Origin: Bacteroidaceae bacterium | GTDB taxonomy: Bacteria > Bacteroidota > Bacteroidia > Bacteroidales > Bacteroidaceae | Length of the DNA stretch: 61,116 bases | Direction of reading: 5' to 3' | NCBI GenBank assembly: GCA_963634425.1 | Contig: CAVHCL010000128.1 | Coordinates: 8,751 to 69,866 of the forward strand | Shown here: positions 1-61,116 of the stretch, in pieces | How positions within the stretch are numbered: position 1 is the first letter of the stretch | How the letters are laid out: every line of letters begins with the position of its first letter | Program-made: the position numbers and the translations under genes | Notes under the pieces: generated by a model | What the model was told of the DNA's origin: nothing | The model's input: the letters and a program-made list of their open reading frames with translations, nothing else | Databases searched by the model: none

Positions 1-1
1 C

Positions 2-2221
2 CTTTGTGTACTTGCGGTCTTCGACCTTGTGGTAGGCGTAAGCAACGATGCCGTCAACTTCATAAACGGCGCAATAGGAGCCAAGGTGGCATCTTACAAG
101 GTTATCATAGCCGTTGCGGCGGCAGGGGTGTTCTTGGGAGCGGTAATGTCCAACGGCATGATGGACGTGGCACGGCACGGTATCTTCTCCCCACAGTATT
201 TCACCTTCTACGAGGTGATGTGCATCTTTCTTGCGGTAATGGTGACAGATGTCGTGCTTTTGGACATCTTCAACTCGTTTGGAATGCCTACGTCCACCAC
301 TGTGAGCCTTGTCTTTGAGATGCTGGGAGGCGCTTTTGCTTTGTCTGTCATAAAGATGGCTTCCGGAGCTATAGGACCCGACGGCATGGAGTTGGGTATT
401 GGCGAGTTGCTGAACACGGACAAGGCATTGAGCGTGATTATGGCCATATTCATGAGTGTAGCAATAGCCTTTGTGTTCGGTGTGCTTGTAATGTGGTTAA
501 GCCGTATGCTCTTTACATTTGTCAAGCCGTCCAACCGGTCTGTGCGCACCATACTCTTCGGTGCTTTGTGCGCCACCGCCATCGTCTGGTTTCTGCTTAT
601 AAACGGGCTGAAGGGCTCAACCCTCATGACTCCCGAACTTAACGCGTACATATCCGAAAACACCCTTACCATCATTGCGGGCTGTATGGTTGTCATGACA
701 CTTATAATGATTGTACTGTCGTTGTTCAAGGTGGACATACTCACAGTCGTGGTATTGTTGGGAACATTCGCTCTCGCCATGGCATTCGCTGGCAACGACT
801 TGGTGAACTTCATCGGAGTGCCTCTGACAGGGCTTGACTCATATCTCGATTATACTGCCAACGGGAACGGACAGCCTCACGAATTCCTCATGGTGTCTCT
901 TCACGAAAGCGCGCACACACCCATATCATATTTGATGATAGCCGGCACGGTGATGGTGCTTACCCTGATGTTCTCCAAGAAAGCGCAGAATGTGGTGAAG
1001 ACGAGCGTCGACCTAAGCAGGCAAGACGAGGGGGACGAGATGTTCGGTTCGTCCGGCGTGGCACGCACCTTAGTCCGCTCGACCATGAAAAGCAGCAGTA
1101 CCATTTGCAAGCTCCTCCCCGCACCGTTTAAGAAATATGTGAACAGCCGTTTCAACTCGGAAGAACTCTCACTGCCCGAAGGCGCCGCCTTCGACAAGGT
1201 AAGAGCCAGTGTCAACCTGGTGCTTGCCGGACTTCTCGTGGCAATGGGCACAGCCTATAAATTGCCGCTCTCCACCACCTACGTTACGTTTATGGTGGCT
1301 ATGGGAGCCAGTCTGGCGGACAGGGCGTGGAGCCGCGAGAGTGCCGTATTCCGCATCACAGGTGTGATTTCCGTGATAGGAGGCTGGTTCATAACGGCAG
1401 GCGTGGCATTCTTCTTCGCTTTCATCGTCACCGCTTTCATGTATTTCGGCAGTTACGCCGCCATGGCAGCATCCATAGCACTTGCCATATTCCTCATCAT
1501 CAGCAGCAACATGAAGTTCTCAAAGAAGGTCGTCAAGCAAAAGGACGTGCTCTTCGACAAGATTATGCACACGACCGACAAAAATGAGATATGGGGGCTT
1601 CTGTGCCAACATATAAACGAGGGTAACGCCAAGCATCTGTCCGCAGTGGAAAACGCATACCGCACGGACACAGACTCCCTGCTGACGGAAAGCTACAAAG
1701 GCCTGAAACAAACCTCGTACCTGATAGACGAGCAGCGCAAAGACCTGAAGAGGCAACGCCGGCGCGAGTTGCTTTCCATGCAGCGTCTCGACCCTCTCAA
1801 GGTTATATCCCGCAACACATGGTATTTCCTGGGTATCAACTCATGCTCGCAGATGCTCTATTGCATGAAGCGTATCAACGACCCCATTAGAGAGCACATA
1901 GGCAACAACTTCTCCTCACTTCCTAAAGAGGAGTGTGGGGCATTCATCAAGCTCAGAGACGGCGTACTGTCCGTGTACGAGCAGGCACGGAAGATGCTGG
2001 AGAGCGGCGATTATTCGAAAACGGATGCTTTACGCAACGAATGTACCGTCGTACAGAAGCAACTCTCGGCTGCGCGTAAACAGACAATAGACACCCTCCA
2101 AGACAACAAGGTGAACATGAACACCCAGCTCATCACCATTCTCATCCTGCAGGAATCCCAGGAACTGGTAGGCAATCTACGACACATGCTGCGTGGCATG
2201 AGCAAGTTTGCAGAGGAGTAG
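2..2221 (+). CDS. Inorganic phosphate transporter, PiT/PHO4 family, with a C-terminal PhoU-like helical extension. The 5' end lies outside the window.
   Basis: The frame is open from the window edge (LCVLAVFDLVVGVSNDAVNF...), so the GTG at 29 is probably internal. Duplicated PiT signature GVSNDAVNFINGAIG / AGNDLVNFIGVPL. Many TM helices. The last ~230 aa are helical and PhoU-like. Confidence 0.85.
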   Translation, partial: LCVLAVFDLVVGVSNDAVNFINGAIGAKVASYKVIIAVAAAGVFLGAVMSNGMMDVARHGIFSPQYFTFYEVMCIFLAVMVTDVVLLDIFNSFGMPTSTTVSLVFEMLGGAFALSVIKMASGAIGPDGMELGIGELLNTDKALSVIMAIFMSVAIAFVFGVLVMWLSRMLFTFVKPSNRSVRTILFGALCATAIVWFLLINGLKGSTLMTPELNAYISENTLTIIAGCMVVMTLIMIVLSLFKVDILTVVVLLGTFALAMAFAGNDLVNFIGVPLTGLDSYLDYTANGNGQPHEFLMVSLHESAHTPISYLMIAGTVMVLTLMFSKKAQNVVKTSVDLSRQDEGDEMFGSSGVARTLVRSTMKSSSTICKLLPAPFKKYVNSRFNSEELSLPEGAAFDKVRASVNLVLAGLLVAMGTAYKLPLSTTYVTFMVAMGASLADRAWSRESAVFRITGVISVIGGWFITAGVAFFFAFIVTAFMYFGSYAAMAASIALAIFLIISSNMKFSKKVVKQKDVLFDKIMHTTDKNEIWGLLCQHINEGNAKHLSAVENAYRTDTDSLLTESYKGLKQTSYLIDEQRKDLKRQRRRELLSMQRLDPLKVISRNTWYFLGINSCSQMLYCMKRINDPIREHIGNNFSSLPKEECGAFIKLRDGVLSVYEQARKMLESGDYSKTDALRNECTVVQKQLSAARKQTIDTLQDNKVNMNTQLITILILQESQELVGNLRHMLRGMSKFAEE

Positions 2222-2229
2222 AAAGCCCA

Positions 2230-2276
2230 CACAATCCGCACTGTCAGAAGTCAAGGTCTGCCCAGTGCGGATTGTG
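2230..2276. terminator. Hairpin between the convergent PiT and EEP genes (candidate bidirectional terminator)
   Basis: Perfect 14-bp inverted repeat CACAATCCGCACTG (2230-2243) / CAGTGCGGATTGTG (2263-2276) with a 19-nt loop. The right arm overlaps the last codons of the minus-strand gene. There is no U-tract. Confidence 0.4.
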
Positions 2277-3104
2277 GTCGGAAAGATGGGCGTCGAAGTG
2301 CGGGGGCTCTATGTGAGTCCTTTCCACATGTATGTTCGGCGTAACGAAAATATAGTCTATCTTGCCACACTCAAGAGGATGTATAGACCCGAAATCGTGG
2401 AAGGTGTACGTCGTGCCGGTATGGTTGGGTGAACTGTGGTAAGCGTCGTACATACGGAAAGAACTGCTTATCATTGTTTTGTAGGCTTCGTTGCTTTCTT
2501 CTATGTTGAAGTCTCCGGTAACCACAGCCGGCTTGTCGCCTACTATCTCCTGTATTTTCTTCATTATAAGCAGGGCACTTTGTTTGCGCGCCTCCACACC
2601 TACGTGATCAAAATGGGTGTTCACCGCCATAAACACTTTGCCTGTTGCCTTGTCGCGCAGCTTCGCATAGCTGGCAATTCTCTCCAATGCGGCATCCCAA
2701 CCTTTGCTGCCTGGCGCATCTGGAGTCTCGCTCAACCAGAAGTTGCCCTTCTCCACGGCTTCAAATCTGTCTTTCAGGAAAAAGACCGGACTGTACTCTC
2801 CCTTTGTCTTACCGTCGGTTCTGCCGACACCCACATAGTCGTACTCGGGCAGACGCTCTATCAAGTCGAGCAACTGTGGATGGGTCACCTCCTGCATTCC
2901 TATTATGTCTATATTGTTGTCTTTTACGTATTTGGCAACACGGTCTTTGCGGACATCCCATCCCACACCTTTCTTGTCGTCGCTTCCATTCTTGAGCCTG
3001 ACATTGAAAGTTCCCCATCGTACATTTGTTTTGACCTCCGTCTTCGCTACTGCAAAGACAGGCAACAAGAGCATCAAGATACTCCAGAAAAATCTTCTTC
3101 TCAT
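2244..3104 (-). CDS. Secreted endonuclease/exonuclease/phosphatase (EEP) family protein
   Basis: N-terminal signal peptide MRRRFFWSILMLLLPVFAVA. EEP motifs: WGTFNVR, IIGMQEV, VNTHFDH, VTGDFN, SDHNP. Confidence 0.85.
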   Translation of the reverse strand: MRRRFFWSILMLLLPVFAVAKTEVKTNVRWGTFNVRLKNGSDDKKGVGWDVRKDRVAKYVKDNNIDIIGMQEVTHPQLLDLIERLPEYDYVGVGRTDGKTKGEYSPVFFLKDRFEAVEKGNFWLSETPDAPGSKGWDAALERIASYAKLRDKATGKVFMAVNTHFDHVGVEARKQSALLIMKKIQEIVGDKPAVVTGDFNIEESNEAYKTMISSSFRMYDAYHSSPNHTGTTYTFHDFGSIHPLECGKIDYIFVTPNIHVERTHIEPPHFDAHLSDHNPHWADLDF

Positions 3105-3328
3105 TTTCTACGTTGTTTGAATTTGTTAATGTTATGTGAATATGTAATCCTAAAATTTCCGGCTTGTGACATAAGTTCTCACCTATATTCTGTCCACAAA
3201 ATTAAATATTTTTGCGGAAATGCAAAAGCAAACAAACCGGCAAATGTGAAAAAATGTATTTTTGTTTGCCTGACGGCAATATAATAAGTAACTTTGAAGC
3301 GAAATCTTACGGAACACGACCATATATT

Positions 3329-4450
3329 ATGGAAAAGAAATACAAACAGATTAAGGACGATGCCCGACTGTCGGAAACGTTGGGGAGTGATGTACGCGAG
3401 CTGAGACACTTTGCATTCCAAAGCGTCAACCTGACCGCCGACTGCAGTGCCGCGCTCTCGCACACATACAGGGACTGTCTTTTCATAGGATGCACGCTGC
3501 CCATGGGACTTAAAAAGCAGTCGTGCGACTGTCTCTTCCTGCCGGACATGGGCGAAACATTCCATTACCGCAGCCGTCTGTATTCCCCGGAGGAGCTGTA
3601 CGAAGGTTACGTCCCGTCGTGTCCGAAGAGTTACGACAAGTGTTACGACGGCGTGGTGTACAAGCACTATCTGAGAAAAGGCAAGCGCGAAAGCGATGTC
3701 AAAGAGACTTTGGCACGCTGTCTGCACGACCATAGCATAAGCGACTGCCTGTACGACTTTCTCTCGGACTACAATGAACATTGCCTCATAGGGGTGATGG
3801 GCGGACACGGACTGCCACGCACCCACGACGCTTACAGACAGATAGCCCAACTCTCCAAACGGCTTACGGAAAAGGGATTCCTTATGGTGACCGGCGGAGG
3901 TCCGGGGGCAATGGAGGCCACACATCTCGGAGCGTGGATGGCAGGACGCACAGAGGAAGATCTGGACGAAGCGTTGAACATAATACGCACAGCCCCCACA
4001 TTCAGCGACAGCGGATGGCTGGAGACGGCATGGAAAGTGCACGACACATACCCGCAGAACAAATATGTAAGTCTTGGAGTGCCCACATGGCTCTATGGAC
4101 ACGAACCCTCCACGCCATTTGCCACGCACATAGCCAAGTATTTCGACAACAGCATACGCGAGGACGGCATCCTGAGCATTGCCAAAGGAGGTATCATATA
4201 TACCCCGGGGAGTGCGGGCACGCTACAGGAGATATTCCAGGAAGCGGTGCAAAACCACTATCTTACTTTCGGATATTCATGCCCTATGATATTTCTCGGG
4301 GTGGACTTTTGGACAAAAGAGGTTCCCGTGTGGACGCTGATAAACTATCTCGTGGAAAAGGGTACATACAAGAACCTCTTGCTCACGCTCACAGACTCCC
4401 CGGACGAGATAGAGAAAGTTCTCAAGGGGTCATCTTCCGAGCCTCGGTGA
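3329..4450 (+). CDS. LOG-family (TIGR00730-like Rossmann) protein with a ~150-aa N-terminal extension
   Basis: GVMGGHG...VTGGGPGAMEA...PGSAGTLQEIFQ matches the LOG / lysine-decarboxylase-like fold. I prefer the ATG at 3329 (MEKKYKQ) to the ORF-track start at 3212. A TAttTTTG box lies at 3257-3264, upstream of 3329. Confidence 0.7.
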   Translation: MEKKYKQIKDDARLSETLGSDVRELRHFAFQSVNLTADCSAALSHTYRDCLFIGCTLPMGLKKQSCDCLFLPDMGETFHYRSRLYSPEELYEGYVPSCPKSYDKCYDGVVYKHYLRKGKRESDVKETLARCLHDHSISDCLYDFLSDYNEHCLIGVMGGHGLPRTHDAYRQIAQLSKRLTEKGFLMVTGGGPGAMEATHLGAWMAGRTEEDLDEALNIIRTAPTFSDSGWLETAWKVHDTYPQNKYVSLGVPTWLYGHEPSTPFATHIAKYFDNSIREDGILSIAKGGIIYTPGSAGTLQEIFQEAVQNHYLTFGYSCPMIFLGVDFWTKEVPVWTLINYLVEKGTYKNLLLTLTDSPDEIEKVLKGSSSEPR

Positions 4451-5651
4451 CACTGATAGGCTTTCCACCTATGTGAGCCACTATGAAGGCATCCGGGAAC
4501 TTGTGCTTTATGCTTTCCTTGGTCTTTTGGGCTTGTTTGTAGTCTGTAGTGCCTCCGTACAGACCTTTATACATATTGCCGTCTTTGACGAAAGTCACTG
4601 GCGAGAGTCCTTTCAGCCTGGAATCTTCACATGAGGTTTCCTTTCTTACAGCCACTATCTGTATACTGTACACCGGAACAGAAGTCGTGGGAGCGCCGTT
4701 GTTTTGTGCAGTGTCCTTAACCGTTTCTACAACGGAATTGACTTCTTTTCCTGTTGCGGCGACAGGGATTTCATCCTTGGGTGTCCTGTCCGTCTTAGGC
4801 TCAACGGCATCCTCATTAACGGTTTCTCCTTTTCTCATACGCTTGTACACTCCGGGAACGTTCAGGTGATAGGCATTTATTCCGCTTTTCATGTTACCGC
4901 TGTTCCGCAGTTTCATCAAGCTCTGCGCCTGCGTCCTGGCTTGCGTGGTGGTGTAATACTCCATAAGAGCGTTGAAGATGTTGACGGCTATCTCTTTCTT
5001 TCCATCCTTGCTTGTCATGTATGCGGCATCCTCTATGTTGCTGAGGAAGCCTATCTCTGTGAGCACGGCCGGCATGTTGGTGTTCTGGCACACATAGAGA
5101 TTTTTCTTCCTGGCCCCTCTCATACTTGGGCGTTCGCTTTCCATATAGTTCTTTTGCAAGAGACGCGCCAACAGTTCGCTTCTGTCAATTGTCCTGCTCA
5201 GCGAACCGCTCCTCACTGTGTTGTGCGTCTGTCCGAGATTGGCGTAGAAAGTCTCCGTGCCGGACATAAGCCGGCTGGGGGCGGAATTGACATGTATGCT
5301 GAGAAAGAGGTCGGCGTTCGCCTTGTTTGCTTTCTTGCATCTGTTGTCCAGAGAGACGAAACGGTCGTCGCTCCTGGTCATTATCACTTTGATGCCCGGC
5401 TTGTGTTTTGCGAGCAGTTCCTTCACCATAACGGCAATGTCGAGGTTGATGTCTTTCTCCGGATTTCCGTTGAAAGAGGTTCCTTTGTCTTTTCCTCCGT
5501 GTCCCGCATCTATCACCAATACCAGCGGACGCAAGTTACGTCCTTGGCATATACCTGCAAGGAGAAACGTCAACAGGATAATGCATATACGGGCCATGGG
5601 GGGGGTGGATTGTCGGCAACCGCCGTTTGTGTCTACGATATTATTTCTCAT
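4422..5651 (-). CDS. N-acetylmuramoyl-L-alanine amidase (Amidase_3) with a C-terminal SPOR domain
   Basis: LVIDAGHGGKDKG...LFLSIHVNS...GFLSN is the Amidase_3 signature. The last ~75 aa (VYSIQIVAVRKE...GLYGGTTDYKQAQKTKESIKHKFPDAFIV) look like SPOR. The ATG at 5651 overlaps the mfd stop as ATGA. The alternative start at 5597 (MARICIILL) gives a cleaner signal peptide. Confidence 0.85.
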   Translation of the reverse strand: MRNNIVDTNGGCRQSTPPMARICIILLTFLLAGICQGRNLRPLVLVIDAGHGGKDKGTSFNGNPEKDINLDIAVMVKELLAKHKPGIKVIMTRSDDRFVSLDNRCKKANKANADLFLSIHVNSAPSRLMSGTETFYANLGQTHNTVRSGSLSRTIDRSELLARLLQKNYMESERPSMRGARKKNLYVCQNTNMPAVLTEIGFLSNIEDAAYMTSKDGKKEIAVNIFNALMEYYTTTQARTQAQSLMKLRNSGNMKSGINAYHLNVPGVYKRMRKGETVNEDAVEPKTDRTPKDEIPVAATGKEVNSVVETVKDTAQNNGAPTTSVPVYSIQIVAVRKETSCEDSRLKGLSPVTFVKDGNMYKGLYGGTTDYKQAQKTKESIKHKFPDAFIVAHIGGKPISVTEARKMTP

Positions 5652-8600
5652 TCACTTTTCAGTGTGCCTATTCTATCAAACACCGTCATCGCGCTCTCCA
5701 CCGTAGGAACTTCAGAAACGAGCATACTGCGTTTGCCGTTCTTCTCTTCCAGACGTGAGATATGAGGGAACGAGGTGACGAAAGTTATTATCTGTCCAAA
5801 TACTCCACTCTGATAAAACGGACTGTCTGCCGAAGAGACGAAGTACATACGCATCTTACCGTTTTTCAATACTATGCGTTCGCAGGCGAAGAGTTTTCCC
5901 ATACGTCGGAGGGCGACTACGCGTATAAGTTCCTCTCCCTCGGGGGGAATGTCGCCGAAACGGTCTTTCATCCTGTGCCTGAACATCTCCACATCCTCTT
6001 CTTTCTCCAAACCGTCCAACTCTCTGTACAACAACATACGCTCGCTGCAAGTGGGTACATATTCCTCGCTGAACGACATCGGTATGTCGCTTTCCACCAC
6101 ACACTCGTCTACGTAGTCGAAACTCCCGGCAAGGTCGGATGTCTTCGCCTCTTCCCCATAGAGTTGTCCAAACTCGTCGTTGCGCAACTCGCTCACCGCC
6201 TGCGAGAGTATCTTCTGGTATGTCTCGTAACCGAGGTCTGCTATGAAACCGCTCTGCTCGGCTCCCAACATATTGCCGGCTCCGCGTATGTCCAGGTCTT
6301 GCATGGCTATGTGAATGCCGCTGCCGAGGTCGGAGAACTCCTCTACTGCCTGCAGCCGTCTACGGCTCTCCGCATTTAGCGAAGCCAGTGGAGGGGCAAG
6401 GAGATAACAGAACGCCTTACGGTGGGAACGCCCTACCCTTCCCCTCATCTGGTGGAGATCCGAGAGTCCGAAGTTGTGCGCTCCGTTTATAATAATGGTA
6501 TTGGCATTGGGAATGTCAAGTCCGCTCTCTATGATTGTGGTGGACACCAGCACGTCGTAGTCGTAGTGCGCAAAACCCAGCATCACATTCTCCAGTTCCT
6601 CGGCCGGCATCTGTCCGTGTCCCACGGCGACACGTGCGTCGGGAACATACTTGCGTATCATGTCGGCCAGTTCGTAAAGGCGGCCTATCCTGTTGTTTAT
6701 AAAGAAGACCTGTCCGCCACGGCTCATCTCAAACCCTATGGCTTCCGTTATCACTTCGGCACTGAAAGTGGTTATCTGCGTCTGTATGGGACGGCGGTTG
6801 GGCGGCGGTGTCTGTATGACGCTGAGGTCTCTTGCCCCCATAAGGCTAAACTGTAGTGTCCGTGGTATGGGGGTGGCTGTAAGTGTCAGCGTGTCCACGT
6901 TGCTCTTCATCTGGCGGAGCCGTTCCTTGGTGCTCACGCCAAACTTCTGTTCTTCGTCTATTATCAGCAGACCCAAGTCGTGGAAATGCACGGTCTTGCT
7001 CACCAGTCTGTGCGTACCCACCACGATGTTTGTCTCGCCGCTCTTCAGTTCCTGCAATATCCGTCTCGTCTCTGCCGCCGGACGTGCGCGGGTGAGGTAG
7101 TCCACCTTCACGGGGAAACGGCTAAGCCTTTCGCTGAAAGTCCGGAAATGCTGATAGGCAAGCACCGTGGTAGGCACAAGCACCGCCACCTGCTTGTTGT
7201 CGGCACAGGCTTTGAATGCCGCCCGTATGGCCACTTCCGTCTTTCCGAACCCTACGTCTCCGCAGACAAGACGATCCATAGGACGGCCGCTCTCCATGTC
7301 CGCCTTCACGTCCTGCGTAGCCTTCAGCTGGTCGGGCGTGTCCTCATACAGGAAACTTGCCTCCAGTTCGTGTTGCATAAAACTGTCCTTGCTGAACATG
7401 AACCCTTTCTCCCTCCTACGTTCCGCATAGAGCTTTATGAGGTCGCGCGCAATGTCCTTTATCTTGGTCTTTGTACGTTCCTTCATCTTCTCCCACGCCC
7501 CGGTACCCAAGGTGCTTACGCGCGGTGGCTCTCCCTCCTTGCCCTTATACTTGGAGACTTTGTGAAGGGAGTTTATGGAGACGAAGATCGTATCGTCGTT
7601 GTTGTATATTATCTTTATTACTTCCTGCATCTTATCCCCACACGGGATACGCACCAGTCCGCCGAAACGTCCTACCCCATGGTCTATATGCACCACGTAG
7701 TCGCCCACATCAAACTGCTGCAGCTCCTTCAACGTAAGGGCAACCTTGCCGTTATGCGTACATTCGCTGCGGAGACTGTACTTGTGGAAACGGTCGAAAA
7801 TCTGATGGTCTGTGAAGAAACAAGCCTTCAGTGTGTCGTCCGCATAGCCCTCGTGGAGAGTCTTGTCGACGGGAGTGAAGGTGATGTCCGAGCCGCCGTC
7901 CTCAAAGATGTTCTTCAACCGCTCCGTCTGCTTTGCGCTGTCTGCCAGTATATAGAGACGCATCCCGTCTTTGAGGTACGAGGAAAAGGACGATTTGAGA
8001 AGCTCCAGGTTCTTGTGGAACGACGGTTGTGGATGTATGGAGAAGCATATCCCCCCATCGTTGTCCCTGACTGTGGGCGAGACACGGACATGACGGAAGC
8101 CTGCCATCTGCCGCTCAAACACGGACGGGTCGACAAGTGTGTCTTCCTTTACCAGTGTCTGTGTGTCGGACTCGCTCTCTTTCTGAGCCTGAAACGAGAA
8201 TCCGTCGTCCCATATCCGCCGCACACTGTCCGCAATGTAGGTGCTGTCCCTCATCACCAACACGCTGTCCTGCGGAATAAAGGAGAGGAGCGAAGTGCTC
8301 TCGCCGTCGCCCGCCTTCATCTCGGGCACTATGCTTATGCTCTCAAGACGTTCGGTGCTAAGTTGCGTCTCCACCTCGAATGTGCGTATGCTGTCCACCT
8401 CGTCGCCGAAGAAATCTATGCGGTAAGGCAATTCGTGGGAATATGAGTATACGTCTATTATACTGCCGCGCACCGAATACTGTCCCGGTTCGTAAACATA
8501 GTCAGTACGCACGAAGCCGTAGTCGGCCAGCGTCTCCTGCACAAACATCACATCCACTTTCTCTCCCTTGCACAACCGCAGGGTCTTCTCCGAGAGCACA

Positions 8601-9022
8601 CTCTTGGCCACTGTTTTCTCCGCTAATGCCTGTGGGTATGTTACCGCTATGAGCGGTGTCCTGCCGGAGGCGAACGAGGAAAGTGCCTCTGTGCGCAATA
8701 TCCCGTTACCTGCGTCACGCTGGCCGTACTTTACGGCACGCTTGAACGAACTCGGGAAAAACAGTACCGTGTCGGCATCAAGGACTTGGGTCAAGTCGTG
8801 GTACATATAGCCGGCGGCATCCTCGTCTTCCGCTATCACCACCCACGGCGAGCGCATCACTTTGCCGTACTTGTCCGCCAAGGTGGCTATCACCATAGCG
8901 GCGGCACTTGGCGGCAGTCCGCTGACATCTATGGGAGAATTGTCTCCGGCACTTAGCCTCTCCGCTATCTGCCTCACGCAGGGATGACGGGTGTAAAGAG
9001 TCAGTATCTCCCGTATCTTCAT
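5648..9022 (-). CDS. mfd: Transcription-repair coupling factor
   Basis: 1124 aa. CarD-like region (DYVVHIDHGVGRF). Superfamily 2 helicase motifs GDVGFGKTEV, DEEQKFGV, TATPIPRT, GRVGRS. TRG region. Confidence 0.95.
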   Translation of the reverse strand: MKIREILTLYTRHPCVRQIAERLSAGDNSPIDVSGLPPSAAAMVIATLADKYGKVMRSPWVVIAEDEDAAGYMYHDLTQVLDADTVLFFPSSFKRAVKYGQRDAGNGILRTEALSSFASGRTPLIAVTYPQALAEKTVAKSVLSEKTLRLCKGEKVDVMFVQETLADYGFVRTDYVYEPGQYSVRGSIIDVYSYSHELPYRIDFFGDEVDSIRTFEVETQLSTERLESISIVPEMKAGDGESTSLLSFIPQDSVLVMRDSTYIADSVRRIWDDGFSFQAQKESESDTQTLVKEDTLVDPSVFERQMAGFRHVRVSPTVRDNDGGICFSIHPQPSFHKNLELLKSSFSSYLKDGMRLYILADSAKQTERLKNIFEDGGSDITFTPVDKTLHEGYADDTLKACFFTDHQIFDRFHKYSLRSECTHNGKVALTLKELQQFDVGDYVVHIDHGVGRFGGLVRIPCGDKMQEVIKIIYNNDDTIFVSINSLHKVSKYKGKEGEPPRVSTLGTGAWEKMKERTKTKIKDIARDLIKLYAERRREKGFMFSKDSFMQHELEASFLYEDTPDQLKATQDVKADMESGRPMDRLVCGDVGFGKTEVAIRAAFKACADNKQVAVLVPTTVLAYQHFRTFSERLSRFPVKVDYLTRARPAAETRRILQELKSGETNIVVGTHRLVSKTVHFHDLGLLIIDEEQKFGVSTKERLRQMKSNVDTLTLTATPIPRTLQFSLMGARDLSVIQTPPPNRRPIQTQITTFSAEVITEAIGFEMSRGGQVFFINNRIGRLYELADMIRKYVPDARVAVGHGQMPAEELENVMLGFAHYDYDVLVSTTIIESGLDIPNANTIIINGAHNFGLSDLHQMRGRVGRSHRKAFCYLLAPPLASLNAESRRRLQAVEEFSDLGSGIHIAMQDLDIRGAGNMLGAEQSGFIADLGYETYQKILSQAVSELRNDEFGQLYGEEAKTSDLAGSFDYVDECVVESDIPMSFSEEYVPTCSERMLLYRELDGLEKEEDVEMFRHRMKDRFGDIPPEGEELIRVVALRRMGKLFACERIVLKNGKMRMYFVSSADSPFYQSGVFGQIITFVTSFPHISRLEEKNGKRSMLVSEVPTVESAMTVFDRIGTLKSE

Positions 9023-9060
9023 TTCTTTGCTGTTTTTGGTCTTTGTCTCATGTGCGGCAT

Positions 9061-11322
9061 TTATTGTTCTATTGTTTTAACAAATGTCCCAGCTTCCCGG
9101 AGCGACTTCTGTTTTCCCACATCCATAAGGCGCAACCCCGGTTGAATGTACCCGTATATGTTTTCTTTGTCGCATATACGGAGATAGAAGTCTATGATGG
9201 AGAACTTGTCGGGGAAATCGTCGAAATAGCTGAACAGTCTGGGGTGCATATAATGGATGCCGGCAAATGCCAGACGGCGGTACTTCGCAACGTCCAACAG
9301 AGGATAGGGGCTCTTCACCTCGCCGGTACTGACGTTGGTCCAACCCACAAGACGCATATCGTCGTCAAACAGAAGATAACGGTTGGTTTCTCTTTCCGAC
9401 ACGAGCAAAACTGCCGCCTTGCCTGTGGAGTATGCGGAAAAGGTTCTGAGGTCTGCGTTGCTCAGTATGTCAACGTTGTGGATGAGGAACCCGTCCTGTG
9501 CGTCACGCAACAGCGGAGCAGCGTGTTTCACGCCTCCTCCGGTCTCCAGAAGTGCGGCACTCTCGTCGGAGAACCATACATTCATGTCATTTACGTGCTC
9601 TGCGCACCACTCCTCTATCACGTCCGCAAAGTGATGCACATTCACCACAATGTCTCTGAAGCCGGATGCCTTCAGCTTCTCCAGAAGATGTTGCAGCAGA
9701 GGTTTGCCGTCCACCGGGACAAGAGCCTTTGGCATATTGTCCGTAAGGGGACGGAGTCTGGTGCCGAGCCCCGCGGCGAATATCATGCAGCGTGCCGCGG
9801 CAAAGGTCTGCGTTATGCCTTGTTCGCGGTGGCACACATGGACTTCTATCCCGAACTTGCCATGTATGTGTTCCGCCAGATGCTGTGCGCTGTAAACGCT
9901 GCGGTGCTGTCCGCCGGTACACCCGAATGAGAACATGAGGTTGGTGAAACCACGCTGGATGTACCTTTGTATATGGGCATCGGCAAGGTTGTACACGTTT
10001 TCGAGAAAAGTCAGTATCTCACCGTCGTCCTCCAGGAAACGTATCACAGGCTCGTCCAGGCCTGTCAGGTTCTTGTACGGTTCGTAGCGTCCTGGGTTGT
10101 GGGTGCTTCTGCAGTCAAAGACATATCCGCCGCCGTTGCCGCTCTTGTCCTCCGGTATACCTTTTTTATAAGAGAAACTGTAAACGCATACCACAAGCGG
10201 CCCCTTGCCGTCGTAACGGCTGAACGTGGCAGGGCCGTCGGAAGGATGTGCCGGATATGGGTTGTACTCGGTGGTCTTCAGTCCGTCCGCCCTCTTCACA
10301 GGCTTTTCCGGTTTGGGTTGAAACTGCGGGAGCTCCACCATGGCGGAGAGTATGTCGCGCAGATAGGGGTACGGGCATCCATCGTCGTTGAGAAGGGCTT
10401 TCAGGTTGGCTATAGCCGGTGGGATGCTCTCCAGAAAATGTTTCTTGCGCTCAAAATAACCTCTGAAACCGTAAGCGCCCAACACTTGCAGCAAACGGAA
10501 GATGACACACAGACCGAGTCCGTGGCGGAAATCTTTCTCGTTCACCTCCATATACAGTTTGAGGTTCTCCTTGTATGTGTTTATCAGTTCCGTGCGGAGC
10601 GACGGCGAATATTTTGCCGAAGCCTGCCACAGAAAACTTGCCACATCGTACTGCACAGGTCCACGGCGGCCTCCCTGGAAGTCTATGAAATAAGGGTTGC
10701 CGTCTGCGTCAAGCATCACGTTGCGTGCCTGGAAGTCGCGGTACATGAACGTCTCCCCAGGAATGTTCACAATGTCCTGAGCCATCAGTTTGAATGTGGC
10801 TTCCAACTTCAGCTCGTGGAAGTCCATTCCGGTAGCTTTCAGGAAGCAATACTTGAAGTAGTTGAGGTCAAAGAGCACGGTTGTCTCGTCAAGACACTCT
10901 TGCGGATAACAGTTGGAGAAGTCAAGTCCTCTTGCGCCCTTCACCTGTATCTTGGGCAGCATGGATATGGTGCGGTGCAGCAGGTCTTTCTCTTTCTGGG
11001 TGTATCTTCCGCCTGCATCTCTGCCACCTTTCAGTGCGTCGAAGAGTGAGACATTCCCCAAGTCGGTCTGCAAATATCTGAGTCCGTCGGCCGACTGCGC
11101 CACTACGGCAGGCACTGGCAGCCGACGTGAGAGGAAGTGTTCCGAAAGGTAGCAGAAAGCGTGGTTCTCGTCCTTGCTTGTCCCTATCGCCCCCACCAGT
11201 GTGGTGCCGTCCGAACCCTGCAGGCGAAAGTATTTCCTGTTGCTGCCCGCTCCGGGAAGAGGCTCGCACGAGACTATGTCAAGACCAGTGGTTTCTCTAT
11301 ACAGTTGTTTCAATTCTTCCAT
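9061..11322 (-). CDS. Three-domain fusion: APH-fold sugar kinase-like (AmgK-like), RapZ C-terminal-like domain, and sugar-1-phosphate nucleotidyltransferase (MurU-like)
   Basis: N-terminal YRDFQARNVMLDADGNPYFIDFQGG...YDVASFLWQ is an APH/choline-kinase catalytic loop. The middle segment (about 10210-9822), FDCRSTHNPGRYEPYKNLTGLDEPVIRFL...FGCTGGQHRSVYSAQHLAEHI, matches the RapZ C-terminal signature. C-terminal MIFAAGLGTRLRPLTDNMPKALVPV is the nucleotidyltransferase G-x-G-T-R motif. The start is set at MEELKQ (11322), which overlaps the upstream stop by 13 nt. Confidence 0.7.
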   Translation of the reverse strand: MEELKQLYRETTGLDIVSCEPLPGAGSNRKYFRLQGSDGTTLVGAIGTSKDENHAFCYLSEHFLSRRLPVPAVVAQSADGLRYLQTDLGNVSLFDALKGGRDAGGRYTQKEKDLLHRTISMLPKIQVKGARGLDFSNCYPQECLDETTVLFDLNYFKYCFLKATGMDFHELKLEATFKLMAQDIVNIPGETFMYRDFQARNVMLDADGNPYFIDFQGGRRGPVQYDVASFLWQASAKYSPSLRTELINTYKENLKLYMEVNEKDFRHGLGLCVIFRLLQVLGAYGFRGYFERKKHFLESIPPAIANLKALLNDDGCPYPYLRDILSAMVELPQFQPKPEKPVKRADGLKTTEYNPYPAHPSDGPATFSRYDGKGPLVVCVYSFSYKKGIPEDKSGNGGGYVFDCRSTHNPGRYEPYKNLTGLDEPVIRFLEDDGEILTFLENVYNLADAHIQRYIQRGFTNLMFSFGCTGGQHRSVYSAQHLAEHIHGKFGIEVHVCHREQGITQTFAAARCMIFAAGLGTRLRPLTDNMPKALVPVDGKPLLQHLLEKLKASGFRDIVVNVHHFADVIEEWCAEHVNDMNVWFSDESAALLETGGGVKHAAPLLRDAQDGFLIHNVDILSNADLRTFSAYSTGKAAVLLVSERETNRYLLFDDDMRLVGWTNVSTGEVKSPYPLLDVAKYRRLAFAGIHYMHPRLFSYFDDFPDKFSIIDFYLRICDKENIYGYIQPGLRLMDVGKQKSLREAGTFVKTIEQ

Positions 11323-12509
11323 ATCTTCTTGACGTGTATGTAAATGGCTATGGCGTTTGCCGCTCCCACCGCCAATAGCATGGCTATTCCTGTTCCCAGC
11401 GCACAGTATATGTTTCCGTCCTCCATGTTGGGGAACATATTCCACAACGCCTCCATATACATGCGGCGCACCTGCCACAGGAGCAAGGATGCCATGAGGA
11501 AGACAGAGGCGTTTACTGCCAACGTCAGCATTTGGTACGGCAGGGAGACGGTCAGCGGAGTATAACCTATCAGCATCAGGTTACGCACTTTCTCCTTGTT
11601 TTTATGTAACAACAGGAAGATGCTGAGCATCAGTATGTACAGAGCCAGCACACTGATAAGCAACCCTATCGCCGCTACGACTATGGTTACCACTTTAAGG
11701 AAATATGCGGTCTTGCCCTCAGCAAGTTTGTCATCCTCCAGTTCCAAGTTGTTGTCTTCCACATACCTCGCTATGGAGCCGTCGGCAGGGTTGTTCACCT
11801 CCAGTATCAGGCGGTTGGGACTTTGTCTTACGTCGGACGCCAGTATGCCGTTGCTCCATTCCATAAATGACATCGGCACGAGTATGGTGTTTATGCGTGT
11901 GCTGAATCCTGCCACCTTGCCTGTAAGCCGCAACTCCTTGCCGTTGCCTCTCATACGTATGTTCAGTTTCATGTCGCCTACCAACGACTCGGATATCTGT
12001 GGCAGCGACTGGCTTCTGGCAAATCCGAAATTGTACAGTGCAAGGTACGACTTGGGCAATACTATGGGCACTGTGCCGTCGCCGGGCGTATAGTTCCACT
12101 TGCTCAGATCAATGTCTATGTACATATCGGGCACGCTCTCAAAAAACATATCGGTGCCCATGCTTGCCATGCCTTCCACGCCTACACTACAGTAGACTTT
12201 GTAACCGCTGGCGGCAAATCTCCCTACAGAACAGCAGAACGGCTGTTCCTCAAGGCGTTTTATCTCGTCGTCAGAGAAGCAGGAACTGGCATCGCCAATG
12301 AGGGAGCCTAACGTGGAGACCCGCTTGGAGACTATGACGTACTGTTTGCCCACCACGGAGTCCTCTCCCTGGAAGAAGGGCAATGCGTCCCTGTACATCT
12401 GCACACTCAGCATCACTATGAACATACCTACAAGGTTGGCGAAGAAAAATCCCGCCAACTGCCCTACGCTGATGTGCTTACGCAGAAGTTTCCACACTAA
12501 TGTGTTCAT
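11310..12509 (-). CDS. FtsX-like ABC transporter permease
   Basis: MNTLVWKLLRKHISVGQLAGFFFANLVGMFIVM starts with a TM helix, followed by a large extracytoplasmic loop and three C-terminal TM helices. The ATG at 12509 forms an ATGA overlap with the ATPase stop at 12506. Confidence 0.7.
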   Translation of the reverse strand: MNTLVWKLLRKHISVGQLAGFFFANLVGMFIVMLSVQMYRDALPFFQGEDSVVGKQYVIVSKRVSTLGSLIGDASSCFSDDEIKRLEEQPFCCSVGRFAASGYKVYCSVGVEGMASMGTDMFFESVPDMYIDIDLSKWNYTPGDGTVPIVLPKSYLALYNFGFARSQSLPQISESLVGDMKLNIRMRGNGKELRLTGKVAGFSTRINTILVPMSFMEWSNGILASDVRQSPNRLILEVNNPADGSIARYVEDNNLELEDDKLAEGKTAYFLKVVTIVVAAIGLLISVLALYILMLSIFLLLHKNKEKVRNLMLIGYTPLTVSLPYQMLTLAVNASVFLMASLLLWQVRRMYMEALWNMFPNMEDGNIYCALGTGIAMLLAVGAANAIAIYIHVKKIWKN

Positions 12510-13147
12510 AACTGCAATGTCTTGTTGTACGGCAGCTCCGGATGTCTGCCCACACTGGTTATCACTATGGCAGAGCCTTGTCTTTCCGCTTCCTGCATCA
12601 CAAGGCGGCACACCGCCCTGGAGTTGGCATCGTCAAGGTGGCTTATCGGCTCGTCGGCGAAAAAGAAGTCGAACGGTTGGCATAGCGAACGTATTACCGC
12701 CACGCGCTGCTGCTGTCCTATGCTCATCTGTCCTACCTTCGCCCTCACTTTCTCTTCCATCCCTGTTGCCTCAAACATCTCCATTATCTCCCTGTGCGTC
12801 TTGTAGCGCGTGAGACGGTTCTTCACCTCCACATTCTCGTACGCGTTAAGTTCCGGGAAGAGCCGCAACTCTTGCCACATAAGGCTGATGCAGGAGCGTC
12901 TGACGGCAGTCCATTCCTTTATGCCGAACGTTCTCGCATCGATGTTGTCGAAGAGGATGCTCCCGCGGTAGTCGTGACGGTATCCCACCACAAAACTGCA
13001 CAAGGAACTCTTGCCCTCTCCGCTTGCAGCCTCCACGAGACAGATGTCGCCCCGCACAATCTCCACGTCTTTCCGCCATACCTCGCTGTTCACGTCGCGG
13101 GCGGCGAACACTTCGGGCAGAAGCCCCCGTAGTCTTATGGTATCCAT
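12506..13147 (-). CDS. ABC transporter ATP-binding protein
   Basis: Walker A-like SGEGKSSL, ABC signature MSIGQQQRVAV, Walker B FFFADEP, H-loop SVGRH. Confidence 0.85.
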   Translation of the reverse strand: MDTIRLRGLLPEVFAARDVNSEVWRKDVEIVRGDICLVEAASGEGKSSLCSFVVGYRHDYRGSILFDNIDARTFGIKEWTAVRRSCISLMWQELRLFPELNAYENVEVKNRLTRYKTHREIMEMFEATGMEEKVRAKVGQMSIGQQQRVAVIRSLCQPFDFFFADEPISHLDDANSRAVCRLVMQEAERQGSAIVITSVGRHPELPYNKTLQL

Positions 13148-13175
13148 GTCTCCCTGTCCTGCGTTATGTCATCCT

Positions 13176-14594
13176 TCACTCCGTCACAAGTCCTTTCGCC
13201 ACATCCTTCACCGGTACATCAAAGGACAGCTCCAGCCTTATCTTCTTATCCAAGTCCGTCATGATGTCAAGTCTCCCCATCTTACCAAGGACGGAAAACA
13301 CGCTGAGACCAACGTCGTGCGGTAGCAGGGGAAGTACCGTCACATACATCATTCTCTTCATGTCCATCGAGGCATACAACCTGTACTGCCCTATCTCCTC
13401 CTCTCTGTCCAAAAGCGTCTTGTGCAGTATGCGGTTGCCCACAGAGGCGGCAAGGTCGTCGCTGTTGGTGAGGTACAGGAGTTTGTCCTTCACCCCGAAC
13501 GAAAACGATATGCCCCGATTTTTTACTGTGTATTCCGTAAGCGACTTCTGGCTTATGGGCAGGGCGAAACGGGCGAATGCGGAAGCTATGTCTCCATTCC
13601 TTACAAAGCCGTCGTCCTTCACCTGGGCGTAAAGGAGGAAATTTGCTCTCTGTGTGGCAGTCTTTTCCAAGGCAAGGGACACCTTTCCGTCAAGAGATTC
13701 CGTCATCTCTCCCGTGTCCATCACGCCCTGCAGCATCCATAAATGCGAATTATTCTCTATGGCAGCCACTACCTTCTCCATGTTTAGGTTTGCCACCATC
13801 CAGAACATGGGAGACGGAGGCAGGAAAATGTCGTTCACATTGTTTATTGTGGCGAAGTAGGAGCGCAGCTCCTCCATGAGTTCCTTTGTTTCCTTGTCCT
13901 CTGTGGCCATATCCGTGTCGAGAACGATGCTCTCCCCATGTATCTCAAGTGCCGTGGACAACAGGGTCTTGGACAAGTCCATGTCTGAAGAGAAGTCCCC
14001 TACTGTCTGTTTCATCAGATTTTGCATCACGTCGCCCGACGCTACAAGAGCGAAAGGGGTGTCTTTTCTCAGCAATGCCAACAGCACGGAGGGGTGCGTG
14101 TCCTTGGTCATCAGCCGGTACATCATGTTGCGCAGACGGCTATCGTCGGCTCTGTCGGCGGGGCCTGCCAAAAGCATACGTCCAGAGTCGAAGCAGCAGA
14201 CCCATCCGTCGCACACTGCCCAGCGGAGTCCACGTGCGGATGATATGGCAGCACCTTTGTTCACAAGTGTCCTCTCCAAATCGTCGGCATCCTTTACACG
14301 CGCCACAAGCCCTACGGTGTTGTCGGCGGAGATGAAACCTAAGATGTCCGAGGAGAAGTCAAGACCGCTCTCCGCCAAACTGCTGCCATCAAGTATGTCA
14401 CTGGCACCGTCATCCAGCCCCAACTGCCTCAACACCAGTCTTGGACGAAGCACCGCCACAGCTTTGGAGTCATCGGGAATGACGTCTACACACGAGTGCG
14501 TGTCTTTCTCTCTCGTCCACAGAGCCACTCCCACTACAACGGTCGCCAACAGTAAGCACGACGCTATTAACCATTTCTTGTTCTTCATATCCAT
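13176..14594 (-). CDS. Hypothetical membrane-anchored or lipoprotein-like protein (possibly DUF4836-like)
   Basis: 472-aa ORF with an N-terminal hydrophobic segment KKWLIASCLLLATVVVGVALW. No catalytic motif recognised. The family guess is from memory only. Confidence 0.5.
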   Translation of the reverse strand: MDMKNKKWLIASCLLLATVVVGVALWTREKDTHSCVDVIPDDSKAVAVLRPRLVLRQLGLDDGASDILDGSSLAESGLDFSSDILGFISADNTVGLVARVKDADDLERTLVNKGAAISSARGLRWAVCDGWVCCFDSGRMLLAGPADRADDSRLRNMMYRLMTKDTHPSVLLALLRKDTPFALVASGDVMQNLMKQTVGDFSSDMDLSKTLLSTALEIHGESIVLDTDMATEDKETKELMEELRSYFATINNVNDIFLPPSPMFWMVANLNMEKVVAAIENNSHLWMLQGVMDTGEMTESLDGKVSLALEKTATQRANFLLYAQVKDDGFVRNGDIASAFARFALPISQKSLTEYTVKNRGISFSFGVKDKLLYLTNSDDLAASVGNRILHKTLLDREEEIGQYRLYASMDMKRMMYVTVLPLLPHDVGLSVFSVLGKMGRLDIMTDLDKKIRLELSFDVPVKDVAKGLVTE

Positions 14595-14609
14595 TATACA
14601 TTATGCGGA

Positions 14610-15350
14610 TTATAAACTGTTGCGCATATACAAAGCGTGCGCAACGGCTATCGCCGCCGTCTCGGTGCGCAGACGGCTGTGCCCGAGGGAGACACTTTTG
14701 AAGCCGTACTTTACGGCCTCACGCACCTCTTCCACGGAGAAGTCGCCCTCCGGTCCTATCATCACCACCGTGTCCGCTCCTTTGGTGGCAGCGTTCCATA
14801 TCAAAGGCTTGTCGCCACCCTCCGCACCCGAGGTGATGTCCGACTCGTCATAGCAGTGACAGATGAACTTATCATCCGCCCTCACCTCCTTCACGAAGCG
14901 CATGAAAGGTGTCATACCGTTTATGTCCGGCATCCACGCCTTACGGCTCTGCTTCACGGCGGATACGGCTATCCTTTCCATACGTTCGAGTTTTATCTGT
15001 CTCCGCTCGCTGAACCGGCAGTCGAGGAATGTCAACTCGTCTATTCCTATCTCTGTTATCTTCTCCGTCATCCATTCGTTACGGTCGTTGAGTTTGGCGG
15101 GAGCTACGGCTATATGTACGCGTCCTGCCCTATCTCTTTCCTGCGGCAGAGTCTCCAGTATCCTGTACATACACCTGTGACCTGTAGCAGCGGTGATGCA
15201 GGCACGGAAGAAACATCCCTTCCCGTCCATAAGGAAAAACTCGTCGCCCGTGCCGAGACGCAGTGCCTTCACCGCATGACGGGCCTCTTCCTCGGGCAGT
15301 TCCGTGGAGTGTTCCGCATCCGGAAAAAAGAAAAACCTTTCCTCCTTCAT
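14610..15350 (-). CDS. rsmE: 16S rRNA (uracil1498-N3)-methyltransferase
   Basis: RsmE-type N-terminus (RFFFFPD...EEARHAVKALRLGTGDEF) and C-terminal SPOUT knot IGPEGDFSVEEV...LGHSRLRTETAAI. The start overlaps the upstream stop as ATGA. Confidence 0.85.
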   Translation of the reverse strand: MKEERFFFFPDAEHSTELPEEEARHAVKALRLGTGDEFFLMDGKGCFFRACITAATGHRCMYRILETLPQERDRAGRVHIAVAPAKLNDRNEWMTEKITEIGIDELTFLDCRFSERRQIKLERMERIAVSAVKQSRKAWMPDINGMTPFMRFVKEVRADDKFICHCYDESDITSGAEGGDKPLIWNAATKGADTVVMIGPEGDFSVEEVREAVKYGFKSVSLGHSRLRTETAAIAVAHALYMRNSL

Positions 15351-16621
15351 TTTGTCTCCTTTATATGCTTATATCTGAACAATACGGCGAACAACACCGC
15401 CACCGTCAGCGAGTATGCCGCAAAGATTGTCCAACAGGTATTCCACCCTTGCCATACCTGCATCTTGTCGGCGGCAGTTCCAAGGCTGTACACATAACGG
15501 TTCACCACCTTCTGCGCCGTGAGAATGCCTACCGTAGAGCCGAAGCCCACGTTCATCATCATGAAGAGTCCCTGCGCACTGCTGCGCATGGCGGTGTCGG
15601 TCTCTCTGTTCACAAAGAGCGAACCGCTGATGTTGAAGAAGTCAAACGCCACGCCGTACACCGCCATGCTCAGCACAAAGAGCCATACGCCCGCACCGGG
15701 GTCTCCCAAGGCGAAGAGGCCGAACCTCAACACCCATGCGAGAATGGCCATAAGCATTACGTTCTTTATGCCGAAACGGCTCAGGAACCAAGGGATGAAC
15801 AGCATACAAAGCATCTCGCTCATCTGGCTCAGCGAGATAAGTATGTTGGCATGTTGTACGCCAAAGGTCACGGCATACTCCGGAATGTCCTTGAAACTGG
15901 TGATGAAAGGGTTGGCAAAACCGTTGGTTATCTGCAGACACACGCCCAACAGCATACTGAACACAAAGAAAATAGCCATTCTGGGGTTCTTGAACAGGGC
16001 AAAGGCTTTCAGTCCCATGGCTTCCGCCAGACTTCTGTCCTTGCCCCTGCATCCTGCCGGGCACTTGGGCATGAACAGGGAATACAGAGCCATCGCTATG
16101 CCCAGTATGCCGCTCCAGCCGAACTGTAACGCACTGTACTGCAGACCGCACAAGTCTACAACCCACATACTGACTATAAAACCTACCGTACCGAAAATGC
16201 GGATGGAGGGAAACACTTTCACCGTGTCAAATCCAGCCTTTTCCAAAGCATTAAAAGCTACAGAGTTCGACAATGCTATCGTCGGCATGAAAAACGCCAC
16301 GCTACAGGCGTACAAGGTGAATAGCGTGGCAAACTGTACGTTGTCCCCTGCCGTCGTGCCGTATGCCGCCACGGTTGTCATGAACACTCCAGCCGACAGA
16401 TGGCAAAGGCTGAGCAACCGCTGGGCTTGCACCCACCGGTCGGCTATTATTCCGAACATGGCTGGCAAGGCAAGTGAGACGAAACCCTGTACGCTGCAAA
16501 ACCATCCTATGCGGGATGCCATTCCTACGGACGCAAGGTAGGTGGCCATGCTGGTCAGATAAGCTCCCCACACGGCGAACTCCAGAAATACGAGTATCGA
16601 CAGTTTTGCTTTTATGTTCAT
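15347..16621 (-). CDS. MFS nucleoside:H+ symporter (NupG/XapB-like)
   Basis: MNIKAKLSILVFLEFAVWGAYLTSMATYLA is a typical Nuc_H_symport N-terminus. About 12 TM helices. An alternative start lies at 16636. Confidence 0.75.
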   Translation of the reverse strand: MNIKAKLSILVFLEFAVWGAYLTSMATYLASVGMASRIGWFCSVQGFVSLALPAMFGIIADRWVQAQRLLSLCHLSAGVFMTTVAAYGTTAGDNVQFATLFTLYACSVAFFMPTIALSNSVAFNALEKAGFDTVKVFPSIRIFGTVGFIVSMWVVDLCGLQYSALQFGWSGILGIAMALYSLFMPKCPAGCRGKDRSLAEAMGLKAFALFKNPRMAIFFVFSMLLGVCLQITNGFANPFITSFKDIPEYAVTFGVQHANILISLSQMSEMLCMLFIPWFLSRFGIKNVMLMAILAWVLRFGLFALGDPGAGVWLFVLSMAVYGVAFDFFNISGSLFVNRETDTAMRSSAQGLFMMMNVGFGSTVGILTAQKVVNRYVYSLGTAADKMQVWQGWNTCWTIFAAYSLTVAVLFAVLFRYKHIKETK

Positions 16622-16654
16622 CACATATAGGCACATATAGGCGTTGGACGTTTC

Positions 16655-17836
16655 CTATTCCACATAGAGAACAAGACCTTTCAAGTACTCTCCCTCTGGG
16701 TGGTATATATTCACTGGATGGTCGGCGGGTTGGTGCAATTGATGCAATATTTTCACATTCCGCCGCGCTTGGGTTGCCGCAGTGAACACCGCCGTGCGGA
16801 ACTGTTCCTTGCTCACTGCCTGCGAACAGCTGAATGTAAAGAGCACTCCGCCTTTGGCTATCTTGGCCAACGCCTTGGCGTTAAGGCGGCTATAGCCTCT
16901 GAGGGCGTTCTTCAGTGCGTCTTTGTGCTTGGCGAACGCCGGCGGGTCAAGTATAATCATGTCGTAGGTCTCTTCCGCCCTGTCCAGATACTTGAACGCG
17001 TCTTCTGCAAACGACTCATGCCGTGTGTCGCCAGGGAAGTTGAGCTCCATATTGGCATCGGTCAGTGATATGGCCTTTGTGCTGCTGTCCACGCTGTGCA
17101 CCTTTTCCGCGCCGCCTCTCATGGCATAGACGCTGAAGCCGCCCGTGTAACAGAACATATTCAGCACCTTCCTACCCTTGGCGTAACGCTCAGCCAGCGC
17201 ACGGTTGTCCCTCTGGTCCACAAAGAAGCCTGTCTTCTGTCCTTTCCTCCAGTCTATGTGGAAGAGAAGTCCGTTCTCCATAGCCGCATAGTCGCCGCAG
17301 TGTCCCCACAGGAAACCGTCCTCCTGTTGCAGATCCGCCTTAAAGGGCAAGGTGGTCTCACTCTTGTAGTAAACGCTCTTCAAGGAGTCGCCCGCCACGG
17401 CTCTCAAGGCTTCGCTAATCATTTCCCTGTCCTTGTGCATCCCCACACTATGGGCCTGCATCACGGCATTGCCGTCGTATATGTCTACGACGAGCCCGGG
17501 GAGATAGTCGCCCTCTCCGTGCACCAGTCGATACATATTGTTGTCGGAGCCTCCCTCCACGCCTATCGCATATCTCATGTCCCATGCCGCACGGAGCCGT
17601 CTCTCCCAAAACGCTCTGTTGATGCTCTCGTCAAGGAAAGTCAGCACCCTCACGGATATGCTGCCTGCCTGCCAGTGTCCCTTGGCCACAAAGCGGCCCT
17701 CGTGGTCAACCACGGTCACTACGTCGCCTTCCTCCACGTCACCTTCTATGTGGTGCACGGCACCGCTGAATATCCAAGGATGAAACCTCTGCAGACTCTC
17801 CTCCTTGCCTCTCTTTAGATGTAGTATCTTGTCCAT
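16655..17836 (-). CDS. rlmI: Class I SAM-dependent 23S rRNA m5C methyltransferase, RlmI-like
   Basis: LKRGKEESLQRFHPWIFSGAV...VVDHEGRFVAKGHW is a PUA-like N-terminus close to E. coli RlmI. SAM motif VLNMFCYTGGFSVYA, then DPPAF. The start is chosen at MDKILHLK, because longer versions run into the upstream gene. Confidence 0.8.
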   Translation of the reverse strand: MDKILHLKRGKEESLQRFHPWIFSGAVHHIEGDVEEGDVVTVVDHEGRFVAKGHWQAGSISVRVLTFLDESINRAFWERRLRAAWDMRYAIGVEGGSDNNMYRLVHGEGDYLPGLVVDIYDGNAVMQAHSVGMHKDREMISEALRAVAGDSLKSVYYKSETTLPFKADLQQEDGFLWGHCGDYAAMENGLLFHIDWRKGQKTGFFVDQRDNRALAERYAKGRKVLNMFCYTGGFSVYAMRGGAEKVHSVDSSTKAISLTDANMELNFPGDTRHESFAEDAFKYLDRAEETYDMIILDPPAFAKHKDALKNALRGYSRLNAKALAKIAKGGVLFTFSCSQAVSKEQFRTAVFTAATQARRNVKILHQLHQPADHPVNIYHPEGEYLKGLVLYVE

Positions 17837-17883
17837 GTGTAGTATTTCCATTGTGTCGGACAGAAGCCTTCCCCCTGCCCAGA

Positions 17884-18492
17884 TCATGATGCCGTCAACT
17901 GGAACTCTCCGGTTCTCAGTTTTTCCATTTCCTTGTAGAGCAGCGTGCACGCCCATGCGTCCGTGGCAGCGTAGAGCGTCTGTTTGTCTGTCAGGGTACT
18001 CGCCTCCCAGTTGGTCAGCTGCTGCGACTTGTTGACCCTCTTTCCCAATATGTTGGCGCAGAGTTTCCTCAGCGACTTGTCTTCCACTCCCAGACTCCCT
18101 GCCAGTGTCTGCAGTTCCACATAGCTTCCCATTTGGAAATCCCTGCGTCGGTGCAACTGCTGTATATCATCGTGCCACGACAGCCCCACACGCAACAGCG
18201 AGGGTACGGAAAGCAGCTTCACTATGCAGTCGGGTATACCCATCTTGTTGAGGCGGAACAGGAAACACGTGTCCTGCGAGCTCGCCTGCAACAGAGCCAC
18301 CTGATGACAGACACCTTTCTTGAACGTGGGTTTTGTCTCCGTGTCCAGCCCCACCATGTCCTGCGTCAGCAGGTAATCCACCGCTTTCTCCGCATCGCTC
18401 CCCGTCTCCACCACAACTATCCTCCCGCCAAATGACAAAGTGTCCAGCGCACATATCGTCTCCACGGGAAACTTACTCAGTATCGTCCTCAT
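17884..18492 (-). CDS. 3'-5' exonuclease domain protein (RNase D / DnaQ-like)
   Basis: VGLDTETKP (ExoI), ALLQASS...CFLFRL, and YAATDAWACTLLY (ExoIII Y-x3-D). Confidence 0.8.
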   Translation of the reverse strand: MRTILSKFPVETICALDTLSFGGRIVVVETGSDAEKAVDYLLTQDMVGLDTETKPTFKKGVCHQVALLQASSQDTCFLFRLNKMGIPDCIVKLLSVPSLLRVGLSWHDDIQQLHRRRDFQMGSYVELQTLAGSLGVEDKSLRKLCANILGKRVNKSQQLTNWEASTLTDKQTLYAATDAWACTLLYKEMEKLRTGEFQLTAS

Positions 18493-18618
18493 CGTCTGTC
18501 GTTGATGTCGTGTCTCCTTTTCTTACCGGATGCAAAGTTACGAAAAAAAATCACGCAAAGTCCCTTAGTATGGATTATTTGCGCTAAATTTGCACCGTAT
18601 TCATTTTAAGGAAGAGGT

Positions 18619-21120
18619 ATGCCCACAGAGACACAATATAGGAAAAGAAACCACAACAAGAACAAGAACAAAAGCAAGGCAAAGGAAAACGGCATAAAGA
18701 AAGGACTTGGGTGGCTAAGTCTCAATTTCCGTTCCCAGGACGAAGTTAACGACAGCAAAAAGATAGAGCACAAAGACAACATACGCTTTGTGGTGGGTGT
18801 GATTGTCTCTGCCATCTCCATAGCCTTGTTGCTTGCGCTCGTCTCGCATGTCTTCACTGGAAAGGAAGACCAGAAGCTCTTGGCTGGCGGTGCGGATGTC
18901 AGTCCTTCCAACTGGCTCGGCTCTTTCGGCTATCACACCGCCCACTGGCTCATGGACAACACGTTCGGTGTGTCTTCCGTGCTGCTGCCCCTGCTGTTGC
19001 TGGCCACCAGTCTCAAGACCATGAATGCTGTGAGGCGGCTGAGACTGCACAAATGGTTTCTCAACTGCATGATACTCATGATATGGACTTCCGCCTTTGC
19101 CGCCCTTATCATGCATTTCTTCCCCGCTGCGCGCAGTTCGTACATCAATTGGAGCGGCGAGATAGGAGAAAACGAACTGAAGTTCATCATGGAGAAAACG
19201 GGTACCGTGGGAGCTGTGCTGATATTGGTTGTCACAGCCCTCGTGTATGTCTTCTACGTCAGCGAGAAGATGGTTACAGCTTTCCGTACGTTTGTGGTGC
19301 GCCCTCCCAAGGACAAGGACGCTGAGGAGGACACTTCCTCCTCCGACACGTCCGACGGCGGACAACTCTCCTCTGGGACTGCCTCTACGGAGACAGGGGA
19401 GCACGGCGTACCTTTTGACGACAATCCCTCCGTCACAGCCACAACCATCAACTTCAACGACCTTTCCTCTAACACCGATATTACACCGTGCACGGAAGGG
19501 CAGACATTGCCTCTTGAAGTCTCCGCACCCACTGACAACATGGACGTGGTGGTGGGCCAGAACCCCGAGAAGGCTGATGTGAAGAAGGGGGAGGCTCTGG
19601 AGCCTTATGACCCCAAGCTCGACCTCGAGTATTACAAGTACCCTACGCTGGATTTGCTCAAGAAGTACGACAACAGGACGAGCGTGGTGGACATGGAGGA
19701 GCAGGAGAAGAACAAGAACCGTATTCTGCAGATTCTCGGCAACTTCAACGTGCAGGTGTCAAGCATCAAGGCCACTATAGGTCCCACCATCACGCTCTAC
19801 GAACTCACTCCTGCCCCGGGTGTGCGCATCAGCCGCATACGAGGTCTTGAAGATGACATCGCCCTTAGCCTCAGTGCCTTGGGAATACGCATCATAGCAC
19901 CCATCCCAGGGAAAGGCACCATCGGTATAGAGGTGCCCAACGCCAGACCGCAGATGGTGAGTATGGAGAGCGTGCTCAACAGCCGCAAGTTCCAAGAGAC
20001 CGACTACGAACTGCCCATGGCCATAGGCAAGACCATCACCAACGAGGTGTTTATGGTGGACTTGGCCAAGATGCCGCACCTCCTTGTGGCTGGAGCAACG
20101 GGACAGGGAAAGTCAGTGGGACTCAACGCTATCATAGCGAGTCTCCTCTACAAGAAACATCCCGCCGAGCTTAAACTCGTCATGGTAGACCCCAAAAAGG
20201 TGGAGTTCAGCGTGTACAACCCCATCGTCAACCATTTCTTGGCGCAGGTGGAGGGCAACGAGGACTGCGAGGAGCCTATCATCACGGACGTTAACAAGGT
20301 GATACAGACTCTCAAGAGCCTATGCGTGGAGATGGACACTCGCTACGACCTCCTGAAGAGGGCGAAGGCAAGGAACATCAAGGAGTACAACCAGAAATTC
20401 AAGGAACGGCACCTCAACCCCGACAACGGACACAGGTTCATGCCTTACATCGTGGTGGTGATAGATGAGTTCGGCGACCTCATCATGACAGCCGGACGTG
20501 AAATAGAGCTTCCCATAGCGCGCATAGCGCAGTTGGCGCGTGCCGTGGGCATACACATGATTATAGCCACACAGCGACCCACCACCAACATCATCACCGG
20601 CACCATCAAGGCCAACTTCCCGGCGCGCATGGCATTCAAGGTGAGTGCTATGATAGACAGCCGCACCATTCTGGACAGGCCCGGTGCCAACCAACTGGTG
20701 GGGAAGGGCGATATGCTCTTCTTGGCAGGGAGCGAACCGGTGCGCGTGCAGTGTGCGTTTCTTGACTCCGACGAGGTGGATAACATCGTCTCTTACATCG
20801 CACGCCAACAGAGCTACAACGCTCCGTTCCCCTTGCCGGAGGTGGCTCTCGAGGGTGGAGAGGAAGGAGGTGCCGCCGATGTGGATCTCAATCATCTCGA
20901 CCCTATGTTCGAGGAGGTGGCACGCATGGTGGTCACTGAACAGAGCGGAAGCACCAGCATGATACAGCGCAAGTTCTCCATCGGCTACAACAGGGCGGGA
21001 CGGCTCATGGACCAGTTGGAGAAAGCCGGGATAGTGGGACCCACCAAGGGGAGCAAACCGAGGGAGGTGCTGTGCATAAGCGACGAGGAACTACAGTACA
21101 GGCTCGACAACCTCAGATAG
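18619..21120 (+). CDS. ftsK: DNA translocase FtsK
   Basis: N-terminal TM helices, a Pro/acidic linker, motor-domain Walker A GATGQGKSV, Walker B VVVIDEF, and a C-terminal gamma winged helix (MIQRKFSIGYNRAGRLMDQLE). Confidence 0.95.
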   Translation: MPTETQYRKRNHNKNKNKSKAKENGIKKGLGWLSLNFRSQDEVNDSKKIEHKDNIRFVVGVIVSAISIALLLALVSHVFTGKEDQKLLAGGADVSPSNWLGSFGYHTAHWLMDNTFGVSSVLLPLLLLATSLKTMNAVRRLRLHKWFLNCMILMIWTSAFAALIMHFFPAARSSYINWSGEIGENELKFIMEKTGTVGAVLILVVTALVYVFYVSEKMVTAFRTFVVRPPKDKDAEEDTSSSDTSDGGQLSSGTASTETGEHGVPFDDNPSVTATTINFNDLSSNTDITPCTEGQTLPLEVSAPTDNMDVVVGQNPEKADVKKGEALEPYDPKLDLEYYKYPTLDLLKKYDNRTSVVDMEEQEKNKNRILQILGNFNVQVSSIKATIGPTITLYELTPAPGVRISRIRGLEDDIALSLSALGIRIIAPIPGKGTIGIEVPNARPQMVSMESVLNSRKFQETDYELPMAIGKTITNEVFMVDLAKMPHLLVAGATGQGKSVGLNAIIASLLYKKHPAELKLVMVDPKKVEFSVYNPIVNHFLAQVEGNEDCEEPIITDVNKVIQTLKSLCVEMDTRYDLLKRAKARNIKEYNQKFKERHLNPDNGHRFMPYIVVVIDEFGDLIMTAGREIELPIARIAQLARAVGIHMIIATQRPTTNIITGTIKANFPARMAFKVSAMIDSRTILDRPGANQLVGKGDMLFLAGSEPVRVQCAFLDSDEVDNIVSYIARQQSYNAPFPLPEVALEGGEEGGAADVDLNHLDPMFEEVARMVVTEQSGSTSMIQRKFSIGYNRAGRLMDQLEKAGIVGPTKGSKPREVLCISDEELQYRLDNLR

Positions 21121-21194
21121 GCTTGCCTGCACATTTCAATTCAATCATAGACAACATGTTTTTCACATTCACCCATCACTACAAACACCACGAC

Positions 21195-21818
21195 ATGAAC
21201 AGACTACTTGTTGCTTTCTCTCTCTGCCTCCTGTCCCTGTGGACAACGGCACAGAAACCCATGAATGTGCTCGACGAGGCGGCCGCCTCCGTGCGTATGG
21301 CCGGAAACATGAAGATAGGCTTCACCGCCACCACATTCTCCGACGGCAAGGAGCTGAGTTCCACCACAGGCACCATGCTGCTGAAAGGCAAAAAGATGCA
21401 GTTGGACACTCCCGAAATGAAGATGTGGTACGACGGCACACGGCAGTGGACCATGCTCACGGGCAGCGACGAGGTCAACTCCTCTATCCCCACCGCCAAG
21501 GAGATGGCTTCCGTAAACCCTTACTCCTTCATCTCCGCATACAAAAAGGGCTACCGTATGTCCATGCGCGAGACTTCGCTCCGCGGACAGCAGGTCTACG
21601 AGATACACATGCGCGCCACCAAGACTGAGAACCCTGCACAGGAGATTTATGTGGACGTAAGCAAGGCGGACAGTTCACCGCTGTGCATACGCATCAGACA
21701 GGACAACGAGTGGAACCGCATCTCCATACACTCCCTGCAGGGAGGTATGGACTTCCCCGACTCGGACTTCACTTTTCCACGGGAACAATATCCCGACTGC
21801 GAGATCATAGAACTGTGA
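21195..21818 (+). CDS. lolA: LolA-like outer-membrane lipoprotein carrier family protein
   Basis: Signal peptide MNRLLVAFSLCLLSLWTTAQ. LolA-like pattern (GTMLLKGKKMQLDTPEMKMWYDGTRQWTM). Conserved position directly after ftsK. Confidence 0.65.
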   Translation: MNRLLVAFSLCLLSLWTTAQKPMNVLDEAAASVRMAGNMKIGFTATTFSDGKELSSTTGTMLLKGKKMQLDTPEMKMWYDGTRQWTMLTGSDEVNSSIPTAKEMASVNPYSFISAYKKGYRMSMRETSLRGQQVYEIHMRATKTENPAQEIYVDVSKADSSPLCIRIRQDNEWNRISIHSLQGGMDFPDSDFTFPREQYPDCEIIEL

Positions 21819-21852
21819 AAACCACAAGCGCGACATTCTTACACACGACATT

Positions 21853-22797
21853 ATGAAACAGACAGACATTCTTATCATAGGCAGCGGACCGGCGGGACTC
21901 ACTGCGGCAGTGTACGCCGGCAGAGCCGGTCTTGCCCCTCTGCTTCTTGAGGGTATGCAGCCGGGAGGACAGCTCACTACTACCACGGAGGTGGAGAACT
22001 TCCCCGGCTTTCCCGAAGGCATCGATGCCAACATGCTTATGGACAACATGAGGAGCCAAGCTTTACGCTTCGGCGCAGAGATACTGCCCTCTGTGGCGGA
22101 GAAAGCCGACCTTGACGTTTATCCTTACAAAGTGTGGCTCGACAGCATCGAGGAGGTAGTAGCTCGCTCCATCGTCATAGCCACAGGTGCCAAAGCCAAG
22201 TACTTGGGACTGCCGGACGAACGGAAATACTTGGGACAGGGGGTCAGCGCCTGCGCCACCTGCGACGGCTTCTTCTACCGCCGCAAGACCGTGGCTGTGG
22301 TGGGCGGCGGCGACACTGCGTGCGAGGAGGCTTCCTATCTGGCAGGGCTGGCCTCCAAGGTTTACCTCATCGTCAGGAAACCTTTTCTCAGGGCAAGTGC
22401 CGTCATGGCACAGCGTGTGATGTCCGACCCAAAGATAGAGGTACTCTTTGAGACGAACGCCGTAGGACTCTTCGGGAAAGACGGAGTGGAGGGCGCACAT
22501 CTCGTATATAAAAAAGGTACGGACGAGGAGCGTGCCTACGACATCGCCGTCGACGGCTTCTTCCTCGCCATAGGACACAGTCCGTGCAGCGAGTTGTTTG
22601 CTCCGTGGCTACAGACAGACGCAGACGGATACATCGTCACGGAGGGAGACACACCGTGTACCGCCAAGCCCGGAGTGTTCGCCGCTGGCGACGTGGCGGA
22701 TCGCAGGTACAGACAGGCTGTCGTCGCAGCCGCCTCTGGTGCCAAGGCCGCCATGGAGGCGGAGAGGTTTCTCGCATCAAAAGAAAAACTGTCATGA
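21853..22797 (+). CDS. trxB: Thioredoxin-disulfide reductase
   Basis: FAD motif IIGSGPAG, redox-active CATC, NADPH motif VVGGGDTACEEA, and C-terminal GVFAAGDV. Confidence 0.95.
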   Translation: MKQTDILIIGSGPAGLTAAVYAGRAGLAPLLLEGMQPGGQLTTTTEVENFPGFPEGIDANMLMDNMRSQALRFGAEILPSVAEKADLDVYPYKVWLDSIEEVVARSIVIATGAKAKYLGLPDERKYLGQGVSACATCDGFFYRRKTVAVVGGGDTACEEASYLAGLASKVYLIVRKPFLRASAVMAQRVMSDPKIEVLFETNAVGLFGKDGVEGAHLVYKKGTDEERAYDIAVDGFFLAIGHSPCSELFAPWLQTDADGYIVTEGDTPCTAKPGVFAAGDVADRRYRQAVVAAASGAKAAMEAERFLASKEKLS

Positions 22798-24290
22798 CAA
22801 AACTTGAACTTTACCGTCTCATAAGGCAGAATGACGCTCTCAAGGACAAGCGTCATCCCATGTTCGACAAGAACAGGTTCATGCGTCTGCTCGCAATCTT
22901 CATGTGGCTCTACTATGCCGCACTGCTGCTAATAATGGGCGTGGTGCTACCCTTCGGCATGGAAGGGGCTTACAATGGGGTGGCAGCCTTTCACGTGCTG
23001 GACGGTTTCTTCCCGCTTCTTCTCATCGCTGACTTCTGGGTACGTTTCATACTACAGGAGACACCTGCCATGCAGTGCCGCCAATATGCCCTGCTCCCCG
23101 TACGCAGGTCGTTCCTCATGAACGTCTACCTCATACGCTCGGGCTTCAGTGCCGGCAACCTTTACTGGTTCTTCTTCCTCGTGCCTTTCGGACTTATCGC
23201 CATTGCCTCGCATTTCGGATGGCTTCCTTTCTTGGGGTGGCTCATAGGATGGTGGCTGATGTGCGTGGCGGACGGCTTCGCCTACCTTTTCGTCAGAACT
23301 CTCTGCATGAAGTACCTTGCATGGGCGTTGTTGCCGTTGGCGGCGCACGGTGCGCTGTTGGCTGTAATGTTTGTGCCGGAGCGCAACCCTTTGGATATGC
23401 CGTGCACCGAATGGATCTACGCCTTCTCTCTCTGGCAACCACTGCCATTCGTCGTCATGGGTGGGGTCATAGCCCTTCTCTTTTATGCCAACACCGCCCT
23501 GCAGGGACGCGCGGTGTACGACGAGGTGGCTGACAAGGAAGAGGTGGAGATAAAGTCCACCACGCAGATGGACTTCCTCAACCGCTACGGCAAGGTGGGC
23601 GAGTACCTCAAACTGGAACTCAAGCTGCGCCTACGCAACAAACAGGTGCGGTTGGCTTTCTTCATGATACTCGGTGCCATGGTGCTGCTCAGCGGCATAC
23701 TCGACTTCACCTCCATCTACGACGGCGGCCTTATGAATTCTTTCATTTGTCTCTACGACTACATAGTGCCTGGTGTGGGCACCTTGGTGACGGTGATGTG
23801 CTACGAGGGCAATTATATGGACGGACTCATGTCGCGGCGAGAGAGTGTCTACGACCTGCTCAAGGCCAAGTACTATTTCCACGTTATGCTGCTCGTCGTG
23901 CCCATGGTGCTGCTCATACCCTCCATGGCACTGGGCAAGATAGGATTGCCAATGAACATCGGCTATCTCTTCTTCACAGCAGGGGTACTCTACCCTCTCC
24001 TCTTCCAGACAGCCGTCTACAACAAGGAGACGATACCCCTCAACCGCAAGATCACGGGCAAACAGGCCAACGCAATGCAGAACATAGTGTCTTTGATGGT
24101 ACTCTTCATTCCCATAGGGTTAGAGAGACTTTGCGTATTTCTCCTTGGAGACACGTGGGGCTATCTGCCGCTTGTCTTGGCGGGAGCCATAGGAGTGGCT
24201 ACACACCGTATGTGGCTGCGGAGCATATACCGCCGCCTCATGGAGCGAAGGTACGTCAATATGGAGGGCTTCCGCGCATCCAAAGAATGA
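22794..24290 (+). CDS. Polytopic membrane protein (DUF5687-like), a probable partner of the downstream ABC ATPase
   Basis: Start at MTKLELYRLIRQ (22794), an ATGA overlap with the trxB stop. About 10-12 hydrophobic helices. The family name is from memory only. Confidence 0.6.
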   Translation: MTKLELYRLIRQNDALKDKRHPMFDKNRFMRLLAIFMWLYYAALLLIMGVVLPFGMEGAYNGVAAFHVLDGFFPLLLIADFWVRFILQETPAMQCRQYALLPVRRSFLMNVYLIRSGFSAGNLYWFFFLVPFGLIAIASHFGWLPFLGWLIGWWLMCVADGFAYLFVRTLCMKYLAWALLPLAAHGALLAVMFVPERNPLDMPCTEWIYAFSLWQPLPFVVMGGVIALLFYANTALQGRAVYDEVADKEEVEIKSTTQMDFLNRYGKVGEYLKLELKLRLRNKQVRLAFFMILGAMVLLSGILDFTSIYDGGLMNSFICLYDYIVPGVGTLVTVMCYEGNYMDGLMSRRESVYDLLKAKYYFHVMLLVVPMVLLIPSMALGKIGLPMNIGYLFFTAGVLYPLLFQTAVYNKETIPLNRKITGKQANAMQNIVSLMVLFIPIGLERLCVFLLGDTWGYLPLVLAGAIGVATHRMWLRSIYRRLMERRYVNMEGFRASKE

Positions 24291-24347
24291 ACCGCATACA
24301 TATACATTGTGATATAGTATAAAATAATATACAGAAAACCCAGAAAG

Positions 24348-25079
24348 ATGGACATAAAGATAAAAGACCTCAGCAAACGCTTTGGCGACAAGGTGGCGGT
24401 GAACATACCGCACTTCCACATCCACAGCGGCGAGATGCTCGGACTTGTGGGCAACAACGGTGCGGGCAAGAGCACCCTTTTCCGCCTGATGCTCGACCTT
24501 GTGAAGGCCGACACCGGCAACGTGGTGATGGAGGGCGAATATCTCGGTACAGCACGCCAGACAGATGTGGCACAGACCGAGGAGTGGAAGGACTGGACAG
24601 GTGCCTTCATAGACGAGAGTTTCCTCATAGACTACCTCACTCCAGACGAGTACTTCCACTTCGTGGCGAAGATAAGCGGACTGGGCGATGCCGAACTACA
24701 GGAGACGCTGCGCAGTTTCGGGCACTTCATGGCAGACGAGGTGGCGGGACAGAAGAAACTCATACGCAACCTCTCGGCCGGCAACAAACACAAGGTGGGC
24801 ATAGTGGCGGCCATGCTGCTGCGCCCACAGGTGCTCATCCTCGACGAGCCTTTCAACTTCCTCGACCCATCCTCGCAGGAGGCCATCAAGCATCTGCTCA
24901 CCGTTTACAACCGCGACACAGGAGCAACCATACTCGTCTCCAGCCATAACCTGCAGCACACCGTGGACATCTGTCCGCGCATCGCCCTCATGGAACACGG
25001 CTCCGTCATCAAGGACATCGACAACAGCGACGGAGAGGCCAAGGCTCTGCTTGAGGACTACTTCCGTATAGACGACTGA
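24348..25079 (+). CDS. ABC transporter ATP-binding protein
   Basis: Walker A GNNGAGKST, signature LSAGNKHKV, Walker B LILDEP, H-loop SSHN. Confidence 0.9.
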   Translation: MDIKIKDLSKRFGDKVAVNIPHFHIHSGEMLGLVGNNGAGKSTLFRLMLDLVKADTGNVVMEGEYLGTARQTDVAQTEEWKDWTGAFIDESFLIDYLTPDEYFHFVAKISGLGDAELQETLRSFGHFMADEVAGQKKLIRNLSAGNKHKVGIVAAMLLRPQVLILDEPFNFLDPSSQEAIKHLLTVYNRDTGATILVSSHNLQHTVDICPRIALMEHGSVIKDIDNSDGEAKALLEDYFRIDD

Positions 25080-25095
25080 CCAACACTCCACAGCT

Positions 25096-25869
25096 ATGCA
25101 AGACAGACAACTCAACAGACGGCTATATTTCCGCGAACTCGCATACACCAGCGAACATTACTTCATACCTTACATCAGCCGTTTTATGCGTGTCGGCGCG
25201 CCATTGCGTGTTCTTGAGATAGGATGTGGCGACGGCGGCAACCTGCTGCCGTTCGCACGTTTGGGATGCGAGGTCACGGGGTGCGACATGGCTGAGTGCA
25301 GAATATCGGACGCAAAGCGTTTCTTCCAGGAAGAATCCGCCGACGGCACTTTCATAGCCTCGGATGTCTTCCTGCTCAAGGGGCTTGAACGGCGTTTCAA
25401 CCTCATCATCTGCCACGACGTGATAGAGCACATCCTCGACAAGGGAGAATTCATGCGCAAGTGCAAGTCGCTGCTGCAGCCCGGCGGTGCCATGTTCATG
25501 TCGTTCCCGGCATGGCAGATGCCTTTCGGCGGACACCAGCAGATATGCAGAAGCCGACTGCTCTCACACCTCCCCTTCTTCCATCTGCTGCCCGCACCGC
25601 TCTATTCACGTATACTGAGAATGGGTGGCGAGAACGAGGGATGCATAAAGGAGTTGTTGGACATCAAACAGACACGGTGTCCCATAGAACTCTTCGAGAG
25701 AAGCATCCCCGACTGCTTCGAGGTGGCAGACCGCACCTCGTGGCTCATCAATCCGCACTATAAGGTGAAGTTCGGACTCACTCCGCTCCGTCTCCATGTT
25801 CCGTTTTGTGCCGTGCCGTACCTCCGCAACTTCATAACCACCTCGGTGTTCTATTTTTTGAGAGGATAG
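25096..25869 (+). CDS. Class I SAM-dependent methyltransferase
   Basis: Motif I VLEIGCGDGGN, followed by an acidic residue after beta-2 (VTGCDM), then ICHDVIEHI. Confidence 0.8.
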   Translation: MQDRQLNRRLYFRELAYTSEHYFIPYISRFMRVGAPLRVLEIGCGDGGNLLPFARLGCEVTGCDMAECRISDAKRFFQEESADGTFIASDVFLLKGLERRFNLIICHDVIEHILDKGEFMRKCKSLLQPGGAMFMSFPAWQMPFGGHQQICRSRLLSHLPFFHLLPAPLYSRILRMGGENEGCIKELLDIKQTRCPIELFERSIPDCFEVADRTSWLINPHYKVKFGLTPLRLHVPFCAVPYLRNFITTSVFYFLRG

Positions 25870-25873
25870 AAAC

Positions 25874-25926
25874 TCTAGAGAACCTAGAAGTTCTAGACTT
25901 TCTAGAACTTCTATAAAATCCATAAA
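25874..25926. repeat. Phased 9-bp palindrome array #1 (6 units)
   Basis: CTAGA/CTATA/CCATA cores start at 25876, 25885, 25894, 25903, 25912 and 25921, an exact 9-bp period. The 8-mers are CTCTAGAG, ACCTAGAA, TTCTAGAC, TTCTAGAA, TTCTATAA, ATCCATAA. The array begins 5 nt after the stop at 25869. Confidence 0.9.
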
Positions 25927-25927
25927 G

Positions 25928-25953
25928 GCTGGAGGCTCTGTAGCCTCCAGCCT
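25928..25953 (+). terminator. Perfect stem-loop after the methyltransferase gene
   Basis: GGCTGGAGGCT (25928-25938), loop CTGT, AGCCTCCAGCC (25943-25953): an 11-bp GC-rich perfect stem. There is no clear U-tract, which is common in Bacteroidota. Confidence 0.6.
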
Positions 25954-25991
25954 CGGCAAAAGCCGCTTATCTTATTTTATATCAGGTGCCC

Positions 25992-26066
25992 CCACGCACA
26001 AAAGTCGCCTTTTTAACTTTTTCTTACCCAAAAGTTAATAAAAATTAAAAAGGCGATATTGCGTGG
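25992..26066. repeat. Imperfect 22-25-bp inverted repeat around a 28-nt AT-rich spacer
   Basis: Left arm CCACGCAcaaaagtCGCCTTTTTAA (25992-26016). Right arm TTAAAAAGGCGatatTGCGTGG (26045-26066). Two perfectly complementary blocks (7 bp and 11 bp) are separated by an internal bulge. Confidence 0.7.
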
Positions 26067-26093
26067 CATTTACGTTTTTTTCTTCTCTAACAT

Positions 26094-26124
26094 TTTGGAG
26101 GAAAGGGATTTTGTCATATCTTTG
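26094..26124 (+). promoter_or_regulatory. Bacteroides-type promoter P1 for the pilus-like locus
   Basis: TTTG at 26094-26097, a 19-nt spacer, then TATCTTTG (TAnnTTTG) at 26117-26124. The first ATG of the downstream gene lies at 26181. Confidence 0.55.
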
Positions 26125-26180
26125 CCGCCTAAAGTGGAAACGATTGCTCTACACGAGTCATAAGATCCGAAACGTACCAT

Positions 26181-27589
26181 ATGTCACACTCTGCCTTACA
26201 TATCATAGCAATGGTAGCCCTTTTGTTTGTGTACGACACTAGACGAGCGGGGGGGTATTTGCGCAGTCGACAAATACGGCAGACAGAACGTTCGTCACTG
26301 ACTCACATCCTATAATCTTCGTCGTAAACAGAACGGACATCAGCCCCAATGACGAAACGTGGCTGACAGACACTTTGTGCGCAAGGTTGCAGGCAATAGA
26401 GCCGCACGGCATCATAGTGGGGCGTGCGGCGACTTCGCCCGACGGACCGTACGGCAACAACCGTATGCTGGCGGAGGGACGGCGCAAGACCGTGGATCGC
26501 ATACTGCGGCGGTTGGGCTACAATACCGAAATCATACATTACGACGTGGTGGCGGAGGACTACAGTCTTCTGCTCACCATGATGCGTCTCCACCATGATG
26601 CGGACTGCGACGTGGTGGACTCGCTTGTCTCGGCATATGCGCACGAGGGCGCACACTTGAAGGCTGAACTGAAAGCAACCGACGGTGGACGGCTATGGCA
26701 GAGACTGCTGCGCGACTACTTCCCTTCGTTGCGTGCGGTGCGCATCATACCGATGGACGGCAGACTGCTGGTGGACGGAACACTGATGCCGGACTTGCAG
26801 CAGAAGGAGTTCCCTCAGACTGCGGGCACGGCACGGGCGGAACGCATAATTGGCGGAGAGCCGGCACTCCACCCTCTCACGGACTTCTCACGTCACACTG
26901 CCTACGGCTCTGCGCTACGTATGCCACGCCGCGAACTGCTGTCGGTGAAGACCAACCTTCTGTTCGACTTCGCCTATATGCCAGGCGGATACGATCGTAT
27001 CTGCCCAATCCCCAATGTCGCCATTGAGTTCTATCCACTCCATGGGCACTTCACCTACGGCGCATCGTTCGACTGTCCATGGTGGCAAGATTACGACGAA
27101 CACAAGTTCTTCCAAGTGCGCAACTACCAGTTGGAAGTGCGCTACTACCTGAAGAGCGGAGACGTGGACTACGGCAACGGGGCGGCATTCCGCGGACTTT
27201 ATGCGCAGGCTTACGTCCATGCCGGACTTTTCAGCATCTGCTTCGACGAGAACCGTGGATGGGAGGGCGAGGGCGCAGGCGCAGGACTTGGACTGGGCTA
27301 TGCGCTGCCTCTCACACGCACCGGACACTGGCGGTTGGAGTTCGGAGCGCAGTTCGGGGTGTTCTTCTCGAAATACGATCCTTACCAGTACGGGAGTGTC
27401 GTCTACCCCGGCAAACTCGATGGGTACTACTATAAATTCAACAACTTCGGCAACTTCTTCACACGGCGGCAACACCGCTTCACGTGGTTCGGCCCCACCA
27501 GGGTGGGCATCACGCTCACCTACGACTTGTTGTACAGACGCAGGGCGAAGAAGGGGACGAGCTTAAAGAGTTGGGAGGTGCAGAGATGA
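26181..27589 (+). pseudogene. OmpA-like/DUF3868-DUF3575-type outer-membrane protein gene, out of frame at a G7 tract as sequenced
   Basis: The ATG at 26181 gives MSHSALHIIAMVALLFVYDTRRAGG, then stops 34 codons later. The long frame (to 27589) is open from 26243 but has no ATG or GTG before the TTG at 26375. One extra G at 26249-26255 would join the two as ...RRAGGVFAQSTNTADRTFVTDSHPIIFVVNRTDISPNDETW.... The C-terminal half (LLSVKTNLLFDFAYMPG...IEFYPL...) is DUF3575-like. Confidence 0.7.
26249..26255 (+). repeat. G7 homopolymer at the frame junction
   Basis: The sequence ...gagc ggggggg tattt... contains seven consecutive G. Confidence 0.95.
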
Positions 27590-28761
27590 ATGCTGTGCCG
27601 CATATATGTGCTGCGGCACACAGGTGCGCTGCGGTTCTGTTCCCACTCGCAGCGGCGGTGGTGTCAGGATGCGAACGACGACCTGAACTGAATCTCGACT
27701 ACTACGAGAACGTGGTGACGAGACTACCTGTGGTGGAACTGCGCCTCGACGTGTTCTGGAACTACAGCATGGAGGGGGCAGGCTTGTATGACTGGCGTAA
27801 CGAGTGGTACTACGGATGGGACGAGGACGACAAGAAACTGTTCGGGGAGATGGGATACACCAAGCCTTCGTCGTTCCAGATACGCCGCTACTACACCGGT
27901 TCCACACCTTATGCGGCACACACCAGCGTGTCCTCCGACATCATCAGCGGATATGTCTACTCAGCGGCGTTCGATTGGGGCTTCTGGGACTTGCTGGCGT
28001 GGAACGAGGTCGCCACCGGGGACGGCGTGCAGAGCCTGCACATCGACGAGCAGTCCACGCTTGAGTACGTGACAGCGTACACGGGACAGACCATGAACGC
28101 AGCACGCTATCAGGCACCCAAGTACACAAGGTCGTTCTACCAGCCCGAGGCTCTGTTCTGCGCGTACATCGAAGGACTGAAAATCAACAAAGAACTTGAC
28201 GGATTTGAGTACGACCACGAACGCAGCGTATGGGTGAGACAGTTGGATATGCAGCTCTACCCCGTCACATACATATACCTGACGCAGGTGGTGCTGCACC
28301 ACAACAACGGCAGGGTAACCGGGGTGGACGGCAACGCCAACCTCTCTGGAATGGCGAGGAACGTGAACGTGAACACCGCAGTGGCGGGGACAGAGCCGGT
28401 GACCGTGCACTACTACGTGCGCTTCAAGAAGAACTGCGACATGAAAGGCGAGGACGTAGACATAGTGGGCGGACGGCTGATGACCTTCGGTATGTGCAAC
28501 GTCAACGGCAGCCGTGCCACGGAGGCTGTGGACGACGGAGTACGTCACTACATGGACGTGGACATGCAGTTCAACAACGGCATGGACTCCACCTTCGTGT
28601 TCGATGTCACCGAACAGGTGCGCAAACGGTACAAGGGAGGTGTGCTCACCATGGAACTGGACATCGACACCGTAAGAATCCCCACACGCAAGGGAGGCTC
28701 GGGCTTCGACGCAGTGGTCAAAGACTTCGAGGACGGAGGCACCCACGAGTTTGAGATGTGA
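27586..28761 (+). CDS. Putative pilus anchor lipoprotein (Mfa2/FimB- or DUF5119-like)
   Basis: The ATG at 27586 overlaps the upstream stop (ATGA). Lipobox ...AAVVSGC. Trp/Tyr-rich beta-type sequence. Its position directly after the DUF3575 gene and before the pilin genes matches Mfa-type operons. The family assignment is tentative. Confidence 0.55.
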   Translation: MNAVPHICAAAHRCAAVLFPLAAAVVSGCERRPELNLDYYENVVTRLPVVELRLDVFWNYSMEGAGLYDWRNEWYYGWDEDDKKLFGEMGYTKPSSFQIRRYYTGSTPYAAHTSVSSDIISGYVYSAAFDWGFWDLLAWNEVATGDGVQSLHIDEQSTLEYVTAYTGQTMNAARYQAPKYTRSFYQPEALFCAYIEGLKINKELDGFEYDHERSVWVRQLDMQLYPVTYIYLTQVVLHHNNGRVTGVDGNANLSGMARNVNVNTAVAGTEPVTVHYYVRFKKNCDMKGEDVDIVGGRLMTFGMCNVNGSRATEAVDDGVRHYMDVDMQFNNGMDSTFVFDVTEQVRKRYKGGVLTMELDIDTVRIPTRKGGSGFDAVVKDFEDGGTHEFEM

Positions 28762-28818
28762 AACAGTAAAGAAAGAAGAAACAAACATTATCAATAAACA
28801 TTTTTAATTTTTTAAGTT

Positions 28819-30549
28819 ATGAAAAAACATTATTTGTATCTTGCCACAGCACTCGCACTCGCAAGCTGTGCAAACGACGACTACTTAGACGGCACATCTC
28901 CGTTGTCTACAGGCGACGGCTACATCTCCTTCAGCATGAGCACGCCAAATGCGACACGTGGAGACCAACAGCTTACTGGTAAAGACGCCGCAATTGCCCT
29001 CAACAACGAGTTCATCGTGTGGGGTGAGAAGAACGAAGCAGACAACACTGCAACTAAAACAGAAGACCTCGTTTTCAAGAACTACCGTGTGCAGTATAAA
29101 GAAAATACCAACAACACTACTACCAGCAACACCGCAGGTTGGGAGTATGTGGGTCTCACACCTTATGAAAGCAGCAAAGTGTCGCCCTCAATCCATAAAA
29201 ACGCGAACGCTAAGCAAACCATCAAGTATTGGGAGTTTGGTAAGACTTATACTTTCACGGCTGTGTCGGCATATCAATCGGACATTACTAATGGTAATGT
29301 GAAGATAACAAAGACAGAGGGTTCAACAACCTTGGCTTCCAAAGTCAAGGGCTACACCATCGTGCTGACCCAAGGTGCTAAAGCGACGGATATTTTTGTT
29401 GCTGACCGCAAAGAGGTTAAATATGAAACAACTGCACAGTCCGTTTCTGCTGTTCAGATGCAGTTCCGCAACTTCCAGTCAAAGATACGCTTCGGTTTCT
29501 ACGAGACTGTTCCTGGATACAATGTGCAGATTACCGGGGTGAAGTACGACACCAAAGCTGATTACGTAACAACTGCTTTCGGTGTTGACGGCAAGTTCGT
29601 ACAAGTTCCTACAGGGACAAGCGACAACGACAAACTTACTTACACCGTTACCTATGACACTAACAACAAGCCTGTTGTGGATGTCACAACAGGGAGTAAC
29701 ACAGCGACAAAAAGCTATGAGGAGTTCGGCAGCTACGTCTTCAGCAAAGACCTTGGTACAACTGCAACTTCTGATGTTGTCTATGATAAGGAGAATGGTG
29801 CATACAGCTTAATCCTGCCCAATACCAACAATGATACTCCGATGTCATTTACGGTTTCCTACAAGTTGATTTCCGAGGACACAGGGGAGGAGATAACTGT
29901 CACAGACAAAAAAGTGACGGTGCCCGCCGCATACTGTAAGTGGAAGCCCAACTTCGCCTACACCTATCTCTTCAAGGTTAGCGACCAATCAACAGGTCTC
30001 TACCCCATCACCTTCGACGCTGTCGTAGAGGCTGACGAAGTTAGCAAACAAGAGACAATTACCGAAGTCGGCGAACCAAGCATCACTACGTTTGCCGTTA
30101 AGTCTGATGGCAAGACAGTCGTAGTAGACCAAGATGAATATCAAGGCAATAATACTATCTATGCCACAATTAACACGGATGGCGGTATGACAAGCTCTAA
30201 CACCAAACTTTATACGGTGACAGCGACGAGCTATGCTTCTGGCATCACCGAGGCTTCAGTTGCCAACTGTCTGGCACACGGAAAGAAAGGCAATGATACA
30301 GCTCCGACTACTTGGACAGCAACAGACCTCAACAATGGTGTATTGACGGTAACGGCTGTTACGATCAGCTCAGATGGAAGTTCGACACCAGCGTTCGTAG
30401 ACAATGTTCCTTCTGAAGATGGTAACGGAACACGCACAGTCAACGCCCTCAAGTGGACTGCAACTGCAAGCACTGTTTACGCAGTAGAGTACACCAATGG
30501 TGGTAACAAGACCTACAAGATTGTTAAGGTAGGTACTGCTGAGCAATAA
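28819..30549 (+). CDS. Type V pilin (fimbrillin/Mfa1-like lipoprotein), candidate major stalk subunit
   Basis: Lipobox LALASC. N-terminal strand plus Arg site GYISFSMSTPNATR/GD. Motifs shared with the next two genes: FRNFQSKIRFGFYETVPGY and YCKWKPNFAYTYLFKVSD...GLYPITFDAVV. Confidence 0.75.
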   Translation: MKKHYLYLATALALASCANDDYLDGTSPLSTGDGYISFSMSTPNATRGDQQLTGKDAAIALNNEFIVWGEKNEADNTATKTEDLVFKNYRVQYKENTNNTTTSNTAGWEYVGLTPYESSKVSPSIHKNANAKQTIKYWEFGKTYTFTAVSAYQSDITNGNVKITKTEGSTTLASKVKGYTIVLTQGAKATDIFVADRKEVKYETTAQSVSAVQMQFRNFQSKIRFGFYETVPGYNVQITGVKYDTKADYVTTAFGVDGKFVQVPTGTSDNDKLTYTVTYDTNNKPVVDVTTGSNTATKSYEEFGSYVFSKDLGTTATSDVVYDKENGAYSLILPNTNNDTPMSFTVSYKLISEDTGEEITVTDKKVTVPAAYCKWKPNFAYTYLFKVSDQSTGLYPITFDAVVEADEVSKQETITEVGEPSITTFAVKSDGKTVVVDQDEYQGNNTIYATINTDGGMTSSNTKLYTVTATSYASGITEASVANCLAHGKKGNDTAPTTWTATDLNNGVLTVTAVTISSDGSSTPAFVDNVPSEDGNGTRTVNALKWTATASTVYAVEYTNGGNKTYKIVKVGTAEQ

Positions 30550-30556
30550 ACTAAAC

Positions 30557-30606
30557 CGTTCCGCAAGGAACGTCAAAGCCGGGTGGGGTTCGACTCCCCT
30601 CCCGGC
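30557..30606 (+). terminator. Two tandem hairpins after the first pilin gene (attenuator or terminator; the second is tRNA minihelix-like)
   Basis: Hairpin 1: CGTTCC-GCAA-GGAACG (30557-30572, GNRA loop). Hairpin 2: GCCGGG-T-GGGG [TTCGACT] CCCC-T-CCCGGC (30578-30606), with a T-loop-like 7-nt loop. Confidence 0.55.
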
Positions 30607-30653
30607 TACAAGAAACGCTGCTACCTCCCTCCCACAAAAACGCTAAGCCGTTA

Positions 30654-30685
30654 TTTGTGAGAATTACTGGATAGTCGTATCTTTG
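30654..30685 (+). promoter_or_regulatory. Bacteroides-type internal promoter P2
   Basis: TTTG at 30654-30657, a 20-nt spacer, then TATCTTTG at 30678-30685. This is the same -7 octamer as P1. It lies 132 nt upstream of the ATG at 30817. Confidence 0.55.
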
Positions 30686-30720
30686 CAGCGAATAAAAGGA
30701 TAATGGGTGGCACTGTGCCG

Positions 30721-30808
30721 CCATAGAAGCTATAGAGAATCTATGAGATCTATAAGTCCTATAGGCTATAGAAAACCTAAAAGCATAGAGGCACTATAGA
30801 GCCTACAT
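30721..30808. repeat. Phased ~9-bp palindrome array #2 (about 10 degenerate units)
   Basis: CTATAG-type cores (CCATAG, CTATAG, CTATGA, CTATAA, CTATAG, CTATAG, CTAAAA, CATAGA, CTATAG, CTACAT) start near 30721, 30730, 30741, 30750, 30759, 30766, 30777, 30784, 30794 and 30803. Spacing is 7-11 nt with a mean near 9. The array ends 8 nt before the ATG at 30817. Confidence 0.85.
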
Positions 30809-30816
30809 AACATGTA

Positions 30817-32823
30817 ATGTATAAGAGAATAGGAGTATATATATTGGCGGTGGGCCTGACGGCCTGTGTGGACGACTACTACAACGGGGGCTACTCTGCT
30901 CCCAACGGAGGAGGCATCTCTTTCGTCAATGCAGTCGTGCCTTTCACCCGTACCGGGAAGACCGGCAAGAATGCCGCCGATATGCTTGGAAACAGGTTCT
31001 TCGTCTATGGCATAAAGAACGAGAGCTTAGGCGCAGACGCTCTTGCCGCCGAAAACCTTGTGTTCCAAAACTACAAGGTGACGTACTCCGACGGCACCGG
31101 AGGTTCCTCCGTGGACAACAGCAGCGGATGGGGATATATAGGCAACGCCCTTTCCTACGACGAGGCTGCCAACCTGCGGGACAACATCGGCACTGCCGCA
31201 CAGGCCGTGAAATACTGGGACTACAATGCCGCCGACTATACCTTCTATGCGTTTGCCATCGCCAACAACGACCTTGAGGACGGCAAGATGAAGGTGACGA
31301 AGAACACCGGCAGCACCTTTGACACCTATCGCAACGGCTACACCATAGAGATGGCTGCGGATGCCGAGCCTACAGACCTCTATCTTGCCGACCGCATACA
31401 CATAACGGCATCCTCCAACACCGACCAGACACAGAGCAACGCCTACGGCGGCAAGGTGAGCTTCAACTTCCGCAACGCCATGGCGAAGGTGCGCGTGGGG
31501 ATGTACGAGACCGTCCCCGGCTATTCGCTCACCATCGACGCATTCCGCACTGTCGACGAGACAATGCCTTCGTTCGGTGACATGACGACGGAGAACACCG
31601 GTCAGTTCGCCGCCAACCTGAGCCACAACACACCGTACAAGGAGGGTACTATGACAGTGACGTACACAGACCGACACGCCACGGAAGAGAACATACCAGT
31701 GGTCGTTTTCGGCGGGACGAAGGACAATGTGCTCACTCTCGGCGACAACCTCCGGCAAGGGACGGTGCTCGGCGACAACGCCGCCGACGTGGTATACGAC
31801 AAGAGCGACGACGGCTATACCGCCATATATCCCATGGAGTACAACGCCCACAGTCTGAAGGTGAAGATGGACTTCACCCTGAAGTCCAAAGTGGGCGAGA
31901 CCATAGAGGTGAGGAACGCCACGGCGGAGGTGCCGGCCGCCTACTTGAAGTGGAAACCGGGATGTGCCTACACCTACATCTTCAAAATCAGCGACCAGAC
32001 CAACGCCACCGTAGGCAGCCTCACTGGGCTCTACCCCATAACGTTCGACTGCGTGGCAGTCAGCGACGGCACAGGAGAGGAGGAGAAGATATCCAACACA
32101 GGCAATGATGTCAACATAGTCACCATGGGCTACAACCCCGACTTGCGGCTCGTCACCGTGGGGCATGATGACTACAATGCCGGCAACACCGTCTATGCGT
32201 CATTCGTGGACAACAACACCCTCGTGACCGCCACATCGTCAAACACGAGACTCTTCGTCGCCACCACCACCGACCCAGAGAACTACCCCGTCACGCAAGC
32301 CAACGTGTCGACGTACATCAACAGCTACACCGCCGACAACACCCTCGTGGACCAACCTGTGACGGTGTACGGGCAGACTATAGCCGACGACGACTTCGTG
32401 AACGAGGTGCCTATGGGCGACGGCACCGATGCCATGCGTTCCTTGCCGGCAGTGAGATGGACGGCGGAGAGACGCGTCTACGCCGTGGAGTACACCACCT
32501 CGGACTCCAAGAGATATTACAAGATAGTGAAGGTGGACGGCTACGACGGACAGACCTCCGGCACGCTGTCGCTCAATCCTGCTGTAATAGAAAACTCCGG
32601 CGGCACAATAACACCGTCACTCACTGTGGACGGCATCACGGCATCCAATGCCGATGTCACGTACGCCCTCGACGCCGATGTGCCGTCGGGAGTGACCGTC
32701 AACGACAACGAGTCGGAGAATGTAACCATCACGGTGCCCGGCCAGACAACGGCAGGCACCTACACCATCATCGCCACCTACAACCGCAGGACGTACAGGA
32801 CATCCTTCAAGGTAAACCAGTAG
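30817..32823 (+). CDS. Type V pilin (fimbrillin/Mfa1-like lipoprotein), paralog 2, with a C-terminal Ig-like extension
   Basis: Lipobox GLTAC. GGISFVNAVVPFTR/TG. FRNAMAKVRVGMYETVPGY. YLKWKPGCAYTYIFKISD...GLYPITFDCVAV. Confidence 0.75.
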   Translation: MYKRIGVYILAVGLTACVDDYYNGGYSAPNGGGISFVNAVVPFTRTGKTGKNAADMLGNRFFVYGIKNESLGADALAAENLVFQNYKVTYSDGTGGSSVDNSSGWGYIGNALSYDEAANLRDNIGTAAQAVKYWDYNAADYTFYAFAIANNDLEDGKMKVTKNTGSTFDTYRNGYTIEMAADAEPTDLYLADRIHITASSNTDQTQSNAYGGKVSFNFRNAMAKVRVGMYETVPGYSLTIDAFRTVDETMPSFGDMTTENTGQFAANLSHNTPYKEGTMTVTYTDRHATEENIPVVVFGGTKDNVLTLGDNLRQGTVLGDNAADVVYDKSDDGYTAIYPMEYNAHSLKVKMDFTLKSKVGETIEVRNATAEVPAAYLKWKPGCAYTYIFKISDQTNATVGSLTGLYPITFDCVAVSDGTGEEEKISNTGNDVNIVTMGYNPDLRLVTVGHDDYNAGNTVYASFVDNNTLVTATSSNTRLFVATTTDPENYPVTQANVSTYINSYTADNTLVDQPVTVYGQTIADDDFVNEVPMGDGTDAMRSLPAVRWTAERRVYAVEYTTSDSKRYYKIVKVDGYDGQTSGTLSLNPAVIENSGGTITPSLTVDGITASNADVTYALDADVPSGVTVNDNESENVTITVPGQTTAGTYTIIATYNRRTYRTSFKVNQ

Positions 32824-32826
32824 AGA

Positions 32827-34017
32827 ATGAACGAGGGAACATTCCATACAAGCATACTCCCCTCCGCGGCCGCACTGCTTGCCGTCCTTGCGGCAGCGAC
32901 GCTGTGCTGCTGCTCCGACGACGTGCCCGACAACCCAAGCGGCAAGGAATACAGCATCTCGTTCAACACTGGCAGCGGCACAGAACAGGCGACACGCGCC
33001 GGTTCGCAGACGGGACTGCACACCCTCGGCCACGACCAGATAACGGTCTACGGCTACAAGACACTCAACGGCATGGTACAGAACGTGATGCCTGGCTACA
33101 CCCTCAACTACACAGAAAACTCCGCCAACTCTTCCACTACCAACACCACCGGCTGGGAGTACGTGGGACAAGGCACCGACTACTTGGGACAAATGCAGGA
33201 GATAAAATACTGGGACGGCAACAGCAGCGACTACCGCTTCTTCGCCGTGCTGCCCAACTATAAGAACAACCTGCGATACAACGGCAGCGTGATAGACGCG
33301 AGCACAGAGGTGTCGGCAGACGGCAGCTTCAGCATGGTGTTCGACGGACTGGAGTACATAACCCACACTAAGGACGGCAAATACAAAACCAGCGACGGCA
33401 CCGAGGTGGCAGAGAAGAACATCCCGATGTACGGTGCGTTGTGGCAGGGCAACCCTGCCAAGTGTTACGACACCCCGGTACAGTTGGTGTTTGTGAAACC
33501 TTACGCCCTCGTGCGCTTGGAGTTCGAACGCCCCGAGGGAACGTCAACGACACAGCTCGGCAAAGATGACGACGCAACGCATAACATCACCTTCGGTCCC
33601 AAGGACGGATCCGAGCTTACCGGCGACGGCTCAGTGAATGTCAGCTGGGACATGACAGGCAGCCGTGAGACAGCTACCGCCACGGCAGGAACGGTGACTC
33701 TGCCCACGATGACCCTCGACCCTCTGGAGCTCACCAACCAGAACGAACGCTATCAGGCATGGCCGGAATATCTGATGATTCCCACGTCCAGCACCGTGGA
33801 CTTCCTCTGCACCGCCTACGTGTACACCGACAACAGTTCGGGAGATGACTTCGACGAGCGCACAGCCGTCATCCCTGCGGAGTACATGAAGTGGAGACCC
33901 GGTTACCTGTACACATACGTGTTCAAAATAACAACGAACAACAAACTCGAGTTCAGTCATGCCGTGGAGGTGTACACCAAGTGGCAGGCAGGGTACGTGG
34001 ACACCACCACATGGTAA
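32827..34017 (+). CDS. Type V pilin-like lipoprotein, paralog 3
   Basis: Lipobox-like ATLCCCS. YSISFNTGSGTEQATR/AG. YMKWRPGYLYTYVFKIT. Only a 3-nt gap separates it from the previous gene. Confidence 0.7.
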   Translation: MNEGTFHTSILPSAAALLAVLAAATLCCCSDDVPDNPSGKEYSISFNTGSGTEQATRAGSQTGLHTLGHDQITVYGYKTLNGMVQNVMPGYTLNYTENSANSSTTNTTGWEYVGQGTDYLGQMQEIKYWDGNSSDYRFFAVLPNYKNNLRYNGSVIDASTEVSADGSFSMVFDGLEYITHTKDGKYKTSDGTEVAEKNIPMYGALWQGNPAKCYDTPVQLVFVKPYALVRLEFERPEGTSTTQLGKDDDATHNITFGPKDGSELTGDGSVNVSWDMTGSRETATATAGTVTLPTMTLDPLELTNQNERYQAWPEYLMIPTSSTVDFLCTAYVYTDNSSGDDFDERTAVIPAEYMKWRPGYLYTYVFKITTNNKLEFSHAVEVYTKWQAGYVDTTTW

Positions 34018-34038
34018 GAAGAACAAAAGGACAGAGAA

Positions 34039-35061
34039 TTGATGAAACGTGCACTCCATATAATATTCCCACTGCTGGCACTGCTGCCGATGGCATGCTC
34101 CACCGACGACGGCACACTGGAGACAAGGGTCGTGACGCTCGAAATCCCCGTCGACATATACCGTGCCAACACCTCCACTGCCACACGCGCCGCAGAGCAA
34201 GGCGACCCTGGCAATGACGTGGTGTTCGAGGCTCCGCTCTATCTCTACGTATACGCCTTCGTGTCGGAGACAGGCGGCAGCGAAGTGCTGACGCAGACTT
34301 TCACCTATACAGACGACCAGACGGCGACGGAATGGGAAAGACGCGACACGGACACCAAGGACGAGCGGTGGCACAAGAACGTGCGCGTGACGTTCCGCAT
34401 CAGCAGCGACTTCAACAAAGTCCTAGGCAAGAACCGCGTGTATGCCATAGCGTCGCGCACCGACCTCAGCGGCGTGCTGCCAGGCAGCATGGCCAACTAC
34501 ACCATGGAAAGGATAGAAGCCATAGAGTGCGACTTCTCTGCGTTCTCTTCCAGTCAACTGAAGGACATCTACTCAACGCCCGCCAACGACCGTTCCTCTC
34601 CAGCCGCAAGCACCGACAACGGCGTTATAATGAGCAACAACGACGTGCTGACATGTAGTGCGGTGAAGCTCTACCACGCTGCGGCGAAGGTGGACTTCAC
34701 ATGGGAGATACCGTCATCGCTGCGCCAGACGGTGGAGCTGCAGAAGATAGAGTGCACTGGGCTGCCCTCTAAGTGTAAGATATTCGTGCCCACGGGCAAC
34801 ACCGCCGGCACATCCTCCTCCGTGGTCTTGGGAGAAGGTATGGACAATCCGTCGTTTGAAGTCAACGAGGGCAACAAATGGACAGGGCGCGCCTACGCCT
34901 ATATGCTCCAGCCGCCGTCGCCCGGCACGATAAACTACACAGTCACCTACGGCGGTTCGGGCTTGCGTCCGCAGACAAACGGCGCAGTCACCCCCGCCAC
35001 AGACACCTACAGCAACATCTACACCGGTTGGTATCGGGTGATAGCGAGTGTGAAAGAATAA
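34039..35061 (+). CDS. Pilin-like accessory lipoprotein
   Basis: Lipobox LLPMAC. N-terminal strand plus Arg site ...NTSTATR/AAE. Beta-rich. It sits between the pilin genes and the giant gene. Confidence 0.55.
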   Translation: MMKRALHIIFPLLALLPMACSTDDGTLETRVVTLEIPVDIYRANTSTATRAAEQGDPGNDVVFEAPLYLYVYAFVSETGGSEVLTQTFTYTDDQTATEWERRDTDTKDERWHKNVRVTFRISSDFNKVLGKNRVYAIASRTDLSGVLPGSMANYTMERIEAIECDFSAFSSSQLKDIYSTPANDRSSPAASTDNGVIMSNNDVLTCSAVKLYHAAAKVDFTWEIPSSLRQTVELQKIECTGLPSKCKIFVPTGNTAGTSSSVVLGEGMDNPSFEVNEGNKWTGRAYAYMLQPPSPGTINYTVTYGGSGLRPQTNGAVTPATDTYSNIYTGWYRVIASVKE

Positions 35062-35085
35062 TGTGAAACAAAAGCATACGCTATA

Positions 35086-38000
35086 ATGCAACGCAAGATA
35101 GTCGGTTTACTGATATTTACAATCCTGTCGCTGCTCTGCCCCCCGGGCGGCGCGGCACAAGAGGTGCGGTACGTGTCGAAGGGAGGAGCCTATTCCAACG
35201 ACGGCAAGTCGTGGGAAAAGGCGAAGTCCAACATACAAGACGCCATCAACGACCTCGTGGACAACGGACTCACGGGCGAGGTGTGGGTGGCTCATGGCAT
35301 CTATACCCCTACGGAGAGCACCGAGTCGACAGGCGGCAGCACCCTCTACATGTCGTTCAAAATACCAGCCGGCATCAGTGTGTACGGCGGCTTCAAAGGT
35401 GACGAGACCTCCAAGGAAGCACGCGAGGAGAACGCCACCAAGTCCTTCGGCAACGTGTACAAGTACTCCACCATACTCAGCGGCGACCTCTCCTCCTCGG
35501 CGGAGTTTACATGGAACACCACCAGGGAACGGTGGGAGACCTCGTTCTACGGCAACTGCTACCACGTGGTGTTCTTCGCCACCAATGGCTTTGACGCCAC
35601 AGGGCGCGCCAAGCCCAACGGCGGAGGCAAGCAGTCGGCACTGCTTGAGGGCTGTGTCATAGAGCACGGTAACGCTTACAACTCCGACCTGTCTGGCCGG
35701 CCGCACAACGCCTACGGAGGCGGAGTGTATATGGTGGAAGGCTCGTGCCTGAAGAACTGTCTGGTGCGGCAGTGCGTGTCGTACCGCGACGGCGGAGGCG
35801 TCTATATGGACGGCGGAGGCTACATAGAGCATACTGCCGTGATGGACTGCCAGACTGTGGGCATAGGCATCTCCTACGGTATGGGCGGCGGAGTGTGCAT
35901 GGACGGACCCGACACTTACAGTGCGTCCTACACACCCATGGTTATGCGTCGCTCGGGAGTCTTCGGATGCGTGGGACGCATGGGCGGCGGAGTGGCGATA
36001 GTAGCCAACGACACCGACGGCGACAACAAGTACAAGATAGCGTGCAGTGCCGTAGTGGTGGCAAACAACACTGCCACCAACGAAGCCGGAGGCATATACA
36101 TGAACAGCGGCGGTGTCATAACGCAGGCAACAGTCGTCAACAACAAATGCAACGGTGCGGGCATCATAACCAACGGCATAGCCAACGGACGCTCTGCCGG
36201 CGTATACTGCCGCAACAACGCCATAGTGTCCAACTCCGTGCTGTGGGGAGGTGTGTGCAGTGCCAACAACGACATACAGTATGCCACCTCGCGCTCGGGC
36301 AGCGGCACAGAACTCAGCCCCAACATCATGTACACCTCGCTCAGCCAGTCGGACTACACGGACTGGAGCGGAGTGATAAAGGACAACGTGACGAAGCTGT
36401 CGAAGTACAACAGCAGTGCCGACGGTACCGCATACGCCTCCGAGGGTTATCCGTTGTTCTCCAACCCCACGCCCAACGCCGGTTATGTAAGCTCCGCACA
36501 GAGAACGCAGTTCATCTACGACGGTACAAGCAGCATAGCCGACGGAGTAACCCTCTACGACAACATGGGAGTGGAGGTCAACGCCGACAACATCAAACTC
36601 GGCACTACCTACTATACAGACGTAGCCATGCAGACCGTAGCAGTGGAGGGACGTGACTACACATACCTGGGTGCCGCCTACGACTTCCAGCCGCTGTCAC
36701 GCTCCTCGCTCAACCACCGTGGCGTGCTCACCATCGACCTCGACCGTTACGGACGGACTCCCGCCTATGAGATAGACAAGGACGTGATGGGAAAGAGTTT
36801 TACCCCACGCCCTACCCTCGGTGCGTACCTCACCACCCACACCACCATAGAGCCGCAGACCGTCACCGCCTCGGGAAAGACAACGGTCAACTTCTACGTA
36901 GCCCCCAATGACGACGGCGGCACAGAGTACACCTCCATAGGCTCAAGTTGGAACCAGCCGATACGTTTCTTCTCCGATGCCATGGCGTTCATCAAGGAGC
37001 AGAGCTACCCGTCAGCCACCACCGTCAACGTATATGTGAAAGAGGGAACGGTGAACAATACCAACACCTCCGCCGTAGGACGTATACGCACAACGGACAT
37101 AGGCATACCGGGCAATGTGAACATCTACGGAGGATATTCCTCCGACAACACCGGCACCGACCTTGACAAACGCAGCCCTACCGCCTGCCTTACCATCATC
37201 ACCGGCGACGCACAGGACGACTATGCCCTCAACGTATCCCACCTACTAACGTTCGACGGCACGGAGAACACTGTGCTTGACGGCTTCGCCATACGCAATG
37301 CCAACGCACGCGGCACGGAGAAGATAGAGGGCACACCCGTGACGGTGGGGGCTGCCATGACGTTCAACAACGCCACAGGTGTGAAGATACGCAACTGCAG
37401 CGTGGCTGGACACACCGCCAGCGAGGGTGCCGCCGCCGACATGACGGACTCGGAGGTGTACTTTGAGAACTGCATCTTCCACAACAACGAGAGCCGCACA
37501 CTGGATGCCGACGGCAATGCGGTGTCCAACACCGGCAACATCGTGGTGCGCACAGGTTCCACCGCCAGTTTCTCCCACTGCAACTTCATACGCAACGTGG
37601 GCAACGCCATCGACAGCTACGGCACGGTGAAGGTCGTCAACTCCGTGTTCTACGGCAATATGTCCGAACCGCTCGAAGACACACGCGGCAATGAGGACAA
37701 GGCTCTCACGGCGGTGCGTCTCTTCAACGGAGGCACGTTCACCGGCGACCACAACCTCTTCGACTCCAAATCGGCGGCCTTCATCGCCAACAACAGTCTG
37801 GACGGCACCAACGAGGCTATCCTCACCTACGCCTTCAGCAGCACGTCCACCACATACCCGCGTTTCATGAACCCCACGAAGAACGCCGGGGTCTCCCCAT
37901 CGGGCAATGTCACCTACTATGGGAAGGCGACATCCTTCATGCCGCACAACAACAACCCGATGGTAAACCGTGCCTCCACGGTGGACAGCGACGGCGCAGA

Positions 38001-41000
38001 GACCGACGACCATGCCGAATGGGGCACCGACATGACTGGCACTGTGACCCGCGACTACGGCGGTCTGCCCGACATAGGAGCCATAGAGAACCACGAGAGT
38101 GCCGTCGCCGACGAAGGCGAGAAAGCTTATCCCGACGGACAGAAAGCCTACGGCAAGGTATTGTATGTGCGCAACTACCGCAACGACGACGGCACGGTGG
38201 ACAACAGCACCACCGACCGCGACGGTTATTCATGGAGCAGAGCCATAAACGGCAACGCCACCTACAGCGGAGTGAACGGCTTCCAATATGCCCTCAATAT
38301 GGCAAACACCCTGTGGAATGCCGACCAAACGACACAGCACGAGGTGCACGTGGGCGCGGGCACGTACACCGCCAACCTCACATGGAAGGAAGGCGTGAAT
38401 GTGAAAGGCGGCTATCCTGCTGAAGGCAACCCCGGCGAGAACGAGCGCAGCATCTCCAACACCAAGGCTGAGCACATGACCGTCATCAACGGCAACGGCA
38501 ACGGACGCGTGCTTACGCAATATGCCAATTTCTCCACCGCCGCCGTCTTCGAGGGCTTTACCATACAGGACGGCTACACCACAGGGACTAATTATGGTGC
38601 CGGAGTGTATCTCCTGAGTGGCGGAACGCTGAAGAACTGCCTTGTGCAGAACAATACGTATAGTGCATCTTCAAGAAACACAAATTATTGTCAAGGCGGT
38701 GGAGGCATCTACATGAATGACGGTTCTATTGTCAAGAACTGCAAGATAATGAAGAACTACGTCTATGCCAACAACTACCAGTCATTCTTCGGGGGCGCTG
38801 GTGTGTATGCTGCGGGCGGCACACTCATCAACTCTCTCATTGTGGAGAACACCACAGACAGTCGGAAAAACAATTTGCTCGGTGCCGGTTTGTACATATA
38901 TCAGACCTCCAGCCTTTACAACTGCACCATTGCTTATAATGTGGCTGTAAGTGCGGGGCCGGATGGCGACTATGCCGCTACAGGCGGCGTGTGGGATGCG
39001 GCAGCAAAACATCAAGGTGGTGGAAAATACATCAATCAGTCTCGTTTCTACAACTGCATTATTTGGGGTAACTATGCCAATGGTAGAACAGCAGAGAACC
39101 TGATACAGGTCGGTATGTCCGGTTTCAGTGACCAAGCCGGAAATACAAATGATGCCTTTCATACATGTTACAGTTCGGCATGGTCAAAGACGTATGCTTC
39201 TGACGATGCTTCCGATGTCAACAAAGTGATGATTGTTGGCACGGGTACAGGTTCCGCTTCCAATTATCTTGCGTTCTATAACAACAGCAAAGCCAACGAG
39301 CCTTTCGTTCGCGATGACTACGACAATACAGACTACTCGCTGAAAGCCACCGCCACACAGTGTATCAACAAGGGATCGGAATACCAGGAGCTCACCAACC
39401 TTGACATCACAGTTGACATCAACGGCGAAGAACGCATACAGGACTGCACCATAGACAAGGGTGCATACGAGTACAACCAGTCGCTCGACATCAACCCTGA
39501 GATAATCACCACTACTGGCTCTACGAATAACAAACGTGTCTTTTACGTCACCCCCGACGGTCGTGGCACGGCATCTGCCGACAGTCCCGCCAACGCCGCC
39601 TGCGCCTCTAAGCTTCAGAAGGTGCTCGATGCAGCAGGACGCTACAAGTACAACTATCCGTCGGACACCGTCATCGTGAAGGTGGCAAACAGCGCATCCT
39701 TGGCTGCCGCAGGAGAGAATTTCCAGTACTATGCTTGCCGTACCACCGACGAGGGCGACCAAAGCGCACGTGTATGGTCCATCATGGTGCCGCGCGGAGT
39801 GGAGGTGTGGGGCGGATACACCGACACCTATACCTCTGACGACGACAACGGCTTCTACACCAAGGACTCGGCGGGAAACACCGCTGACAACCGCGACATC
39901 ACGGGCAACCCCACATACTTCGATTCCTACTACTACAACAAGAGCGAAAAACAGTACACATACACCTATCACGTGGTGACATTCACCGACCGTGTGTTTG
40001 ACGGCGAGGGCTACCCGTACGAGGAAGGCGACACCATTGGAGAGCCCAGCACATGGAAGGAAGGTGACAAATATATGTCGATGAGTGAGAAAACCGCCGA
40101 CCGCGCCGTCATAGACGGGCTGTTCGTCACCGGAGGCAACGCCGACGCACAAGTGCCGAACTCCGCCAACGCCACAGCCGACATCAACCAGTATGGCGGA
40201 GCCGCCATAGTCACCGACTATGCCCACGTGCGCAACTGCATAGTGCGCGGCAACAATGGCACCTACGGAGGAGCCCTCGCACTCACCCACAACGCCCTCG
40301 TCTCGGGATGTCTCATAGACCAGAACACCGCCGACTACGGCGGTGCGGTATATATGTTTGAGGAGGGCACAACCCTGTCCGACGGAACTGTCGTCGACAC
40401 CAAGTCCTCAGGCACCGCCGTCGACGAGAACATGGCTCATGTCTACACATCCACCATCGTCAACAACACCGCCAACAAACAAGGCGGCGGCATCTGGTTC
40501 GGACAGAGCAGCGACGACATGAACATCCGCGTCAACTCCTCGGTGATTTGGCAGAACAACAGTGTCAACCAAGCTAATGTGTCGGGACTCTACAACGCCA
40601 CCAAGGCCGCCGACGACCCGTTGACGACGATAGAGTTCTACCCCTTCGCCTTCTGTGCCGTGCAGAACCTGCTCGTGCCAGGACTCAACAACATACAGCT
40701 TGGAAACCTCAACTCCTCGGGTGTGCGTTTCGCCGCCAAGGGCAACGCCGATGACGACCACAACACCATTGCCAAGGAAAGCACGGACGACGACACACAC
40801 GGGAAGTACGACGACTTCGGCTACTATGCCCTCACTGACTACTCCTCACTGATACGCAACGGTATGCCCAGCGAGCAGTACTCCGCATTGGTGACAAGTG
40901 CTGGTCTGTCGGCATTCGACTTCGCCGCCGAAGACCGCCTCGTGTCCACAGGGAGAAACCGCACCAGCATAGAGATGGGAGCGCGTGCCTTGGACAAGAT

Positions 41001-44000
41001 ACTGGACAGCCGACAACTGATGCTGCGTATCTTCGTGGCAAGATCGGAAGACATTAACATGGATGCCGCACAGACCATGATGAATCTTGCCGCCACGGCG
41101 GCCGAAGGCAGTGACGAGGAGTACTACAGCCAGGAGGGCTCATCGTTCGCCTTCCCCATGCAGAGCCTGCAGGACGCACTTGACTACATAATAGAGGCGC
41201 GCTCGCTCAACGGGGTGAAGACGGGGCTCAACCAAGAGGGCTCCAACAACCTGCCCTTTGAGATATGCCTCGGCAGGGGCACATATTATCCCAGGCACAA
41301 CATAGACAACGTACACATCAACTCCTCGGGAAACAGTTTTGCCATACCCGAGGGCGTGAGCGTGTACGGAGGCTTCGCCATAGACAACCCCGACAGGGAG
41401 AAGTCTTACTTCGGCAGATACTACAAGGAAGGCGACAACCCCGCCGGCTATACCAATGTCCTGTCCGACAACGTCAAGTCGGTGGTAGAGACAGACAACG
41501 ACACCTTAGTGAGCATAGGAGGCAGTGACGGCTACGCCATAGACCAGCTGCCCATAAGCAAGTTGAAGCCACGCCGCCGGACGCTGGACAACAACGGCAA
41601 CAACATCATAGAGCCGTGGGAGTTCGAGAATCAGACCATACTCTCGGGCGACGTGAGCTACCAAGCCGCCAACGGAAGCTATCATGTGGTGACGCTCGTC
41701 GCCGACCAGAACGTGACGGGCATGCTGCCCAAGGCCGCCGAACCGACAAGCGACGCTTTGGATTACAGCGTCTACACGACAGCCAACGGCGAAGGCTCCT
41801 ACGCCTATGAGCAGGGGCAGGACATAGTGCTTGACGGACTGCAGATAGTAAGCGGCCATGCCTTACACTATACCGAAGGCTCCACCGACTATACGAACAT
41901 GTACAACCACTACCTCGGCGGCGGAATCTTCGTCAACGGCAACCGCTACTGCGACGACTACAACAAGAAAACTTCACTCGCCGCCGAAGGGTTCGGCACC
42001 ATAGAATACAAGCACAGCGGCATAAGCGAATCTGTGGGCTACCGCAACATACCCCTTATCATTGCCAACTGCAAGTTCACCAACAATACGGCAGGAGGTG
42101 GAGGCGCGCTCTGCTCCAACGGTCTGGTGAACATATACAGCAGCGTATTCGAACAGAACCGCTCTGTCAGCGGCTGTGAGACGCTGCTTGACATTAACGG
42201 CGACGAGAAGGAAGTGGCATACGCCGGCATAGGCGGAGCAGTGCTCGCCACATACCAGCTGAGAGTCTACAACACGCTGTTCGCCAACAATGAGGCGTAC
42301 GACGAGAGATTGAACGAGAAGCCTACCGAGTTCAAGAGGATGCTGGCCGACGAGACACGCTCACTTTTAGGCGGCGCGGGCGGTGCGGTGTATGTGGGAC
42401 GCTTTGGCTTCTTCCACATCCTCAACTGCGACTTTGTGCGCAACCGTGCCAACGCATACCCCGTGATGTTTACCATGAACCCCAACCGCGACTTCACAGA
42501 CGGACGCAACGGCGGCATAGGAGAGGGCAACCCTCTGCGTCCCACCACGACATACTACAACCAGTTTGTAAACACCCTGTTCTGGGGCAACGACATCAAC
42601 GACGAGATGAGCAAGAAATACGACAGTGTCAACCCGCTGTTCAAGTTCAACTCGCGTCTCTTCTGCAACTACGCTCCCGGCGAGTTCTCCGGCATCTACT
42701 CCGCTCCCGACTTCACCGACGACACCAAGATACCCTCCGACCTGACGGCTCTCGACGGCAACAGCACATCACGGCACTCCGACTTCGGCGAGACGGCATG
42801 GTACTGCGCTTATGAGTACGGGCGCGGTACGACACCGCACAACATCACGGACATGAGAAACCTTGGATTCCTCCCGCACGTTTACGCCCGCGACATGATA
42901 CACTCCGAAGGCGAGAAGAAAGGGGCGGACACCTACCAGAACTGCAACATACGCCTCAGCTCGGAGAACTCTGACCTCGAAGGTCCCAACTTCGTGAACC
43001 CGTCGCTGACTGCGGGCTACGACGGTTACTACGAGTCCGCCGACTGGAGTCCGGCACGCCTCTCCAACCTCGTGGACAACGGAGCTGGAAAGATAGCCCA
43101 AGAGATTACCCTCGAGAATGAGGTCTATAAGACTTCGTTCAAGGAGTACACGTCTGAAAACATCCCCTCACGCTCTATATATTACAATAATGGTAATGCC
43201 GACGGCTACACCACCGAGACCGTAGGCGACTACGACACCGAGGGAGTCTACACCACCACACGTGTGCTGAACACCTACGACAGAAACCGCACGTATCTGC
43301 CAGTGGGTGAGATGACGTATATGGAAAGCTCAGCCACGGGACAAGCCCTGTACCGCATCTCGTACGACCCAAACCCCACACACAACCAGACATACATAGA
43401 CATAGGCGTGTACGAGTATCCGCACACCGAGCTGCAGTATACCACTACCGGTGACGAGGTGGACATCCTTTGGGTGTCGCCGTTTGAGAAACCCGACAAC
43501 GGTCTGCCCAACGGCAGCGCATGGAGCCAGCCCACCAGCGACCTACAGCGTGCCATAGAGACACTGCTCGCCAGCCGCAACGGCCACCGCAAGGAGATAC
43601 GCCTGATGGACGGGCCGTTCACTCCCATCTACAACATAGAGGACAAATTGGCGTTCACCATTGACACCAAAGCCATCAACGAGTCGGTGACCATGCCAGT
43701 GAAGGCGTACGAAGAGGATGGTAAAACAGTGAAAGAATATGACACAGGCAAGGGCGTGGTGTCCCTCACCATAAAAGGCGGGTACAGCCGTGAACTCAAC
43801 AACGTGTACAACCCTTTGGAGTATCCCGCCGTCATACGCCAACAGGCACGATCCCATGCTACATCCGACAGGTGGAACTACCTCTTCTATATCCACGACG
43901 GCACCCAGCGCTACGGCTACAACACATACAACGAGGCGAACGGCTACGGCAACTACGCCGACAGCGACGGCGAAGGTTACAGCAAGACCGTGAACACCAT

Positions 44001-47000
44001 ACCGCTGCACATCGACGGTGTGACACTCGTCAACAACCAGGCCAACAAGGATGTCAACGGTGCCGCCATCTTCTACGGTGACCTTGCCGACGACATCACG
44101 GCTTCCACACCAGCCCACGTCTCGATAAACACCTATTACACTGACGCGGAAAAGTCCGAAGAGTCCGAGGAGCCTACACGCTACTACAACCGCACCGTGG
44201 ACAAGTACTACACCGATGCCACGTACCAGGTGGTGTCGGAGACGGAGACACCGTTTGTCTCTTACAAGTATGCGGAGACCACTGCCAACAAGATTGTCAT
44301 CAGCAAGAGCAAGATAATGAACAGCGGTTCCTATGCCGACGACGACCACTCCACCTGCGCCGTGTACATAGGAAAGAACGGAGGCAATGCGTTGCTCTAC
44401 AACAACGTGATGCACAGCAATACAGGCAATCCGCTTGTCTCGGCAGTGCCCACCACCATCGTCAACAACACATATGCCCTCAACAAGGGACGCGTAGACC
44501 TCAACGGCGAGAACACCAGAGTGTCGTCGCTCGTCATCAACCAAGACGACAACGACGGCAACTACGACCCCGACGGACCTATGCTTGCGCCTCACCACCA
44601 GCGGCGCGCCCCATCGGCTGCCACTGGCTCGGCAATATTCAACAGCGTGTTCTGGCGCAACAACAACGACGGTGTGCAGTTTGTACTGCCAGGGTTCGTC
44701 AGCGCACAGAAGTCGGGCTCCATATTCTCGCACAATGCCGTTACGGGGTACAGCACCGATGTGAGCGACTACTCCCTACCCGACATACCCGACCAGAACT
44801 ACAACGTGGGACTCTCTGACGAGAACAGCGACATCATCAACGGTCCCAACTTCGCAGACCCTAAACAGGAAGCCACGCTGGCAGACGACATAGAGTTGCG
44901 CAACTTCACTCTGCTGCCCTCACTGCGTCTGCTCAACAAAGGCAACAACACCCTCTACAACGACAACGTTATCAAGAACCCCGACACGTATAATATATAC
45001 GACCTGGCGTGGATGACCACCACACGCACCGATGCCGGCGGCGAGCAACGCTTCGTGTACGACATAGACCTCGGTGCATATGAATATCAGAACAACCTCA
45101 ACCGCATCATCTACGTCAACCCCAACGTGAGTGCCACGGGACTGGGCAACTCGTGGGCCGACCCTGTGGCTTACGGCAACCTGCAGGCAGCCATAGACCT
45201 TGCCGCGGTGTATCATGTGAACAACGTAGACGAAGAGGCGTACGTGTTCGTCAAGGGAGCCGGCACAAGCTCCGCCGGACTGCACCTCGGCGAGTCGGTA
45301 ATCATGCGCGACGGCGTGAGCGTGTACGGAAGCATACTCCCCACACGCACGGAGGACTGCCCATACACCACAACCTCCAGCAACGGCATACGTGAATATG
45401 CGCAGACCGAAATAGACAAGTACGTGGCAACCGTCACCGCCGAGCGCGGAGGACTTGCCGACCCCACCGCCGGCACCACCACCGTCAGCGGTATCAAGAC
45501 TCCCAGCTCCACGACGTTCAACAACACCAACGCCGAGATAGTGTCCGTAGTCGACGGCTTTGCCGTCACTGCCACCAACAGAAAGAACCCCTCGGGCACT
45601 GTCGCACAACCGGTAATAAACGTGCAGCCGTTTAACTCCGACGGACGCGTGGCTCTGCGCAACATCATAGTACACGGCAACGACTTGTCCGCCCAACGGC
45701 TCACCGACCTCGCCACAGTGGACAATGCCCTCATATATGAAGCCCTGTTCCGCGACAACAAGGTGGACGACACTGGATGCCATCTGCGCATCGGGCGCAA
45801 CGGCTATGGGGTGAACCTCACCGTAGAGGGCAGAACAGTGGGAGCAGACGGGAATGTCACCTACAACGGTACCGACAGCAAGGACGGAGACCATATCTTC
45901 AACTCGCTCGTCAACTATACCGGACACCCTGCCACAGAAAACACCCTCTCGGGCTATAATTACAAGGTGAGCGCCCCCAACCTCAACTACCAGCTCACAG
46001 AGATGTCAACACACATAGACCAGTGCGAAGCAGTCAACCCGATGAAGGATGTGCCGACACTGAAGCAGTTCATCAACTACGACACCGACCGCGACCTCCT
46101 TGGCAACCTGCGTCTGCTCAGGGGCGTGAGCACCGAAGACAAGGTAGACCGCGGTGCATTCGAGACATGGCGTGTGGACCAGGACGTTGTCTGCACGTCG
46201 AAGGATGCTGACGGCAACCTCACCAACTACTACCCACACGTCGGTTCGGTAGTCTACATCATGCAGGGCAACAGCCTTGTGATGGAGCAGTATGAGACCC
46301 AAGCCGCCGAAGGAGTGACAACGCAGACCTCTGGCACCGCCTTGCGCCCTGCCTATCTGCTCGTACAGGACGGCGCGTCGCTCTACGGCAACGGCAACGC
46401 CGTCAGCGTGAGCTATGTGGGAGTGGAGCGGGAGACGAGCAAAGACGGCTCCATGGTGAGTCTGCCTTACGCCATGCAGTATGGGGGGACGGACATCGCC
46501 TCCAACGGTACGGGAGCTCCGGCATACTCTGCCGACGGCGTGCTGACACTCTCCGCCGACAAGGCCGGGACATATTCCTACAACGGCGTGGGACGCTCGG
46601 CATGGAACTCCACATTCTACAACACGGCTTCGCCGCAGTGGACAGAACTCACCGACGTGACGACCGACTCCAACAAAGGCATACTCTACAAATCTGCCGC
46701 CGACAAGCTCTACCGTTTCACTGCACAGGGCGATGCCGACAACATGGACTCCTATGTGTACACCGAGACTGCAGGCGAGATAAGCAAGACGGTGGAACTG
46801 CAGCAGTACGACGACCGTGTCTCCACCGACGGCGCTGCGGACTTCACGGAGAAGGAGGACATGGGATGGAACTGCATCGGTCTGCCTTGGCTCGTGAGTG
46901 ACTATGACACATCAGCGAAGGAGACTCTCAGCGGTGACAGCCACTACAACATGGACATACCTCACACCCTGTGGCTGTGGTATGACGGCAAGACATATCT

Positions 47001-47475
47001 CGACGGCACAACGGCGGCAGACGGCGACGGTGGCTTCTACAGCGTAAGCTCGTGGGACACCTCCGACTGGCATCTCGCCACCGGCGACAAAGCTCGCATC
47101 TGGACAGGCGAGGGCATCTTCACACAGACCGCAGCCGTAGCGGACAAAGAGGAACTCACCTTCCATCGCCCGGTGTACAACCACACGACACGCGCCAAGG
47201 GAACGGGAGCTCCGTCCGTGCGGCACAACGTGCGCCGCTATGCCGCAGAGCCCGACATTGACGACGCACAGGGCGACATAGAGATACGGGTGTACGGCCA
47301 CGAAGTGTACATAAGCGGACTGCAAGGCGGCGAGGAGATAGACATCTACGACGCTTCCGGACGGAGACACGCCTCGGCAAAGGCGCAAAGCAAGCAGTAC
47401 AAGACTGTAGTAACCGCCGACGGAGTGTACATAGTAAAAGTAGACGGCAAGTTGAAGAAAGTGATAGTCAGATAG
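35086..47475 (+). CDS. Giant (4129 aa) secreted multi-module right-handed beta-helix protein with a T9SS C-terminal sorting domain
   Basis: Signal peptide MQRKIVGLLIFTILSLLCPPGGAAQ. Seven modules each open with a cap like (I/V)(Y/F)V..G.G.SW..P...LQ.AI and close with D.GAYE. Many GGG(V/I)Y and N-N-x-A beta-helix rungs. The last ~70 aa, ...EIDIYDASGRRHA...ADGVYIVKVDGKLKKVIVR, look like a type A T9SS CTD. Confidence 0.85.
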   Translation: MQRKIVGLLIFTILSLLCPPGGAAQEVRYVSKGGAYSNDGKSWEKAKSNIQDAINDLVDNGLTGEVWVAHGIYTPTESTESTGGSTLYMSFKIPAGISVYGGFKGDETSKEAREENATKSFGNVYKYSTILSGDLSSSAEFTWNTTRERWETSFYGNCYHVVFFATNGFDATGRAKPNGGGKQSALLEGCVIEHGNAYNSDLSGRPHNAYGGGVYMVEGSCLKNCLVRQCVSYRDGGGVYMDGGGYIEHTAVMDCQTVGIGISYGMGGGVCMDGPDTYSASYTPMVMRRSGVFGCVGRMGGGVAIVANDTDGDNKYKIACSAVVVANNTATNEAGGIYMNSGGVITQATVVNNKCNGAGIITNGIANGRSAGVYCRNNAIVSNSVLWGGVCSANNDIQYATSRSGSGTELSPNIMYTSLSQSDYTDWSGVIKDNVTKLSKYNSSADGTAYASEGYPLFSNPTPNAGYVSSAQRTQFIYDGTSSIADGVTLYDNMGVEVNADNIKLGTTYYTDVAMQTVAVEGRDYTYLGAAYDFQPLSRSSLNHRGVLTIDLDRYGRTPAYEIDKDVMGKSFTPRPTLGAYLTTHTTIEPQTVTASGKTTVNFYVAPNDDGGTEYTSIGSSWNQPIRFFSDAMAFIKEQSYPSATTVNVYVKEGTVNNTNTSAVGRIRTTDIGIPGNVNIYGGYSSDNTGTDLDKRSPTACLTIITGDAQDDYALNVSHLLTFDGTENTVLDGFAIRNANARGTEKIEGTPVTVGAAMTFNNATGVKIRNCSVAGHTASEGAAADMTDSEVYFENCIFHNNESRTLDADGNAVSNTGNIVVRTGSTASFSHCNFIRNVGNAIDSYGTVKVVNSVFYGNMSEPLEDTRGNEDKALTAVRLFNGGTFTGDHNLFDSKSAAFIANNSLDGTNEAILTYAFSSTSTTYPRFMNPTKNAGVSPSGNVTYYGKATSFMPHNNNPMVNRASTVDSDGAETDDHAEWGTDMTGTVTRDYGGLPDIGAIENHESAVADEGEKAYPDGQKAYGKVLYVRNYRNDDGTVDNSTTDRDGYSWSRAINGNATYSGVNGFQYALNMANTLWNADQTTQHEVHVGAGTYTANLTWKEGVNVKGGYPAEGNPGENERSISNTKAEHMTVINGNGNGRVLTQYANFSTAAVFEGFTIQDGYTTGTNYGAGVYLLSGGTLKNCLVQNNTYSASSRNTNYCQGGGGIYMNDGSIVKNCKIMKNYVYANNYQSFFGGAGVYAAGGTLINSLIVENTTDSRKNNLLGAGLYIYQTSSLYNCTIAYNVAVSAGPDGDYAATGGVWDAAAKHQGGGKYINQSRFYNCIIWGNYANGRTAENLIQVGMSGFSDQAGNTNDAFHTCYSSAWSKTYASDDASDVNKVMIVGTGTGSASNYLAFYNNSKANEPFVRDDYDNTDYSLKATATQCINKGSEYQELTNLDITVDINGEERIQDCTIDKGAYEYNQSLDINPEIITTTGSTNNKRVFYVTPDGRGTASADSPANAACASKLQKVLDAAGRYKYNYPSDTVIVKVANSASLAAAGENFQYYACRTTDEGDQSARVWSIMVPRGVEVWGGYTDTYTSDDDNGFYTKDSAGNTADNRDITGNPTYFDSYYYNKSEKQYTYTYHVVTFTDRVFDGEGYPYEEGDTIGEPSTWKEGDKYMSMSEKTADRAVIDGLFVTGGNADAQVPNSANATADINQYGGAAIVTDYAHVRNCIVRGNNGTYGGALALTHNALVSGCLIDQNTADYGGAVYMFEEGTTLSDGTVVDTKSSGTAVDENMAHVYTSTIVNNTANKQGGGIWFGQSSDDMNIRVNSSVIWQNNSVNQANVSGLYNATKAADDPLTTIEFYPFAFCAVQNLLVPGLNNIQLGNLNSSGVRFAAKGNADDDHNTIAKESTDDDTHGKYDDFGYYALTDYSSLIRNGMPSEQYSALVTSAGLSAFDFAAEDRLVSTGRNRTSIEMGARALDKILDSRQLMLRIFVARSEDINMDAAQTMMNLAATAAEGSDEEYYSQEGSSFAFPMQSLQDALDYIIEARSLNGVKTGLNQEGSNNLPFEICLGRGTYYPRHNIDNVHINSSGNSFAIPEGVSVYGGFAIDNPDREKSYFGRYYKEGDNPAGYTNVLSDNVKSVVETDNDTLVSIGGSDGYAIDQLPISKLKPRRRTLDNNGNNIIEPWEFENQTILSGDVSYQAANGSYHVVTLVADQNVTGMLPKAAEPTSDALDYSVYTTANGEGSYAYEQGQDIVLDGLQIVSGHALHYTEGSTDYTNMYNHYLGGGIFVNGNRYCDDYNKKTSLAAEGFGTIEYKHSGISESVGYRNIPLIIANCKFTNNTAGGGGALCSNGLVNIYSSVFEQNRSVSGCETLLDINGDEKEVAYAGIGGAVLATYQLRVYNTLFANNEAYDERLNEKPTEFKRMLADETRSLLGGAGGAVYVGRFGFFHILNCDFVRNRANAYPVMFTMNPNRDFTDGRNGGIGEGNPLRPTTTYYNQFVNTLFWGNDINDEMSKKYDSVNPLFKFNSRLFCNYAPGEFSGIYSAPDFTDDTKIPSDLTALDGNSTSRHSDFGETAWYCAYEYGRGTTPHNITDMRNLGFLPHVYARDMIHSEGEKKGADTYQNCNIRLSSENSDLEGPNFVNPSLTAGYDGYYESADWSPARLSNLVDNGAGKIAQEITLENEVYKTSFKEYTSENIPSRSIYYNNGNADGYTTETVGDYDTEGVYTTTRVLNTYDRNRTYLPVGEMTYMESSATGQALYRISYDPNPTHNQTYIDIGVYEYPHTELQYTTTGDEVDILWVSPFEKPDNGLPNGSAWSQPTSDLQRAIETLLASRNGHRKEIRLMDGPFTPIYNIEDKLAFTIDTKAINESVTMPVKAYEEDGKTVKEYDTGKGVVSLTIKGGYSRELNNVYNPLEYPAVIRQQARSHATSDRWNYLFYIHDGTQRYGYNTYNEANGYGNYADSDGEGYSKTVNTIPLHIDGVTLVNNQANKDVNGAAIFYGDLADDITASTPAHVSINTYYTDAEKSEESEEPTRYYNRTVDKYYTDATYQVVSETETPFVSYKYAETTANKIVISKSKIMNSGSYADDDHSTCAVYIGKNGGNALLYNNVMHSNTGNPLVSAVPTTIVNNTYALNKGRVDLNGENTRVSSLVINQDDNDGNYDPDGPMLAPHHQRRAPSAATGSAIFNSVFWRNNNDGVQFVLPGFVSAQKSGSIFSHNAVTGYSTDVSDYSLPDIPDQNYNVGLSDENSDIINGPNFADPKQEATLADDIELRNFTLLPSLRLLNKGNNTLYNDNVIKNPDTYNIYDLAWMTTTRTDAGGEQRFVYDIDLGAYEYQNNLNRIIYVNPNVSATGLGNSWADPVAYGNLQAAIDLAAVYHVNNVDEEAYVFVKGAGTSSAGLHLGESVIMRDGVSVYGSILPTRTEDCPYTTTSSNGIREYAQTEIDKYVATVTAERGGLADPTAGTTTVSGIKTPSSTTFNNTNAEIVSVVDGFAVTATNRKNPSGTVAQPVINVQPFNSDGRVALRNIIVHGNDLSAQRLTDLATVDNALIYEALFRDNKVDDTGCHLRIGRNGYGVNLTVEGRTVGADGNVTYNGTDSKDGDHIFNSLVNYTGHPATENTLSGYNYKVSAPNLNYQLTEMSTHIDQCEAVNPMKDVPTLKQFINYDTDRDLLGNLRLLRGVSTEDKVDRGAFETWRVDQDVVCTSKDADGNLTNYYPHVGSVVYIMQGNSLVMEQYETQAAEGVTTQTSGTALRPAYLLVQDGASLYGNGNAVSVSYVGVERETSKDGSMVSLPYAMQYGGTDIASNGTGAPAYSADGVLTLSADKAGTYSYNGVGRSAWNSTFYNTASPQWTELTDVTTDSNKGILYKSAADKLYRFTAQGDADNMDSYVYTETAGEISKTVELQQYDDRVSTDGAADFTEKEDMGWNCIGLPWLVSDYDTSAKETLSGDSHYNMDIPHTLWLWYDGKTYLDGTTAADGDGGFYSVSSWDTSDWHLATGDKARIWTGEGIFTQTAAVADKEELTFHRPVYNHTTRAKGTGAPSVRHNVRRYAAEPDIDDAQGDIEIRVYGHEVYISGLQGGEEIDIYDASGRRHASAKAQSKQYKTVVTADGVYIVKVDGKLKKVIVR

Positions 47476-47478
47476 GTT

Positions 47479-47522
47479 TTCTAGAAGTTCTAGAGACTCT
47501 AAAAAATCTAGAAGATCTATAA
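47479..47522. repeat. Phased 9-bp palindrome array #3 (5 units, plus a degenerate unit over the stop codon)
   Basis: The 8-mers TTCTAGAA, TTCTAGAG, CTCTAAAA, ATCTAGAA and ATCTATAA start at 47479, 47488, 47497, 47506 and 47515, an exact 9-bp period. The array fills the 60-nt gap between the giant gene and the next gene. Confidence 0.9.
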
Positions 47523-47535
47523 AAACAACAAACGT

Positions 47536-50500
47536 ATGAGAAACTATATAAACAAGATATTGCTCTGCATGGTGTTCCTCATAGGCATCGTGGCGACTGC
47601 CGCTGCCGACAATCTCTATGTCATCACCGACGGCAACGGCAACTACCTCGCCAACAATGGAGGAACTCTCACCAATGCCACCACCTTCAACCCCAAAACC
47701 TGTATGTGGACGTGCTCGGGAACAAGCAGCGGAACACTGAGTAACCAAGGGCATTATCTGTATGGGGATAGATCATCTTTGTCGTTGAAAACATCTTCTT
47801 CCGACGGCACATCGTGGACAATATCCAACAACAGGGTGTATACCACACCTTTGTTTTCCACCTATTACATAACCTACAACAACAGCAAGTGGACTACGAG
47901 TCGGTCTGGCGGTGCTTCCATCTACTCAACAACCTTGAAGCAGACTGCCAAATCTGGCACCGTGACTGTGGAATACGACAACACACAGACATTCGAACGT
48001 GAGGGCGACACGCGCGACTATTATGTGAGCGCAGTGTCATACACCCCAGCATACAACACCTACACTTGGACGGAATCCGGCGGCACAAAGACTTGGTATG
48101 CGTCGTCTGACGACAGTTATGCGTCAGAAACAGCACCGTCGGAGGTAACCACAGTGTCGGCCTACGAATGGACTTCCAGCCATTCCAACATCTCCGTCAC
48201 CAAGGACAACGAACATCCCGAGCAGGCAACGGCTTCCTACGACACTAAGTTCTCCTCCGAGACGACCGTGACCATCACCGCCACAGCCACAATACCGCAG
48301 TCCGCCAGTGAGTTCATGACATCCGATGCCACCATGAGCGGCACTGTCACAGCCACGCTGCTGCCGCGCCACCTTACCGACATACAGATTTCCGCCAGCA
48401 CGACGGCACTCTACATAGGCGACACAGGGTCGTTGACCGTCACCACAAATTCCAACGGTGCGGTGACATACACCTCCAGCGACACGTCAATAGCGGAAGT
48501 CTCCACAGACGGAGTGATTACCGCCAAAGGTACTGGCAACAAAAACGCTGCTGAAGTGCAGATAACTGTAAGCACGTCGCAGACCGACGACTACGAGGCA
48601 GCCTCCGCCACATTGACCATTGAGGTGAGGAAACGTCCCGCAAAGATAGACCTCCAGTACGACAAGTCCTCTCTGACCTACGGCGAGGCGGTGCCTGTGC
48701 TCACCTCGTCCACGCTGACCGACGGCATCAGCGGCGAAGAGATTAATAAGGGGAAAATAAGCTTCTCGTCTTCCGTCACACACATACAGGCTGATGCCTC
48801 CACCGGTGCCATCACTGTAGACAAGGCTGGCATCGCCACTATCACCGCCACGTTTAGCGGCAACAAAACCTATGCGAAGGCGGAAGCGACGTTCGACATT
48901 ACCGTAAGCAAGGCTGCCACTACGCTCTCCTTTCCCGAGACGGACTATTTCGTGCTCTACACCCAAGGCTTCACCGCCCCAGCCGCCACGCTCACCCCTA
49001 CGGATGCCGGAACGGTGAGCTACAGCTGCGTATCAACTCCCGAGGGAGCTGTGACGATAGACGGGAGCACCGGAGCTGTGACCCTTAACGCCATGGAGGC
49101 GGAAGCCACCGTCACAGCCTCGTTTGCCGGCAACGACTGCTACGAGCCCTCCGAAGCATCGTACAAGCTCACGGTGAGCACACGCGCCATCCCCACCATA
49201 ACCGCCACCGTGCCCTCGTCACTTTACGTGGATGACTCTCGTACGGTAAGGGCCTCTACCAACAGCTCCGCAGGTATCGTCTACTCCTGCGACGACACGG
49301 ATGTGCTCACCATAGACGAGGCTGGCAAGATGACCACCGTAGGCGAGGGAAAGGCCGTGGTGAAGATTACCTCAACGGAAGACGACGATTACATAACACT
49401 GACCAAGGAGTACACGGTGGAGGTGAAACGGTATCCCACGGAACTCATGGTGACTTATCCCTACGACATCTACCACACCGACTACGAGGGGCAGATAATG
49501 CCCTCCGTGACACTCCGTGAGACAGTGAACAACTCTCTGATAGGCCAAAACGAATTAGGTGGAGAGGTCACGTACAGTGCTGTGCCGAGCACAGTGCTGA
49601 CAGTGGACGATCTGACTGGAGAGGTGACAATAACAGGCAACGGAACTGCGGTCATCACAGCCTCTTACGAGGGCAACCACAAATACGAACCGTCGTCGGG
49701 AACATTCGTCATGCAAACACACAAGGTGGCAGGCCCAGGCTCCTTCATCAGACTGAAAGACCCGGACGGCAACTATCTGAATACCAATGGGACCACCGTC
49801 AGTGTGACCGCCGACGAAGACGCGTCCTCTATAATATGGTATGGGAAAGACCGTTCACTGCTCTTCTACCAGTGCGGGCTTTATCTGAAAGACACCTCAC
49901 CGGCACTGATGTCCCCTATAGATGTCGGCGAAAGCGGCAACAGTTTCTCGCTCACCCGTACGGGACATGTGTACACCGTCAGCGACGGCACAGGCAGTCT
50001 GACTTCAGGGAGCAACAATGAATGGACTGTGGAATTTGTAGAATACCTGCCGCTCACGTTCAAAAGTGCCGGCTACGGTTTCTCCACCATCTACTGCCCC
50101 TGCAACCTGTCGAGCCCGGCAGGAGTGGTGGCATACTATCCCACAGATCGTAATGCCGACGACACTGGTGCCGCCGACTTCGTGATAACGCTGAAGTCCA
50201 TGCCGGGCAACTTCATACCCCATGGTACTCCTACTGTGCTGCACACGCAGTACGTGGGCACGTACAACTTCCACATCATAGAGGAGGATGTGTACGACAT
50301 CACCGACCGTTGGGACGGACTCGCCGGCACACTGCCCACGTTAAACACCGCCTCGGCATACTCGGGTACACAGTGTCCCTACACCCTGCAGCCCGACAAG
50401 TCGGAGTCAGCCGGCTTCTATCCGTGGAGCAGTCAACGACACACTACAATAGAGCCTTTCCGCTGTTACATACCGGGCGAAAACGCCGCCAATGCCAGGA

Positions 50501-50673
50501 GTTTCCGCTTCGACATGGAGGACAACGGGACGGATACCATAAACAGTACTGCCGACGATGATGCCTCGGACGACAAGGTGTACAACCTCCAGGGTATGTA
50601 TATGGGCGACGGCTTGCAGCGTCTGTCTGCCGGGGTGTATGTGAGGGGCGGCAAGAAAGTTGTGAAGAAATAG
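47536..50673 (+). CDS. T9SS-sorted surface protein with tandem Ig-like (Big_2-type) domains
   Basis: Signal peptide MRNYINKILLCMVFLIGIVATAAA. Big_2-like repeats (e.g. ISASTTALYIGDTGSLTVTTNSNGAVTYTSSDTSIAEVSTDGVITAKGTG). C-terminal KVYNLQGMYMGDGLQRLSAGVYVRGGKKVVKK is a T9SS CTD. Confidence 0.8.
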   Translation: MRNYINKILLCMVFLIGIVATAAADNLYVITDGNGNYLANNGGTLTNATTFNPKTCMWTCSGTSSGTLSNQGHYLYGDRSSLSLKTSSSDGTSWTISNNRVYTTPLFSTYYITYNNSKWTTSRSGGASIYSTTLKQTAKSGTVTVEYDNTQTFEREGDTRDYYVSAVSYTPAYNTYTWTESGGTKTWYASSDDSYASETAPSEVTTVSAYEWTSSHSNISVTKDNEHPEQATASYDTKFSSETTVTITATATIPQSASEFMTSDATMSGTVTATLLPRHLTDIQISASTTALYIGDTGSLTVTTNSNGAVTYTSSDTSIAEVSTDGVITAKGTGNKNAAEVQITVSTSQTDDYEAASATLTIEVRKRPAKIDLQYDKSSLTYGEAVPVLTSSTLTDGISGEEINKGKISFSSSVTHIQADASTGAITVDKAGIATITATFSGNKTYAKAEATFDITVSKAATTLSFPETDYFVLYTQGFTAPAATLTPTDAGTVSYSCVSTPEGAVTIDGSTGAVTLNAMEAEATVTASFAGNDCYEPSEASYKLTVSTRAIPTITATVPSSLYVDDSRTVRASTNSSAGIVYSCDDTDVLTIDEAGKMTTVGEGKAVVKITSTEDDDYITLTKEYTVEVKRYPTELMVTYPYDIYHTDYEGQIMPSVTLRETVNNSLIGQNELGGEVTYSAVPSTVLTVDDLTGEVTITGNGTAVITASYEGNHKYEPSSGTFVMQTHKVAGPGSFIRLKDPDGNYLNTNGTTVSVTADEDASSIIWYGKDRSLLFYQCGLYLKDTSPALMSPIDVGESGNSFSLTRTGHVYTVSDGTGSLTSGSNNEWTVEFVEYLPLTFKSAGYGFSTIYCPCNLSSPAGVVAYYPTDRNADDTGAADFVITLKSMPGNFIPHGTPTVLHTQYVGTYNFHIIEEDVYDITDRWDGLAGTLPTLNTASAYSGTQCPYTLQPDKSESAGFYPWSSQRHTTIEPFRCYIPGENAANARSFRFDMEDNGTDTINSTADDDASDDKVYNLQGMYMGDGLQRLSAGVYVRGGKKVVKK

Positions 50674-50685
50674 AAAAACAGAAAT

Positions 50686-50991
50686 ATGGACATGAACTTT
50701 TCAGGATTGATAATAGCCGTGGTCACCTTTATGGTGATAGGCGTATTCCACCCTATCGTCATCAAGGGTGAGTATTATTTCGGCACCAAGTGTTGGTGGG
50801 TGTTCGCCCTTGCGGGTGTCGCTTTCATCACGGCGAGCCTGCTCGTGGAGGACAGCATGGCAAGTCCCATACTGGGTGTCGTAGGATGTTCGTGCCTGTG
50901 GAGCATCCTTGAGATATTTGAACAAAGAGAGAGAGTGAAGAAGGGATGGTTTCCCAAGAATCCCAAGAGAAAGGACGAATACGACAAATGA
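50686..50991 (+). CDS. Small membrane protein, DUF4491-like
   Basis: 101 aa with three hydrophobic helices. GVFHPIVIKGEYYFGTKCWW and the C-terminal KKGWFPKNPKR resemble DUF4491 (from memory). Confidence 0.6.
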   Translation: MDMNFSGLIIAVVTFMVIGVFHPIVIKGEYYFGTKCWWVFALAGVAFITASLLVEDSMASPILGVVGCSCLWSILEIFEQRERVKKGWFPKNPKRKDEYDK

Positions 50992-51003
50992 CAGCACACT
51001 GAC

Positions 51004-51786
51004 ATGGCACTGACGAATATAGAGAAGCACTACAACAAACATCCCGAAGACCTGCGGCTGCTGCGCAGACACGGTATGGTGGAGTTTGAGACCACCATGC
51101 ACCATCTGCACCGTTTCCTGCGCCCGGGACAGTATGTGCTGGACATAGGCGCAGGGACAGGCCGTTACACGTCGGCTCTGATGAAGGAGGGGTACAAGGT
51201 GAAGGCCGTGGAACTGGTACACCGCAACATAGAAGTCTTCCTGAAGCGCGAGCCCTCCGCCGACGTGATACAGGGCGACGCAAGGGATATGCCGTTCATC
51301 CCCACCGCATCGGCGGATGTCACACTCCTGTTGGGACCTCTGTACCATACCATAGGCGACGAGGGGAAGCTGGCGGTGCTGAACGAGGCAAAACGTGTGA
51401 CAAAACCGGGAGGAGTGATATTCGCGGCTTATCTGATGAACGAATACAGCATCCTCTCCTACTGCTTTGACGAGGAGAGGATAGGCGACTTCCTGAAGCG
51501 CGGTGTGGTAGACGGCAACTTCCACATACAGGCGCAGGAGGGGGAACTGTACGACTATGTGCGTACGGAGGACATAGACCGTCTCAACGAAAAGTCAAGG
51601 CTGAAGCGTGTCACCATATTCTCGCCCGACGGAGCGGCAGACTATATGCGCACGCGGCTCAACCACATGAGTGAGGAGACATTCTCCCTTTTCATCGAAT
51701 ATCAGAAACGTATGTCGGAACGCCCCGACCTCATAGGCGCTGGCAGCCACGTGGTGGACGTGGTGACATCACAACAGGCCTGGTAA
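51004..51786 (+). CDS. Class I SAM-dependent methyltransferase
   Basis: Motif I VLDIGAGTGRYT, then KAVELV, then GGVIFAAY. Confidence 0.8.
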   Translation: MALTNIEKHYNKHPEDLRLLRRHGMVEFETTMHHLHRFLRPGQYVLDIGAGTGRYTSALMKEGYKVKAVELVHRNIEVFLKREPSADVIQGDARDMPFIPTASADVTLLLGPLYHTIGDEGKLAVLNEAKRVTKPGGVIFAAYLMNEYSILSYCFDEERIGDFLKRGVVDGNFHIQAQEGELYDYVRTEDIDRLNEKSRLKRVTIFSPDGAADYMRTRLNHMSEETFSLFIEYQKRMSERPDLIGAGSHVVDVVTSQQAW

Positions 51787-53082
51787 CTGCCACAGACGCG
51801 TGCCGTGACTTCCCTTTATCAGTATGGTGTACCCTGTAAGCGGCAATGCAGCAAGCACCGACTTCACATCCTCCACACTGGCGAAGCACGTCGCACTCTG
51901 AAGTGGGCACTCGGCAAGAGCCTTCTCAAACTCTCCGCCCACCAACCATATCTTCTCTATGTCCGCCAGTGAGGAAAGTTGAGCGAGAACCTTGGCGTGT
52001 TCCACAAGACTCTCCTCTCCCAGCTCGCGCATCTCGCCCAGTATCACCATCTTGTGCCGGGCGTTGATGAAAGCGAAGTTGGCGAATGCCGCCGCCATGC
52101 TCGACGGGTTGGCGTTGTAAGCGTCCACGACGAGGGAGTTGGAGGCCGTTTTCCTGAACTCGCTCCTGTCGTTGGAAGGCACATAGTCCCCTATAGCCTT
52201 GTCTATACAGTCGGGAGACACGCCGTAGTGAAGTCCTACGGTGACGGCGGCGCATATGTTGGATATATTGTACGCGCCTATCAGGTGAGTCCGTATCCGC
52301 CGCCATGGAGAGCCTGTGTCCGTCCGCCACTCCACTTGCAGGAAAGGGTCGCAGCCCGCCACCCTGCCTTCGACATACGGCAAGGCGTTCTCCCCGAGCA
52401 CAAAGCCCCTCTCCACTGCCATCTCCATAAGGATGCCGTCGGAAGCGTTGAGGAAGACCAGTCCGCCGCGTCGGTGCAGGTCGTCGTAAAGTTCGCCCTT
52501 GGTGCGTTTAACGCCGTCGAAACCTCCGAAGCCCTCGAGATGCGCCCTGCCCACGTTGGTGACGAGTCCGGCATCCGCCTTCACCATGCGGCAGAGGAAC
52601 TCTATCTCGCCAGGATGGTTGGCTCCCGTCTCCACCACAGCCATCTCGTGTTCCGGACGTATGCTCAGCAGAGTGAGCGGCACACCTATGTGGTTGTTGA
52701 GGTTTCCCTGTGTGCAGACAGTGCGGTATTTGGAGGCGAGCACCGCGCTCACGAGTTCCTTGGTGGTAGTCTTGCCGTTGGTGCCCGTTATCTGTATCAC
52801 CGGCATGGAGAGACGCTCCCTATGCCACGCCGCCAAGTCTTGAAGAGCCTTCAGCGCGTCGTCCACCAATATGTACCTGTCTCCCACTGCATACCTCTCC
52901 TCGTCCACCACAGCGTAGGCGCATCCTTTCTCCAAGGCCGCCGCCGCATACTCGTTGCCGTTGAAAGACTCGCCTTTGAGGGCGAAGAAAATGGAACCTG
53001 CGGCACAACGGCGGCTGTCTGTAGTCACCGCTGGATGCCGCAGGAATATTTCGTATATGTCACATACGTGTCTTGTTTCCAT
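51769..53082 (-). CDS. murF: UDP-N-acetylmuramoyl-tripeptide--D-alanyl-D-alanine ligase
   Basis: VTTDSRRCAAGSIFFALKGESFNGNEY, P-loop ITGTNGKTTTKE, NLNNHIGVPLTLL, YNANPSSM. Start chosen at METRHV (53082). The ORF-track start at 53100 is also possible. Confidence 0.9.
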   Translation of the reverse strand: METRHVCDIYEIFLRHPAVTTDSRRCAAGSIFFALKGESFNGNEYAAAALEKGCAYAVVDEERYAVGDRYILVDDALKALQDLAAWHRERLSMPVIQITGTNGKTTTKELVSAVLASKYRTVCTQGNLNNHIGVPLTLLSIRPEHEMAVVETGANHPGEIEFLCRMVKADAGLVTNVGRAHLEGFGGFDGVKRTKGELYDDLHRRGGLVFLNASDGILMEMAVERGFVLGENALPYVEGRVAGCDPFLQVEWRTDTGSPWRRIRTHLIGAYNISNICAAVTVGLHYGVSPDCIDKAIGDYVPSNDRSEFRKTASNSLVVDAYNANPSSMAAAFANFAFINARHKMVILGEMRELGEESLVEHAKVLAQLSSLADIEKIWLVGGEFEKALAECPLQSATCFASVEDVKSVLAALPLTGYTILIKGSHGTRLWQLPGLL

Positions 53083-53151
53083 ACCAGTCAAAAAAAACAA
53101 TGTGTGCCGGAATTAATACACCGCAAAGTTATGGTATTTTCATGACATCAG

Positions 53152-53183
53152 TTTACCTCTTTTGAAAATAATTTGTAACTTTG
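53152..53183 (+). promoter_or_regulatory. Candidate promoter for folP-cdaA
   Basis: TAACTTTG (TAnnTTTG) at 53176-53183. A -33-like TTTA lies at 53152-55, a 20-nt spacer upstream. The ATG is at 53208. Confidence 0.4.
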
Positions 53184-53207
53184 TGCGGGATTTCAAGTGC
53201 ATAACGT

Positions 53208-54056
53208 ATGAAAGGACTCTTGCCGTACAGCATAAATGTGGGTGGCAGACTGCTTGACTTGGGCGAACCGCAGGTGATGGGCATTCTCAACGTCACCCCC
53301 GATTCTTTTTATGCCCAGAGCCGCAAACAGACACACGGCGAGATAGCAGAAAGGGTGGAGAGCATCCTTTCGGAAGGGGCTTCCATAATAGACATAGGGG
53401 CGTACAGCTCCCGTCCTGGTGCCGAAGACATACCGGAGGAAGAGGAGAAGAAGCGTCTGGCGCACGGACTGGAGATACTGAGAAACGTGGCTTCCGATGC
53501 CGTGGTGAGCGTGGACACGTTCCGCTCAGGCGTGGCGAGGATGTGTGTGGAGAACTTCGGCGTACAGATTATCAACGACATCAGCGGCGGAGAGTTCGAC
53601 CCGGAGATGTTCAGCACAGTGGCGGAGCTGGGCGTGCCGTACATACTCATGCACATGAAAGGCAATCCGCACACCATGCAGGACAACCCCTCCTACACCG
53701 ACCTCATGACAGAGGTGCTGAGGTATTTCGGCACGAAGGCACAGCGTCTGTACGAAATGGGAGTGAAAGACATCATCATAGACCCTGGCTTCGGGTTCGC
53801 CAAGACTCTCGACCACAACTACGAGCTTATGAGCCGTCTGCACGAATTCTCCGTGCTGCAACTGCCCATCTTGGCAGGAGTGAGCCGTAAATCCATGATA
53901 TATAAACTGCTCGGCACCACGCCACAGGATGCTCTCAACGGCACGACCGTGCTCAATACGCTCGCCCTCCTGCAGGGAGCTTCCATACTGAGGGTGCACG
54001 ACGTGCGCGAGGCTGTGGAGACCGTGGCTATAGTAAAGAAAACCATGTCATGCTGA
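53208..54056 (+). CDS. folP: Dihydropteroate synthase
   Basis: VMGILNVTPDSF, IIDIGAYSSRPG, VSVDTF, IINDISGG, MHMKGNP, DPGFGFAK, GVSRKS, LRVHDV. Confidence 0.95.
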   Translation: MKGLLPYSINVGGRLLDLGEPQVMGILNVTPDSFYAQSRKQTHGEIAERVESILSEGASIIDIGAYSSRPGAEDIPEEEEKKRLAHGLEILRNVASDAVVSVDTFRSGVARMCVENFGVQIINDISGGEFDPEMFSTVAELGVPYILMHMKGNPHTMQDNPSYTDLMTEVLRYFGTKAQRLYEMGVKDIIIDPGFGFAKTLDHNYELMSRLHEFSVLQLPILAGVSRKSMIYKLLGTTPQDALNGTTVLNTLALLQGASILRVHDVREAVETVAIVKKTMSC

Positions 54057-54829
54057 CATTAGGACTGAAGGACATAATAGACATAGTGCTTGTGGCGGTG
54101 ATGCTTTTCTACTGCTACAAGTTCATGAAGCAGTCGCGCTCGGTGAACATTTTCTACGGCATACTTATATTCATAAGCTCGTGGATAGTGATAAGCAAGA
54201 TTCTTGAGATGAAGCTCCTCGGCAACATCCTCGACCAGCTGGTGAGCCTTGGAGGGATAGCCATAATAGTGCTCTTCCAAGATGAGCTCCGCAGTTTCTT
54301 CTACAGCATTGGGGCACGCGAGCAGGCACGCCGCATCATACGCATCTTCCGCCCCGGCAGAAGAGACGACAACGAGGAGTTCGCCCACGACCGCGAGAGC
54401 ATCATACCCATAGTAATGGCGTGCATGAGCATGAGCCACCACAAGGTGGGGGCACTGATAGTGCTGCAGAACAACCTGCCCCTGACGGACTTCATCCGCA
54501 CCGGCGAGACGGTGGACGCAAGAATAAGCCAGCGTCTAATAGAGAACATATTCTTCAAGAACAGCCCCCTCCACGACGGAGCCATGATAGTGACCGGCGG
54601 GCGCATCACGGCAGCCGGATGCATACTGCCTGTCAGTCACGACCTCGACATCCCCAAGGAGTTCGGACTGAGACACAGGGCCGCCAAAGGCATCAGCAAG
54701 GAGACAGACGCGCTTGCCGTGGTGGTGAGCGAAGAGACCGGCAACATATCCGCCGCATACAACGACGTGCTAAGAGCCAACCTTTCGGCGGAAGACTTGG
54801 AGATACTGCTGATGAAAGGAAGATTTTGA
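54050..54829 (+). CDS. cdaA: Diadenylate cyclase (c-di-AMP synthase), CdaA type
   Basis: Three N-terminal TM helices, then the DAC domain: GALIVL...PLHDGAMIV...GLRHRAAKGISKETDALAVVVSEETG. Overlaps folP by 7 nt. Confidence 0.9.
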   Translation: MLTLGLKDIIDIVLVAVMLFYCYKFMKQSRSVNIFYGILIFISSWIVISKILEMKLLGNILDQLVSLGGIAIIVLFQDELRSFFYSIGAREQARRIIRIFRPGRRDDNEEFAHDRESIIPIVMACMSMSHHKVGALIVLQNNLPLTDFIRTGETVDARISQRLIENIFFKNSPLHDGAMIVTGGRITAAGCILPVSHDLDIPKEFGLRHRAAKGISKETDALAVVVSEETGNISAAYNDVLRANLSAEDLEILLMKGRF

Positions 54830-54860
54830 AAAAGAACAGATATACAAAACATTGTAGGAA

Positions 54861-55868
54861 ATGACATTGATGCAATCTATCGTCGCCCGCGCACAGAGCA
54901 ACAGACAGCGCATAGTGCTGCCTGAGAGTCTGGAGGAGCGCACGCTTGCCGCTGCCGACAGAGCCTTGGCCGACTCGTTGGCGGACATCATCCTTATCGG
55001 TGACCAGGACAAGATACTGGCACTCGGGAAGAAACTGGGACTCACACACCTTGACAAGGCCACCGTCATCAACCCCGCCACAAGCGATAAGACGGAACAG
55101 TATGCACAATTGCTCTACACCCTGCGCAAGGGCAAGGGCATGACAGAAGAAGAGGCACGCAAGAAGGTGCTCGACCCTCTGTACTTCGGCTGCCTCGTCA
55201 TAAAGAGCGGCGATGCCGACGGACAGATATCCGGAGCTCTCTCTACCACGGGCGACACGCTGCGCCCCGCCTTGCAGATTATAAAATGCGCTCCGGGAAT
55301 CACGTGCGTGAGCGGTGCCATGCTTCTCATCACGGACAAGCCCGAATACGGAGAGAACGGCATACTGGTGATGGGCGACGTGGCAGTGACACCTGCGCCT
55401 GATGCGGCACAGTTGGCACAGATAGCCGTCTGCACGGCACAGACCGCCAAGAGCGTGGCAGGGTTTGCCGAGCCGCGCGTGGCCATGCTGAGCTTCTCCA
55501 CCAAAGGCAGCGCGCGTCACGAAACTGTGGACAAGGTGGTGGAAGCCACACGTCTCGCACACGAGATGGCTCCCGGGCTTCAGCTCGACGGAGAGCTGCA
55601 GGCGGATGCCGCCCTCGTACCGTCGGTAGGAGAGAAGAAATGTCCGGACAGCAAGATAGCCGGTCACGCCAACGTGCTCATAGCCCCGAGTCTGGAAGTG
55701 GGCAACATCAGCTACAAACTGGTGCAGCGCCTGGCCGGTGCCGATGCCATAGGTCCCATACTGCAGGGCATAGCGCGCCCCGTCAACGACCTCAGCCGAG
55801 GATGTTCCGTGGACGACATATACAAGATGGTGGCTATAACGGCATGCCAGGCTATGGACGCTAAGTGA
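54861..55868 (+). CDS. pta: Phosphate acetyltransferase
   Basis: IVLPESLEERTLAAA..., GDADGQISGA, VMGDVAVTPAP, GELQADAA, NVLIAPSLEVGNISYKL. Confidence 0.9.
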   Translation: MTLMQSIVARAQSNRQRIVLPESLEERTLAAADRALADSLADIILIGDQDKILALGKKLGLTHLDKATVINPATSDKTEQYAQLLYTLRKGKGMTEEEARKKVLDPLYFGCLVIKSGDADGQISGALSTTGDTLRPALQIIKCAPGITCVSGAMLLITDKPEYGENGILVMGDVAVTPAPDAAQLAQIAVCTAQTAKSVAGFAEPRVAMLSFSTKGSARHETVDKVVEATRLAHEMAPGLQLDGELQADAALVPSVGEKKCPDSKIAGHANVLIAPSLEVGNISYKLVQRLAGADAIGPILQGIARPVNDLSRGCSVDDIYKMVAITACQAMDAK

Positions 55869-55916
55869 CGGCAGCTACCGCACGAAAAGGGAAAAGAAAT
55901 ATGTGAAACACACAAA

Positions 55917-57116
55917 ATGAAAATATTGGTTCTCAACTGCGGAAGCAGCAGTATAAAATATGCTTTGTACAACATGGACGACCATAGCGTCGTCACGAGC
56001 GGAGGAATAGAGAAAATTGGTATGCCCGACAGTTTCATCACAGTGAAGCTCAATGGGGAGAAGTACCGTACGGAACGCCCCATAGAGGAGCATACGGCAG
56101 GTGTGCAGTGGATCTTTGAGGTGCTGACGCAGGGCGAACACGCCGTGCTCGGGAGTCTCGGCGAACTGGATGCCGTGGGACACCGCATGGTGCACGGAGG
56201 CGAGAAGTTCAACAAGAGCGTGCTGCTGACACCAGAGGTGATGGAAGCCTTCGCCGCCTGCAACGATCTGGCTCCTCTCCACAACCCCGCCAACATAAAA
56301 GGTGTAAACGCTGTGAAGGCTCTACTGCCCGACATCCCCCAGGTGGGAGTGTTTGACACGGCTTTCCACCAGACCATGCCGGACTACGCCTACATGTATG
56401 CGGTGCCCCACGACCTGTACACCAAGTACCACGTGCGGCGCTACGGCTTCCATGGCACCAGCCACAGATACGTAAGCCAACGTGTGTGCGAGTTTCTCGG
56501 CATAAGCCCCGAGGGCACGCGCATCATCACCTGCCATATAGGCAACGGTGCCAGCATAGCGGCAGTGAAGGACGGCAAGTGCGTGGACACGTCCATGGGG
56601 CTCACCCCTCTGGAGGGACTCATCATGGGAACACGCAGCGGCGACATAGACGCCGGTGCCGTGACGTTCCTCATGGACAAGTTGGGACTGGACACGAAAG
56701 GCATCTCCAACCTGCTCAACAAGAAAAGCGGTCTCGCCGGTATAAGCGAGCTCTCAAGTGACTTCCGCGACATACTGGCAGGTGTGGCAGCGGGCAACGA
56801 CGAGGCCCGTCTGGCCAAGGAGATGTACACATACCGCATAAAGAAGTACATTGGCGAATACGCCGCCGCCATGGGAGGAGTGGACATCATACTCTTCACA
56901 GGCGGAGCCGGCGAGAACCAGTGGGAAGTGCGCGAGGGAGCCACAAGCGGACTGGAGTTCATGGGAGTGAAGATGGACGACGAGAGAAACCGTGCGTGCC
57001 GCGCCACAGAGGCCATACTCTCCGCTGACGACTCCAAGGTTACCGTCTGCTGCATCCCCACGGATGAAGAGCTGATGATAGCCATGGACACAGAGGCCAT
57101 CGTCTCCGGCAAATAA
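55917..57116 (+). CDS. ackA: Acetate kinase
   Basis: MKILVLNCGSSSIKY, GHRMVHGG, RYGFHGTSH, HIGNGASI, LIMGTRSGDID, IPTDEE. Confidence 0.95.
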   Translation: MKILVLNCGSSSIKYALYNMDDHSVVTSGGIEKIGMPDSFITVKLNGEKYRTERPIEEHTAGVQWIFEVLTQGEHAVLGSLGELDAVGHRMVHGGEKFNKSVLLTPEVMEAFAACNDLAPLHNPANIKGVNAVKALLPDIPQVGVFDTAFHQTMPDYAYMYAVPHDLYTKYHVRRYGFHGTSHRYVSQRVCEFLGISPEGTRIITCHIGNGASIAAVKDGKCVDTSMGLTPLEGLIMGTRSGDIDAGAVTFLMDKLGLDTKGISNLLNKKSGLAGISELSSDFRDILAGVAAGNDEARLAKEMYTYRIKKYIGEYAAAMGGVDIILFTGGAGENQWEVREGATSGLEFMGVKMDDERNRACRATEAILSADDSKVTVCCIPTDEELMIAMDTEAIVSGK

Positions 57117-57196
57117 CTATAGAAGGCTTAGAAGCTCTAGTGGCTCTAGAATACCTAGAGTTTCTATAGCTTCTAAGCCTTCTATAGCCTCTACAA
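57115..57196. repeat. Phased 9-bp palindrome array #4 (9 units)
   Basis: CTATA/CTTAG/CTAGT/CTAGA/CTAGA/CTATA/CTAAG/CTATA/CTACA cores start at 57117, 57127, 57137, 57146, 57155, 57164, 57173, 57182 and 57191 (spacing 10, 10, then 9 six times). The first unit overlaps the ackA stop codon. Confidence 0.9.
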
Positions 57197-57356
57197 ACAA
57201 GCAAAAAGAAAAAATAATACCATTAAAACAAAAATATTTGTATGTTTTGTTGTTGTTACCAGTAAATATTGTACTTTTATGCTCGCAACAAGCAAGAATG
57301 TGATATAATTGCAGCGTATTTTTAAGTGACAATACATTTTTTACACAAACAACACA

Positions 57357-60300
57357 ATGAAAAAGAGAAACTTACTTTCACTTGGTATCCTTTCTTTGTT
57401 ATGGATGCCAGCCAGCAATGCCAGAGCATGGGACGAACCAACTCTGGTGGACGGTGTCTACCAGATAGGCACAGCAAGCGAACTGGAGTGGTTCAGTGAG
57501 GCCCTTGGGGGTGGCAATATTGATGCCATCAGCAGTGCCGAGCTAACCGCCGATCTGGACTTCACAGGAATAGACCACAAGCCTATAGGCAGTGACACGG
57601 ACAACAAGTTCTGCGGTGTATTCAACGGCAACGGGCACACCATCAAGAACTGGGTGGTAAAAGACGGCACGGCAGACCAGGCATTCTTCGGTTGGGTGCG
57701 CGGCGGTGCTACCATCAAGAACTTGACCATTGACTCCTCGTGCTCAGTGGAGACTTCCGGCAGGGCAGCCGCACTGATTGTCTTCATACAGACAAAAACA
57801 GGAGGAACGGTCTCTGTGGAAAACGTGGTGAACAAGGCGGATATCACATCCACGGCAAAGATTGCCTCCGGACTGTTGGCTGCCGGAGCGGACGGCAATG
57901 ACCATCCCAACATCAACATCATCAACTGTGTGAACACCGGCAAGATAACCAACGAAAGCGGCAATTACGGAGTAGGCTTCATAGGATGGAACAAGAGCCC
58001 TGACAAAAGTTATATCAAATGCTGCTACAACATAGGGGAAATCACGCCCTTAGACAAGGAAGCCAACCTATTCCGCGGCAATAACCGCGCCCTTGAAAAC
58101 ACATACGACCTTACAAACACCACAGCCCAAGGGAAAACCGGCAAGCAGGGTCTGAAAACCGACTGGAAGACAGATGATCCCCTGCACAGCGGAGAGCTGT
58201 GCTATGTGCTGAACAACGGCGACATGGCTGCGTCTGGCATAAAGTACAAGCAAGACCTCTCCGACCCGACATCCGTGCCCATGCCTGTGGAGGACGGTCC
58301 ACTGGTGTACGAGGTGGCGGCGTACAACTGCGACGGCACCCTCAACGGAGGGGTGAAATACGCCAATGAGGAAACTGCCAAGGTTATCCCACCTCACACC
58401 TTCAGTGATGAGACTGGTCTGTGCACGTTCTGCCAGTACCCCAACGAACAATGGATGACGGCGGAGGAAGACGGTTACTACCACTTGAGCAACACCGCAC
58501 AGGTGGAATGGTTCTCGCACATGGTGCGTGATGCCCTCCACGGTACCATGAACGTGAAGTTAGACGAAGACATTGACTTCGGCGGAGTGGAGAACGCCCA
58601 CATGCCCATCGGCACACACACCTTCAAGTACTTCGGACACTTCGACGGACAGGGACACAGGATAAAGGGCATGAAACTGACCACCGCCAACAGTCTCGCC
58701 GACCGTGCGCATGACGGTCAAGGCTTCTTCGGCTCTGTCCGCGGCGGCGGCACTGATGCAGACGGCACCGTGACCAACGAGGCGATAATAGAGAACCTCG
58801 TCATTGATGCGTCGTGCTCTGTGGAACACGACAACAACTTCGCGGCGGGCTTGGTGGCACACATCAACAGCCGCAACGACGCAGACAGCCGCATAATCAT
58901 CCGCAACTGCAGCAATGAAGCGAACGTGACGACAACAGGCAAGAATGCCGCAGGAATACTCGGGTGCGTGGAGAACACGAACGTAGGACTCGTGCTGCAC
59001 AACCTCTACAACAAAGGCAAGATAGTGGGCGGCAACGGAGAGAGCGCAGCCATCTGCGCCTGGACGGGTCAGCGCAACACGGACGGTGAAGTGGACGTGG
59101 AAGGATGCTGGAACATAGGAGAGGTGCAAGGCGTGGACAACAACGGGTACAACCTTGTACGACGCAACTCCAAGATAGTACCGCGCAACATGGTGGACTT
59201 GTGCACCACCAACAGCGGCAACCAGGGCAAGGTGACAACCCTGAATACCTCCTCACCTATAGAGAGCGGAGAACTCTGCTATCTGCTCAACGGAGACCAG
59301 AGCAAGATAGTGTACACACAGACGGTGGGAACTGACGAGATGCCTGTATACGGCACAACATCCGGACAGGTTTATATGAACGGTACACTACACTGCGACG
59401 GAACTGTGAAGGAAGTGTTCTACGAGAACTTGGAGAAGACATTGACGAGAGAAAGTCATGTGACAAAGGCAAACGGTTTCTGCGAAAACTGCACCATGAA
59501 CCCCGTGGAGGCACTTCAGAAGGACGGCGAGGGCTTCTACCTTATCAGCAACGCCGCAGAACTCGAGAAGTTCTCCGACATGGTGGCCAATGGCAAGCAG
59601 AGTGTGGACAACAAAGCAAAACTGACTGCGGACATTGACATGGAAGGCGTTACGCACACCCCCATAGGCGGCGGAGCCGACGACAGCAACAAGTTCAACT
59701 CCATATTCGACGGACAGGGACACACCATAAGCAACCTCACTTCGTGCAACCGCGAGGACAACACGGGACTGTTCAGCTGGGTACGCGGAAGTTCCGTAAT
59801 CAAGAACATCATTATCGATGAGACCTGCTCCTTCAGCGGCACAAACCACGTGGCGGCATTTGTGGGCAAGATACAAGCCGGCGATGTGGTGACGATAGAG
59901 AACTGCATAAACAGAGCCAGCGTGACGGCAAGCGGCAACCACGCCGCAGCGTTTGTGGGCAAATCCTTCACAACAGGTCTCTGCGCAGTACTCAATAACT
60001 GCGGCAATACCGGAACCATAACTTCAGGAATGAACGCCTGCGCATTGGTAAGCTGGAACACCGGCGGCGAGATAAACGGATGCTGGAACGTGGGAGAGAT
60101 AGTGAAGAGCGACTGGGACAAGGACAATGGAGCCGACTATGACAGCGACGTGAAGGTGGCGACCCTCAACCTCTTCAACGGTGACAAGGCAGACAACGTC
60201 ACCGTCAGCAACACCTGCGACGCAAGTGCTTCGGAACAAAGAGGCCAAGGTACTCTGCTTGAGACATCTGCGGCGGCAAGCGGAGAGATGGCTTACAGAT

Positions 60301-60890
60301 GCGGCGAGGCGTGGAAGCAGACGATAGGAACCGACGAATTACCCACATTGACAGGGGACGCCGTTGTCCGCTACGTGGGCGAAGCCGGCTATGCCACACT
60401 CAGCAGCACATCGCCTTTCACTCTTAACGGAGACGTGAAGGGAAGCATCGTCACTGGCGAGAATAACAGAGTGCTCATACTCTCTGAGGTGAAGAATGTA
60501 CCCGCAAGCACGGGAATCATAGTGGAGGGTACTTATTATAATATGCTTAATGGTACGACCGCTGACGACTGCTCTGGCAATCTCCTTGTGGCTGTCAGTG
60601 AAGACATGGATGCTCCGGTAGGCACATACGTTATGCAGAAGCAAAACGACAAAGTCGGTTTCTATTTGGTAGTCAGCGGAGAGCAACCTACCATCAAAGC
60701 CGGCAAGGCATACCTCAGCATACCGTCGGAGGCAAGGACGCTGTGGCTTGAGGGTGACACCGAGACAGGAATAAGCGGCATAGGCTCTGCCGACAGTCAA
60801 GCCGGAAAGATTTACAACATGGCAGGACAGCAAGTGGAGAAAGCCGGCAAGGGCATCTACATAGTGAACGGAAAGAAAGTGATATATTAA
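57357..60890 (+). CDS. T9SS-sorted surface protein with three ~345-aa GLUG/beta-helix-like repeats
   Basis: Signal peptide MKKRNLLSLGILSLLWMPASNARA. Three modules open at about 57451, 58471 and 59530: YQIGTASELEWFSEAL / YHLSNTAQVEWFSHMV / YLISNAAELEKFSDMV. Each continues ...L.ADIDF.G..H.PIG...F.G.F(N/D)G.GH.I. C-terminal GKIYNMAGQQVEKAGKGIYIVNGKKVIY is a T9SS CTD. Confidence 0.8.
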   Translation: MKKRNLLSLGILSLLWMPASNARAWDEPTLVDGVYQIGTASELEWFSEALGGGNIDAISSAELTADLDFTGIDHKPIGSDTDNKFCGVFNGNGHTIKNWVVKDGTADQAFFGWVRGGATIKNLTIDSSCSVETSGRAAALIVFIQTKTGGTVSVENVVNKADITSTAKIASGLLAAGADGNDHPNINIINCVNTGKITNESGNYGVGFIGWNKSPDKSYIKCCYNIGEITPLDKEANLFRGNNRALENTYDLTNTTAQGKTGKQGLKTDWKTDDPLHSGELCYVLNNGDMAASGIKYKQDLSDPTSVPMPVEDGPLVYEVAAYNCDGTLNGGVKYANEETAKVIPPHTFSDETGLCTFCQYPNEQWMTAEEDGYYHLSNTAQVEWFSHMVRDALHGTMNVKLDEDIDFGGVENAHMPIGTHTFKYFGHFDGQGHRIKGMKLTTANSLADRAHDGQGFFGSVRGGGTDADGTVTNEAIIENLVIDASCSVEHDNNFAAGLVAHINSRNDADSRIIIRNCSNEANVTTTGKNAAGILGCVENTNVGLVLHNLYNKGKIVGGNGESAAICAWTGQRNTDGEVDVEGCWNIGEVQGVDNNGYNLVRRNSKIVPRNMVDLCTTNSGNQGKVTTLNTSSPIESGELCYLLNGDQSKIVYTQTVGTDEMPVYGTTSGQVYMNGTLHCDGTVKEVFYENLEKTLTRESHVTKANGFCENCTMNPVEALQKDGEGFYLISNAAELEKFSDMVANGKQSVDNKAKLTADIDMEGVTHTPIGGGADDSNKFNSIFDGQGHTISNLTSCNREDNTGLFSWVRGSSVIKNIIIDETCSFSGTNHVAAFVGKIQAGDVVTIENCINRASVTASGNHAAAFVGKSFTTGLCAVLNNCGNTGTITSGMNACALVSWNTGGEINGCWNVGEIVKSDWDKDNGADYDSDVKVATLNLFNGDKADNVTVSNTCDASASEQRGQGTLLETSAAASGEMAYRCGEAWKQTIGTDELPTLTGDAVVRYVGEAGYATLSSTSPFTLNGDVKGSIVTGENNRVLILSEVKNVPASTGIIVEGTYYNMLNGTTADDCSGNLLVAVSEDMDAPVGTYVMQKQNDKVGFYLVVSGEQPTIKAGKAYLSIPSEARTLWLEGDTETGISGIGSADSQAGKIYNMAGQQVEKAGKGIYIVNGKKVIY

Positions 60891-60903
60891 AAAACTGCAA
60901 GAT

Positions 60904-61083
60904 ATGAAAAAGACATATATTTCGCCAAACACAACGGCAATAAATATTCAGACACAACAACTCGTGGCCTTGAGTGTCCAGGACGGAACGGCAAACAAAG
61001 ACCTCGATGCGCTCAGCAGGGAGATGGACGATATTTGGGATGCTTGGGATGTTTGGGAAGAGGAAGACAAGACAAGAAGATAA
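60904..61083 (+). CDS. Small hypothetical protein (59 aa) with an acidic, Trp-rich C-terminus
   Basis: Hand translation: MKKTYISPNTTAINIQTQQLVALSVQDGTANKDLDALSREMDDIWDAWDVWEEEDKTRR*. Starts 14 nt after the upstream stop. Too short for the supplied ORF track. No homology is known to me. Confidence 0.35.
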   Translation: MKKTYISPNTTAINIQTQQLVALSVQDGTANKDLDALSREMDDIWDAWDVWEEEDKTRR

Positions 61084-61116
61084 GATAACGATATCTGTCC
61101 AGTAATCAAGCGGGAG

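What the first reader, a model, noticed from the sequence alone, without database searches (positions are those of the whole stretch)
25874..25926. Array #1 of a phased 9-bp TTCTAGAA palindrome family, at the 5' border of the pilus locus
Six units have an exact 9-bp period: CTCTAGAG-a-ACCTAGAA-g-TTCTAGAC-t-TTCTAGAA-c-TTCTATAA-a-ATCCATAA. The array begins 5 nt after a stop codon and abuts a perfect 11-bp hairpin.

The unit is an 8-bp palindrome plus one spacer base, so the array reads almost the same on both strands. Three more arrays of the same family occur in this window (30721, 47479, 57115). All four lie immediately upstream of genes for surface or T9SS/pilin proteins, and none lies beside the ~35 housekeeping genes. 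By eye, CTAG is otherwise very scarce here.

Tandem short palindromes resemble cooperative repressor operators, such as MetJ met-boxes (tandem 8-bp palindromes). I know of no described element like this in Bacteroidota.
Basis: seen in the sequence. Interest (0 to 1): 0.7.

Follow-up and report, generated by a model that had tools for sequence, protein, structure and literature searches.

The report
Orphan phased CTAG-palindrome repeat array
This is a real, non-random run of CTAG palindromes spaced 9 bp apart: a decayed copy of a widespread, apparently undescribed repeat family of gut and rumen bacteria that brackets a small mobile "four-helix-bundle suffix" gene, and not a switch dedicated to pilus or surface-protein genes.

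Summary
The array is real. Six 9-bp units (25873-25926) follow the stop codon of a methyltransferase gene and abut a 12-bp hairpin. Three sister arrays exist in the window. CTAG is about 7-fold depleted, and 10 of the 12 CTAGs lie in these arrays.

The family is large. An exact three-unit pattern (chance expectation about 0.1 hits) reached the 120-hit limit in species-representative genomes. The hits were almost all herbivore-gut Bacteroidales and Victivallales/Lentisphaeria. Period is 9 bp and the consensus is YTCTAGAR+N.

Arrays sit after stop codons, between cistrons, and even in frame inside genes. They flank genes of every functional class, change copy number quickly, and are missing from most relatives.

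A roughly 215-aa "four helix bundle suffix" gene (TIGR02436+TIGR04258) had phased CTAG arrays beside it in 7 of 7 homologues chosen without regard to arrays. Six further cases were found through arrays. In one case the gene and the identical array occur in two unrelated contexts.

The window's arrays are orphans: no such gene lies within the 61 kb. A MetJ-like operator regulon for surface proteins is not supported. Protein binding to the arrays remains plausible. I found no description of this family or this linkage in the searchable literature.

The parts
25867..25869 (+). TAG stop codon of the SAM-methyltransferase ORF (25096-25869). It reads as a degenerate zeroth unit (GGATAGAAA), in frame with the array's TAGs.
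25873..25926 (.). Array 1: six 9-bp units (four with CTAG, then CTAT and CCAT), consensus YTCTAGAR+N. An orphan, partly decayed phased CTAG array.
   Evidence: Folds to a 13-bp stem, -16.8 kcal/mol, z -4.3.
25927..25954 (.). Perfect 12-bp G+C-rich hairpin (AGGCTGGAGGCT-CTGT-AGCCTCCAGCCT) abutting the array. It matches the terminator-like pattern only when read on the minus strand.
26094..26124 (+). Bacteroidetes-type promoter-like match (TTTG-N21-TATCTTTG) for the pilus locus (DUF3575 gene from 26375/26465). It lies 170 bp downstream of array 1 and beyond the hairpin.
   Evidence: The consensus is taken from my own knowledge.
30654..30685 (+). Second Bacteroidetes-type promoter-like match (TTTG-N21-TATCTTTG). 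Array 2 lies downstream of it, in the presumed 5'UTR of the 668-aa lipoprotein-like ORF (30817-32823).
30721..30800 (.). Array 2: CTATAG/ATAGA variant units at 9-11 bp, preceded by a small hairpin (30706-22). No significant fold of its own (z -1.2).
47479..47523 (.). Array 3: five 9-bp units that fill the 60-nt gap between the 4129-aa ORF (stop TAG 47473-75) and the 1045-aa ORF (start 47536).
57117..57195 (.). Array 4: starts right after the ackA stop codon (TAA 57114-16). Positions 57117-57187 form a 71-nt near-perfect inverted repeat whose arms match including spacers and non-palindromic units (CTTAG/CTAAG). Energy -48 kcal/mol, z -9.8.

Best explanation
Array 1 is an orphan, partly decayed member of a dispersed repeat family that I call phased CTAG arrays. 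These are tandem YTCTAGAR+N units with a 9-bp period, or 8-10 bp in some lineages.

Shown:
- The family is abundant in some herbivore-gut Bacteroidales and Victivallales/Lentisphaeria and absent from most of their relatives.
- Arrays occupy dispensable, mostly transcribed spacer DNA: just after stop codons, between cistrons, in 5'UTRs, and in frame in protein loops.
- Arrays expand, shrink and homogenise by whole units.
- Arrays bracket a small, highly conserved, horizontally spread gene for a 'four helix bundle suffix' protein. That gene sits co-directionally inside host operons, often between hsdM and hsdS.
- In one case the same array travels with the gene into an unrelated context.

Inferred:
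- The gene with its arrays is a two-part element, arranged like a RAYT gene flanked by REPs with many solo REPs elsewhere. The four arrays in this window are solo copies.
- Units multiply by replication slippage. Neighbouring self-complementary units can form a hairpin with a 6-bp stem and a 3-nt loop, which adds up to 9.
- The protein's invariant basic stretch plus leucine zipper probably recognises the CTAG palindromes as a dimer.
- In RNA, an array folds on itself or pairs with a second array. This resembles the stems that bracket the related ORFs inside 23S rRNA intervening sequences.
- At this site the array most likely acts only as a structured 3'-UTR or spacer between the housekeeping operon and the pilus locus, or as a neutral relic. 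It is not a dedicated regulator of the pilus genes.
For: Family:
- By my count of the titles: 53 Bacteroidota, 53 Lentisphaerota, 1 Kiritimatiellae and 13 others.
- 810 of 849 unit spacings are 9 bp.
- Position weights are Y-T-C-T-A-G-A-R-N, with a free ninth base.

Placement:
- 54 co-directional, 13 convergent and 4 divergent contexts. Arrays often start at the upstream stop codon.
- Flanking genes are of all classes.
- Three in-frame SRxSRx insertions lie in ResB/CcsA. They are absent from 404-aa homologues and vary in length among relatives with 71-97% identity.

Dynamics:
- L169 has 5 units where orthologous L199 has 3.
- L129 and L183 are 92-94% identical in the flanks, yet all spacers are GGT in one array and GAT in the other.
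- L123 has an 8-bp array of about 55 units where orthologous L221 has four 9-bp units.
- The methyltransferase|DUF3575 spacer also carries CTAG units in L338 (75% nt identity). The closer relative L335/L336 lacks both the pilus block and the array.
- No arrays occur in 578 kb around ackA of relatives.

Partner gene:
- tblastn finds it directly beside arrays in 6 array loci from both phyla, with 50-72% aa identity.
- It matches TIGR02436+TIGR04258.
Other intergenic gaps in the same loci have none.
- L354 carries the same upstream array as L349/L355 in a different context.

Protein:
- AF2 model with pLDDT 87.5: a 4-helix bundle plus a 47-residue C-terminal helix.
- The fold matches 2GSC and 2RLD.
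- There is an invariant GGIRERMTAARLGRR stretch followed by a zipper, and a sub-threshold bZIP_1 hit of 24.4 bits against a 27.6 cut-off.

Folding:
- Array z-scores run from -3 to -9.8.
- Flanking arrays co-fold more stably than the sum of their self-folds.
Against: - No four-helix-bundle-suffix gene lies in the 61-kb window. Its presence elsewhere in this genome is untested.
- The unbiased gene-to-array test covered only PVC-type homologues. The four Bacteroidales cases were found through arrays, so they are biased.
- Only about 6% of arrays have the gene next to them. The link between solo arrays and the protein is therefore inferred from shared sequence.
- Binding of the protein to CTAG arrays is untested, and bZIP similarity is below Pfam's cut-off.
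- Slippage alone does not explain why the CTAG core recurs in two phyla whose genomes otherwise avoid CTAG.
- The sense/antisense asymmetry is 36 versus 14, with the antisense fold more stable. It matches general strand composition and does not argue for a selected RNA hairpin.
- Only 10 of 69 arrays are followed by a canonical terminator.
Confidence: 0.55

Rival explanations
1. The arrays are cooperative operators (MetJ- or TrpR-like) for a repressor that controls pilus, surface and T9SS-cargo genes.
For: - The units are tandem palindromes with strict phasing and a free ninth base.
- In the window all four arrays precede large secreted-looking or pilus ORFs.
- The methyltransferase|DUF3575 spacer also carries CTAG units in L338.
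Against: - Family-wide, the flanking genes are of all classes.
- Arrays hug upstream stop codons and are rare in divergent promoter regions.
- Some arrays lie inside ORFs.
- The four arrays have inconsistent positions relative to promoter-like motifs in the window.
- Core positions have decayed in the window's arrays (CTAT, CTAA, CCAT).
- 8- and 10-bp periods occur elsewhere.
- The array is absent from ackA orthologous loci.
- No regulator gene lies in the window.
Confidence: 0.07
2. Neutral, self-expanding minisatellite with no partner protein. Hairpin-prone 9-mers arise by chance and spread by replication slippage in lineages that have a generally high short-repeat load.
For: - Arrays show concerted evolution and copy-number change.
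- Decayed units are present in the window.
- In-frame insertions are tolerated in protein loops.
- Array-bearing loci have 2.4-fold more unrelated 7- and 9-bp tandem repeats than array-free loci.
Against: - It does not explain why the same CTAG core recurs in two phyla within strongly CTAG-depleted genomes.
- It does not explain the 7 of 7 linkage with one conserved gene family.
- It does not explain an identical array travelling with that gene.
Confidence: 0.15
3. A REP-like RNA element selected in its own right. The array hairpin acts in the transcript as a 3'-end stabiliser, terminator or RNase III site that uncouples neighbouring cistrons, independently of any dedicated protein.
For: - Folds are far more stable than shuffles. 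Array 4 is a 71-nt near-perfect hairpin with mirrored non-palindromic units.
- Arrays are positioned right after stop codons and between cistrons.
- Orientation relative to transcription is biased.
- Orthologous sites keep an array while the units turn over.
Against: - The antisense strand folds better than the sense strand in 36 of 50 cases.
- Only 6 of 51 arrays fold better than unit-order shuffles.
- Few arrays carry a U-tract or a nearby terminator.
- Arrays inside ORFs and in convergent gaps have no obvious RNA role.
Confidence: 0.15
4. Arrays are attachment or recombination sites for gene cassettes, by Campbell- or integron-like insertion. Solo arrays would be landing pads or scars at junctions of inserted DNA such as the pilus block.
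For: - The 4HB-suffix gene is flanked by near-identical direct-repeat arrays in L359.
- The cassette is found in unrelated contexts (L354 against L349).
- Array 1 marks the left edge of a block that is absent from L335/L336.
Against: - No recombinase is associated with the arrays in any locus examined.
- Most arrays lie between conserved housekeeping genes.
- No empty-site/filled-site pair was recovered.
Confidence: 0.08
5. Back-up in-frame stop codons. The (NNN-TAG-NNN)n run guards against read-through of the upstream gene, for example by TAG-suppressor tRNAs of recoded phages.
For: In the window the TAGs of arrays 1, 3 and 4 are all in frame with the upstream stop codon. The chance of this is about 0.04.
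Against: Across the family there is no frame preference. Frame offsets are 28/17/27 for ORFs that stop before arrays, and 18 ORFs run through arrays. A 9-nt period protects only one frame.
Confidence: 0.02

Closest known systems
REP/BIME elements and their RAYT genes (REPtrons), as reviewed in PMC3733652
   Same: - Short palindromic repeats in high copy, mostly extragenic and after genes.
- Sometimes found inside genes.
- Patchy distribution between species.
- A dedicated gene is itself flanked by the repeats while most copies are solo.
- Proposed RNA-hairpin side effects.
   Different: - The units here are 9-bp palindromes in strict head-to-tail phase, not 20-40-bp stem-loops with GTAG or CGTC tags.
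- The partner is a four-helix-bundle protein with a basic/zipper tail, not an HUH tyrosine transposase.
- No catalytic domain is evident.
23S rRNA intervening sequences that encode four-helix-bundle proteins (PF05635 / TIGR02436; structures 2GSC, 2RLD)
   Same: - The ORF belongs to the same fold family.
- The ORF is inserted into a host transcript.
- The ORF is bracketed by sequences that can pair with each other.
   Different: - The host is an mRNA operon (type I R-M, ileS and others), not rRNA.
- The brackets are phased CTAG repeats.
- The extra suffix and zipper domain is present.
- RNase III excision is not shown here. My knowledge of rRNA intervening-sequence processing is from memory.
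MetJ met-boxes and TrpR operators (tandem short palindromes bound cooperatively; TrpR sites centre on CTAG)
   Same: - Tandem 8-bp palindromes.
- A CTAG core, as in TrpR operators.
- Binding by stacked dimers is geometrically plausible.
   Different: - The period is 9 bp (8-10 in the family), against 8.
- Arrays have 4-50 units, against 2-5 boxes.
- Placement is after stop codons, between cistrons and inside ORFs, not over promoters.
- There is no coherent regulon.
- No RHH or TrpR gene was identified.
Rickettsia palindromic elements (RPE) and other repeats inserted in frame into ORFs
   Same: Palindromic repeats tolerated in frame within conserved proteins, as with the SRx loops in ResB/CcsA.
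   Different: RPEs are single elements of 100-150 bp, not phased 9-bp arrays.
Contingency-locus simple sequence repeats (for example 7-bp promoter repeats in Haemophilus)
   Same: Tandem short units that change copy number. In the window they lie near surface-protein genes.
   Different: Units are multiples of 3 and, in the window, degenerate. Length change would therefore neither shift the reading frame nor be frequent. Across the family there is no link to surface genes.

Membership tests
Phased CTAG array family (defined here) | At least 4 tandem units with a CTAG core, consensus YTCTAGAR+N, 9-bp period | tested here: met
   Array 1 has six units at exactly 9 bp. The family position weights and spacing match.
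Phased CTAG array family (defined here) | Sits in dispensable spacer DNA that abuts the upstream stop codon | tested here: met
   Array 1 starts 3 nt after the methyltransferase stop codon, which is the typical family position.
Phased CTAG array family (defined here) | Adjacent four-helix-bundle-suffix gene (cassette form) | tested here: not met
   tblastn with two family proteins found no hit in the window. Array 1 is an orphan copy, like about 94% of the arrays sampled.
MetJ-type tandem operator | Contiguous 8-bp boxes (8-bp period) matching AGACGTCT | tested here: not met
   The unit is YTCTAGAR plus one spacer base, with a 9-bp period.
MetJ-type tandem operator | Overlaps the promoter of the regulated gene | tested here: not met
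   Array 1 lies 170 bp upstream of the only promoter-like motif and is separated from it by a hairpin. Array 3 lies in a 60-nt intercistronic gap.
MetJ-type tandem operator | Coherent regulon of functionally related genes | tested here: not met
   Neighbours of 51 arrays span unrelated functions.
MetJ-type tandem operator | Cognate ribbon-helix-helix repressor | not testable with these tools
   No regulator gene lies in the window, but a trans factor could be encoded anywhere in the genome.
REP/BIME | 20-40-bp imperfect palindrome with a GTAG or CGTC tag (PMC3733652) | tested here: not met
   The units are 9 bp, carry no tag, and are arranged as direct tandem repeats.
REP/BIME | Association with a RAYT (IS200/IS605-like) transposase | tested here: not met
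   No transposase was found in the window or among array neighbours. The associated gene is TIGR02436+TIGR04258.
REP/BIME | High-copy, extragenic, patchy between species | tested here: met
rRNA-IVS-like element with a four-helix-bundle ORF | ORF of the PF05635/TIGR02436 fold bracketed by mutually complementary sequence | tested here: inconclusive
   This holds for the cassettes, but array 1 has no ORF, and pairing of the two flanks is only a prediction.
rRNA-IVS-like element with a four-helix-bundle ORF | Excision of the element from the transcript by RNase III | not testable with these tools
   This needs RNA end-mapping.
Contingency-locus SSR | Near-identical units whose number switches expression by changing reading frame or promoter spacing | tested here: not met
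   Units of array 1 differ from one another, and two have lost CTAG. The unit length is a multiple of 3, and the array lies outside the promoter spacer.

The most novel reading that the evidence does not exclude
Phased CTAG arrays and the four-helix-bundle-suffix protein form a previously unrecognised two-part genetic element that has moved between Bacteroidota and the PVC group in herbivore guts.

In this reading a bacterial protein with a bZIP-like tail coats, or nucleates on, tandem CTAG palindromes. It then either drives their spread, as RAYT does for REPs but without a known catalytic fold, or uses them to splice its own gene cassette into and out of host operons or transcripts. Hundreds of solo arrays such as the four in this window would be its genomic footprint, with side effects on neighbouring genes.
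Probability: 0.35. Interest if true: 0.8.

Novelty: new variant of a known kind. Interest (0 to 1): 0.62.

Why it matters
- **A handle on an unknown protein family.** The TIGR02436/TIGR04258 family is very large (more than 7,800 close homologues in one search) and has two crystal structures but no known function. The arrays would give it a concrete cis partner, which makes its function directly testable.
- **A new repeat-gene association.** It would add a system comparable to REP-RAYT in important rumen and gut clades.
- **An explanation for odd local sequence.** It would account for strange local CTAG islands in CTAG-depleted genomes, and for SRx or LEx insertions in conserved proteins.
- **A warning for annotation.** Such arrays break assemblies and mimic regulatory operators.
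- **Relevance to this window.** The arrays should not be read as a pilus or surface-protein regulon signal.

Tried and rejected
1. **Generic pattern.** Four CTAGs at 9-bp spacing in viral contigs returned over 119 hits, nearly all coding 3-aa repeats. The pattern was too unspecific.
2. **Phage origin.** The specific three-unit pattern gave only 14 viral hits, mostly from giant-virus or environmental contigs.
3. **In-frame back-up stop codons.** This holds for 3 of 3 arrays in the window, but the frame distribution across the family is uniform.
4. **Conservation downstream of ackA.** None of 80 loci has an array, and there are none in 578 kb.
5. **Hairpin adjacency as a family feature.** 15 of 236 array flanks have a hairpin against 4 of 225 controls, so this is not general.
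6. **Canonical terminator after arrays.** 10 of 69 arrays against 4 controls, a minority.
7. **RNA strand preference.** The antisense fold is more stable in 36 of 50 arrays. This is consistent with general strand composition, so it is not evidence for a selected sense-strand hairpin.
8. **Rfam.** No match anywhere in the window.
9. **Exact-protein look-ups.** The window's methyltransferase was not on record. ackA returned only an identical Logan contig, so there was no strain-level comparison.
10. **PADLOC.** No defence-system match for the partner protein.
11. **Sequence search of the PDB.** It returned only coiled-coil noise and a weak 2GSC hit.
12. **Literature.** No paper contains the array strings or describes the linkage.
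13. **Unbiased gene-to-array test in Bacteroidales.** No homologue of the Bacteroidales type appeared among the listed hits.

Full report

Yes. Positions 25873-25926 hold six units at an exact 9-bp period: CTCTAGAGA ACCTAGAAG TTCTAGACT TTCTAGAAC TTCTATAAA ATCCATAAA. They begin 3 nt after the TAG stop (25867-69) of a SAM-methyltransferase ORF. They end at a perfect 12-bp hairpin (25927-54).

Four CTAGs at 9-bp spacing occur once in the window and in none of 100 shuffles. The three sister arrays exist. A core-density scan returned exactly these four clusters.

CTAG is observed 12 times against 88 expected. Ten of those 12 lie in arrays 1, 3 and 4, so O/E outside arrays is 0.024. Array 2 is a CTATAG variant with irregular 9-11-bp spacing.

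**2. Where the arrays sit in the window.**

The window carries housekeeping genes: PHO4, Mfd, FtsK, LolA, TrxB, ABC ATPases, RNA methyltransferases, FolP, CdaA, Pta and AckA. It also carries a block of ORFs with few or no family matches, including DUF3575 and DUF5119-like pilus genes, a 4129-aa ORF and a 1045-aa Big_2 ORF. I detected no T9SS sorting domain, no transposase and no regulator gene.

The four arrays have four different relations to genes and promoters:
- Array 1 follows the methyltransferase gene. It lies 170 bp upstream of the nearest Bacteroidetes-type promoter match (26094-26124), with the hairpin in between.
- Array 2 lies downstream of a second such match (30654-85), in a presumed 5'UTR.
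- Array 3 fills a 60-nt intercistronic gap.
- Array 4 starts directly after the ackA stop codon.

The statement that none lies beside a housekeeping gene is therefore wrong for arrays 1 and 4.

**3. A large family elsewhere.**

For random sequence of that size I estimate about 0.1 hits.

By record title, 53 stretches are Bacteroidota: Prevotella, Alloprevotella, Bacteroidaceae, Paludibacteraceae and Ca. Aphodosoma. Another 53 are Victivallales/Lentisphaeria, one is Kiritimatiellae, and 13 are unrelated things, mostly coding repeats. Nearly all come from rumen or hindgut MAGs.

In 125 arrays, 810 of 849 unit spacings are 9 bp and arrays have 4 to over 29 units. The position weights are Y-T-C-T-A-G-A-R, followed by a ninth base that is free.

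Phage contigs rarely carry the pattern, with 14 hits. Full-text searches found no paper containing these strings.

**4. Placement and dynamics across the family.**

*Placement.* Arrays lie in 54 co-directional, 13 convergent and 4 divergent gaps. They typically abut the upstream stop codon, and often the first TAG of the array is itself the stop. They leave 10-60 nt before the next start codon. Flanking genes cover every functional class, including tRNA synthetases, PdxA, FBPase, LepA, glycoside hydrolases, type I R-M genes and PorV.

Arrays can also sit in frame inside genes. A ResB/CcsA fusion in Ca. Aphodosoma has three SRxSRx loops encoded by TCTAGA arrays. These loops are missing from 404-aa homologues and vary in length among relatives with 71-97% identity.

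*Turnover at orthologous sites*:
- L169 has 5 units where L199 has 3, in identical flanks.
- L129 and L183 are 92-94% identical, yet all spacers are GGT in one array and GAT in the other.
- L123 has an 8-bp-period array of about 55 units where L221 has four 9-bp units.
- L148 and L204 (about 70% identity) both keep an array in the same intercistronic gap.

*Patchiness:*
- 80 ackA loci of relatives (69-90% aa identity, 578 kb) contain no array at all.
- The closest methyltransferase relative (88%) has a plain terminator and rplS in place of array 1 and the pilus block.
- A 75%-identical genome (L338) keeps the pilus block and has CTAG units with hairpins in the same spacer.
- Array-bearing loci also carry 2.4-fold more unrelated 7- and 9-bp tandem repeats.
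- CTAG depletion itself is general in these Bacteroidales, with O/E 0.14-0.21.

**5. Structure-forming potential.**

As single strands the arrays fold far better than shuffles: array 1 gives -16.8 kcal/mol (z -4.3). Array 4 is a 71-nt near-perfect inverted repeat at -48 kcal/mol (z -9.8), whose arms match even in spacers and in non-palindromic units.

Across 51 oriented arrays, however, the picture is weaker:
- The antisense strand folds better in 36 of 50 (p = 0.004). This matches the general C/A excess of sense strands.
- Only 6 arrays beat unit-order shuffles.
- Few arrays are followed by a canonical terminator (10 of 69) or abut a G+C hairpin (15 of 236).

A selected RNA hairpin is therefore possible but not demonstrated. 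An in-frame "back-up stop codon" idea fits 3 of 3 arrays in the window, but it fails family-wide, where the frame offsets are 28/17/27.

**6. The partner gene.**

Two arrays in L198 flank a 220-aa ORF. tblastn found homologues directly beside arrays in six array loci from both phyla, with 50-72% aa identity. The protein matches NCBIfam TIGR02436 (four helix bundle protein) plus TIGR04258 (four helix bundle suffix domain). It matches Pfam PF05635 only weakly, and it has no PADLOC match.

To remove ascertainment bias, I looked up seven homologues chosen only for contig length. All seven have phased CTAG arrays within about 100 nt, across 53 places:
- 9-bp arrays on both sides (P0354, P0347)
- 8-bp arrays on both sides (P0279)
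- G-rich 9-10-bp arrays upstream (P0283, P0297)
- arrays downstream only (P0303)
- mixed spacing on both sides (P0302)

Other intergenic gaps in the same loci have no arrays. The gene always lies co-directionally inside a host operon, often between hsdM and hsdS. Array length differs between samples that carry the identical protein. L354 carries the same upstream array sequence as L349/L355 but sits behind a group II intron reverse transcriptase, so array and gene move together.

Near cassettes, further arrays lie inside neighbouring ORFs (L198, L216, L382, L384). In P0354 and P0347 cassettes the upstream array ends exactly 12 nt before the start codon. The two flanking arrays are predicted to pair with each other more stably than each folds alone.

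**7. The protein.**

The protein is highly conserved. The AlphaFold model (pLDDT 87.5) is a four-helix bundle followed by a 47-residue helix. The best structural matches are 2GSC and 2RLD, both of unknown function.

The tail combines an invariant basic stretch (GGIRERMTAARLGRR) with a leucine zipper. Pfam bZIP_1 scores up to 24.4 bits against a cut-off of 27.6. DNA or RNA binding by a dimer is therefore a lead, not a result.

Related four-helix-bundle ORFs are known from 23S rRNA intervening sequences and as Avd in diversity-generating retroelements. That statement rests on my own knowledge and on the PF05635 mention in PMC10053308, found.

**8. Interpretation.**

Array 1 is best read as an orphan, partly decayed copy of this family. 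Its units match the family consensus and its position is typical, but no partner gene lies in the window.

The closest known architecture is REP-RAYT (PMC3733652): a dedicated gene flanked by the repeat, plus many solo copies in spacer DNA. Here the repeat type and the protein are both different.

The operator-regulon model is not supported. Protein binding, RNA processing, or a role as a recombination site remain open. Section 6 shows the gene-array linkage for PVC-type genes. The link to solo arrays in Bacteroidales, and every functional step beyond that, is inferred.

Noticed in passing
window 35086-47475: A 4129-aa ORF with no Pfam match. The neighbouring ORFs of 668, 396, 339, 1045 and 1177 aa also lack family matches, apart from weak Big_2 in one. 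No T9SS C-terminal domain was detected.
   Followed up: partly
window 26-50.7 kb compared with L335/L336 and L338: The pilus and giant-ORF block is absent after the orthologous methyltransferase in the closest relative (88% aa), where rplS follows. It is present in GCA_963611465.1 (75% nt). It therefore looks like a variable insertion, with array 1 at its left edge.
   Followed up: partly
L338 10790-11800 and 14440-15190: This spacer is crowded with repeats. There are three copies of a composite unit (CTAG units, then the hairpin GGTGCGCC..GGCGCACC, then CTAG units). 7-bp CTGAGAA repeats run into the methyltransferase 3' end. GTAGGAGGCGCA-type repeats are also present.
   Followed up: no
L123 3970-4420: About 55 units of an 8-bp-period CTAG array (CTAGGAGG, CTAGAAGC/CTAGAATG), located directly after a terminator hairpin and upstream of a four-helix-bundle-suffix gene.
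   Followed up: partly
L198 5685-7014 (-): A ResB/CcsA fusion protein with three in-frame SRxSRx insertions encoded by TCTAGA arrays. Related proteins carry other repeat-derived inserts at the same three loops.
   Followed up: yes
L382 2352-3668 and L384 203-1504: Phased CTAG arrays lie inside or at the end of hsdS-like genes next to the cassette. They may alter the coiled-coil spacer of the specificity subunit.
   Followed up: no
L180, L201, L226, L230: Reyranella and other alphaproteobacterial MAGs carry a conserved TTCTAGAA x3 site at 9-bp spacing in a G+C-rich context, on four contigs. This is probably an unrelated protein-binding site or repeat end.
   Followed up: no
L121-L240 (for example L152, L171, L175, L147, L222): Array-bearing genomes also have many lineage-specific 7- to 9-bp tandem repeats (AATTAGG, TTAGTGG, ATTCGTC, CTCTAAA, TTCTGGATA, CTGGAAGTT). 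This is 2.4-fold the density found in array-free loci.
   Followed up: partly
whole window: Besides CTAG (O/E 0.14), GATC (0.25) and GGCC (0.28) are strongly depleted. This is suggestive of restriction-modification pressure.
   Followed up: no
window 25867, 47473 and 57114 and the arrays that follow: The TAGs of arrays 1, 3 and 4 are all in frame with the upstream stop codon. This pattern is not seen family-wide.
   Followed up: yes
P0277 and P0285 C-termini: Some four-helix-bundle-suffix proteins end in Ser-rich repeats (SSxSS...), which suggests the ORF reads on into its downstream array.
   Followed up: no

Follow-up and report, generated by a model that had tools for sequence, protein, structure and literature searches.

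A putative Mfa-type pilus operon with a giant T9SS-type cargo in the Mfa5 position in a Prevotella-like gut bacterium

Results

The locus consists of eight open reading frames (g1-g8), all on the + strand, at positions 26181-50673 of the window, by which we mean the whole 61,116-nt stretch of DNA that was analysed (Table 1). Their sizes, places and common orientation matched those given in the first-pass annotation, and the measured spacing from g1 to g8 (-4, 57, 267, 3, 24, 24 and 60 nt) reproduced its description of gaps of -4 to 60 nt with a single one of 267 nt. When the N-termini were read, signal peptides ending in Cys were seen in g2 (VVSGC), g3 (LASC), g4 (LTAC), g5 (LCCC) and g6 (PMAC), and the residues after the lipobox Cys were acidic in g3-g6. 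No gene of the T9SS machinery (porK-N, sov, porV, porU) was found within the 61-kb window. An origin of the locus by insertion between duplicated methyltransferase genes was considered and rejected, the identity of these genes over the SAM-binding fold being only 25%.

Table 1. Genes and sequence features of the locus, numbered from the first letter of the window.
Feature	Position	Strand	Description
Promoter-like motif 1, Bacteroidetes-type	26094..26124	+	TTTG, 19 nt, TATCTTTG; consensus match only
g1	26181..27589	+	N-terminal domain fused to C-terminal DUF3575 outer-membrane barrel
g2	27586..28761	+	391-aa lipoprotein, DUF5119 family, candidate Mfa2-like anchor
g3	28819..30549	+	576-aa type V pilin-fold lipoprotein, additional C-terminal domain, invariant Arg47
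Conserved 12-bp hairpin	30577..30607	+	tRNA T-arm-like apex GGGGTTCGACTCCCC; just past g3 stop
Promoter-like motif 2	30654..30685	+	TTTG, 20 nt, TATCTTTG; in 267-nt gap; consensus match only
g4	30817..32823	+	668-aa paralogue of g3, 35% identity
g5	32827..34017	+	396 aa, paralogous to g3, limited to the core pilin domains
g6	34042..35061	+	339-aa type V pilin-fold lipoprotein
g7	35086..47475	+	4129 aa, Sec signal peptide, without lipobox
g7 beta-helix modules (~7)	roughly aa 27-592, 600-1003, 1010-1464, 1475-2045, 2050-2779, 2785-3335, 3340-3695		
g7 pre-CTD domain	46183..47220	+	aa ~3700-4045; motifs YPHxGSVVY, GASLYGNG
g7 C-terminal sorting domain	47233..47472	+	type A ('long') T9SS CTD, TIGR04183
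g8	47536..50673	+	1045-aa secreted protein, Ig-like (Big_2/Big_3_5) repeats
g8 tail	50533..50670	+	46 aa; fits 'short CTD' motifs B, D, E of Prevotella T9SS cargo

The first two genes would form an outer-membrane base. g1 had been described as OmpA-like/DUF3575; the DUF3575 half was recovered (6e-13), and the OmpA-like half was not, with no Pfam model matching it even at E <= 10. Homology was instead seen between the N-terminal domain of g1 and the DUF3868-like second gene of related loci, in the C-terminal part of the latter. Nor could g1 be kept as a whole gene: an intact ORF is absent, the reading frame being broken at a run of seven G (the G7 tract, 26249-26255) that divides the frame of the ATG at 26181 from that of the remainder of the gene. 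One additional G, or two fewer, would restore a protein of 469/470 aa. With this frameshift in the sequence as it stands, the present copy of g1 may be switched off or damaged. The annotation of g2 as an Mfa2/DUF5119-like anchor stood at the level of the family, in which 33 of 43 members matched DUF5119, and not for g2 by itself (23.3 bits, under the cut-off of 27). Searched against PDB sequences, the g2 profile found the pilin-fold structure 5cag (E 2.6e-6), the one line of support for a pilin fold in g2. In hhalign the g2 family aligned over its full length with the Mfa2-family proteins of related loci (P 1.1e-4, probability 57%, 312 columns). PF08842 (Mfa2/FimB family) had no match in g2; it was matched by all five Mfa2-family proteins from the related loci. 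We therefore place g2 in a DUF5119 family with distant resemblance to Mfa2 anchors, and regard it as a candidate anchor.

Sequence comparison, together with the lipobox Cys, upheld the description of g3, g4 and g5 as three mutually paralogous lipoproteins; the additional C-terminal domain is present in g3 and g4. The AF2 model of g3 (pLDDT 81) returned in Foldseek, as its top 16 matches, Bacteroides and Parabacteroides 'cell adhesion' pilin structures at probability 1.00, and PG_0181 appeared further down the list (rank 27, probability 0.87). These JCSG 'cell adhesion' entries are, we presume, the founding set of type V pilins. For g6 (pLDDT 83, pTM 0.82) Foldseek likewise supported the pilin fold at probability 1.00. 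Its matches included Mfa3 (5nf4) and BF1861 (3sy6), which carry explicit fimbrial labels, and P. gingivalis Mfa3 was among the best structural matches, in keeping with the suggestion that g6 is a fourth pilin-like lipoprotein. The models of g3 and g6 thus agree with the proposal that the lipoproteins are type V pilins, and the fold is predicted for g4 and g5 by paralogy. PDB sequence searches with g3 and g6, as single sequences and as family profiles, gave nothing useful. Such searches were uninformative save for g2 to 5cag; the pilin relationship was revealed by fold comparison alone. Known Bacteroidales type V pilins (3up6, 4h40, 3pay, 4jg5, 3sy6, 5cag) likewise have a two-domain beta-sandwich, a lipoprotein precursor and the Arg site; they differ from the proteins here in identity (8-14%) and in the added C-terminal domain of g3 and g4, and a T9SS partner is named in none of their Foldseek descriptions. 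No Pfam model covers the g3 family (> 4300 members), and its sequences showed no similarity to those of the Mfa1/FimA stalk.

The g3 and g6 families have the lipobox Cys, the first strand and a conserved Arg in common. This Arg lies in a loop after the first strand, which is of low confidence in the models, and it was found in 30/30 members of the g3 family (Arg47) and 31/35 of the g6 family (Arg49). An Arg after the first strand is a hallmark of protease-primed strand exchange. g3 is a candidate for the major (stalk) subunit and g6 for a tip or adaptor subunit.

Promoter-like motif 1 lies 57 nt upstream of the g1 ATG. The second motif shares the 267-nt gap with the hairpin, which is backed by four compensatory pairs and is a candidate terminator, processing or stabilising element. 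The two together suggest that g4-g8 may be a sub-operon, with the distal genes perhaps transcribed apart from the stalk gene. Scans for sigma-70-type promoters and intrinsic terminators stayed at chance level, and Rfam and ARAGORN searches of the window gave no matches.

Both distal proteins, g7 (N-terminus MQRKIVGLLIFTILSLLCPPGGAAQE) and g8 (N-terminus MRNYINKILLCMVFLIGIVATAAADN), begin with a Sec-type signal peptide. As Leu precedes the signal-peptide Cys, these are not lipoboxes, which confirms the earlier statement that the two proteins lack one. No vWA family match was found in either. In g7, about seven modules are recognisable, as had been proposed. A choice_anch_Q cap (NF041518) at aa 1426-1464 scored 31.6 bits (cut-off 25), and GGx[ILV] motifs numbered 15 vs 3.9 +/- 1.9 in shuffles. 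Homologues of g7 carry PF13229, PF02415 and PF18962, with PF13229 in those of 34-36% identity, and the Pfam matches on g7 itself, Chlam_PMP among them, were below threshold. BLAST self-comparison found no internal repeats, the modules being visible only through caps, HMMs and motifs, and PDB sequence searches with full-length g7 and with its N-module profile gave nothing useful. A beta-helix/PMP character of the giant is thus probable from its sequence. Ahead of the sorting domain lies the pre-CTD domain, which is conserved at the C-terminal end of the giants in genomes and metagenomes. It has no PDB sequence relative, and its first alignment was too divergent for search patterns. We consider it a candidate docking domain.

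The first-pass annotation had placed T9SS CTDs on both distal proteins. For g7 this held: TIGR04183 scored 25.8 bits on the last 110 aa alone (cut-off 23; 18.1 bits, under the cut-off, in the full-length scan), and CTD-like tails end 72/76 orthologous giants. Of 53 C-terminal tails in an alignment (those of 50 orthologous giants, together with the g7, g8 and 1177-aa tails of the window), 19 matched TIGR04183/PF18962 at E <= 0.01. The giant is therefore a predicted T9SS-type cargo. For g8 no Pfam or NCBIfam CTD model matched the tail even at E <= 10. The tail resembles the 'short CTD' class (hhalign P 3.6e-4), for which there is experimental evidence from Prevotella intermedia (Ye et al. 2025, PMC11969387). 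With a fit at motif level only and no CTD model match, we do not count g8 as proven cargo. Of about 70 metagenomic loci, only 2 have g8 behind the giant, and a metagenome search with g8 alone found nothing. g8 is lineage-specific and lies outside the conserved cassette, so that 'two T9SS cargos' did not hold up as a unit. The tail of a 1177-aa protein elsewhere in the window (57357..60890) also fits the short CTD motifs.

At least 160 matches came from genomes at species level and 103 from metagenome contigs, and the operon logic recurs in Prevotellaceae of gut and rumen, in Paludibacteraceae and in further Bacteroidales. A g6-family gene directly precedes the giant in all 71 related loci with upstream DNA. 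The refuting case named in the first-pass annotation, a giant without an adjoining pilin gene, was thus not seen among them, and no examined case lacked this adaptor-cargo gene pair. g1-like genes were found upstream of the giant in 34/46 loci. Distant loci show the order DUF3575, DUF3868-like, ~600-aa lipoprotein, Mfa2-family, g6-like and ~4000-aa giant, and this six-gene order is retained in homologues of only 25-27% identity. Iterative searches gave no link between the ~600-aa lipoproteins of these loci and g3 or g5, and similarity to g3 was undetectable. Because the arrangement recurs in over 80 independent genomes, it is far from a chance one.

Discussion

We give about even odds (roughly 0.5) to reading the locus as an Mfa-type type V pilus operon in which the slot of Mfa5 is occupied by a giant T9SS cargo. 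Mfa5 had been put forward as the precedent for a T9SS cargo on such a pilus, and the literature documents it: Mfa5 depends on the T9SS, sits at the tip and has Mfa3 as its bridge (PMC8512630). A T9SS cargo other than Mfa5 on an Mfa-type pilus was not found in the literature. In P. gingivalis mfa1-mfa5, too, there are a stalk lipoprotein, an Mfa2-type anchor, Mfa3/4-type tip pilin(s) and, in last place, a large non-lipoprotein with a T9SS CTD, and the related loci reproduce this order exactly. Moreover, mfa5 is variable and sometimes duplicated (PMC8512630), and the distal genes here are variable too. However, the operon described here opens with DUF3575/DUF3868-like outer-membrane genes, which are outside the five mfa genes of the review (PMC8512630), and its host is a Prevotella-like gut bacterium rather than Porphyromonas. 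Mfa5 has ~1200 aa with vWA and Ig-like domains, whereas g7 has 4129 aa and ~7 beta-helix modules, and no similarity between the two was detected; as it has no vWA match, g7 is analogous to Mfa5 by position and export route and is not a family member.

How such an appendage might be built can be outlined from the gene content. The pilin-fold lipoproteins g2-g6 would leave the cell by the lipoprotein route, and g1 (DUF3575 barrel and periplasmic domain) with g2 (DUF5119/Mfa2-like) would provide the outer-membrane base. g3, probably with g4 and g5, would be cut at the conserved Arg that follows the first strand and polymerise by strand exchange, and the fibre would be capped by g6, the Mfa3-like pilin encoded beside the giant, as adaptor. 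The type A CTD would take the giant across the outer membrane and then be lost, and the giant would be held at the fibre end via the conserved pre-CTD domain. We infer polymerisation and the subunit roles. Synteny and the Mfa precedent are the grounds for supposing that the giant is physically attached as a tip or accessory subunit.

The most specific form of this idea, which we offer tentatively and hold to be possible rather than probable, is a composite appendage encoded by a conserved six-gene Bacteroidales cassette (DUF3575 barrel, DUF3868-like protein, stalk lipoprotein, Mfa2-type anchor, Mfa3-like adaptor and ~4000-aa beta-helix). A short, lipoprotein-derived type V pilus would carry a T9SS-delivered fibre, some tens of nanometres long by a rough estimate from typical beta-helix geometry, and the pre-CTD domain of the giant would dock to the adaptor pilin or exchange strands with it. 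For P. gingivalis, a review calls the mechanism by which tip proteins bind to the Mfa1 fibre unknown and notes that assembly of Mfa5 may differ (PMC8512630). For docking determinants, a comparative data set is supplied by the g6 family together with the pre-CTD domain conserved in the giants, and cultured carriers (Prevotella brunnea A2672, Hallella absiana YH-C38, Hallella mizrahii LKV-178-WT-2A and Prevotella sp. AGR2160) exist for genetics. The same operon logic is widespread in Bacteroidales with a very different cargo module, and several large, unannotated protein families, the g3 pilin family among them, are added. Were the giant indeed on the pilus, few known fimbrial adhesins would be larger, and it would matter for the attachment of abundant gut Prevotella to host or fibre. 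A composite appendage, if true, would be a general and tractable model of two outer-membrane export routes converging on one organelle.

The pilin genes and the giant could also be neighbours because both serve adhesion, their products being co-regulated and physically separate: an ordinary type V pilus, and a giant cleaved by a PorU-type sortase and fixed to anionic LPS on the cell body. It is to this LPS that ordinary T9SS cargo is attached, and a pilus is not needed for this. The type A CTD of g7 and its orthologues is the signal of such LPS-anchored cargo, and the internal promoter-like motif ahead of g4 fits the same arrangement. Prevotella species possess a T9SS (PMC11969387), and P. intermedia has a pectin-lyase-fold cargo that, like g7 with its long CTD, combines beta-helix, Sec signal and CTD, in a report that does not mention fimbriae (PMC11969387). 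That cargo, however, has 1-3 pectin-lyase domains and no pilus context, unlike the ~7 modules and the fixed pilin-gene neighbourhood here (PMC11969387). We think separate structures unlikely: the adjacency of the g6-family gene and the giant in 71/71 loci, down to 25% identity, is tighter than co-regulation usually gives, and the conservation of the pre-CTD domain among the giants and the Mfa5 precedent also speak for attachment.

It is less probable still that no pilus is made and that non-polymerising pilin-fold lipoproteins with the DUF3575 barrel form a short outer-membrane platform or chaperone set holding the giant fibre. The pilin fold alone does not prove polymerisation, and pilin-fold lipoproteins with non-pilus roles are known, e.g., PG1881; in one report, a fimbria-like lipoprotein is targeted to outer-membrane vesicles (PMC11225709). 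The additional C-terminal domains on g3 and g4 and the lack of detectable similarity between g3 and the ~600-aa lipoprotein of distant loci would also suit a platform. On the other hand, the near-invariant Arg after the first strand in the g3 and g6 families, the Mfa2-family anchors in related loci and an operon order that mirrors mfa1-mfa5 all favour the pilus.

That the giant is chiefly an enzyme, a pectate-lyase-fold polysaccharide lyase or hydrolase for glycan foraging and not adhesion, is very improbable: the fold class is common to pectate lyases and module 2 of g7 has a weak CBM_6 match (E 0.0019, below cut-off), but g7 matches no catalytic family model, no PUL genes are nearby in the window, and PMP-type GGx[ILV] repeats with choice-of-anchor Q caps are typical of adhesins and passenger domains. 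The same repeats, the choice_anch_Q cap and the PF02415 matches of its homologues recall the chlamydial PMPs/choice-of-anchor Q proteins and point to modules of a parallel beta-helix, adhesin-like kind. Chlamydial PMPs, however, are type V autotransporters with a barrel of their own, whereas g7 carries a T9SS CTD and is several times longer.

Conservation of the pilin genes with the giant gene

The first-pass annotation had described eight co-oriented genes of a type V pilus-like locus (g1-g8), and all were found on the + strand at 26181-50673 with the sizes and spacing claimed, the intergenic gaps from g1 to g8 being -4, 57, 267, 3, 24, 24 and 60 nt. ftsK and genes for a thioredoxin-reductase-like protein, a DUF5687 protein, an ABC ATPase and a methyltransferase lie upstream, and a small membrane ORF, a methyltransferase, a Mur ligase, folP, cdaA, pta and ackA lie downstream. 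Because housekeeping genes flank both sides, the locus is an island-like chromosomal block rather than a mobile element. The small membrane protein is encoded by a 101-codon ORF starting 12 nt past the g8 stop. No terminator was found after g8, and since no terminator-like site lies between its stop and this ORF, the 3' boundary of the operon is undefined by sequence.

A profile of the giant's N-terminal module, scanned against one genome per species, gave 160 relatives, 80 of which were fetched (Prevotella, Hallella, Alloprevotella, Paludibacteraceae and other Bacteroidales). Wherever more than 1.3 kb of upstream DNA was available (71 loci), the gene immediately preceding the giant, and co-oriented with it, belonged to the g6 pilin family; giants without adjoining pilin genes, which would have spoken against the proposed linkage, were looked for and none was found. 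g1-like genes were present in 34 of the 46 loci for which upstream DNA exceeded 7 kb, and in 75 of 80 the giant ORF ran off the fetched DNA without a stop, mostly at 3800 residues or above. Close relatives have the order g1, g2, two to four g3-family copies, g6, giant. Furthermore, a six-gene order was kept in distant loci down to 25-27% identity: a DUF3575 protein (~200 aa), a DUF3868-like protein (~445 aa), a ~600-aa lipoprotein, a ~340-aa lipoprotein matching Pfam Mfa2 in 5/5 cases (two above cut-off), a g6-like protein and the giant (~4000 aa). This order of stalk, anchor, tip and T9SS cargo is that of mfa1-mfa5. The closest relatives (61-76% identity; L005-L013, L017, L024) are MAG records titled Faecalibacterium prausnitzii, Bifidobacteriaceae, Lachnospiraceae, Clostridium sp., Gemmiger, Oscillospiraceae or Lactococcus garvieae; the labels of that CAV... 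submission look scrambled, since the gene content is plainly Bacteroidales.

As the best-supported reading, we propose that the locus encodes an Mfa-type pilus working like Mfa1-5, in which a giant T9SS-exported beta-helix adhesin would occupy the Mfa5 slot, g6 would be the adaptor and the conserved domain ahead of the giant's C-terminal sorting domain (CTD) would be the docking module. To the genomic identity of the system we assign a probability of roughly 0.85; that the giant is physically coupled to the pilus is close to a coin toss. The giant is not a member of the Mfa5 family and, in contrast to Mfa5, has no vWA domain; no similarity to Mfa5 was detected. A full-text literature search returned no paper joining type V pilus genes to a beta-helix T9SS cargo; on DUF5119 it gave nothing of relevance, and DUF3575 was mentioned only in passing. 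The study of P. intermedia T9SS cargo does not mention fimbriae (PMC11969387). The system is widespread, unannotated and open to experiment in a few cultured carriers.

The giant protein g7

g7 carries a Sec signal peptide without a lipobox. It matched no Pfam family above threshold, and NCBIfam choice_anch_Q scored above cut-off at aa 1426-1464. Homologues that share 34-36% identity with modules 1 and 2 contain Beta_helix; Chlam_PMP and Por_Secre_tail occur in more distant ones. PMP-type GGx[ILV] motifs occur 15 times (3.9 +/- 1.9 in shuffles). Five clear C-terminal caps ("D.G..R...D.GAYE") and two degenerate ones were seen, and an HMM of module 1 picked up N-caps or cores in modules 3, 4, 5 and 7, with a weak match in 6. 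From the caps and HMM matches, the earlier count of seven modules is fair as "about seven"; the beta-helix itself is a prediction drawn from choice_anch_Q, the homologues' domains and the GGx[ILV] motifs. Among the relatives returned by a protein database search, none exceeded ~1800 aa, and g7 itself was absent.

After the last module comes the ~350-residue pre-CTD domain (aa ~3700-4045; motifs YPHxGSVVY and GASLYGNG), the most conserved part of the giant across relatives and without a relative in a PDB sequence search. That g7 ends in a T9SS CTD was supported: its last ~80 residues, scanned alone, passed TIGR04183 (25.8 bits, cut-off 23), and the full-length scan gave 18.1 bits, under the cut-off. 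A CTD-like tail was present in 72 of the 76 orthologous giants with ends captured. The main rival to a pilus-borne giant is that it is LPS-anchored as ordinary cargo and merely co-regulated with the pilins. In several metagenome contigs the giant was called as two abutting or overlapping genes (for example 1300+2539, 1765+2623, 1758+2187 and 1188+2801 aa), which could be frameshifts, assembly errors or genuine two-gene variants.

The pilins and base genes

g3, g4 and g5 are paralogous (35% and 24% identity). The g3 family, with more than 4300 members, lacks a Pfam domain and is not named in any source. The predicted g3 structure (pLDDT 81), with an additional domain beyond ~residue 420, matched 17 PDB entries at E <= 0.001. 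Bacteroides/Parabacteroides "cell adhesion" lipoproteins fill the first 16 places (probability 1.00), and P. gingivalis PG_0181 came lower (rank 27, E 3.9e-3, probability 0.87). g6 showed no sequence similarity to g3-g5, and its confident model (pLDDT 83, pTM 0.82) matched the same structural set, together with Mfa3 (5nf4), a tip pilin of P. gingivalis, and BF1861, a fimbrial protein. The models of g3 and g6, and the paralogy of g4 and g5, place these proteins in the type V pilin fold, as claimed earlier. Both families have a lipobox Cys, acidic residues, a first strand and then an Arg in a disordered loop (30/30 g3-family and 31/35 g6-family members), an arrangement described for protease-primed type V pilins (PMC8512630). 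A second rival has these pilin-fold lipoproteins making up an outer-membrane platform without polymerising; a third, that the giant acts as an enzyme, is less likely. In one Prevotella subgroup (L022, L025-L030, L033, L046), the g6-family gene directly upstream of the giant is about twice as long (620-700 codons, ~2 kb ORFs), which suggests an adaptor pilin fused with another domain.

g1 is, by comparison of sequences, a fusion of two conserved cassette genes, because its halves correspond to separate genes of related loci. The DUF3575 barrel in its C-terminal half (6e-13) is the counterpart of their first gene. For its N-terminal half no Pfam hit was obtained even at E <= 10; this half is homologous to the last ~190 residues encoded by their second gene, a ~445-aa protein with weak DUF3868/OmpA marks. 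As sequenced, g1 is broken: a G7 run puts the ATG at 26181 out of frame, and +1 G (G8) or -2 G (G5) restores a protein of 469/470 aa, signal peptide included. This could be a homopolymer or assembly error or slipped-strand switching, with the "off" state of phase variation in the operon's first gene as one candidate. Intact orthologues (L017, L019-L021) have no counterpart of the tract at the protein level. g2 is a lipoprotein scoring just under the DUF5119 cut-off, which 33 of 43 diverse relatives matched (best 3.6e-26). Its family profile hit 5cag (2.6e-6), also among the g6 pilin-fold matches, and could be aligned end to end with Mfa2-family proteins from distant loci (P 1.1e-4, probability 57%). 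An anchor role for g2 is plausible but not proven.

Putative transcription signals and other probable T9SS cargo

Bacteroidetes-type TAnnTTTG and upstream TTTG motifs occur 57 nt before g1 and within the 267-nt gap. Directly 3' of the g3 stop is a 12-bp hairpin whose apex GGGGTTCGACTCCCC is invariant in eight lineages and identical to the tRNA T-arm consensus; compensatory changes are seen in four of its pairs. A-C(C/A)A often follows, giving the look of an acceptor/T-arm minihelix, and neither Rfam nor ARAGORN matched it. Possible functions are RNase P/Z-type processing, termination or stabilisation of the mRNA. A strong stem behind the first pilin gene and then a promoter would suit a role of g3 as abundant stalk subunit, the distal genes being controlled separately or attenuated. 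The g4 leader has three direct ~22-nt repeats (CATAGARGCTATAGAGAAYCTA), placed after the promoter-like motif and ahead of the ATG, and TCTAGA-type palindromes cluster directly upstream of the locus.

Positions of the genes, signals and related features
Feature	Sequence	Position (nt)
TCTAGA-type palindromes	window	25866-25914
g1	window	26181-27589
G7 run in g1	window	26249-26255
g2	window	27586-28761
g3	window	28819-30549
Hairpin	window	30577-30607
Direct repeats	window	30722-30805
g4	window	30817-32823
g5	window	32827-34017
g6	window	34042-35061
g7 (giant, 4129 aa)	window	35086-47475
g8 (1045 aa)	window	47536-50673
101-codon ORF	window	50686-50991
1177-aa secreted protein	window	57357-60890
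Same hairpin	L005	5472-5486
Same hairpin	L006	4747-4761
Same hairpin	L009	4339-4353
Same hairpin	L016	5414-5428
Same hairpin	L017	4966-4980
Same hairpin	L019	7705-7719
Same hairpin	L024	869-883
Split giant	L002	10001-21470
Split giant	L003	3006-16391
Split giant	L165	10001-21903
Split giant	L166	10001-21951

g8, a secreted protein with Ig-like repeats, had also been named as T9SS cargo of the locus. No curated CTD model matched its tail. The last 46 residues contain motifs B (VYNLQG), D (GVYV) and E (GGKKVVKK), spaced as in the "short" CTDs reported from Prevotella intermedia, which are cleaved and glycosylated as long ones are (PMC11969387). The tail profile aligned with Pfam-positive CTDs in the correct register (P 3.6e-4), and the giants of L086 and L088, both followed by a g8 homologue, end in this short tail in place of the long CTD of other giants. 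These three lines favour a sorting signal, so that g8 as cargo is probable but unproven; its place in a conserved unit did not hold, since g8 follows the giant in only 2 of ~70 loci (downstream content elsewhere varies) and is not part of the conserved system. Elsewhere in the window, a 1177-aa secreted protein without a Pfam match is probably a further T9SS cargo: its final 40 residues (ET/GISGIGSADSQAGKIYNMAGQQVEKAGKGIYIVNGKKVIY) agree with the short CTD described in print, down to a PT/GI-like cleavage motif, and its C-terminal ~95 residues share 28% identity with g8.

Follow-up and report, generated by a model that had tools for sequence, protein, structure and literature searches.

In Neisseria gonorrhoeae and Neisseria meningitidis the pilC gene reportedly carries a poly-G tract within its signal-peptide coding region, and frameshifting at this tract is said, in an account going back to Jonsson et al. 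in 1991, to make pilus assembly and adhesion phase-variable. Poly-G and poly-C tracts in 5′ coding regions or promoters act as contingency loci in Campylobacter, Helicobacter, Haemophilus and Bordetella, and homopolymeric tracts display a general 5′ bias in prokaryotic genes (PMC2831843, PMC6321876, PMC1891110). At surface loci in the Bacteroidaceae, Tsr/Mpi promoter inversion is found instead, as in the Mfa1-type fimbriae of Phocaeicola vulgatus (PMC12940148) and in B. fragilis (PMC12632263). The Bacteroidales entries in a 2025 review of phase variation are inversion systems only (PMC11868660) and, across the literature searched, switching in this order is described solely as DNA inversion. 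This agrees with a preliminary description of the DNA analysed here, which held that Bacteroidales mostly use invertible promoters.

The locus that concerns us is a G7 homopolymer near the start of a DUF3575 gene that heads a type V pilus-like cluster; the bacterium is a Prevotella-like member of the Bacteroidales. It lies in a window of 61,116 nt, by which we mean the whole stretch of DNA that was analysed. In common with Neisseria pilC, the homopolymer consists of G residues in the signal-peptide region of a gene for a putative pilus-associated outer-membrane protein, a one-G change toggles full-length translation, and natural populations hold both ON and OFF alleles. The two systems differ in phylum and in pilus type (type V here, type IV in Neisseria), and the gated protein is a DUF3575 ‘inverted OmpA’ rather than a tip adhesin or assembly factor of known role. 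The resemblance to the Campylobacter, Helicobacter, Haemophilus and Bordetella loci lies in G/C runs of 7–13 at the 5′ ends of genes for surface structures, in length polymorphism between close strains, and in the additional tracts that relatives of the window carry in a promoter spacer (contig L010) and in upstream leaders; those loci, however, belong to Proteobacteria and Campylobacterota and the window to Bacteroidales. With the Tsr/Mpi systems the locus shares its order, its locus class (type V pili) and, as a proposed outcome, stochastic ON/OFF expression of an appendage, but there a recombinase inverts a promoter between inverted repeats, whereas in the window a homopolymer changes the reading frame without repeats or recombinase. 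The tract is most likely a mutational ON/OFF switch, a type of which the literature searched gives no example from Bacteroidales.

The G7 tract and the DUF3575 gene

The tract occupies positions 26249–26255 of the + strand, and re-reading of the letters confirmed the exact position given in the preliminary description. It falls in codons 23–25 of the precursor, as Gly-Gly codons in the signal-peptide c-region. Upstream, the ATG at 26181 opens the signal-peptide-like frame described earlier, with the same translation, MSHSALHIIAMVALLFVYDTRRAGG..., comprising signal-peptide n- and h-regions and then an out-of-frame tail past the tract. The resulting 44-aa stub ORF (26181–26315, +) ends at TAA 26313–26315 and not, as had been stated, at 26283–26285, where the codon is ACA. 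The DUF3575 frame (26243–27589, +) is indeed open from 26243, following a TAG at 26240–26242, and runs to a TGA at 27587–27589. It has no ATG or GTG before the GTG at 26417, and the first codon that could serve as a start is the TTG at 26375 (codon 45), which bears out the 44 codons without ATG or GTG counted previously. The G7 allele has no start codon in this remaining frame upstream of the conserved mature residues.

At G7 the frame is offset by −1 relative to G8, the length that gives the full-length protein. A tract of G8 or G5 (also G11) joins the two frames into a 469-aa protein, ...RRAGGVFAQSTNT..., whose predicted signal peptide ends ...ALLFVYDTRRAGGVFA, ahead of QS. Homologues with 83 and 68% identity align with the fused protein over its full length; the junction reads MAALLFVQNAWGGVFAH in the former and TALHNITMAVLLFLFGGQGLGAYAQ in the latter of these intact relatives, and SALHIIAMVALLFVYDTRRAGG followed by VFAQ in the window. 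With the signal peptide recreated and homology spanning the junction, the earlier proposal that the frames meet at the tract and are fused by G8 or G5 holds.

The Pfam family DUF3575 (PF12099) matches residues 276–448 with 48.1 bits against a gathering score of 21.1, in line with the type first assigned to the frame. In a structure model followed by a fold search, the N-terminal part is similar in fold to OmpA-C, Pal and PorE-C and the C-terminal part is a small β-barrel resembling Ail, OmpA-N and OprF-N; the mature protein is predicted to comprise an N-terminal OmpA-C/Pal-like domain and a C-terminal small outer-membrane β-barrel, and since it would carry both, the product would need export. 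Comparison with the 83%-identical sister species gave a dN/dS of 0.138 over 443 codons, and the 1.3-kb gene has no secondary lesions besides the G7 frame break. The gene is under strong purifying selection.

Within the 61-kb window the DUF3575 gene alone has a frame break: a 4,129-aa ORF is intact, as are other long ORFs of 1,177, 1,124 and 1,045 aa, and many 5- and 6-base runs are present. The G7 tract is also the only homopolymer of at least seven bases inside a coding frame. An excess of G/C runs by count was rejected, two runs of at least seven being observed in the window vs about five expected under a first-order Markov model; what makes the tract significant is where it sits and what relatives carry, rather than the fact that a run of this length occurs. 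GGG is the rarest glycine codon in the window (9.9%), with GGGGGG in 2 of 104 Gly-Gly pairs, and the G tract nevertheless persists in two species.

Tract length in relatives

Tract length in related gut bacteria, proposed earlier as a check, differs both in the sister species and in a more distant lineage, in contigs that are mostly low-coverage metagenome assemblies, homopolymers being sites where assemblers err. In the sister species (83% identity) a G tract occupies the corresponding site and, as in the window, TATTTGCGCA follows. It is G9 and in frame in four contigs (L001, L004, L005 and L006) and G10 and out of frame in L008, giving out-of-frame alleles in one of five contigs when the probably chimeric L007 is left out. 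L006 and L008, which come from the public runs SRR19415682 and SRR19415688, differ by 19 SNPs, with the tract as the sole indel. L007 is identical to L008 over 3,650 nt, yet has G12 where L008 has G10; this G12 was discounted as an allele because the contig is probably chimeric and joined at the poly-G, the 2.2 kb upstream of its tract being ~30% GC, unrelated and without a match in the window. A DNA inversion with the upstream poly-C and the poly-G as its end points was rejected by eye, as the reverse complement of the intervening segment is unlike the L007 upstream sequence.

In the P0043 lineage (~52% identity), an independent one, a G9 tract occupies an analogous position in the signal-peptide c-region. 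The 15 listed variants imply in-frame alleles of G9 (nine times), G10, G7 and G6, and four that are out of frame. For one member, L029, G8 instead of G9 is confirmed in DNA, together with a 34-aa stub ORF and a truncated gene call, and DNA comparison revealed just two indels in 3.4 kb, both at the two homopolymers. Truncated forms account for 4/15 sequences in this lineage vs 0/40 in four tract-less sister clusters (Fisher p = 0.004), these being counts of distinct protein sequences and not of independent isolates. A third lineage, represented by L015, has an in-frame C8 directly after the signal peptide, and 5′ coding tracts are thus seen in three lineages (window and sister, P0043, L015). 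No such tract is found in the 68%-identity relatives.

Tracts are also found further upstream. A C5 run in the window (25989–25993, +) aligns with a second length-variable tract of the relatives, a poly-C ~125 nt upstream of the −7 box; at the aligned position L001 has C13 and L005 has C9, and the L001 and L004 contigs break there. L028 and L029, from the MAG samples of GCA_963595215.1 and GCA_963630125.1, have an analogous upstream C8 and C9, and in L010 a G8 lies inside the promoter spacer, between −33 and −7. The P0010 contig ends before the promoter tract. Across the lineage, an apparent surplus of G/C runs 5′ of DUF3575 genes is suggestive but was set aside as evidence, because several of the runs lie elsewhere (in a hairpin loop, directly before other ATGs or mid-gene). 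The gene call of the window forms a singleton cluster, exact look-ups of the flanking proteins and of P0001 gave no matches, and the species-representative genomes include neither the window’s species nor the sister species. Two metagenome scans likewise returned no matches: the first used a conserved peptide after back-translation, the second a pattern that spans the tract of the P0043 lineage.

The promoter region and the pilus-like cluster

A regex scan based on the established Bacteroides promoter consensus found a Bacteroidetes-type promoter-like site at 26094–26124 (+), with a −33 TTTG, a 19-nt spacer and a −7 element TATCTTTG (box 26117–26124) that is kept as TACCTTTG in the sister species. 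It is one of just two full + strand matches between 25.8 and 51 kb. The upstream neighbours of this site encode a DUF5687 protein, an ABC ATPase and a methyltransferase, with no recombinase among them. The best candidate for an inverted-repeat pair flanking the promoter is 12 nt long and 10/12 complementary (83%), and none of useful length was found. Rfam and tRNA scans gave nothing relevant.

Gene 2 (27586–28761, +) is a predicted lipoprotein whose start overlaps the DUF3575 stop at 27586–27589, confirming the ATGA overlap described earlier. It is at most a tentative candidate for the anchor subunit (FimB/Mfa2 family) of a type V pilus: its match to Pfam DUF5119 is weak (23.3 bits where the cutoff is 27; E 6.4e-5) and a sequence search against the PDB gave no match. 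Gene 3 (28819–30549, +), also a predicted lipoprotein, is a paralogue of genes 4 and 5, with which it has in common the motifs GWEYVG..KYW.. and PAAY.KWKP..YTY.FK. Beyond its stop codon are GC-rich hairpins, with the next promoter-like site at 30654–30685, and the first transcription unit probably ends with gene 3. Gene 4 (30817–32823, +), a fimbrillin-like lipoprotein paralogue, has that promoter-like site of its own upstream. Family and PDB sequence searches with genes 2–4 and the giant ORF gave nothing usable.

Gene 5 (32827–34017, +) is a putative fimbrillin-like lipoprotein with a type V pilin fold, identified from PF13149, a homologue’s name and a structure model. The PF13149 (Mfa_like_1) assignment is precomputed and one homologue is named ‘fimbrillin family protein’; a direct Pfam scan at E ≤ 0.01 gave no match. 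The model (pLDDT 81.5, pTM 0.78) has Foldseek matches to Bacteroidales cell-adhesion proteins and to P. gingivalis PG_0181, Mfa4 and Mfa3 (4k4k, 4jg5, 3t2l, 3up6, 4rdb (PG_0181), 5dhm (Mfa4) and 5nf4 (Mfa3)), with probabilities from ~1.0 for the top matches to 0.69 for 5nf4 and low TM-scores of 0.2–0.44. On this model, gene 5 is predicted to adopt the FimA/Mfa two-domain pilin fold. Reading of the translations by eye places a lipobox cysteine in gene 2 (VVSGC), gene 3 (LASC), gene 4 (LTAC) and gene 6 (PMAC), and the same reading finds a cysteine run, LCCCSDD, in gene 5. The subunits would on this reading be lipoproteins, as is characteristic of type V pili.

Proposed slipped-strand switching and its alternatives

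We consider it probable, whilst leaving appreciable room for doubt, that the window carries a slipped-strand contingency locus working like Neisseria pilC, with the G7 tract as its OFF allele. With G8, G5 or G11 (ON), translation from ATG 26181 yields the 469-aa precursor with its signal peptide; with G7 (OFF), ribosomes halt at 26313–26315 after the 44-aa stub, and no exportable protein would be made. Replication slippage would alter the tract by at least one G at a high rate, so that lineages would flip between ON and OFF, and G7 should slip less often than the relatives’ G9–G10 tracts, being shorter. The OFF state would probably also reduce expression of genes 2 and 3, since with the ATGA overlap and 1.27 kb of untranslated mRNA, translational coupling would be lost and Rho polarity could set in. 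The genes from 4 on appear to be served by a promoter of their own. The overlap behind the earlier suggestion that coupling could spread the effect is real but, given the second promoter-like site and the hairpins before gene 4, any such spread probably goes no further than genes 2 and 3.

The features by which contingency loci are recognised can be compared with what was found. A homopolymer lies in the 5′ coding region at G7 and its length sets the frame; length polymorphism with conserved flanks is seen in the relatives, the window’s species being represented by a single sequence; ON and OFF alleles of an otherwise intact gene occur, with OFF in 1/5 and 4/15; and the tract is kept against codon preference or arises repeatedly. 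That ON and OFF alleles are found side by side in two other populations argues for recurrent mutation in both directions and not for one-way decay. Differences from sample to sample demonstrate hypermutability, which is not the same as switching back and forth within one clone.

The preliminary description had offered a switch, a pseudogene or an error as explanations of the tract. The switch is best supported, by the tract lengths of the relatives, and a long-standing pseudogene is unlikely given a dN/dS of 0.14 and no other lesions. A young pseudogene, in which a one-off deletion in G8 became effectively fixed without adaptive switching, would account for the out-of-frame G7 in the one genome known for the window’s species, as homopolymers mutate readily with or without selective use. 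We nonetheless regard this as unlikely: secondary lesions are absent from the 1.3 kb, purifying selection has been strong along the lineage, two species keep the tract despite codon bias, and ON and OFF alleles coexist in the two other populations. It would also be rather unexpected, to a similar degree, if the true tract were G8 and the gene intact and constitutively readable, the consensus having lost one G through an assembly or sequencing error. Such an error would require a single-base correction at the commonest kind of indel-error site, in a gene otherwise perfect (dN/dS 0.138), and tract sites are evidently hard to assemble since the relatives’ contigs often break or turn chimeric there. 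Against it, the 61 kb contain no other frame break despite many 5- and 6-base runs and long ORFs, out-of-frame alleles recur in independent assemblies from two other lineages (1/5 and 4/15), and in-frame 3-base changes, which simple errors rarely yield, are also seen.

Two further explanations carry far less weight. The full-length protein might be made from G7 by a −1 ribosomal frameshift on G_GGG_GGG or by transcriptional slippage; in formal terms G GGG GGG is a slippery heptamer of the X XXY YYZ kind, and a −1 shift gives exactly ...RAGGVFAQ..., the same product as G8. This is very improbable, however, as no stable RNA structure lies downstream (MFE z-score 0.10) and the relatives encode the protein in frame with G9, showing that the out-of-frame arrangement is not conserved; a programmed −1 frameshift site was rejected on these grounds. 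Moreover, heptamers made of G alone are known to shift poorly, and a run of seven is short for RNA polymerase to slip on. That an invertible promoter controls the locus, the G tract being incidental, is scarcely credible: in Phocaeicola vulgatus and B. fragilis, Tsr does invert the promoters of type V pilus loci (PMC12940148), but here the flanking pair amounts at best to 12 nt with 10/12 complementary and the upstream neighbours include no recombinase gene, and a Tsr/Mpi-type invertible promoter was rejected on these two observations.

Beyond slipped-strand switching at the G7 tract itself, we raise a broader and more tentative suggestion, which may well prove wrong: G/C homopolymers could give the type V pilus operons of Prevotella-like Bacteroidales a second, convergently evolved system of phase variation, alongside or replacing the recombinase-driven inversions regarded as typical of the order, with the DUF3575 ‘inverted OmpA’ as the gated component on which pilus display depends. 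Such a multi-level system would act at the signal-peptide frame (window and sister, P0043, L015), at the −33/−7 spacer (G8 in L010) and in upstream leaders (C5–C13, G9–G10). PhaseFinder and similar tools target DNA inversion only and, if homopolymer switching is real, a class of ON/OFF surface variation goes missed in metagenomes, its OFF alleles being annotated as truncated genes or pseudogenes, such as the 400-aa and 440-aa calls here. The DUF3575 family, which lacks an assigned function, would gain a testable link to pilus display, and tract length, taken directly from metagenomic reads, could mark the piliation state of gut communities in animals and humans. There is a lesson for annotation as well: a tiny stub ORF beside a DUF3575 call truncated at its N-terminus would then signal an OFF allele and not a gene lacking a signal peptide; L029 has the same layout as the window, a stub ORF followed by a truncated gene.

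A G7 tract between two reading frames

The window (61,116 bp, 54% GC) contains a run of seven G residues at 26249-26255, at which two reading frames meet. The frame opened by the ATG at 26181 reads MSHSALHIIAMVALLFVYDTRRAGG through the tract, is then out of frame and ends after 44 amino acids at a TAA codon (26313-15); the preliminary description had placed this stop at 26283-85, where the codon is ACA, the one coordinate in its account of the G7 site that we had to correct. The second frame is open from 26243, as had been seen in the sequence, to a TGA at 27587-89 and encodes a DUF3575 domain scoring above the Pfam threshold. It has indeed no ATG or GTG start for 44 codons: the earliest codon that could serve as a start is a TTG at 26375 (codon 45), and the first GTG comes at 26417. 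Because a block that is nearly invariant in homologues (TDSxF..SRPIxFxVNK) sits upstream of both, use of an internal start would cost the protein conserved mature sequence as well as its signal peptide. One G more, or two fewer, joins the frames, bearing out what had been expected of G8 or G5, and gives a 469-aa protein (...RRAGGVFA/QSTNT...). In the closest intact homologues, similarity to the signal peptide encoded in the window continues uninterrupted across the tract, the region reading MAALLFVQNAWGGVFAH in an 83%-identical homologue and TALHNITMAVLLFLFGGQGLGAYAQ in one of 68% identity; judged from sequence, the two frames will once have formed a single gene.

Runs of at least seven G or C are unsurprising in the window, with two observed and about five expected from composition; the interest of the G7 tract lies in its position. 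The only other long G/C run, a G8 at 5598-5605 (C8 on the minus strand), immediately precedes the probable ATG (MARICIILLTFLLAG...) of an amidase-like gene on the minus strand, within the ~50 nt that separate this gene from the 1,124-aa gene before it. No frame is broken by the G8, but changes in its length, if they occur, could alter translation initiation. A similar C7 stands directly before the ATG of gene 2 in L016, the contig of a relative.

Tract length among relatives

Six contigs from a sister species (83% identity) carry a G run at the exactly homologous position, followed by the same TATTTGCGCA. Tract length in relatives, which the preliminary description had named as a check on the site, is G9 and in frame in four of these contigs (L001, L004 and L005 from ENA SPAdes assemblies, L006 from Logan) and G10, out of frame, in a fifth (L008, Logan), in which the gene caller picked an alternative start yielding MCKTHGGGVFAH. 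L006 and L008 are separated by 19 SNPs, and their sole indel is the tract. The sixth contig, L007 (JGI), has a G12 and shares 3,650 identical nt with L008, the tract lengths being unlike; its tract is unreliable because the DNA upstream of it (1-2211) is unrelated, of ~30% GC, with a minus-strand membrane-protein gene, and is joined to the DUF3575 gene exactly at the G12. The probable explanation of L007 is a chimeric join made during assembly at the homopolymer, a warning for tract-length surveys relying on metagenome contigs. The 68% relatives are without the tract and read GGAGGACAGGGACTTGG there. Among the glycine codons of the window GGG is the least used (9.9%), and GGGGGG encodes only 2 of the window's 104 Gly-Gly pairs, so codon usage would not predict that two species keep a G run here.

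A G9 is also found in the signal-peptide c-region of P0043 (...AALTY-GGG-KAYTSPPD), a DUF3575 orthologue of an independent lineage (~52% identity, NCBI MAGs), for which tract lengths were implied from the protein N-termini of the 15 listed members of its 90% cluster. The in-frame alleles are YGGGKAY (implied G9, nine), YGGGEAY (implied G10, the run having been extended by an A-to-G change, one), the same allele minus three (YGGEAY, one) and YGGKAY (implied G6, one); the out-of-frame alleles appear as a 467-aa form beginning MGGGKAY (one) and as 440-aa forms beginning at an internal Met (MEMTDS..., three). The first of these was assigned G10 because it fits only if 'AT' plus G creates an ATG. 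DNA encoding one 440-aa form (contig L029) has G8 where L028, of the same lineage, has G9, leading to a separately called 34-aa stub ORF (MNMKRILLSVLVAALTYGGGKPILRLLTESTPMW, then a stop) and a truncated DUF3575 call, an arrangement that reproduces the configuration of the window. Across 3,368 aligned bases these two contigs show 53 SNPs and only two indels, one in the G tract and the other in a C8/C9 tract upstream. No truncated members were found in four sister clusters without a coding tract (13, 13, 4 and 10 sequences), where a single upstream alternative start was seen. Truncated forms thus account for 4/15 sequences in the P0043 cluster versus 0/40 in the tract-less clusters (Fisher p = 0.004), the units being distinct protein sequences, not independent isolates. 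In a third lineage (L015), an in-frame C8 lies just 3' of the signal peptide.

Other homopolymers occur outside the signal-peptide region. In L010, upstream of a DUF3575 orthologue, a G8 (1731-1738) makes up the spacer that separates a -33 TTTG from a -7 TAATTTTG box, a classic layout for phase variation of promoter strength. G/C runs of 8-13 lie upstream of the promoter in L020, L024, L025, L011 and the sister species. A second, poly-C tract upstream of the DUF3575 promoter varies in length, being C5 in the window (25989-25993), C13 and C9 in the sister species (L001 8-20, L005 120-128) and C8 and C9 in the P0043 lineage (L028, L029; ~270 nt upstream of the ATG), and several contigs end at it. 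Further runs in relatives lie in a hairpin loop, directly before other start codons or mid-gene. We treat these extra tracts as suggestive at most and do not enter them as evidence. In a related locus (L012 5504-5529), a GC-rich hairpin (GGTACGGCG-C9-GCCGTACC) stands between gene 2 and the pilin gene that follows, with a C9 as its loop, and the length of the C9 might matter for terminator or attenuator geometry.

Switch, assembly error or inactivation

The preliminary description had offered a phase-variation switch, a pseudogene or a homopolymer error as readings of the tract, and tract polymorphism in relatives favours the first. We regard it as reasonably probable that a slipped-strand switch is present in the window as its OFF allele, mainly because length varies both at the homologous tract of the sister species and at a tract of independent origin in another lineage. 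G7 would then keep the DUF3575 gene OFF, and a slipped-strand change in tract length would restore the frame. An assembly error is improbable: among the homopolymers in coding frames of the window G7 is the longest, and hence the single most error-prone site, but the 61 kb are tiled by long intact ORFs (4,129, 1,177, 1,124 and 1,045 aa, among others) and, despite dozens of 5- and 6-base runs, the sole frame break is at G7, which speaks indirectly against an assembly that is error-prone in general. No second assembly of this species was present in the searched collections. As to a pseudogene, 3' of the tract the gene carries no other lesion and, over 443 codons compared with the sister species, dN/dS is 0.138 (dS 0.56), and for these reasons an old pseudogene is rejected; a one-off inactivation of the gene we consider unlikely. 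Programmed -1 frameshifting on G_GGG_GGG would yield the correct product, but there is no downstream RNA structure (z = 0.10) and the relatives are simply in frame, and we do not favour it. Control of the locus by an invertible promoter is not supported, with no useful inverted repeats and no recombinase nearby.

As a putative slipped-strand switch, the locus is in mechanism like the classical homopolymer contingency loci, its nearest analogue being Neisseria pilC, where a poly-G likewise lies in the signal-peptide region. The system would be of a known kind, here in an order without an earlier description of it in the searched literature. For Prevotella, Bacteroides or Porphyromonas, a search for switching by homopolymers or slipped strands returned nothing relevant, a result that, with incomplete coverage, is no proof of novelty. 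In keeping with the earlier remark that Bacteroidales mostly use invertible promoters, phase variation in the order is described in the searched literature as DNA inversion only (PMC12940148, PMC12632263, PMC11868660), with type V pili in Phocaeicola vulgatus and B. fragilis among the cases (PMC12940148, PMC12632263).

Promoter, product and downstream genes

At 26094-26124 there is a promoter-like site of the Bacteroidetes type (TTTG, 19 nt, TATCTTTG), its -7 box being conserved in the sister species. Some 40 nt upstream of the -33 element, a 17-nt inverted repeat (26005-26056; 94% complementary, 18-nt loop; TCGCCTTTTTAACTTTT / AAAAATTAAAAAGGCGA) may bind a protein or serve to stop transcription reading through from upstream. 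At 25890-25953, in the palindrome/hairpin region after the methyltransferase gene, Rfam gives a match to the Pseudomonas sRNA P26 that stays below threshold (30.6 bits, gathering score 36); the likeliest explanation is a resemblance between hairpins alone. Short repeats rich in TCTAGA, palindromic or in tandem (e.g. TAGAAGTTCTAGA/TCTAGAACTTCTA, and TCTAGAAAA x5), are intergenic, just past gene ends, in the window (25885-25916, 47480-47524, 57162-57193) and in the 68% relative (L002 5070-5460), and may represent an intergenic repeat or a terminator element specific to the lineage.

In the structure predicted for the DUF3575 product, a confidently modelled N-terminal alpha/beta domain, which matches the OmpA-C/Pal/PorE-C peptidoglycan-binding fold, is joined by a disordered linker to a small C-terminal beta-barrel like those of Ail, OmpA-N and OprF-N; as modelled, the protein is effectively an OmpA with its two domains in reverse order. 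A protein of this kind has to be exported, and loss of the signal peptide should therefore abolish its function.

The ATGA overlap by which the next gene had been said to start is real. This gene 2 encodes a lipoprotein with a sub-threshold DUF5119 match, and genes 3-5 encode paralogous lipoproteins. The label 'pilus locus' is reasonable, since gene 5 carries a precomputed Mfa_like_1 annotation and its structure model finds matches among Bacteroidales 'cell adhesion' structures of the pilin type and in PG_0181, Mfa4 and Mfa3 of P. gingivalis; a role for DUF3575 in type V pili is not established. The only other full promoter match in the cluster (30654-30685) precedes gene 4, with GC-rich hairpins ahead of it. 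The first transcription unit probably comprises genes 1-3, and any polarity of an OFF state should end after gene 3. In the gap after gene 3 (30578-30606), GCCGGGT-GGGGTTCGACTCCCC-TCCCGGC resembles a tRNA acceptor/T-arm minihelix and may be what remains of a tRNA end, from an old integration site, or no more than a terminator hairpin; ARAGORN found no tRNA or tmRNA in the window. After the pilin paralogues, in the same-strand cluster, 35086-47475 is a single intact 4,129-aa ORF whose N-terminus is signal-like and which has no Pfam hit at E<=0.01; it may encode a giant adhesin. Downstream of it lies a 1,045-aa protein with sub-threshold matches to Big_2 and Big_3_5 (Ig-like).

What the first reader, a model, noticed from the sequence alone, without database searches (positions are those of the whole stretch)
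30721..30808. Array #2: about 10 CTATAG-type units occupying the predicted 5' leader of the second pilin gene
This is the longest and most degenerate array (CCATAG, CTATAG, CTATGA, CTATAA, CTATAG, CTATAG, CTAAAA, CATAGA, CTATAG, CTACAT; spacing 7-11, mean near 9). It starts about 36 nt downstream of the -7 box of the predicted internal promoter (30678-30685) and ends 8 nt before the ATG at 30817.

If P2 is real, the array is transcribed as nearly the whole 5' UTR and abuts the ribosome-loading region. It could therefore act either as a DNA roadblock or operator, or as a repetitive RNA element (protein-binding platform or alternative hairpins) controlling translation of the distal pilus genes.
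Basis: partly seen in the sequence, partly recalled or inferred. Interest (0 to 1): 0.7.

Follow-up and report, generated by a model that had tools for sequence, protein, structure and literature searches.

The report
Decayed nine-base repeat in pilin leader
The CTATAG run in front of the second pilus gene is real, but it looks like one worn copy of a fast-changing nine-base repeat that fills gaps between genes in many gut Bacteroidales and travels with a small four-helix-bundle gene, rather than a switch made for the pilus genes.

Summary
Positions 30721-30808 carry ten CTATAG-like units spaced 7-11 nt apart (mean 9.1), far above chance. They lie 36 nt after a good Bacteroidetes promoter (P2) and end 8 nt before the ATG.

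The pilus-specific reading does not hold:
- The window has three cleaner arrays of the same 9-nt period (core TCTAGA), next to unrelated genes.
- An exact-pattern scan found such arrays in over 120 genome loci, about three quarters Bacteroidales. They sit almost only in transcribed spacers: just after stop codons, inside operons, or in 5' leaders.
- Unit number differs between strains in steps of 9 or 18 nt.
- Arrays are tightly linked to a ~225-aa "four-helix-bundle suffix" gene. In 4 of 4 loci chosen by protein alone, its leader reads promoter, then array, then ATG, the same layout as P2, array B, ATG.
- The closest orthologous pilin locus (80% aa) keeps P2 and the start region but has a different insert where the array sits. 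More distant orthologues have neither P2 nor an array.

Array B has no intact CTAG core, has indels, and does not fold significantly. It is best read as a decaying relic carried in the pilin-2 leader.

The repeat family, its gene partner and a neighbouring tRNA-like hairpin appear undescribed.

The parts
30721..30808 (+). Array B, the finding: ten degenerate units of type CTATAGRRN, quasi-period 9 with indels, no CTAG core, stop codons in all frames. Only 30697-30804 is the variable segment relative to orthologue L123.
30654..30685 (+). P2, a Bacteroidetes-type promoter motif: TTTG-N20-TATCTTTG.
   Evidence: One of only 4 full matches in the window. The block 30611-30696 is 86% identical in L123.
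30706..30722 (+). Small GC hairpin (GGUGGCA-CUG-UGCCGCC) between P2 and the array, inside the variable segment.
30577..30607 (+). tRNA-like minihelix (12-bp stem plus T-loop GGTTCGACTCC, then ACAA) just after the upstream pilin gene. It marks the left edge of the variable intergenic slot.
30817..32823 (+). Pilin-like lipoprotein gene 2 (668 aa, signal peptide MYKRIGVYILAVGLTAC). The 12 nt before the ATG are conserved in L123.
28819..30549 (+). Upstream pilin-like gene (576 aa), 46% GC against 57-60% on both sides.
25867..25919 (+). Array A: TAGAAACTC TAGAGAACC TAGAAGTTC TAGACTTTC TAGAACTTC TATAAAATC. It starts at the TAG stop of a methyltransferase gene and contains a perfect 13-bp hairpin.
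47473..47525 (+). Array C: five to six TCTAGA-type units. It starts at the TAG stop of the 4129-aa ORF and fills the 60-nt gap to the next ATG (47536).
57117..57193 (+). Array D: mixed CTATAG, CTAGA and CTAAG units directly after the TAA stop of acetate kinase. 33-nt arms are 88% complementary (-48 kcal/mol).

Best explanation
Array B is a worn, non-coding copy of a nine-base-period tandem repeat (unit roughly N-TAG-R-R-NNN, here CTATAGRRN). It resembles, and probably belongs to, a class of repeat arrays scattered through the genomes of many gut and rumen Bacteroidales.

Shown:
- These arrays share only a short core (TCTAGA, or variants such as CTATAG) and the 9-nt period.
- Neighbouring units are more alike than random units.
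- Unit number changes between strains by whole units.
- The arrays occupy transcribed non-coding spacers: right after stop codons, between genes of one operon, or between a promoter and a start codon.
- They are tightly linked to a ~225-aa 'four-helix-bundle suffix' (4HBS) gene whose own leader reads promoter, array, ATG.

Inferred:
- The arrays grow and shrink by slippage or unequal recombination, and spread or persist together with the 4HBS cassette.
- The window's P2, array B, ATG arrangement sits in a slot between a tRNA-like hairpin and the signal peptide of pilin gene 2. Related operons carry in that slot a 4HBS gene flanked by arrays, a toxin-antitoxin remnant, or nothing. The arrangement is therefore probably what is left of such an insertion.
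- Today array B is simply carried in the 5' leader of the P2 transcript as an A-rich (41% A, 36% GC), weakly folded spacer of about 90 nt.
- It has no dedicated role in pilus control. Any effect comes from leader length and accessibility, or from whatever factor recognises the repeat family.
For: Family membership and context:
- Four arrays of 9-nt period lie in the window, three of them next to non-pilus genes.
- More than 120 genome loci match CTAGAN4 x3 + CTA, mostly Bacteroidales.
- The core is T-CTAG-A plus an AT-rich spacer. Adjacent units share 2.88 of 5 variable positions, against 2.05 for random units.
- 68 arrays lie between co-directional genes, 14 between convergent genes and 4 between divergent genes. 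They start 0-64 nt after the upstream stop, and the next ATG follows 9-50 nt after the last unit.
- Flanking genes are diverse housekeeping genes. One example lies between the two methylmalonyl-CoA mutase subunit genes.
- CTATAG arrays of period 9 exist elsewhere, in L074 and L117.

Rapid change in unit number:
- 8, 10 or 12 units in ten strains with near-identical flanks.
- 7 versus 5 units at a second locus.

Link to the 4HBS gene:
- 5 of 6 homologues in array-selected loci have an array adjacent.
- In the 12 pilin-homolog loci that carry the gene, long period-9 arrays lie beside or near it.
- 4 of 4 loci chosen by protein only have promoter, array, ATG.
- Array type tracks protein clade.

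This copy is dispensable and decayed:
- L123 (pilin 2 80% aa identical) keeps 30611-30696 and everything from 30805 on, but has 351 nt holding a 90-aa ORF in place of 30697-30804.
- L324/L326 and L124 (about 61% aa) have no P2 and no array.
- Array B has no CTAG, irregular spacing and no significant fold (z -1.4 and -1.8).
Against: - Array B's membership of the family rests on resemblance: the period, the TAGRR core, and CTATAG being one substitution from CTAGAG. A weight matrix from the pilin-locus arrays (ATRGGRCYW) scores only 3 hits in and around array B, no more than some random stretches.
- No remnant of a 4HBS gene is detectable in the window.
- The P2 block shows no similarity to promoters of 4HBS genes, so the 'cassette relic' step rests on layout only.
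- Only one strain of this locus is available (L001 is identical), so neither polymorphism nor conservation of array B could be measured.
- A short core conserved across families and even phyla hints at selection, that is a function, for intact arrays. A decayed copy might keep part of it.
- All gene contexts used crude ORF calls.
Confidence: 0.55

Rival explanations
1. Functional RNA platform. The repeated UAGRR motifs in the P2 leader are bound by a multimeric RNA-binding protein. The 4HBS protein, a relative of the pentameric nucleic-acid-binding Avd/S23 four-helix bundles, is the obvious candidate. Binding next to the start codon would tune translation or stability of the distal pilus mRNA, much as TRAP or HutP read (G/U)AG repeats.
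For: - Arrays sit in the transcribed leader of the 4HBS gene itself in 4 of 4 unbiased loci.
- The core is conserved across taxa although units turn over quickly.
- Array type co-varies with 4HBS clade.
- Spacers are A-rich on the sense strand (36 arrays versus 12).
- Arrays are rare in divergent promoter regions.
- Array B ends 8 nt before the ATG.
- The AF2 model resembles the S23/IVS-family bundles 2RLD and 2GSC.
Against: - No 4HBS gene lies in the 61-kb window.
- Array B has lost the core and the regular phase and is absent from orthologues.
- The sense-strand A excess equals the general AT skew of transcribed strands here.
- The clade and array co-variation is confounded with phylogeny.
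- No binding data exist for this protein family.
Confidence: 0.2
2. Array B is an independent local minisatellite that arose by slippage in this leader. It is unrelated to the TCTAGA arrays and to 4HBS cassettes, and the shared period and TAG core are coincidence.
For: - No CTAG in array B.
- The weight-matrix test is weak.
- The higher-order structure is 3 x ~30 nt.
- There is no sequence similarity to 4HBS leaders.
Against: - Four arrays with the same 9-nt period and a TAG-centred core lie in one 61-kb window, while TRF finds no intergenic array with an unrelated core there.
- Array D mixes CTATAG and CTAGA units in one array.
- CTATAG period-9 arrays occur in genomes that also carry CTAGA arrays.
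- The array sits in the same slot as arrays in distant homologous operons.
Confidence: 0.12
3. DNA operator or roadblock. A DNA-binding protein coats the phased repeats downstream of P2 and blocks RNA polymerase.
For: - The intact family core TCTAGA (and CTATAG) is a perfect palindrome, as for dimeric DNA binders with tandem sites such as MetJ metboxes.
- The position just downstream of a promoter would suit a roadblock.
Against: - Family arrays sit inside obligate operons and must be read through.
- They are mostly downstream of genes, not at promoters.
- Array B's spacing of 7-11 nt destroys helical phasing.
- Array B is absent in orthologues.
Confidence: 0.05
4. Relic of a repeat-encoded signal peptide. 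In related operons the 9-nt arrays are translated as (M/I)G(L/P/R) repeats that form the lipoprotein signal peptide. Array B would be an N-terminal extension of pilin 2 that has since been closed by stop codons.
For: - In L130, L132, L134, L136, L137, L141, L153 and L175 the array runs in frame into the lipobox Cys.
- The first codons of pilin 2 (TATAAGAGA ATAGGAGTA) look unit-like, and ATAGGAGTA scores 8.5 bits on that matrix.
Against: - Array B reads I-E-A-I-E-N-L-stop in its best frame, which is not hydrophobic, and has stops in all frames.
- The MY(K/R)xIG start is conserved as protein in orthologues that have no array.
Confidence: 0.05

Closest known systems
REP/BIME elements and REPtrons (REP sequences with their RAYT gene) of Proteobacteria
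   Same: Short, partly palindromic units present in high copy. They are confined to intergenic, mostly transcribed spacers after stop codons and inside operons. They are lineage-specific and can form hairpins (arrays A, C and D). A small associated gene is itself flanked by the repeats.
   Different: - The units are head-to-tail 9-mers, not 20-40-nt palindromes in alternating orientation.
- Copies share only a 6-nt core.
- Arrays change by unit number.
- The linked gene is a four-helix bundle, not a Y1 transposase, and no RAYT was seen.
Bacterial VNTRs / minisatellites (including contingency-locus repeats)
   Same: Tandem units with strain-to-strain copy-number change in whole units. Edges of the arrays are decayed.
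   Different: Ordinary VNTRs are locus-specific. Here the same core and period recur at many loci and in many genera. A period of 9 cannot shift a reading frame, so this is not classical phase variation.
TRAP and HutP binding sites (repeated (G/U)AG triplets in leaders, read by ring-shaped proteins)
   Same: Repeated UAG-centred motifs at a fixed spacing in 5' leaders, ending close to the start codon.
   Different: The spacing is 9 nt, not 5-6 (TRAP) or 7 (HutP). No MtrB or HutP homologue was seen. Arrays also occur far from any start codon, and binding is untested.
23S rRNA intervening sequences that encode an S23p/four-helix-bundle protein
   Same: A four-helix-bundle ORF of the same superfamily (PF05635/TIGR02436) sits in an insertion bounded by repeats that can pair with each other.
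   Different: The insertions are in mRNA spacers, not rRNA helices. The bounding sequences are direct tandem arrays. The protein carries an extra suffix domain (TIGR04258) and a coiled coil.
MetJ metbox arrays (tandem 8-bp palindromes AGACGTCT)
   Same: Tandem short palindromic units (TCTAGA core) that could bind a repressor cooperatively.
   Different: The period is 9, not 8. The location is mostly downstream of genes and within operons. There is no link to a ribbon-helix-helix gene, and array B has lost the palindrome.

Membership tests
Period-9 TAGRR/TCTAGA intergenic arrays of Bacteroidales (defined here) | Head-to-tail units of 9 nt | tested here: inconclusive
   Array B has a mean spacing of 9.1 but a range of 7-11. 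TRF reports period 11 for part of it. Arrays A and C have an exact period of 9; array D has period 9 with indels.
Period-9 TAGRR/TCTAGA intergenic arrays of Bacteroidales (defined here) | Core T-CTAG-A (or the one-substitution variant CTATAG) in most units | tested here: inconclusive
   Array B has 4 exact CTATAG, 6 ATAGRR and 0 CTAG. Array D mixes both unit types. CTATAG period-9 arrays occur in L074 and L117.
Period-9 TAGRR/TCTAGA intergenic arrays of Bacteroidales (defined here) | Location in a transcribed non-coding spacer (after a stop codon, within an operon, or between promoter and ATG) | tested here: met
   Array B lies between P2 and the ATG of pilin 2.
Period-9 TAGRR/TCTAGA intergenic arrays of Bacteroidales (defined here) | Unit-number polymorphism between strains | not testable with these tools
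   Met for the family. For array B only one identical second copy exists (L001).
REP/BIME (REPtron) | Imperfect palindromic units of 20-40 nt in alternating orientation | tested here: not met
   The units are direct 9-mers. A spacer-permutation test shows no general selection for hairpins (mean z -0.2).
REP/BIME (REPtron) | Associated RAYT (IS200/IS605-type Y1 transposase) flanked by the repeats | tested here: not met
   The repeat-flanked gene is a four-helix-bundle suffix protein. No transposase domain appeared among the 25 most frequent families reported for each of the two sets of flanking proteins (151 proteins scanned). This was not an exhaustive search.
MITE | Copies share an internal sequence, terminal inverted repeats and a target-site duplication | tested here: not met
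   Arrays at different loci share only the core and the period.
TRAP / HutP leader sites | NAG triplets with 2-3 nt (TRAP) or 4 nt (HutP) spacers, plus the cognate protein gene | tested here: not met
   The spacing between TAG triplets is 6 nt. No such protein domain was seen among the window ORFs scanned.
Bacteroidetes primary-sigma promoter (P2) | -33 TTTG and -7 TAnnTTTG separated by 17-21 nt, upstream of a gene on the same strand | tested here: met
   30654-30685 matches. It is one of 4 matches in 122 kb of both strands and is conserved in L123. The TSS was not mapped.
Rfam families (any) | Score at or above a family's gathering threshold | tested here: not met
   There are 0 hits in the window. 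In 30500-30900 only sub-threshold hits appear, the best being mascRNA-menRNA on the minihelix at E = 0.42.

The most novel reading that the evidence does not exclude
The 9-nt arrays and the four-helix-bundle suffix gene form one undescribed system. The multimeric protein would recognise the repeated (U/T)CUAGA or AUAGGAC units, one unit per subunit. It would use them either to regulate array-bearing transcripts genome-wide, its own included, or to move and maintain the promoter-array-gene cassette by recombination between arrays, with solo arrays such as array B left behind as footprints. Under this reading array B would mark pilin 2 as a former or residual target of the system.
Probability: 0.25. 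Interest if true: 0.8.

Novelty: new variant of a known kind. Interest (0 to 1): 0.55.

Why it matters
For the pilus operon, the array should not be treated as a tailored regulator. P2 and the tRNA-like hairpin are better candidates for controlling how much distal pilus protein is made.

More broadly, a very common repeat class in gut and rumen Bacteroidales (Prevotella and relatives) seems to have gone unnoticed. It changes length between strains, it probably breaks assemblies (many 4HBS genes lie on contigs of 1-2 kb), and it sits inside operons. It also gives the first genomic handle on a large protein family of unknown function, TIGR04258/TIGR02436, which is related to the DGR protein Avd.

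If the protein reads the repeats, this would be a new kind of RNA or DNA recognition module and a possible tool. The repeat-encoded lipoprotein signal peptides and the tRNA-like minihelix after pilin genes are separate, testable leads on how type V pilus genes are expressed.

Tried and rejected
- In-frame stop ladder. In arrays A, C and D every TAG is in frame with the upstream stop, which suggested a translation-linked device. Across 77 arrays the frames are 30:27:20, and 12 of the in-frame cases are forced because the array supplies the stop. Rejected as a general rule.
- Hairpin or terminator. Arrays A, C and D fold strongly. Permuting spacers in 83 arrays gives a mean z of -0.2, and arrays lie inside obligate operons. 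Rejected as the defining property. Array B does not fold significantly.
- Link to particular gene functions. Pfam scans of 59 downstream and 92 upstream neighbours show no enrichment apart from the four-helix-bundle family.
- Array B as a member of the ATRGGRCYW type from pilin loci. The weight-matrix test is not significant.
- 4HBS pseudogene next to array B. None found.
- Similarity of P2 to 4HBS promoters. None found.
- Rfam. Nothing found.
- Viral contigs. The pattern hits many unrelated repeats, including giant-virus bins, so it is uninformative.
- Literature. Five full-text searches found no description of the arrays, the 4HBS family's role or the minihelix.
- PDB sequence search for 4HBS. 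No meaningful hit. The fold search returned only S23-family bundles of unknown function.
- Source organism. It could not be named. The NCBI protein P0001 could not be traced to a record.

Full report
**What is at the coordinates**

The intergenic region between two pilin-like lipoprotein genes (28819-30549 and 30817-32823) belongs to a type-V-pilus-like operon. That operon also holds DUF3575 and DUF5119 genes, further lipoproteins and a 4129-aa ORF.

Their spacings are 9, 11, 9, 9, 7, 11, 7, 10, 9.

Exact CTATAG is 2.6-fold over-represented in the window (17 against 6.45 +/- 2.34, with no shuffle of 100 reaching 17). Four copies lie within 70 nt here. One-mismatch matches reach 6 per 88 nt against a mean of 0.27.

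The array is degenerate. TRF scores only part of it, and the repeat finder describes three ~22-nt higher-order copies. It has stop codons in all frames and contains no CTAG.

**It is not alone**

The window holds three cleaner arrays of the same period:
- Array A, 25867-25919
- Array C, 47473-47525
- Array D, 57117-57193

Their units are of the form TCTAGA plus three bases.
- Array A begins at the TAG stop of a methyltransferase gene.
- Array C begins at the TAG stop of the 4129-aa ORF and fills the whole 60-nt gap to the next ATG.
- Array D begins right after the stop of acetate kinase.
- Array D mixes CTATAG, CTAGA and CTAAG units. CTATAG is one substitution away from the common unit start CTAGAG.

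Arrays A, C and D fold into single long hairpins (z -3.4, -3.4 and -9.9). Array B does not (z -1.8, or -1.4 for the whole leader).

**A widespread family**

About three quarters of those listed are gut or rumen Bacteroidales, including isolates. There are a few Victivallales, Verrucomicrobia and Kiritimatiellia, and some unrelated coding repeats.

In about 110 arrays from these loci:
- The unit is T-CTAG-A followed by an AT-rich spacer. Neighbouring units are more alike than random ones, 2.88 against 2.05 of 5 variable positions.
- 68 arrays lie between co-directional genes, 14 between convergent genes and only 4 between divergent genes.
- Arrays begin 0-64 nt after the upstream stop, and the next ATG follows 9-50 nt after the last unit.
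- Neighbouring genes are ordinary housekeeping genes with no functional bias.
- One array fills the 52-nt gap between the two methylmalonyl-CoA mutase subunit genes, so arrays are read through.
- The in-frame TAG ladder seen in the window is not general (frames 30:27:20).
- Hairpin symmetry is not general either (mean z -0.2 on spacer permutation).
- Spacers are A-rich on the sense strand (36 arrays against 12), but that matches the general skew of transcribed strands.

**A gene partner**

Two arrays in different genomes flank a ~225-aa ORF with a PF05635 four-helix-bundle domain. NCBIfam names it 'four helix bundle suffix domain-containing protein', TIGR04258 plus TIGR02436. Thousands of homologues exist, mostly in Bacteroidales and often on contigs of 1-2 kb.

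Among the loci held:
- 5 of 6 homologues in array-selected loci have an array immediately adjacent.
- In the 12 pilin-homolog metagenome loci that carry the gene, long period-9 arrays of other unit types (ATAGGGCTT, ATAGGACTA, CTGGGGCCG, TATAAGTCC; up to 28 copies) lie beside or near it.

As an unbiased test, four homologues were picked by protein similarity alone. All four loci show a Bacteroidetes -7 box or the end of the upstream gene, then a TCTAGA array of 5-12 units, then 19-45 nt, then the ATG of the gene. One of these lies between cas9 and cas1.

Unit number differs between strains that have near-identical flanks: 8, 10 or 12 units at one locus, and 7 or 5 at another.

The proteins fall into two clades, and array type follows them: CTAGA units with clade I, ATRGGRCYW-like units with clade II. 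This is confounded with phylogeny.

The AF2 model (pLDDT 77) is an S23/IVS-type four-helix bundle with a long C-terminal helix. There is no sequence match to a solved structure.

**The slot that array B occupies**

Just after the upstream pilin gene lies a hairpin with a tRNA T-loop (30577-30607). The same element, GGTTCGACTCC in a 11-12-bp stem followed by ACCA or ACAA and an A-run, occurs on the pilin strand in about 40 homologous loci. Nine of its 11 pairs show compensatory changes.

Between this hairpin and the next lipoprotein's signal peptide, related operons carry different contents:
- L324 and L326, about 61% identical in pilin 2: nothing beyond a second small hairpin.
- L130, L136 and others: a 4HBS gene with arrays.
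- L123, 80% identical in pilin 2: an antitoxin-like ORF with a VapC remnant.
- The window: P2 plus array B.

L123 shares with the window the P2 block (30611-30696, 86% identity) and everything from 30805 onward. It differs entirely in between. The array segment is therefore an indel-variable insert, not a conserved part of the pilin-2 leader.

P2 itself looks real. The full TTTG-N17-21-TAnnTTTG motif occurs only four times in the window. One copy is before the first gene of the operon and one is here.

**Interpretation**

The layout P2, array, ATG is the layout of 4HBS gene leaders, and the slot is one where such cassettes sit in relatives.

I therefore read array B as a decaying solo array left in the leader. 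This is inferred, because no 4HBS remnant was found and P2 shows no similarity to 4HBS promoters.

As RNA it is A-rich, poorly structured and stops 8 nt short of the ATG. In SD-independent Bacteroidetes initiation, as I understand it from general knowledge of the phylum, that should be permissive rather than inhibitory.

A residual role as a protein-binding platform cannot be excluded and is the main rival. A DNA operator is unlikely given the broken phasing and the family's intra-operon locations.

**Limits**
- Gene contexts rest on simple ORF calls.
- Array B's membership of the family is by resemblance; the weight-matrix test was weak.
- The source organism could not be named.
- No second strain of this locus was available.
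- No paper describing the arrays, the 4HBS family's role or the minihelix was found in five searches. That is absence from the held library only.

Noticed in passing
window 30577-30607 (also L324 9878-9908, L130 4479-4505 and about 40 other loci): tRNA-like minihelix directly after pilin genes. It has an invariant T-loop GGTTCGACTCC and a 11-12-bp stem in which 9 of 11 pairs show compensatory changes, followed by ACCA or ACAA and an A-run, always on the pilin strand. It may be an RNase P or CCA-adding enzyme substrate that defines the 3' end of the pilin mRNA. Rfam gives only a sub-threshold mascRNA-like hit.
   Followed up: partly
L136 5306-5470; L137 5419-5573; L130 5222-5330; L141, L153, L175, L132, L134: In rumen pilin operons the 9-nt arrays are in frame with the downstream lipoprotein. 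They encode a long (M/I)G(L/P/R) repeat that ends in the lipobox Cys, so the signal peptide is made of tandem repeats with many in-frame ATGs.
   Followed up: partly
L130 4572 onward; L141; L153: The four-helix-bundle suffix ORF runs through the array into the downstream lipoprotein gene without a stop codon. This is an apparent in-frame fusion.
   Followed up: no
L346 1086-1875: A four-helix-bundle suffix gene with a 10-unit CTAGA array in its leader sits between cas9 and cas1.
   Followed up: no
window 28819-30549: The upstream pilin-like gene is 46% GC, against 57-60% for the rest of the operon. Orthologous operons (L324, L326) have two different genes (624 and 554 aa) at this place. This points to replacement or horizontal acquisition of the major subunit gene.
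   Followed up: partly
L123 100-450: In place of array B the closest orthologous locus has a 90-aa antitoxin-like ORF driven by the same P2 block, followed by what reads like the C-terminal remnant of a VapC toxin (identification by eye, not tested).
   Followed up: no
window 25927-25952: GC-rich hairpin (GGCTGGAGGCTCT GTAGCCTCCAGCC) immediately after array A, with no T-run after it on the + strand. It lies about 165 nt upstream of the operon promoter motif at 26094.
   Followed up: no
window 30817 versus 30844: The public protein P0001 (659 aa) starts 9 codons later (TTG) than the ATG at 30817. The MY(K/R)xIG start is conserved in orthologues (L123, L124, L324), which favours the ATG.
   Followed up: no
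L042, L051, L052, L078, L079, L080: CTAGA period-9 arrays also occur in gut or rumen Victivallales, Lentisphaeria, Kiritimatiellia and Verrucomicrobia bins. This raises the question of horizontal spread within the gut habitat.
   Followed up: no
L342 986-1023 versus L343 978-1041: A second polymorphic tandem repeat (13-nt unit AAAGGCTGTGATA, 2.9 versus 4.9 copies) lies about 100 nt upstream of the promoter of the same four-helix-bundle suffix gene.
   Followed up: no
L017 137-181 and 1972-2016: Two nearly identical CTAGA arrays, with shared GC-rich inverted flanks (GCCGTCGCC ... GGCGACGGC), bracket a 424-aa ORF that has no Pfam match, in an unclassified bacterium.
   Followed up: no
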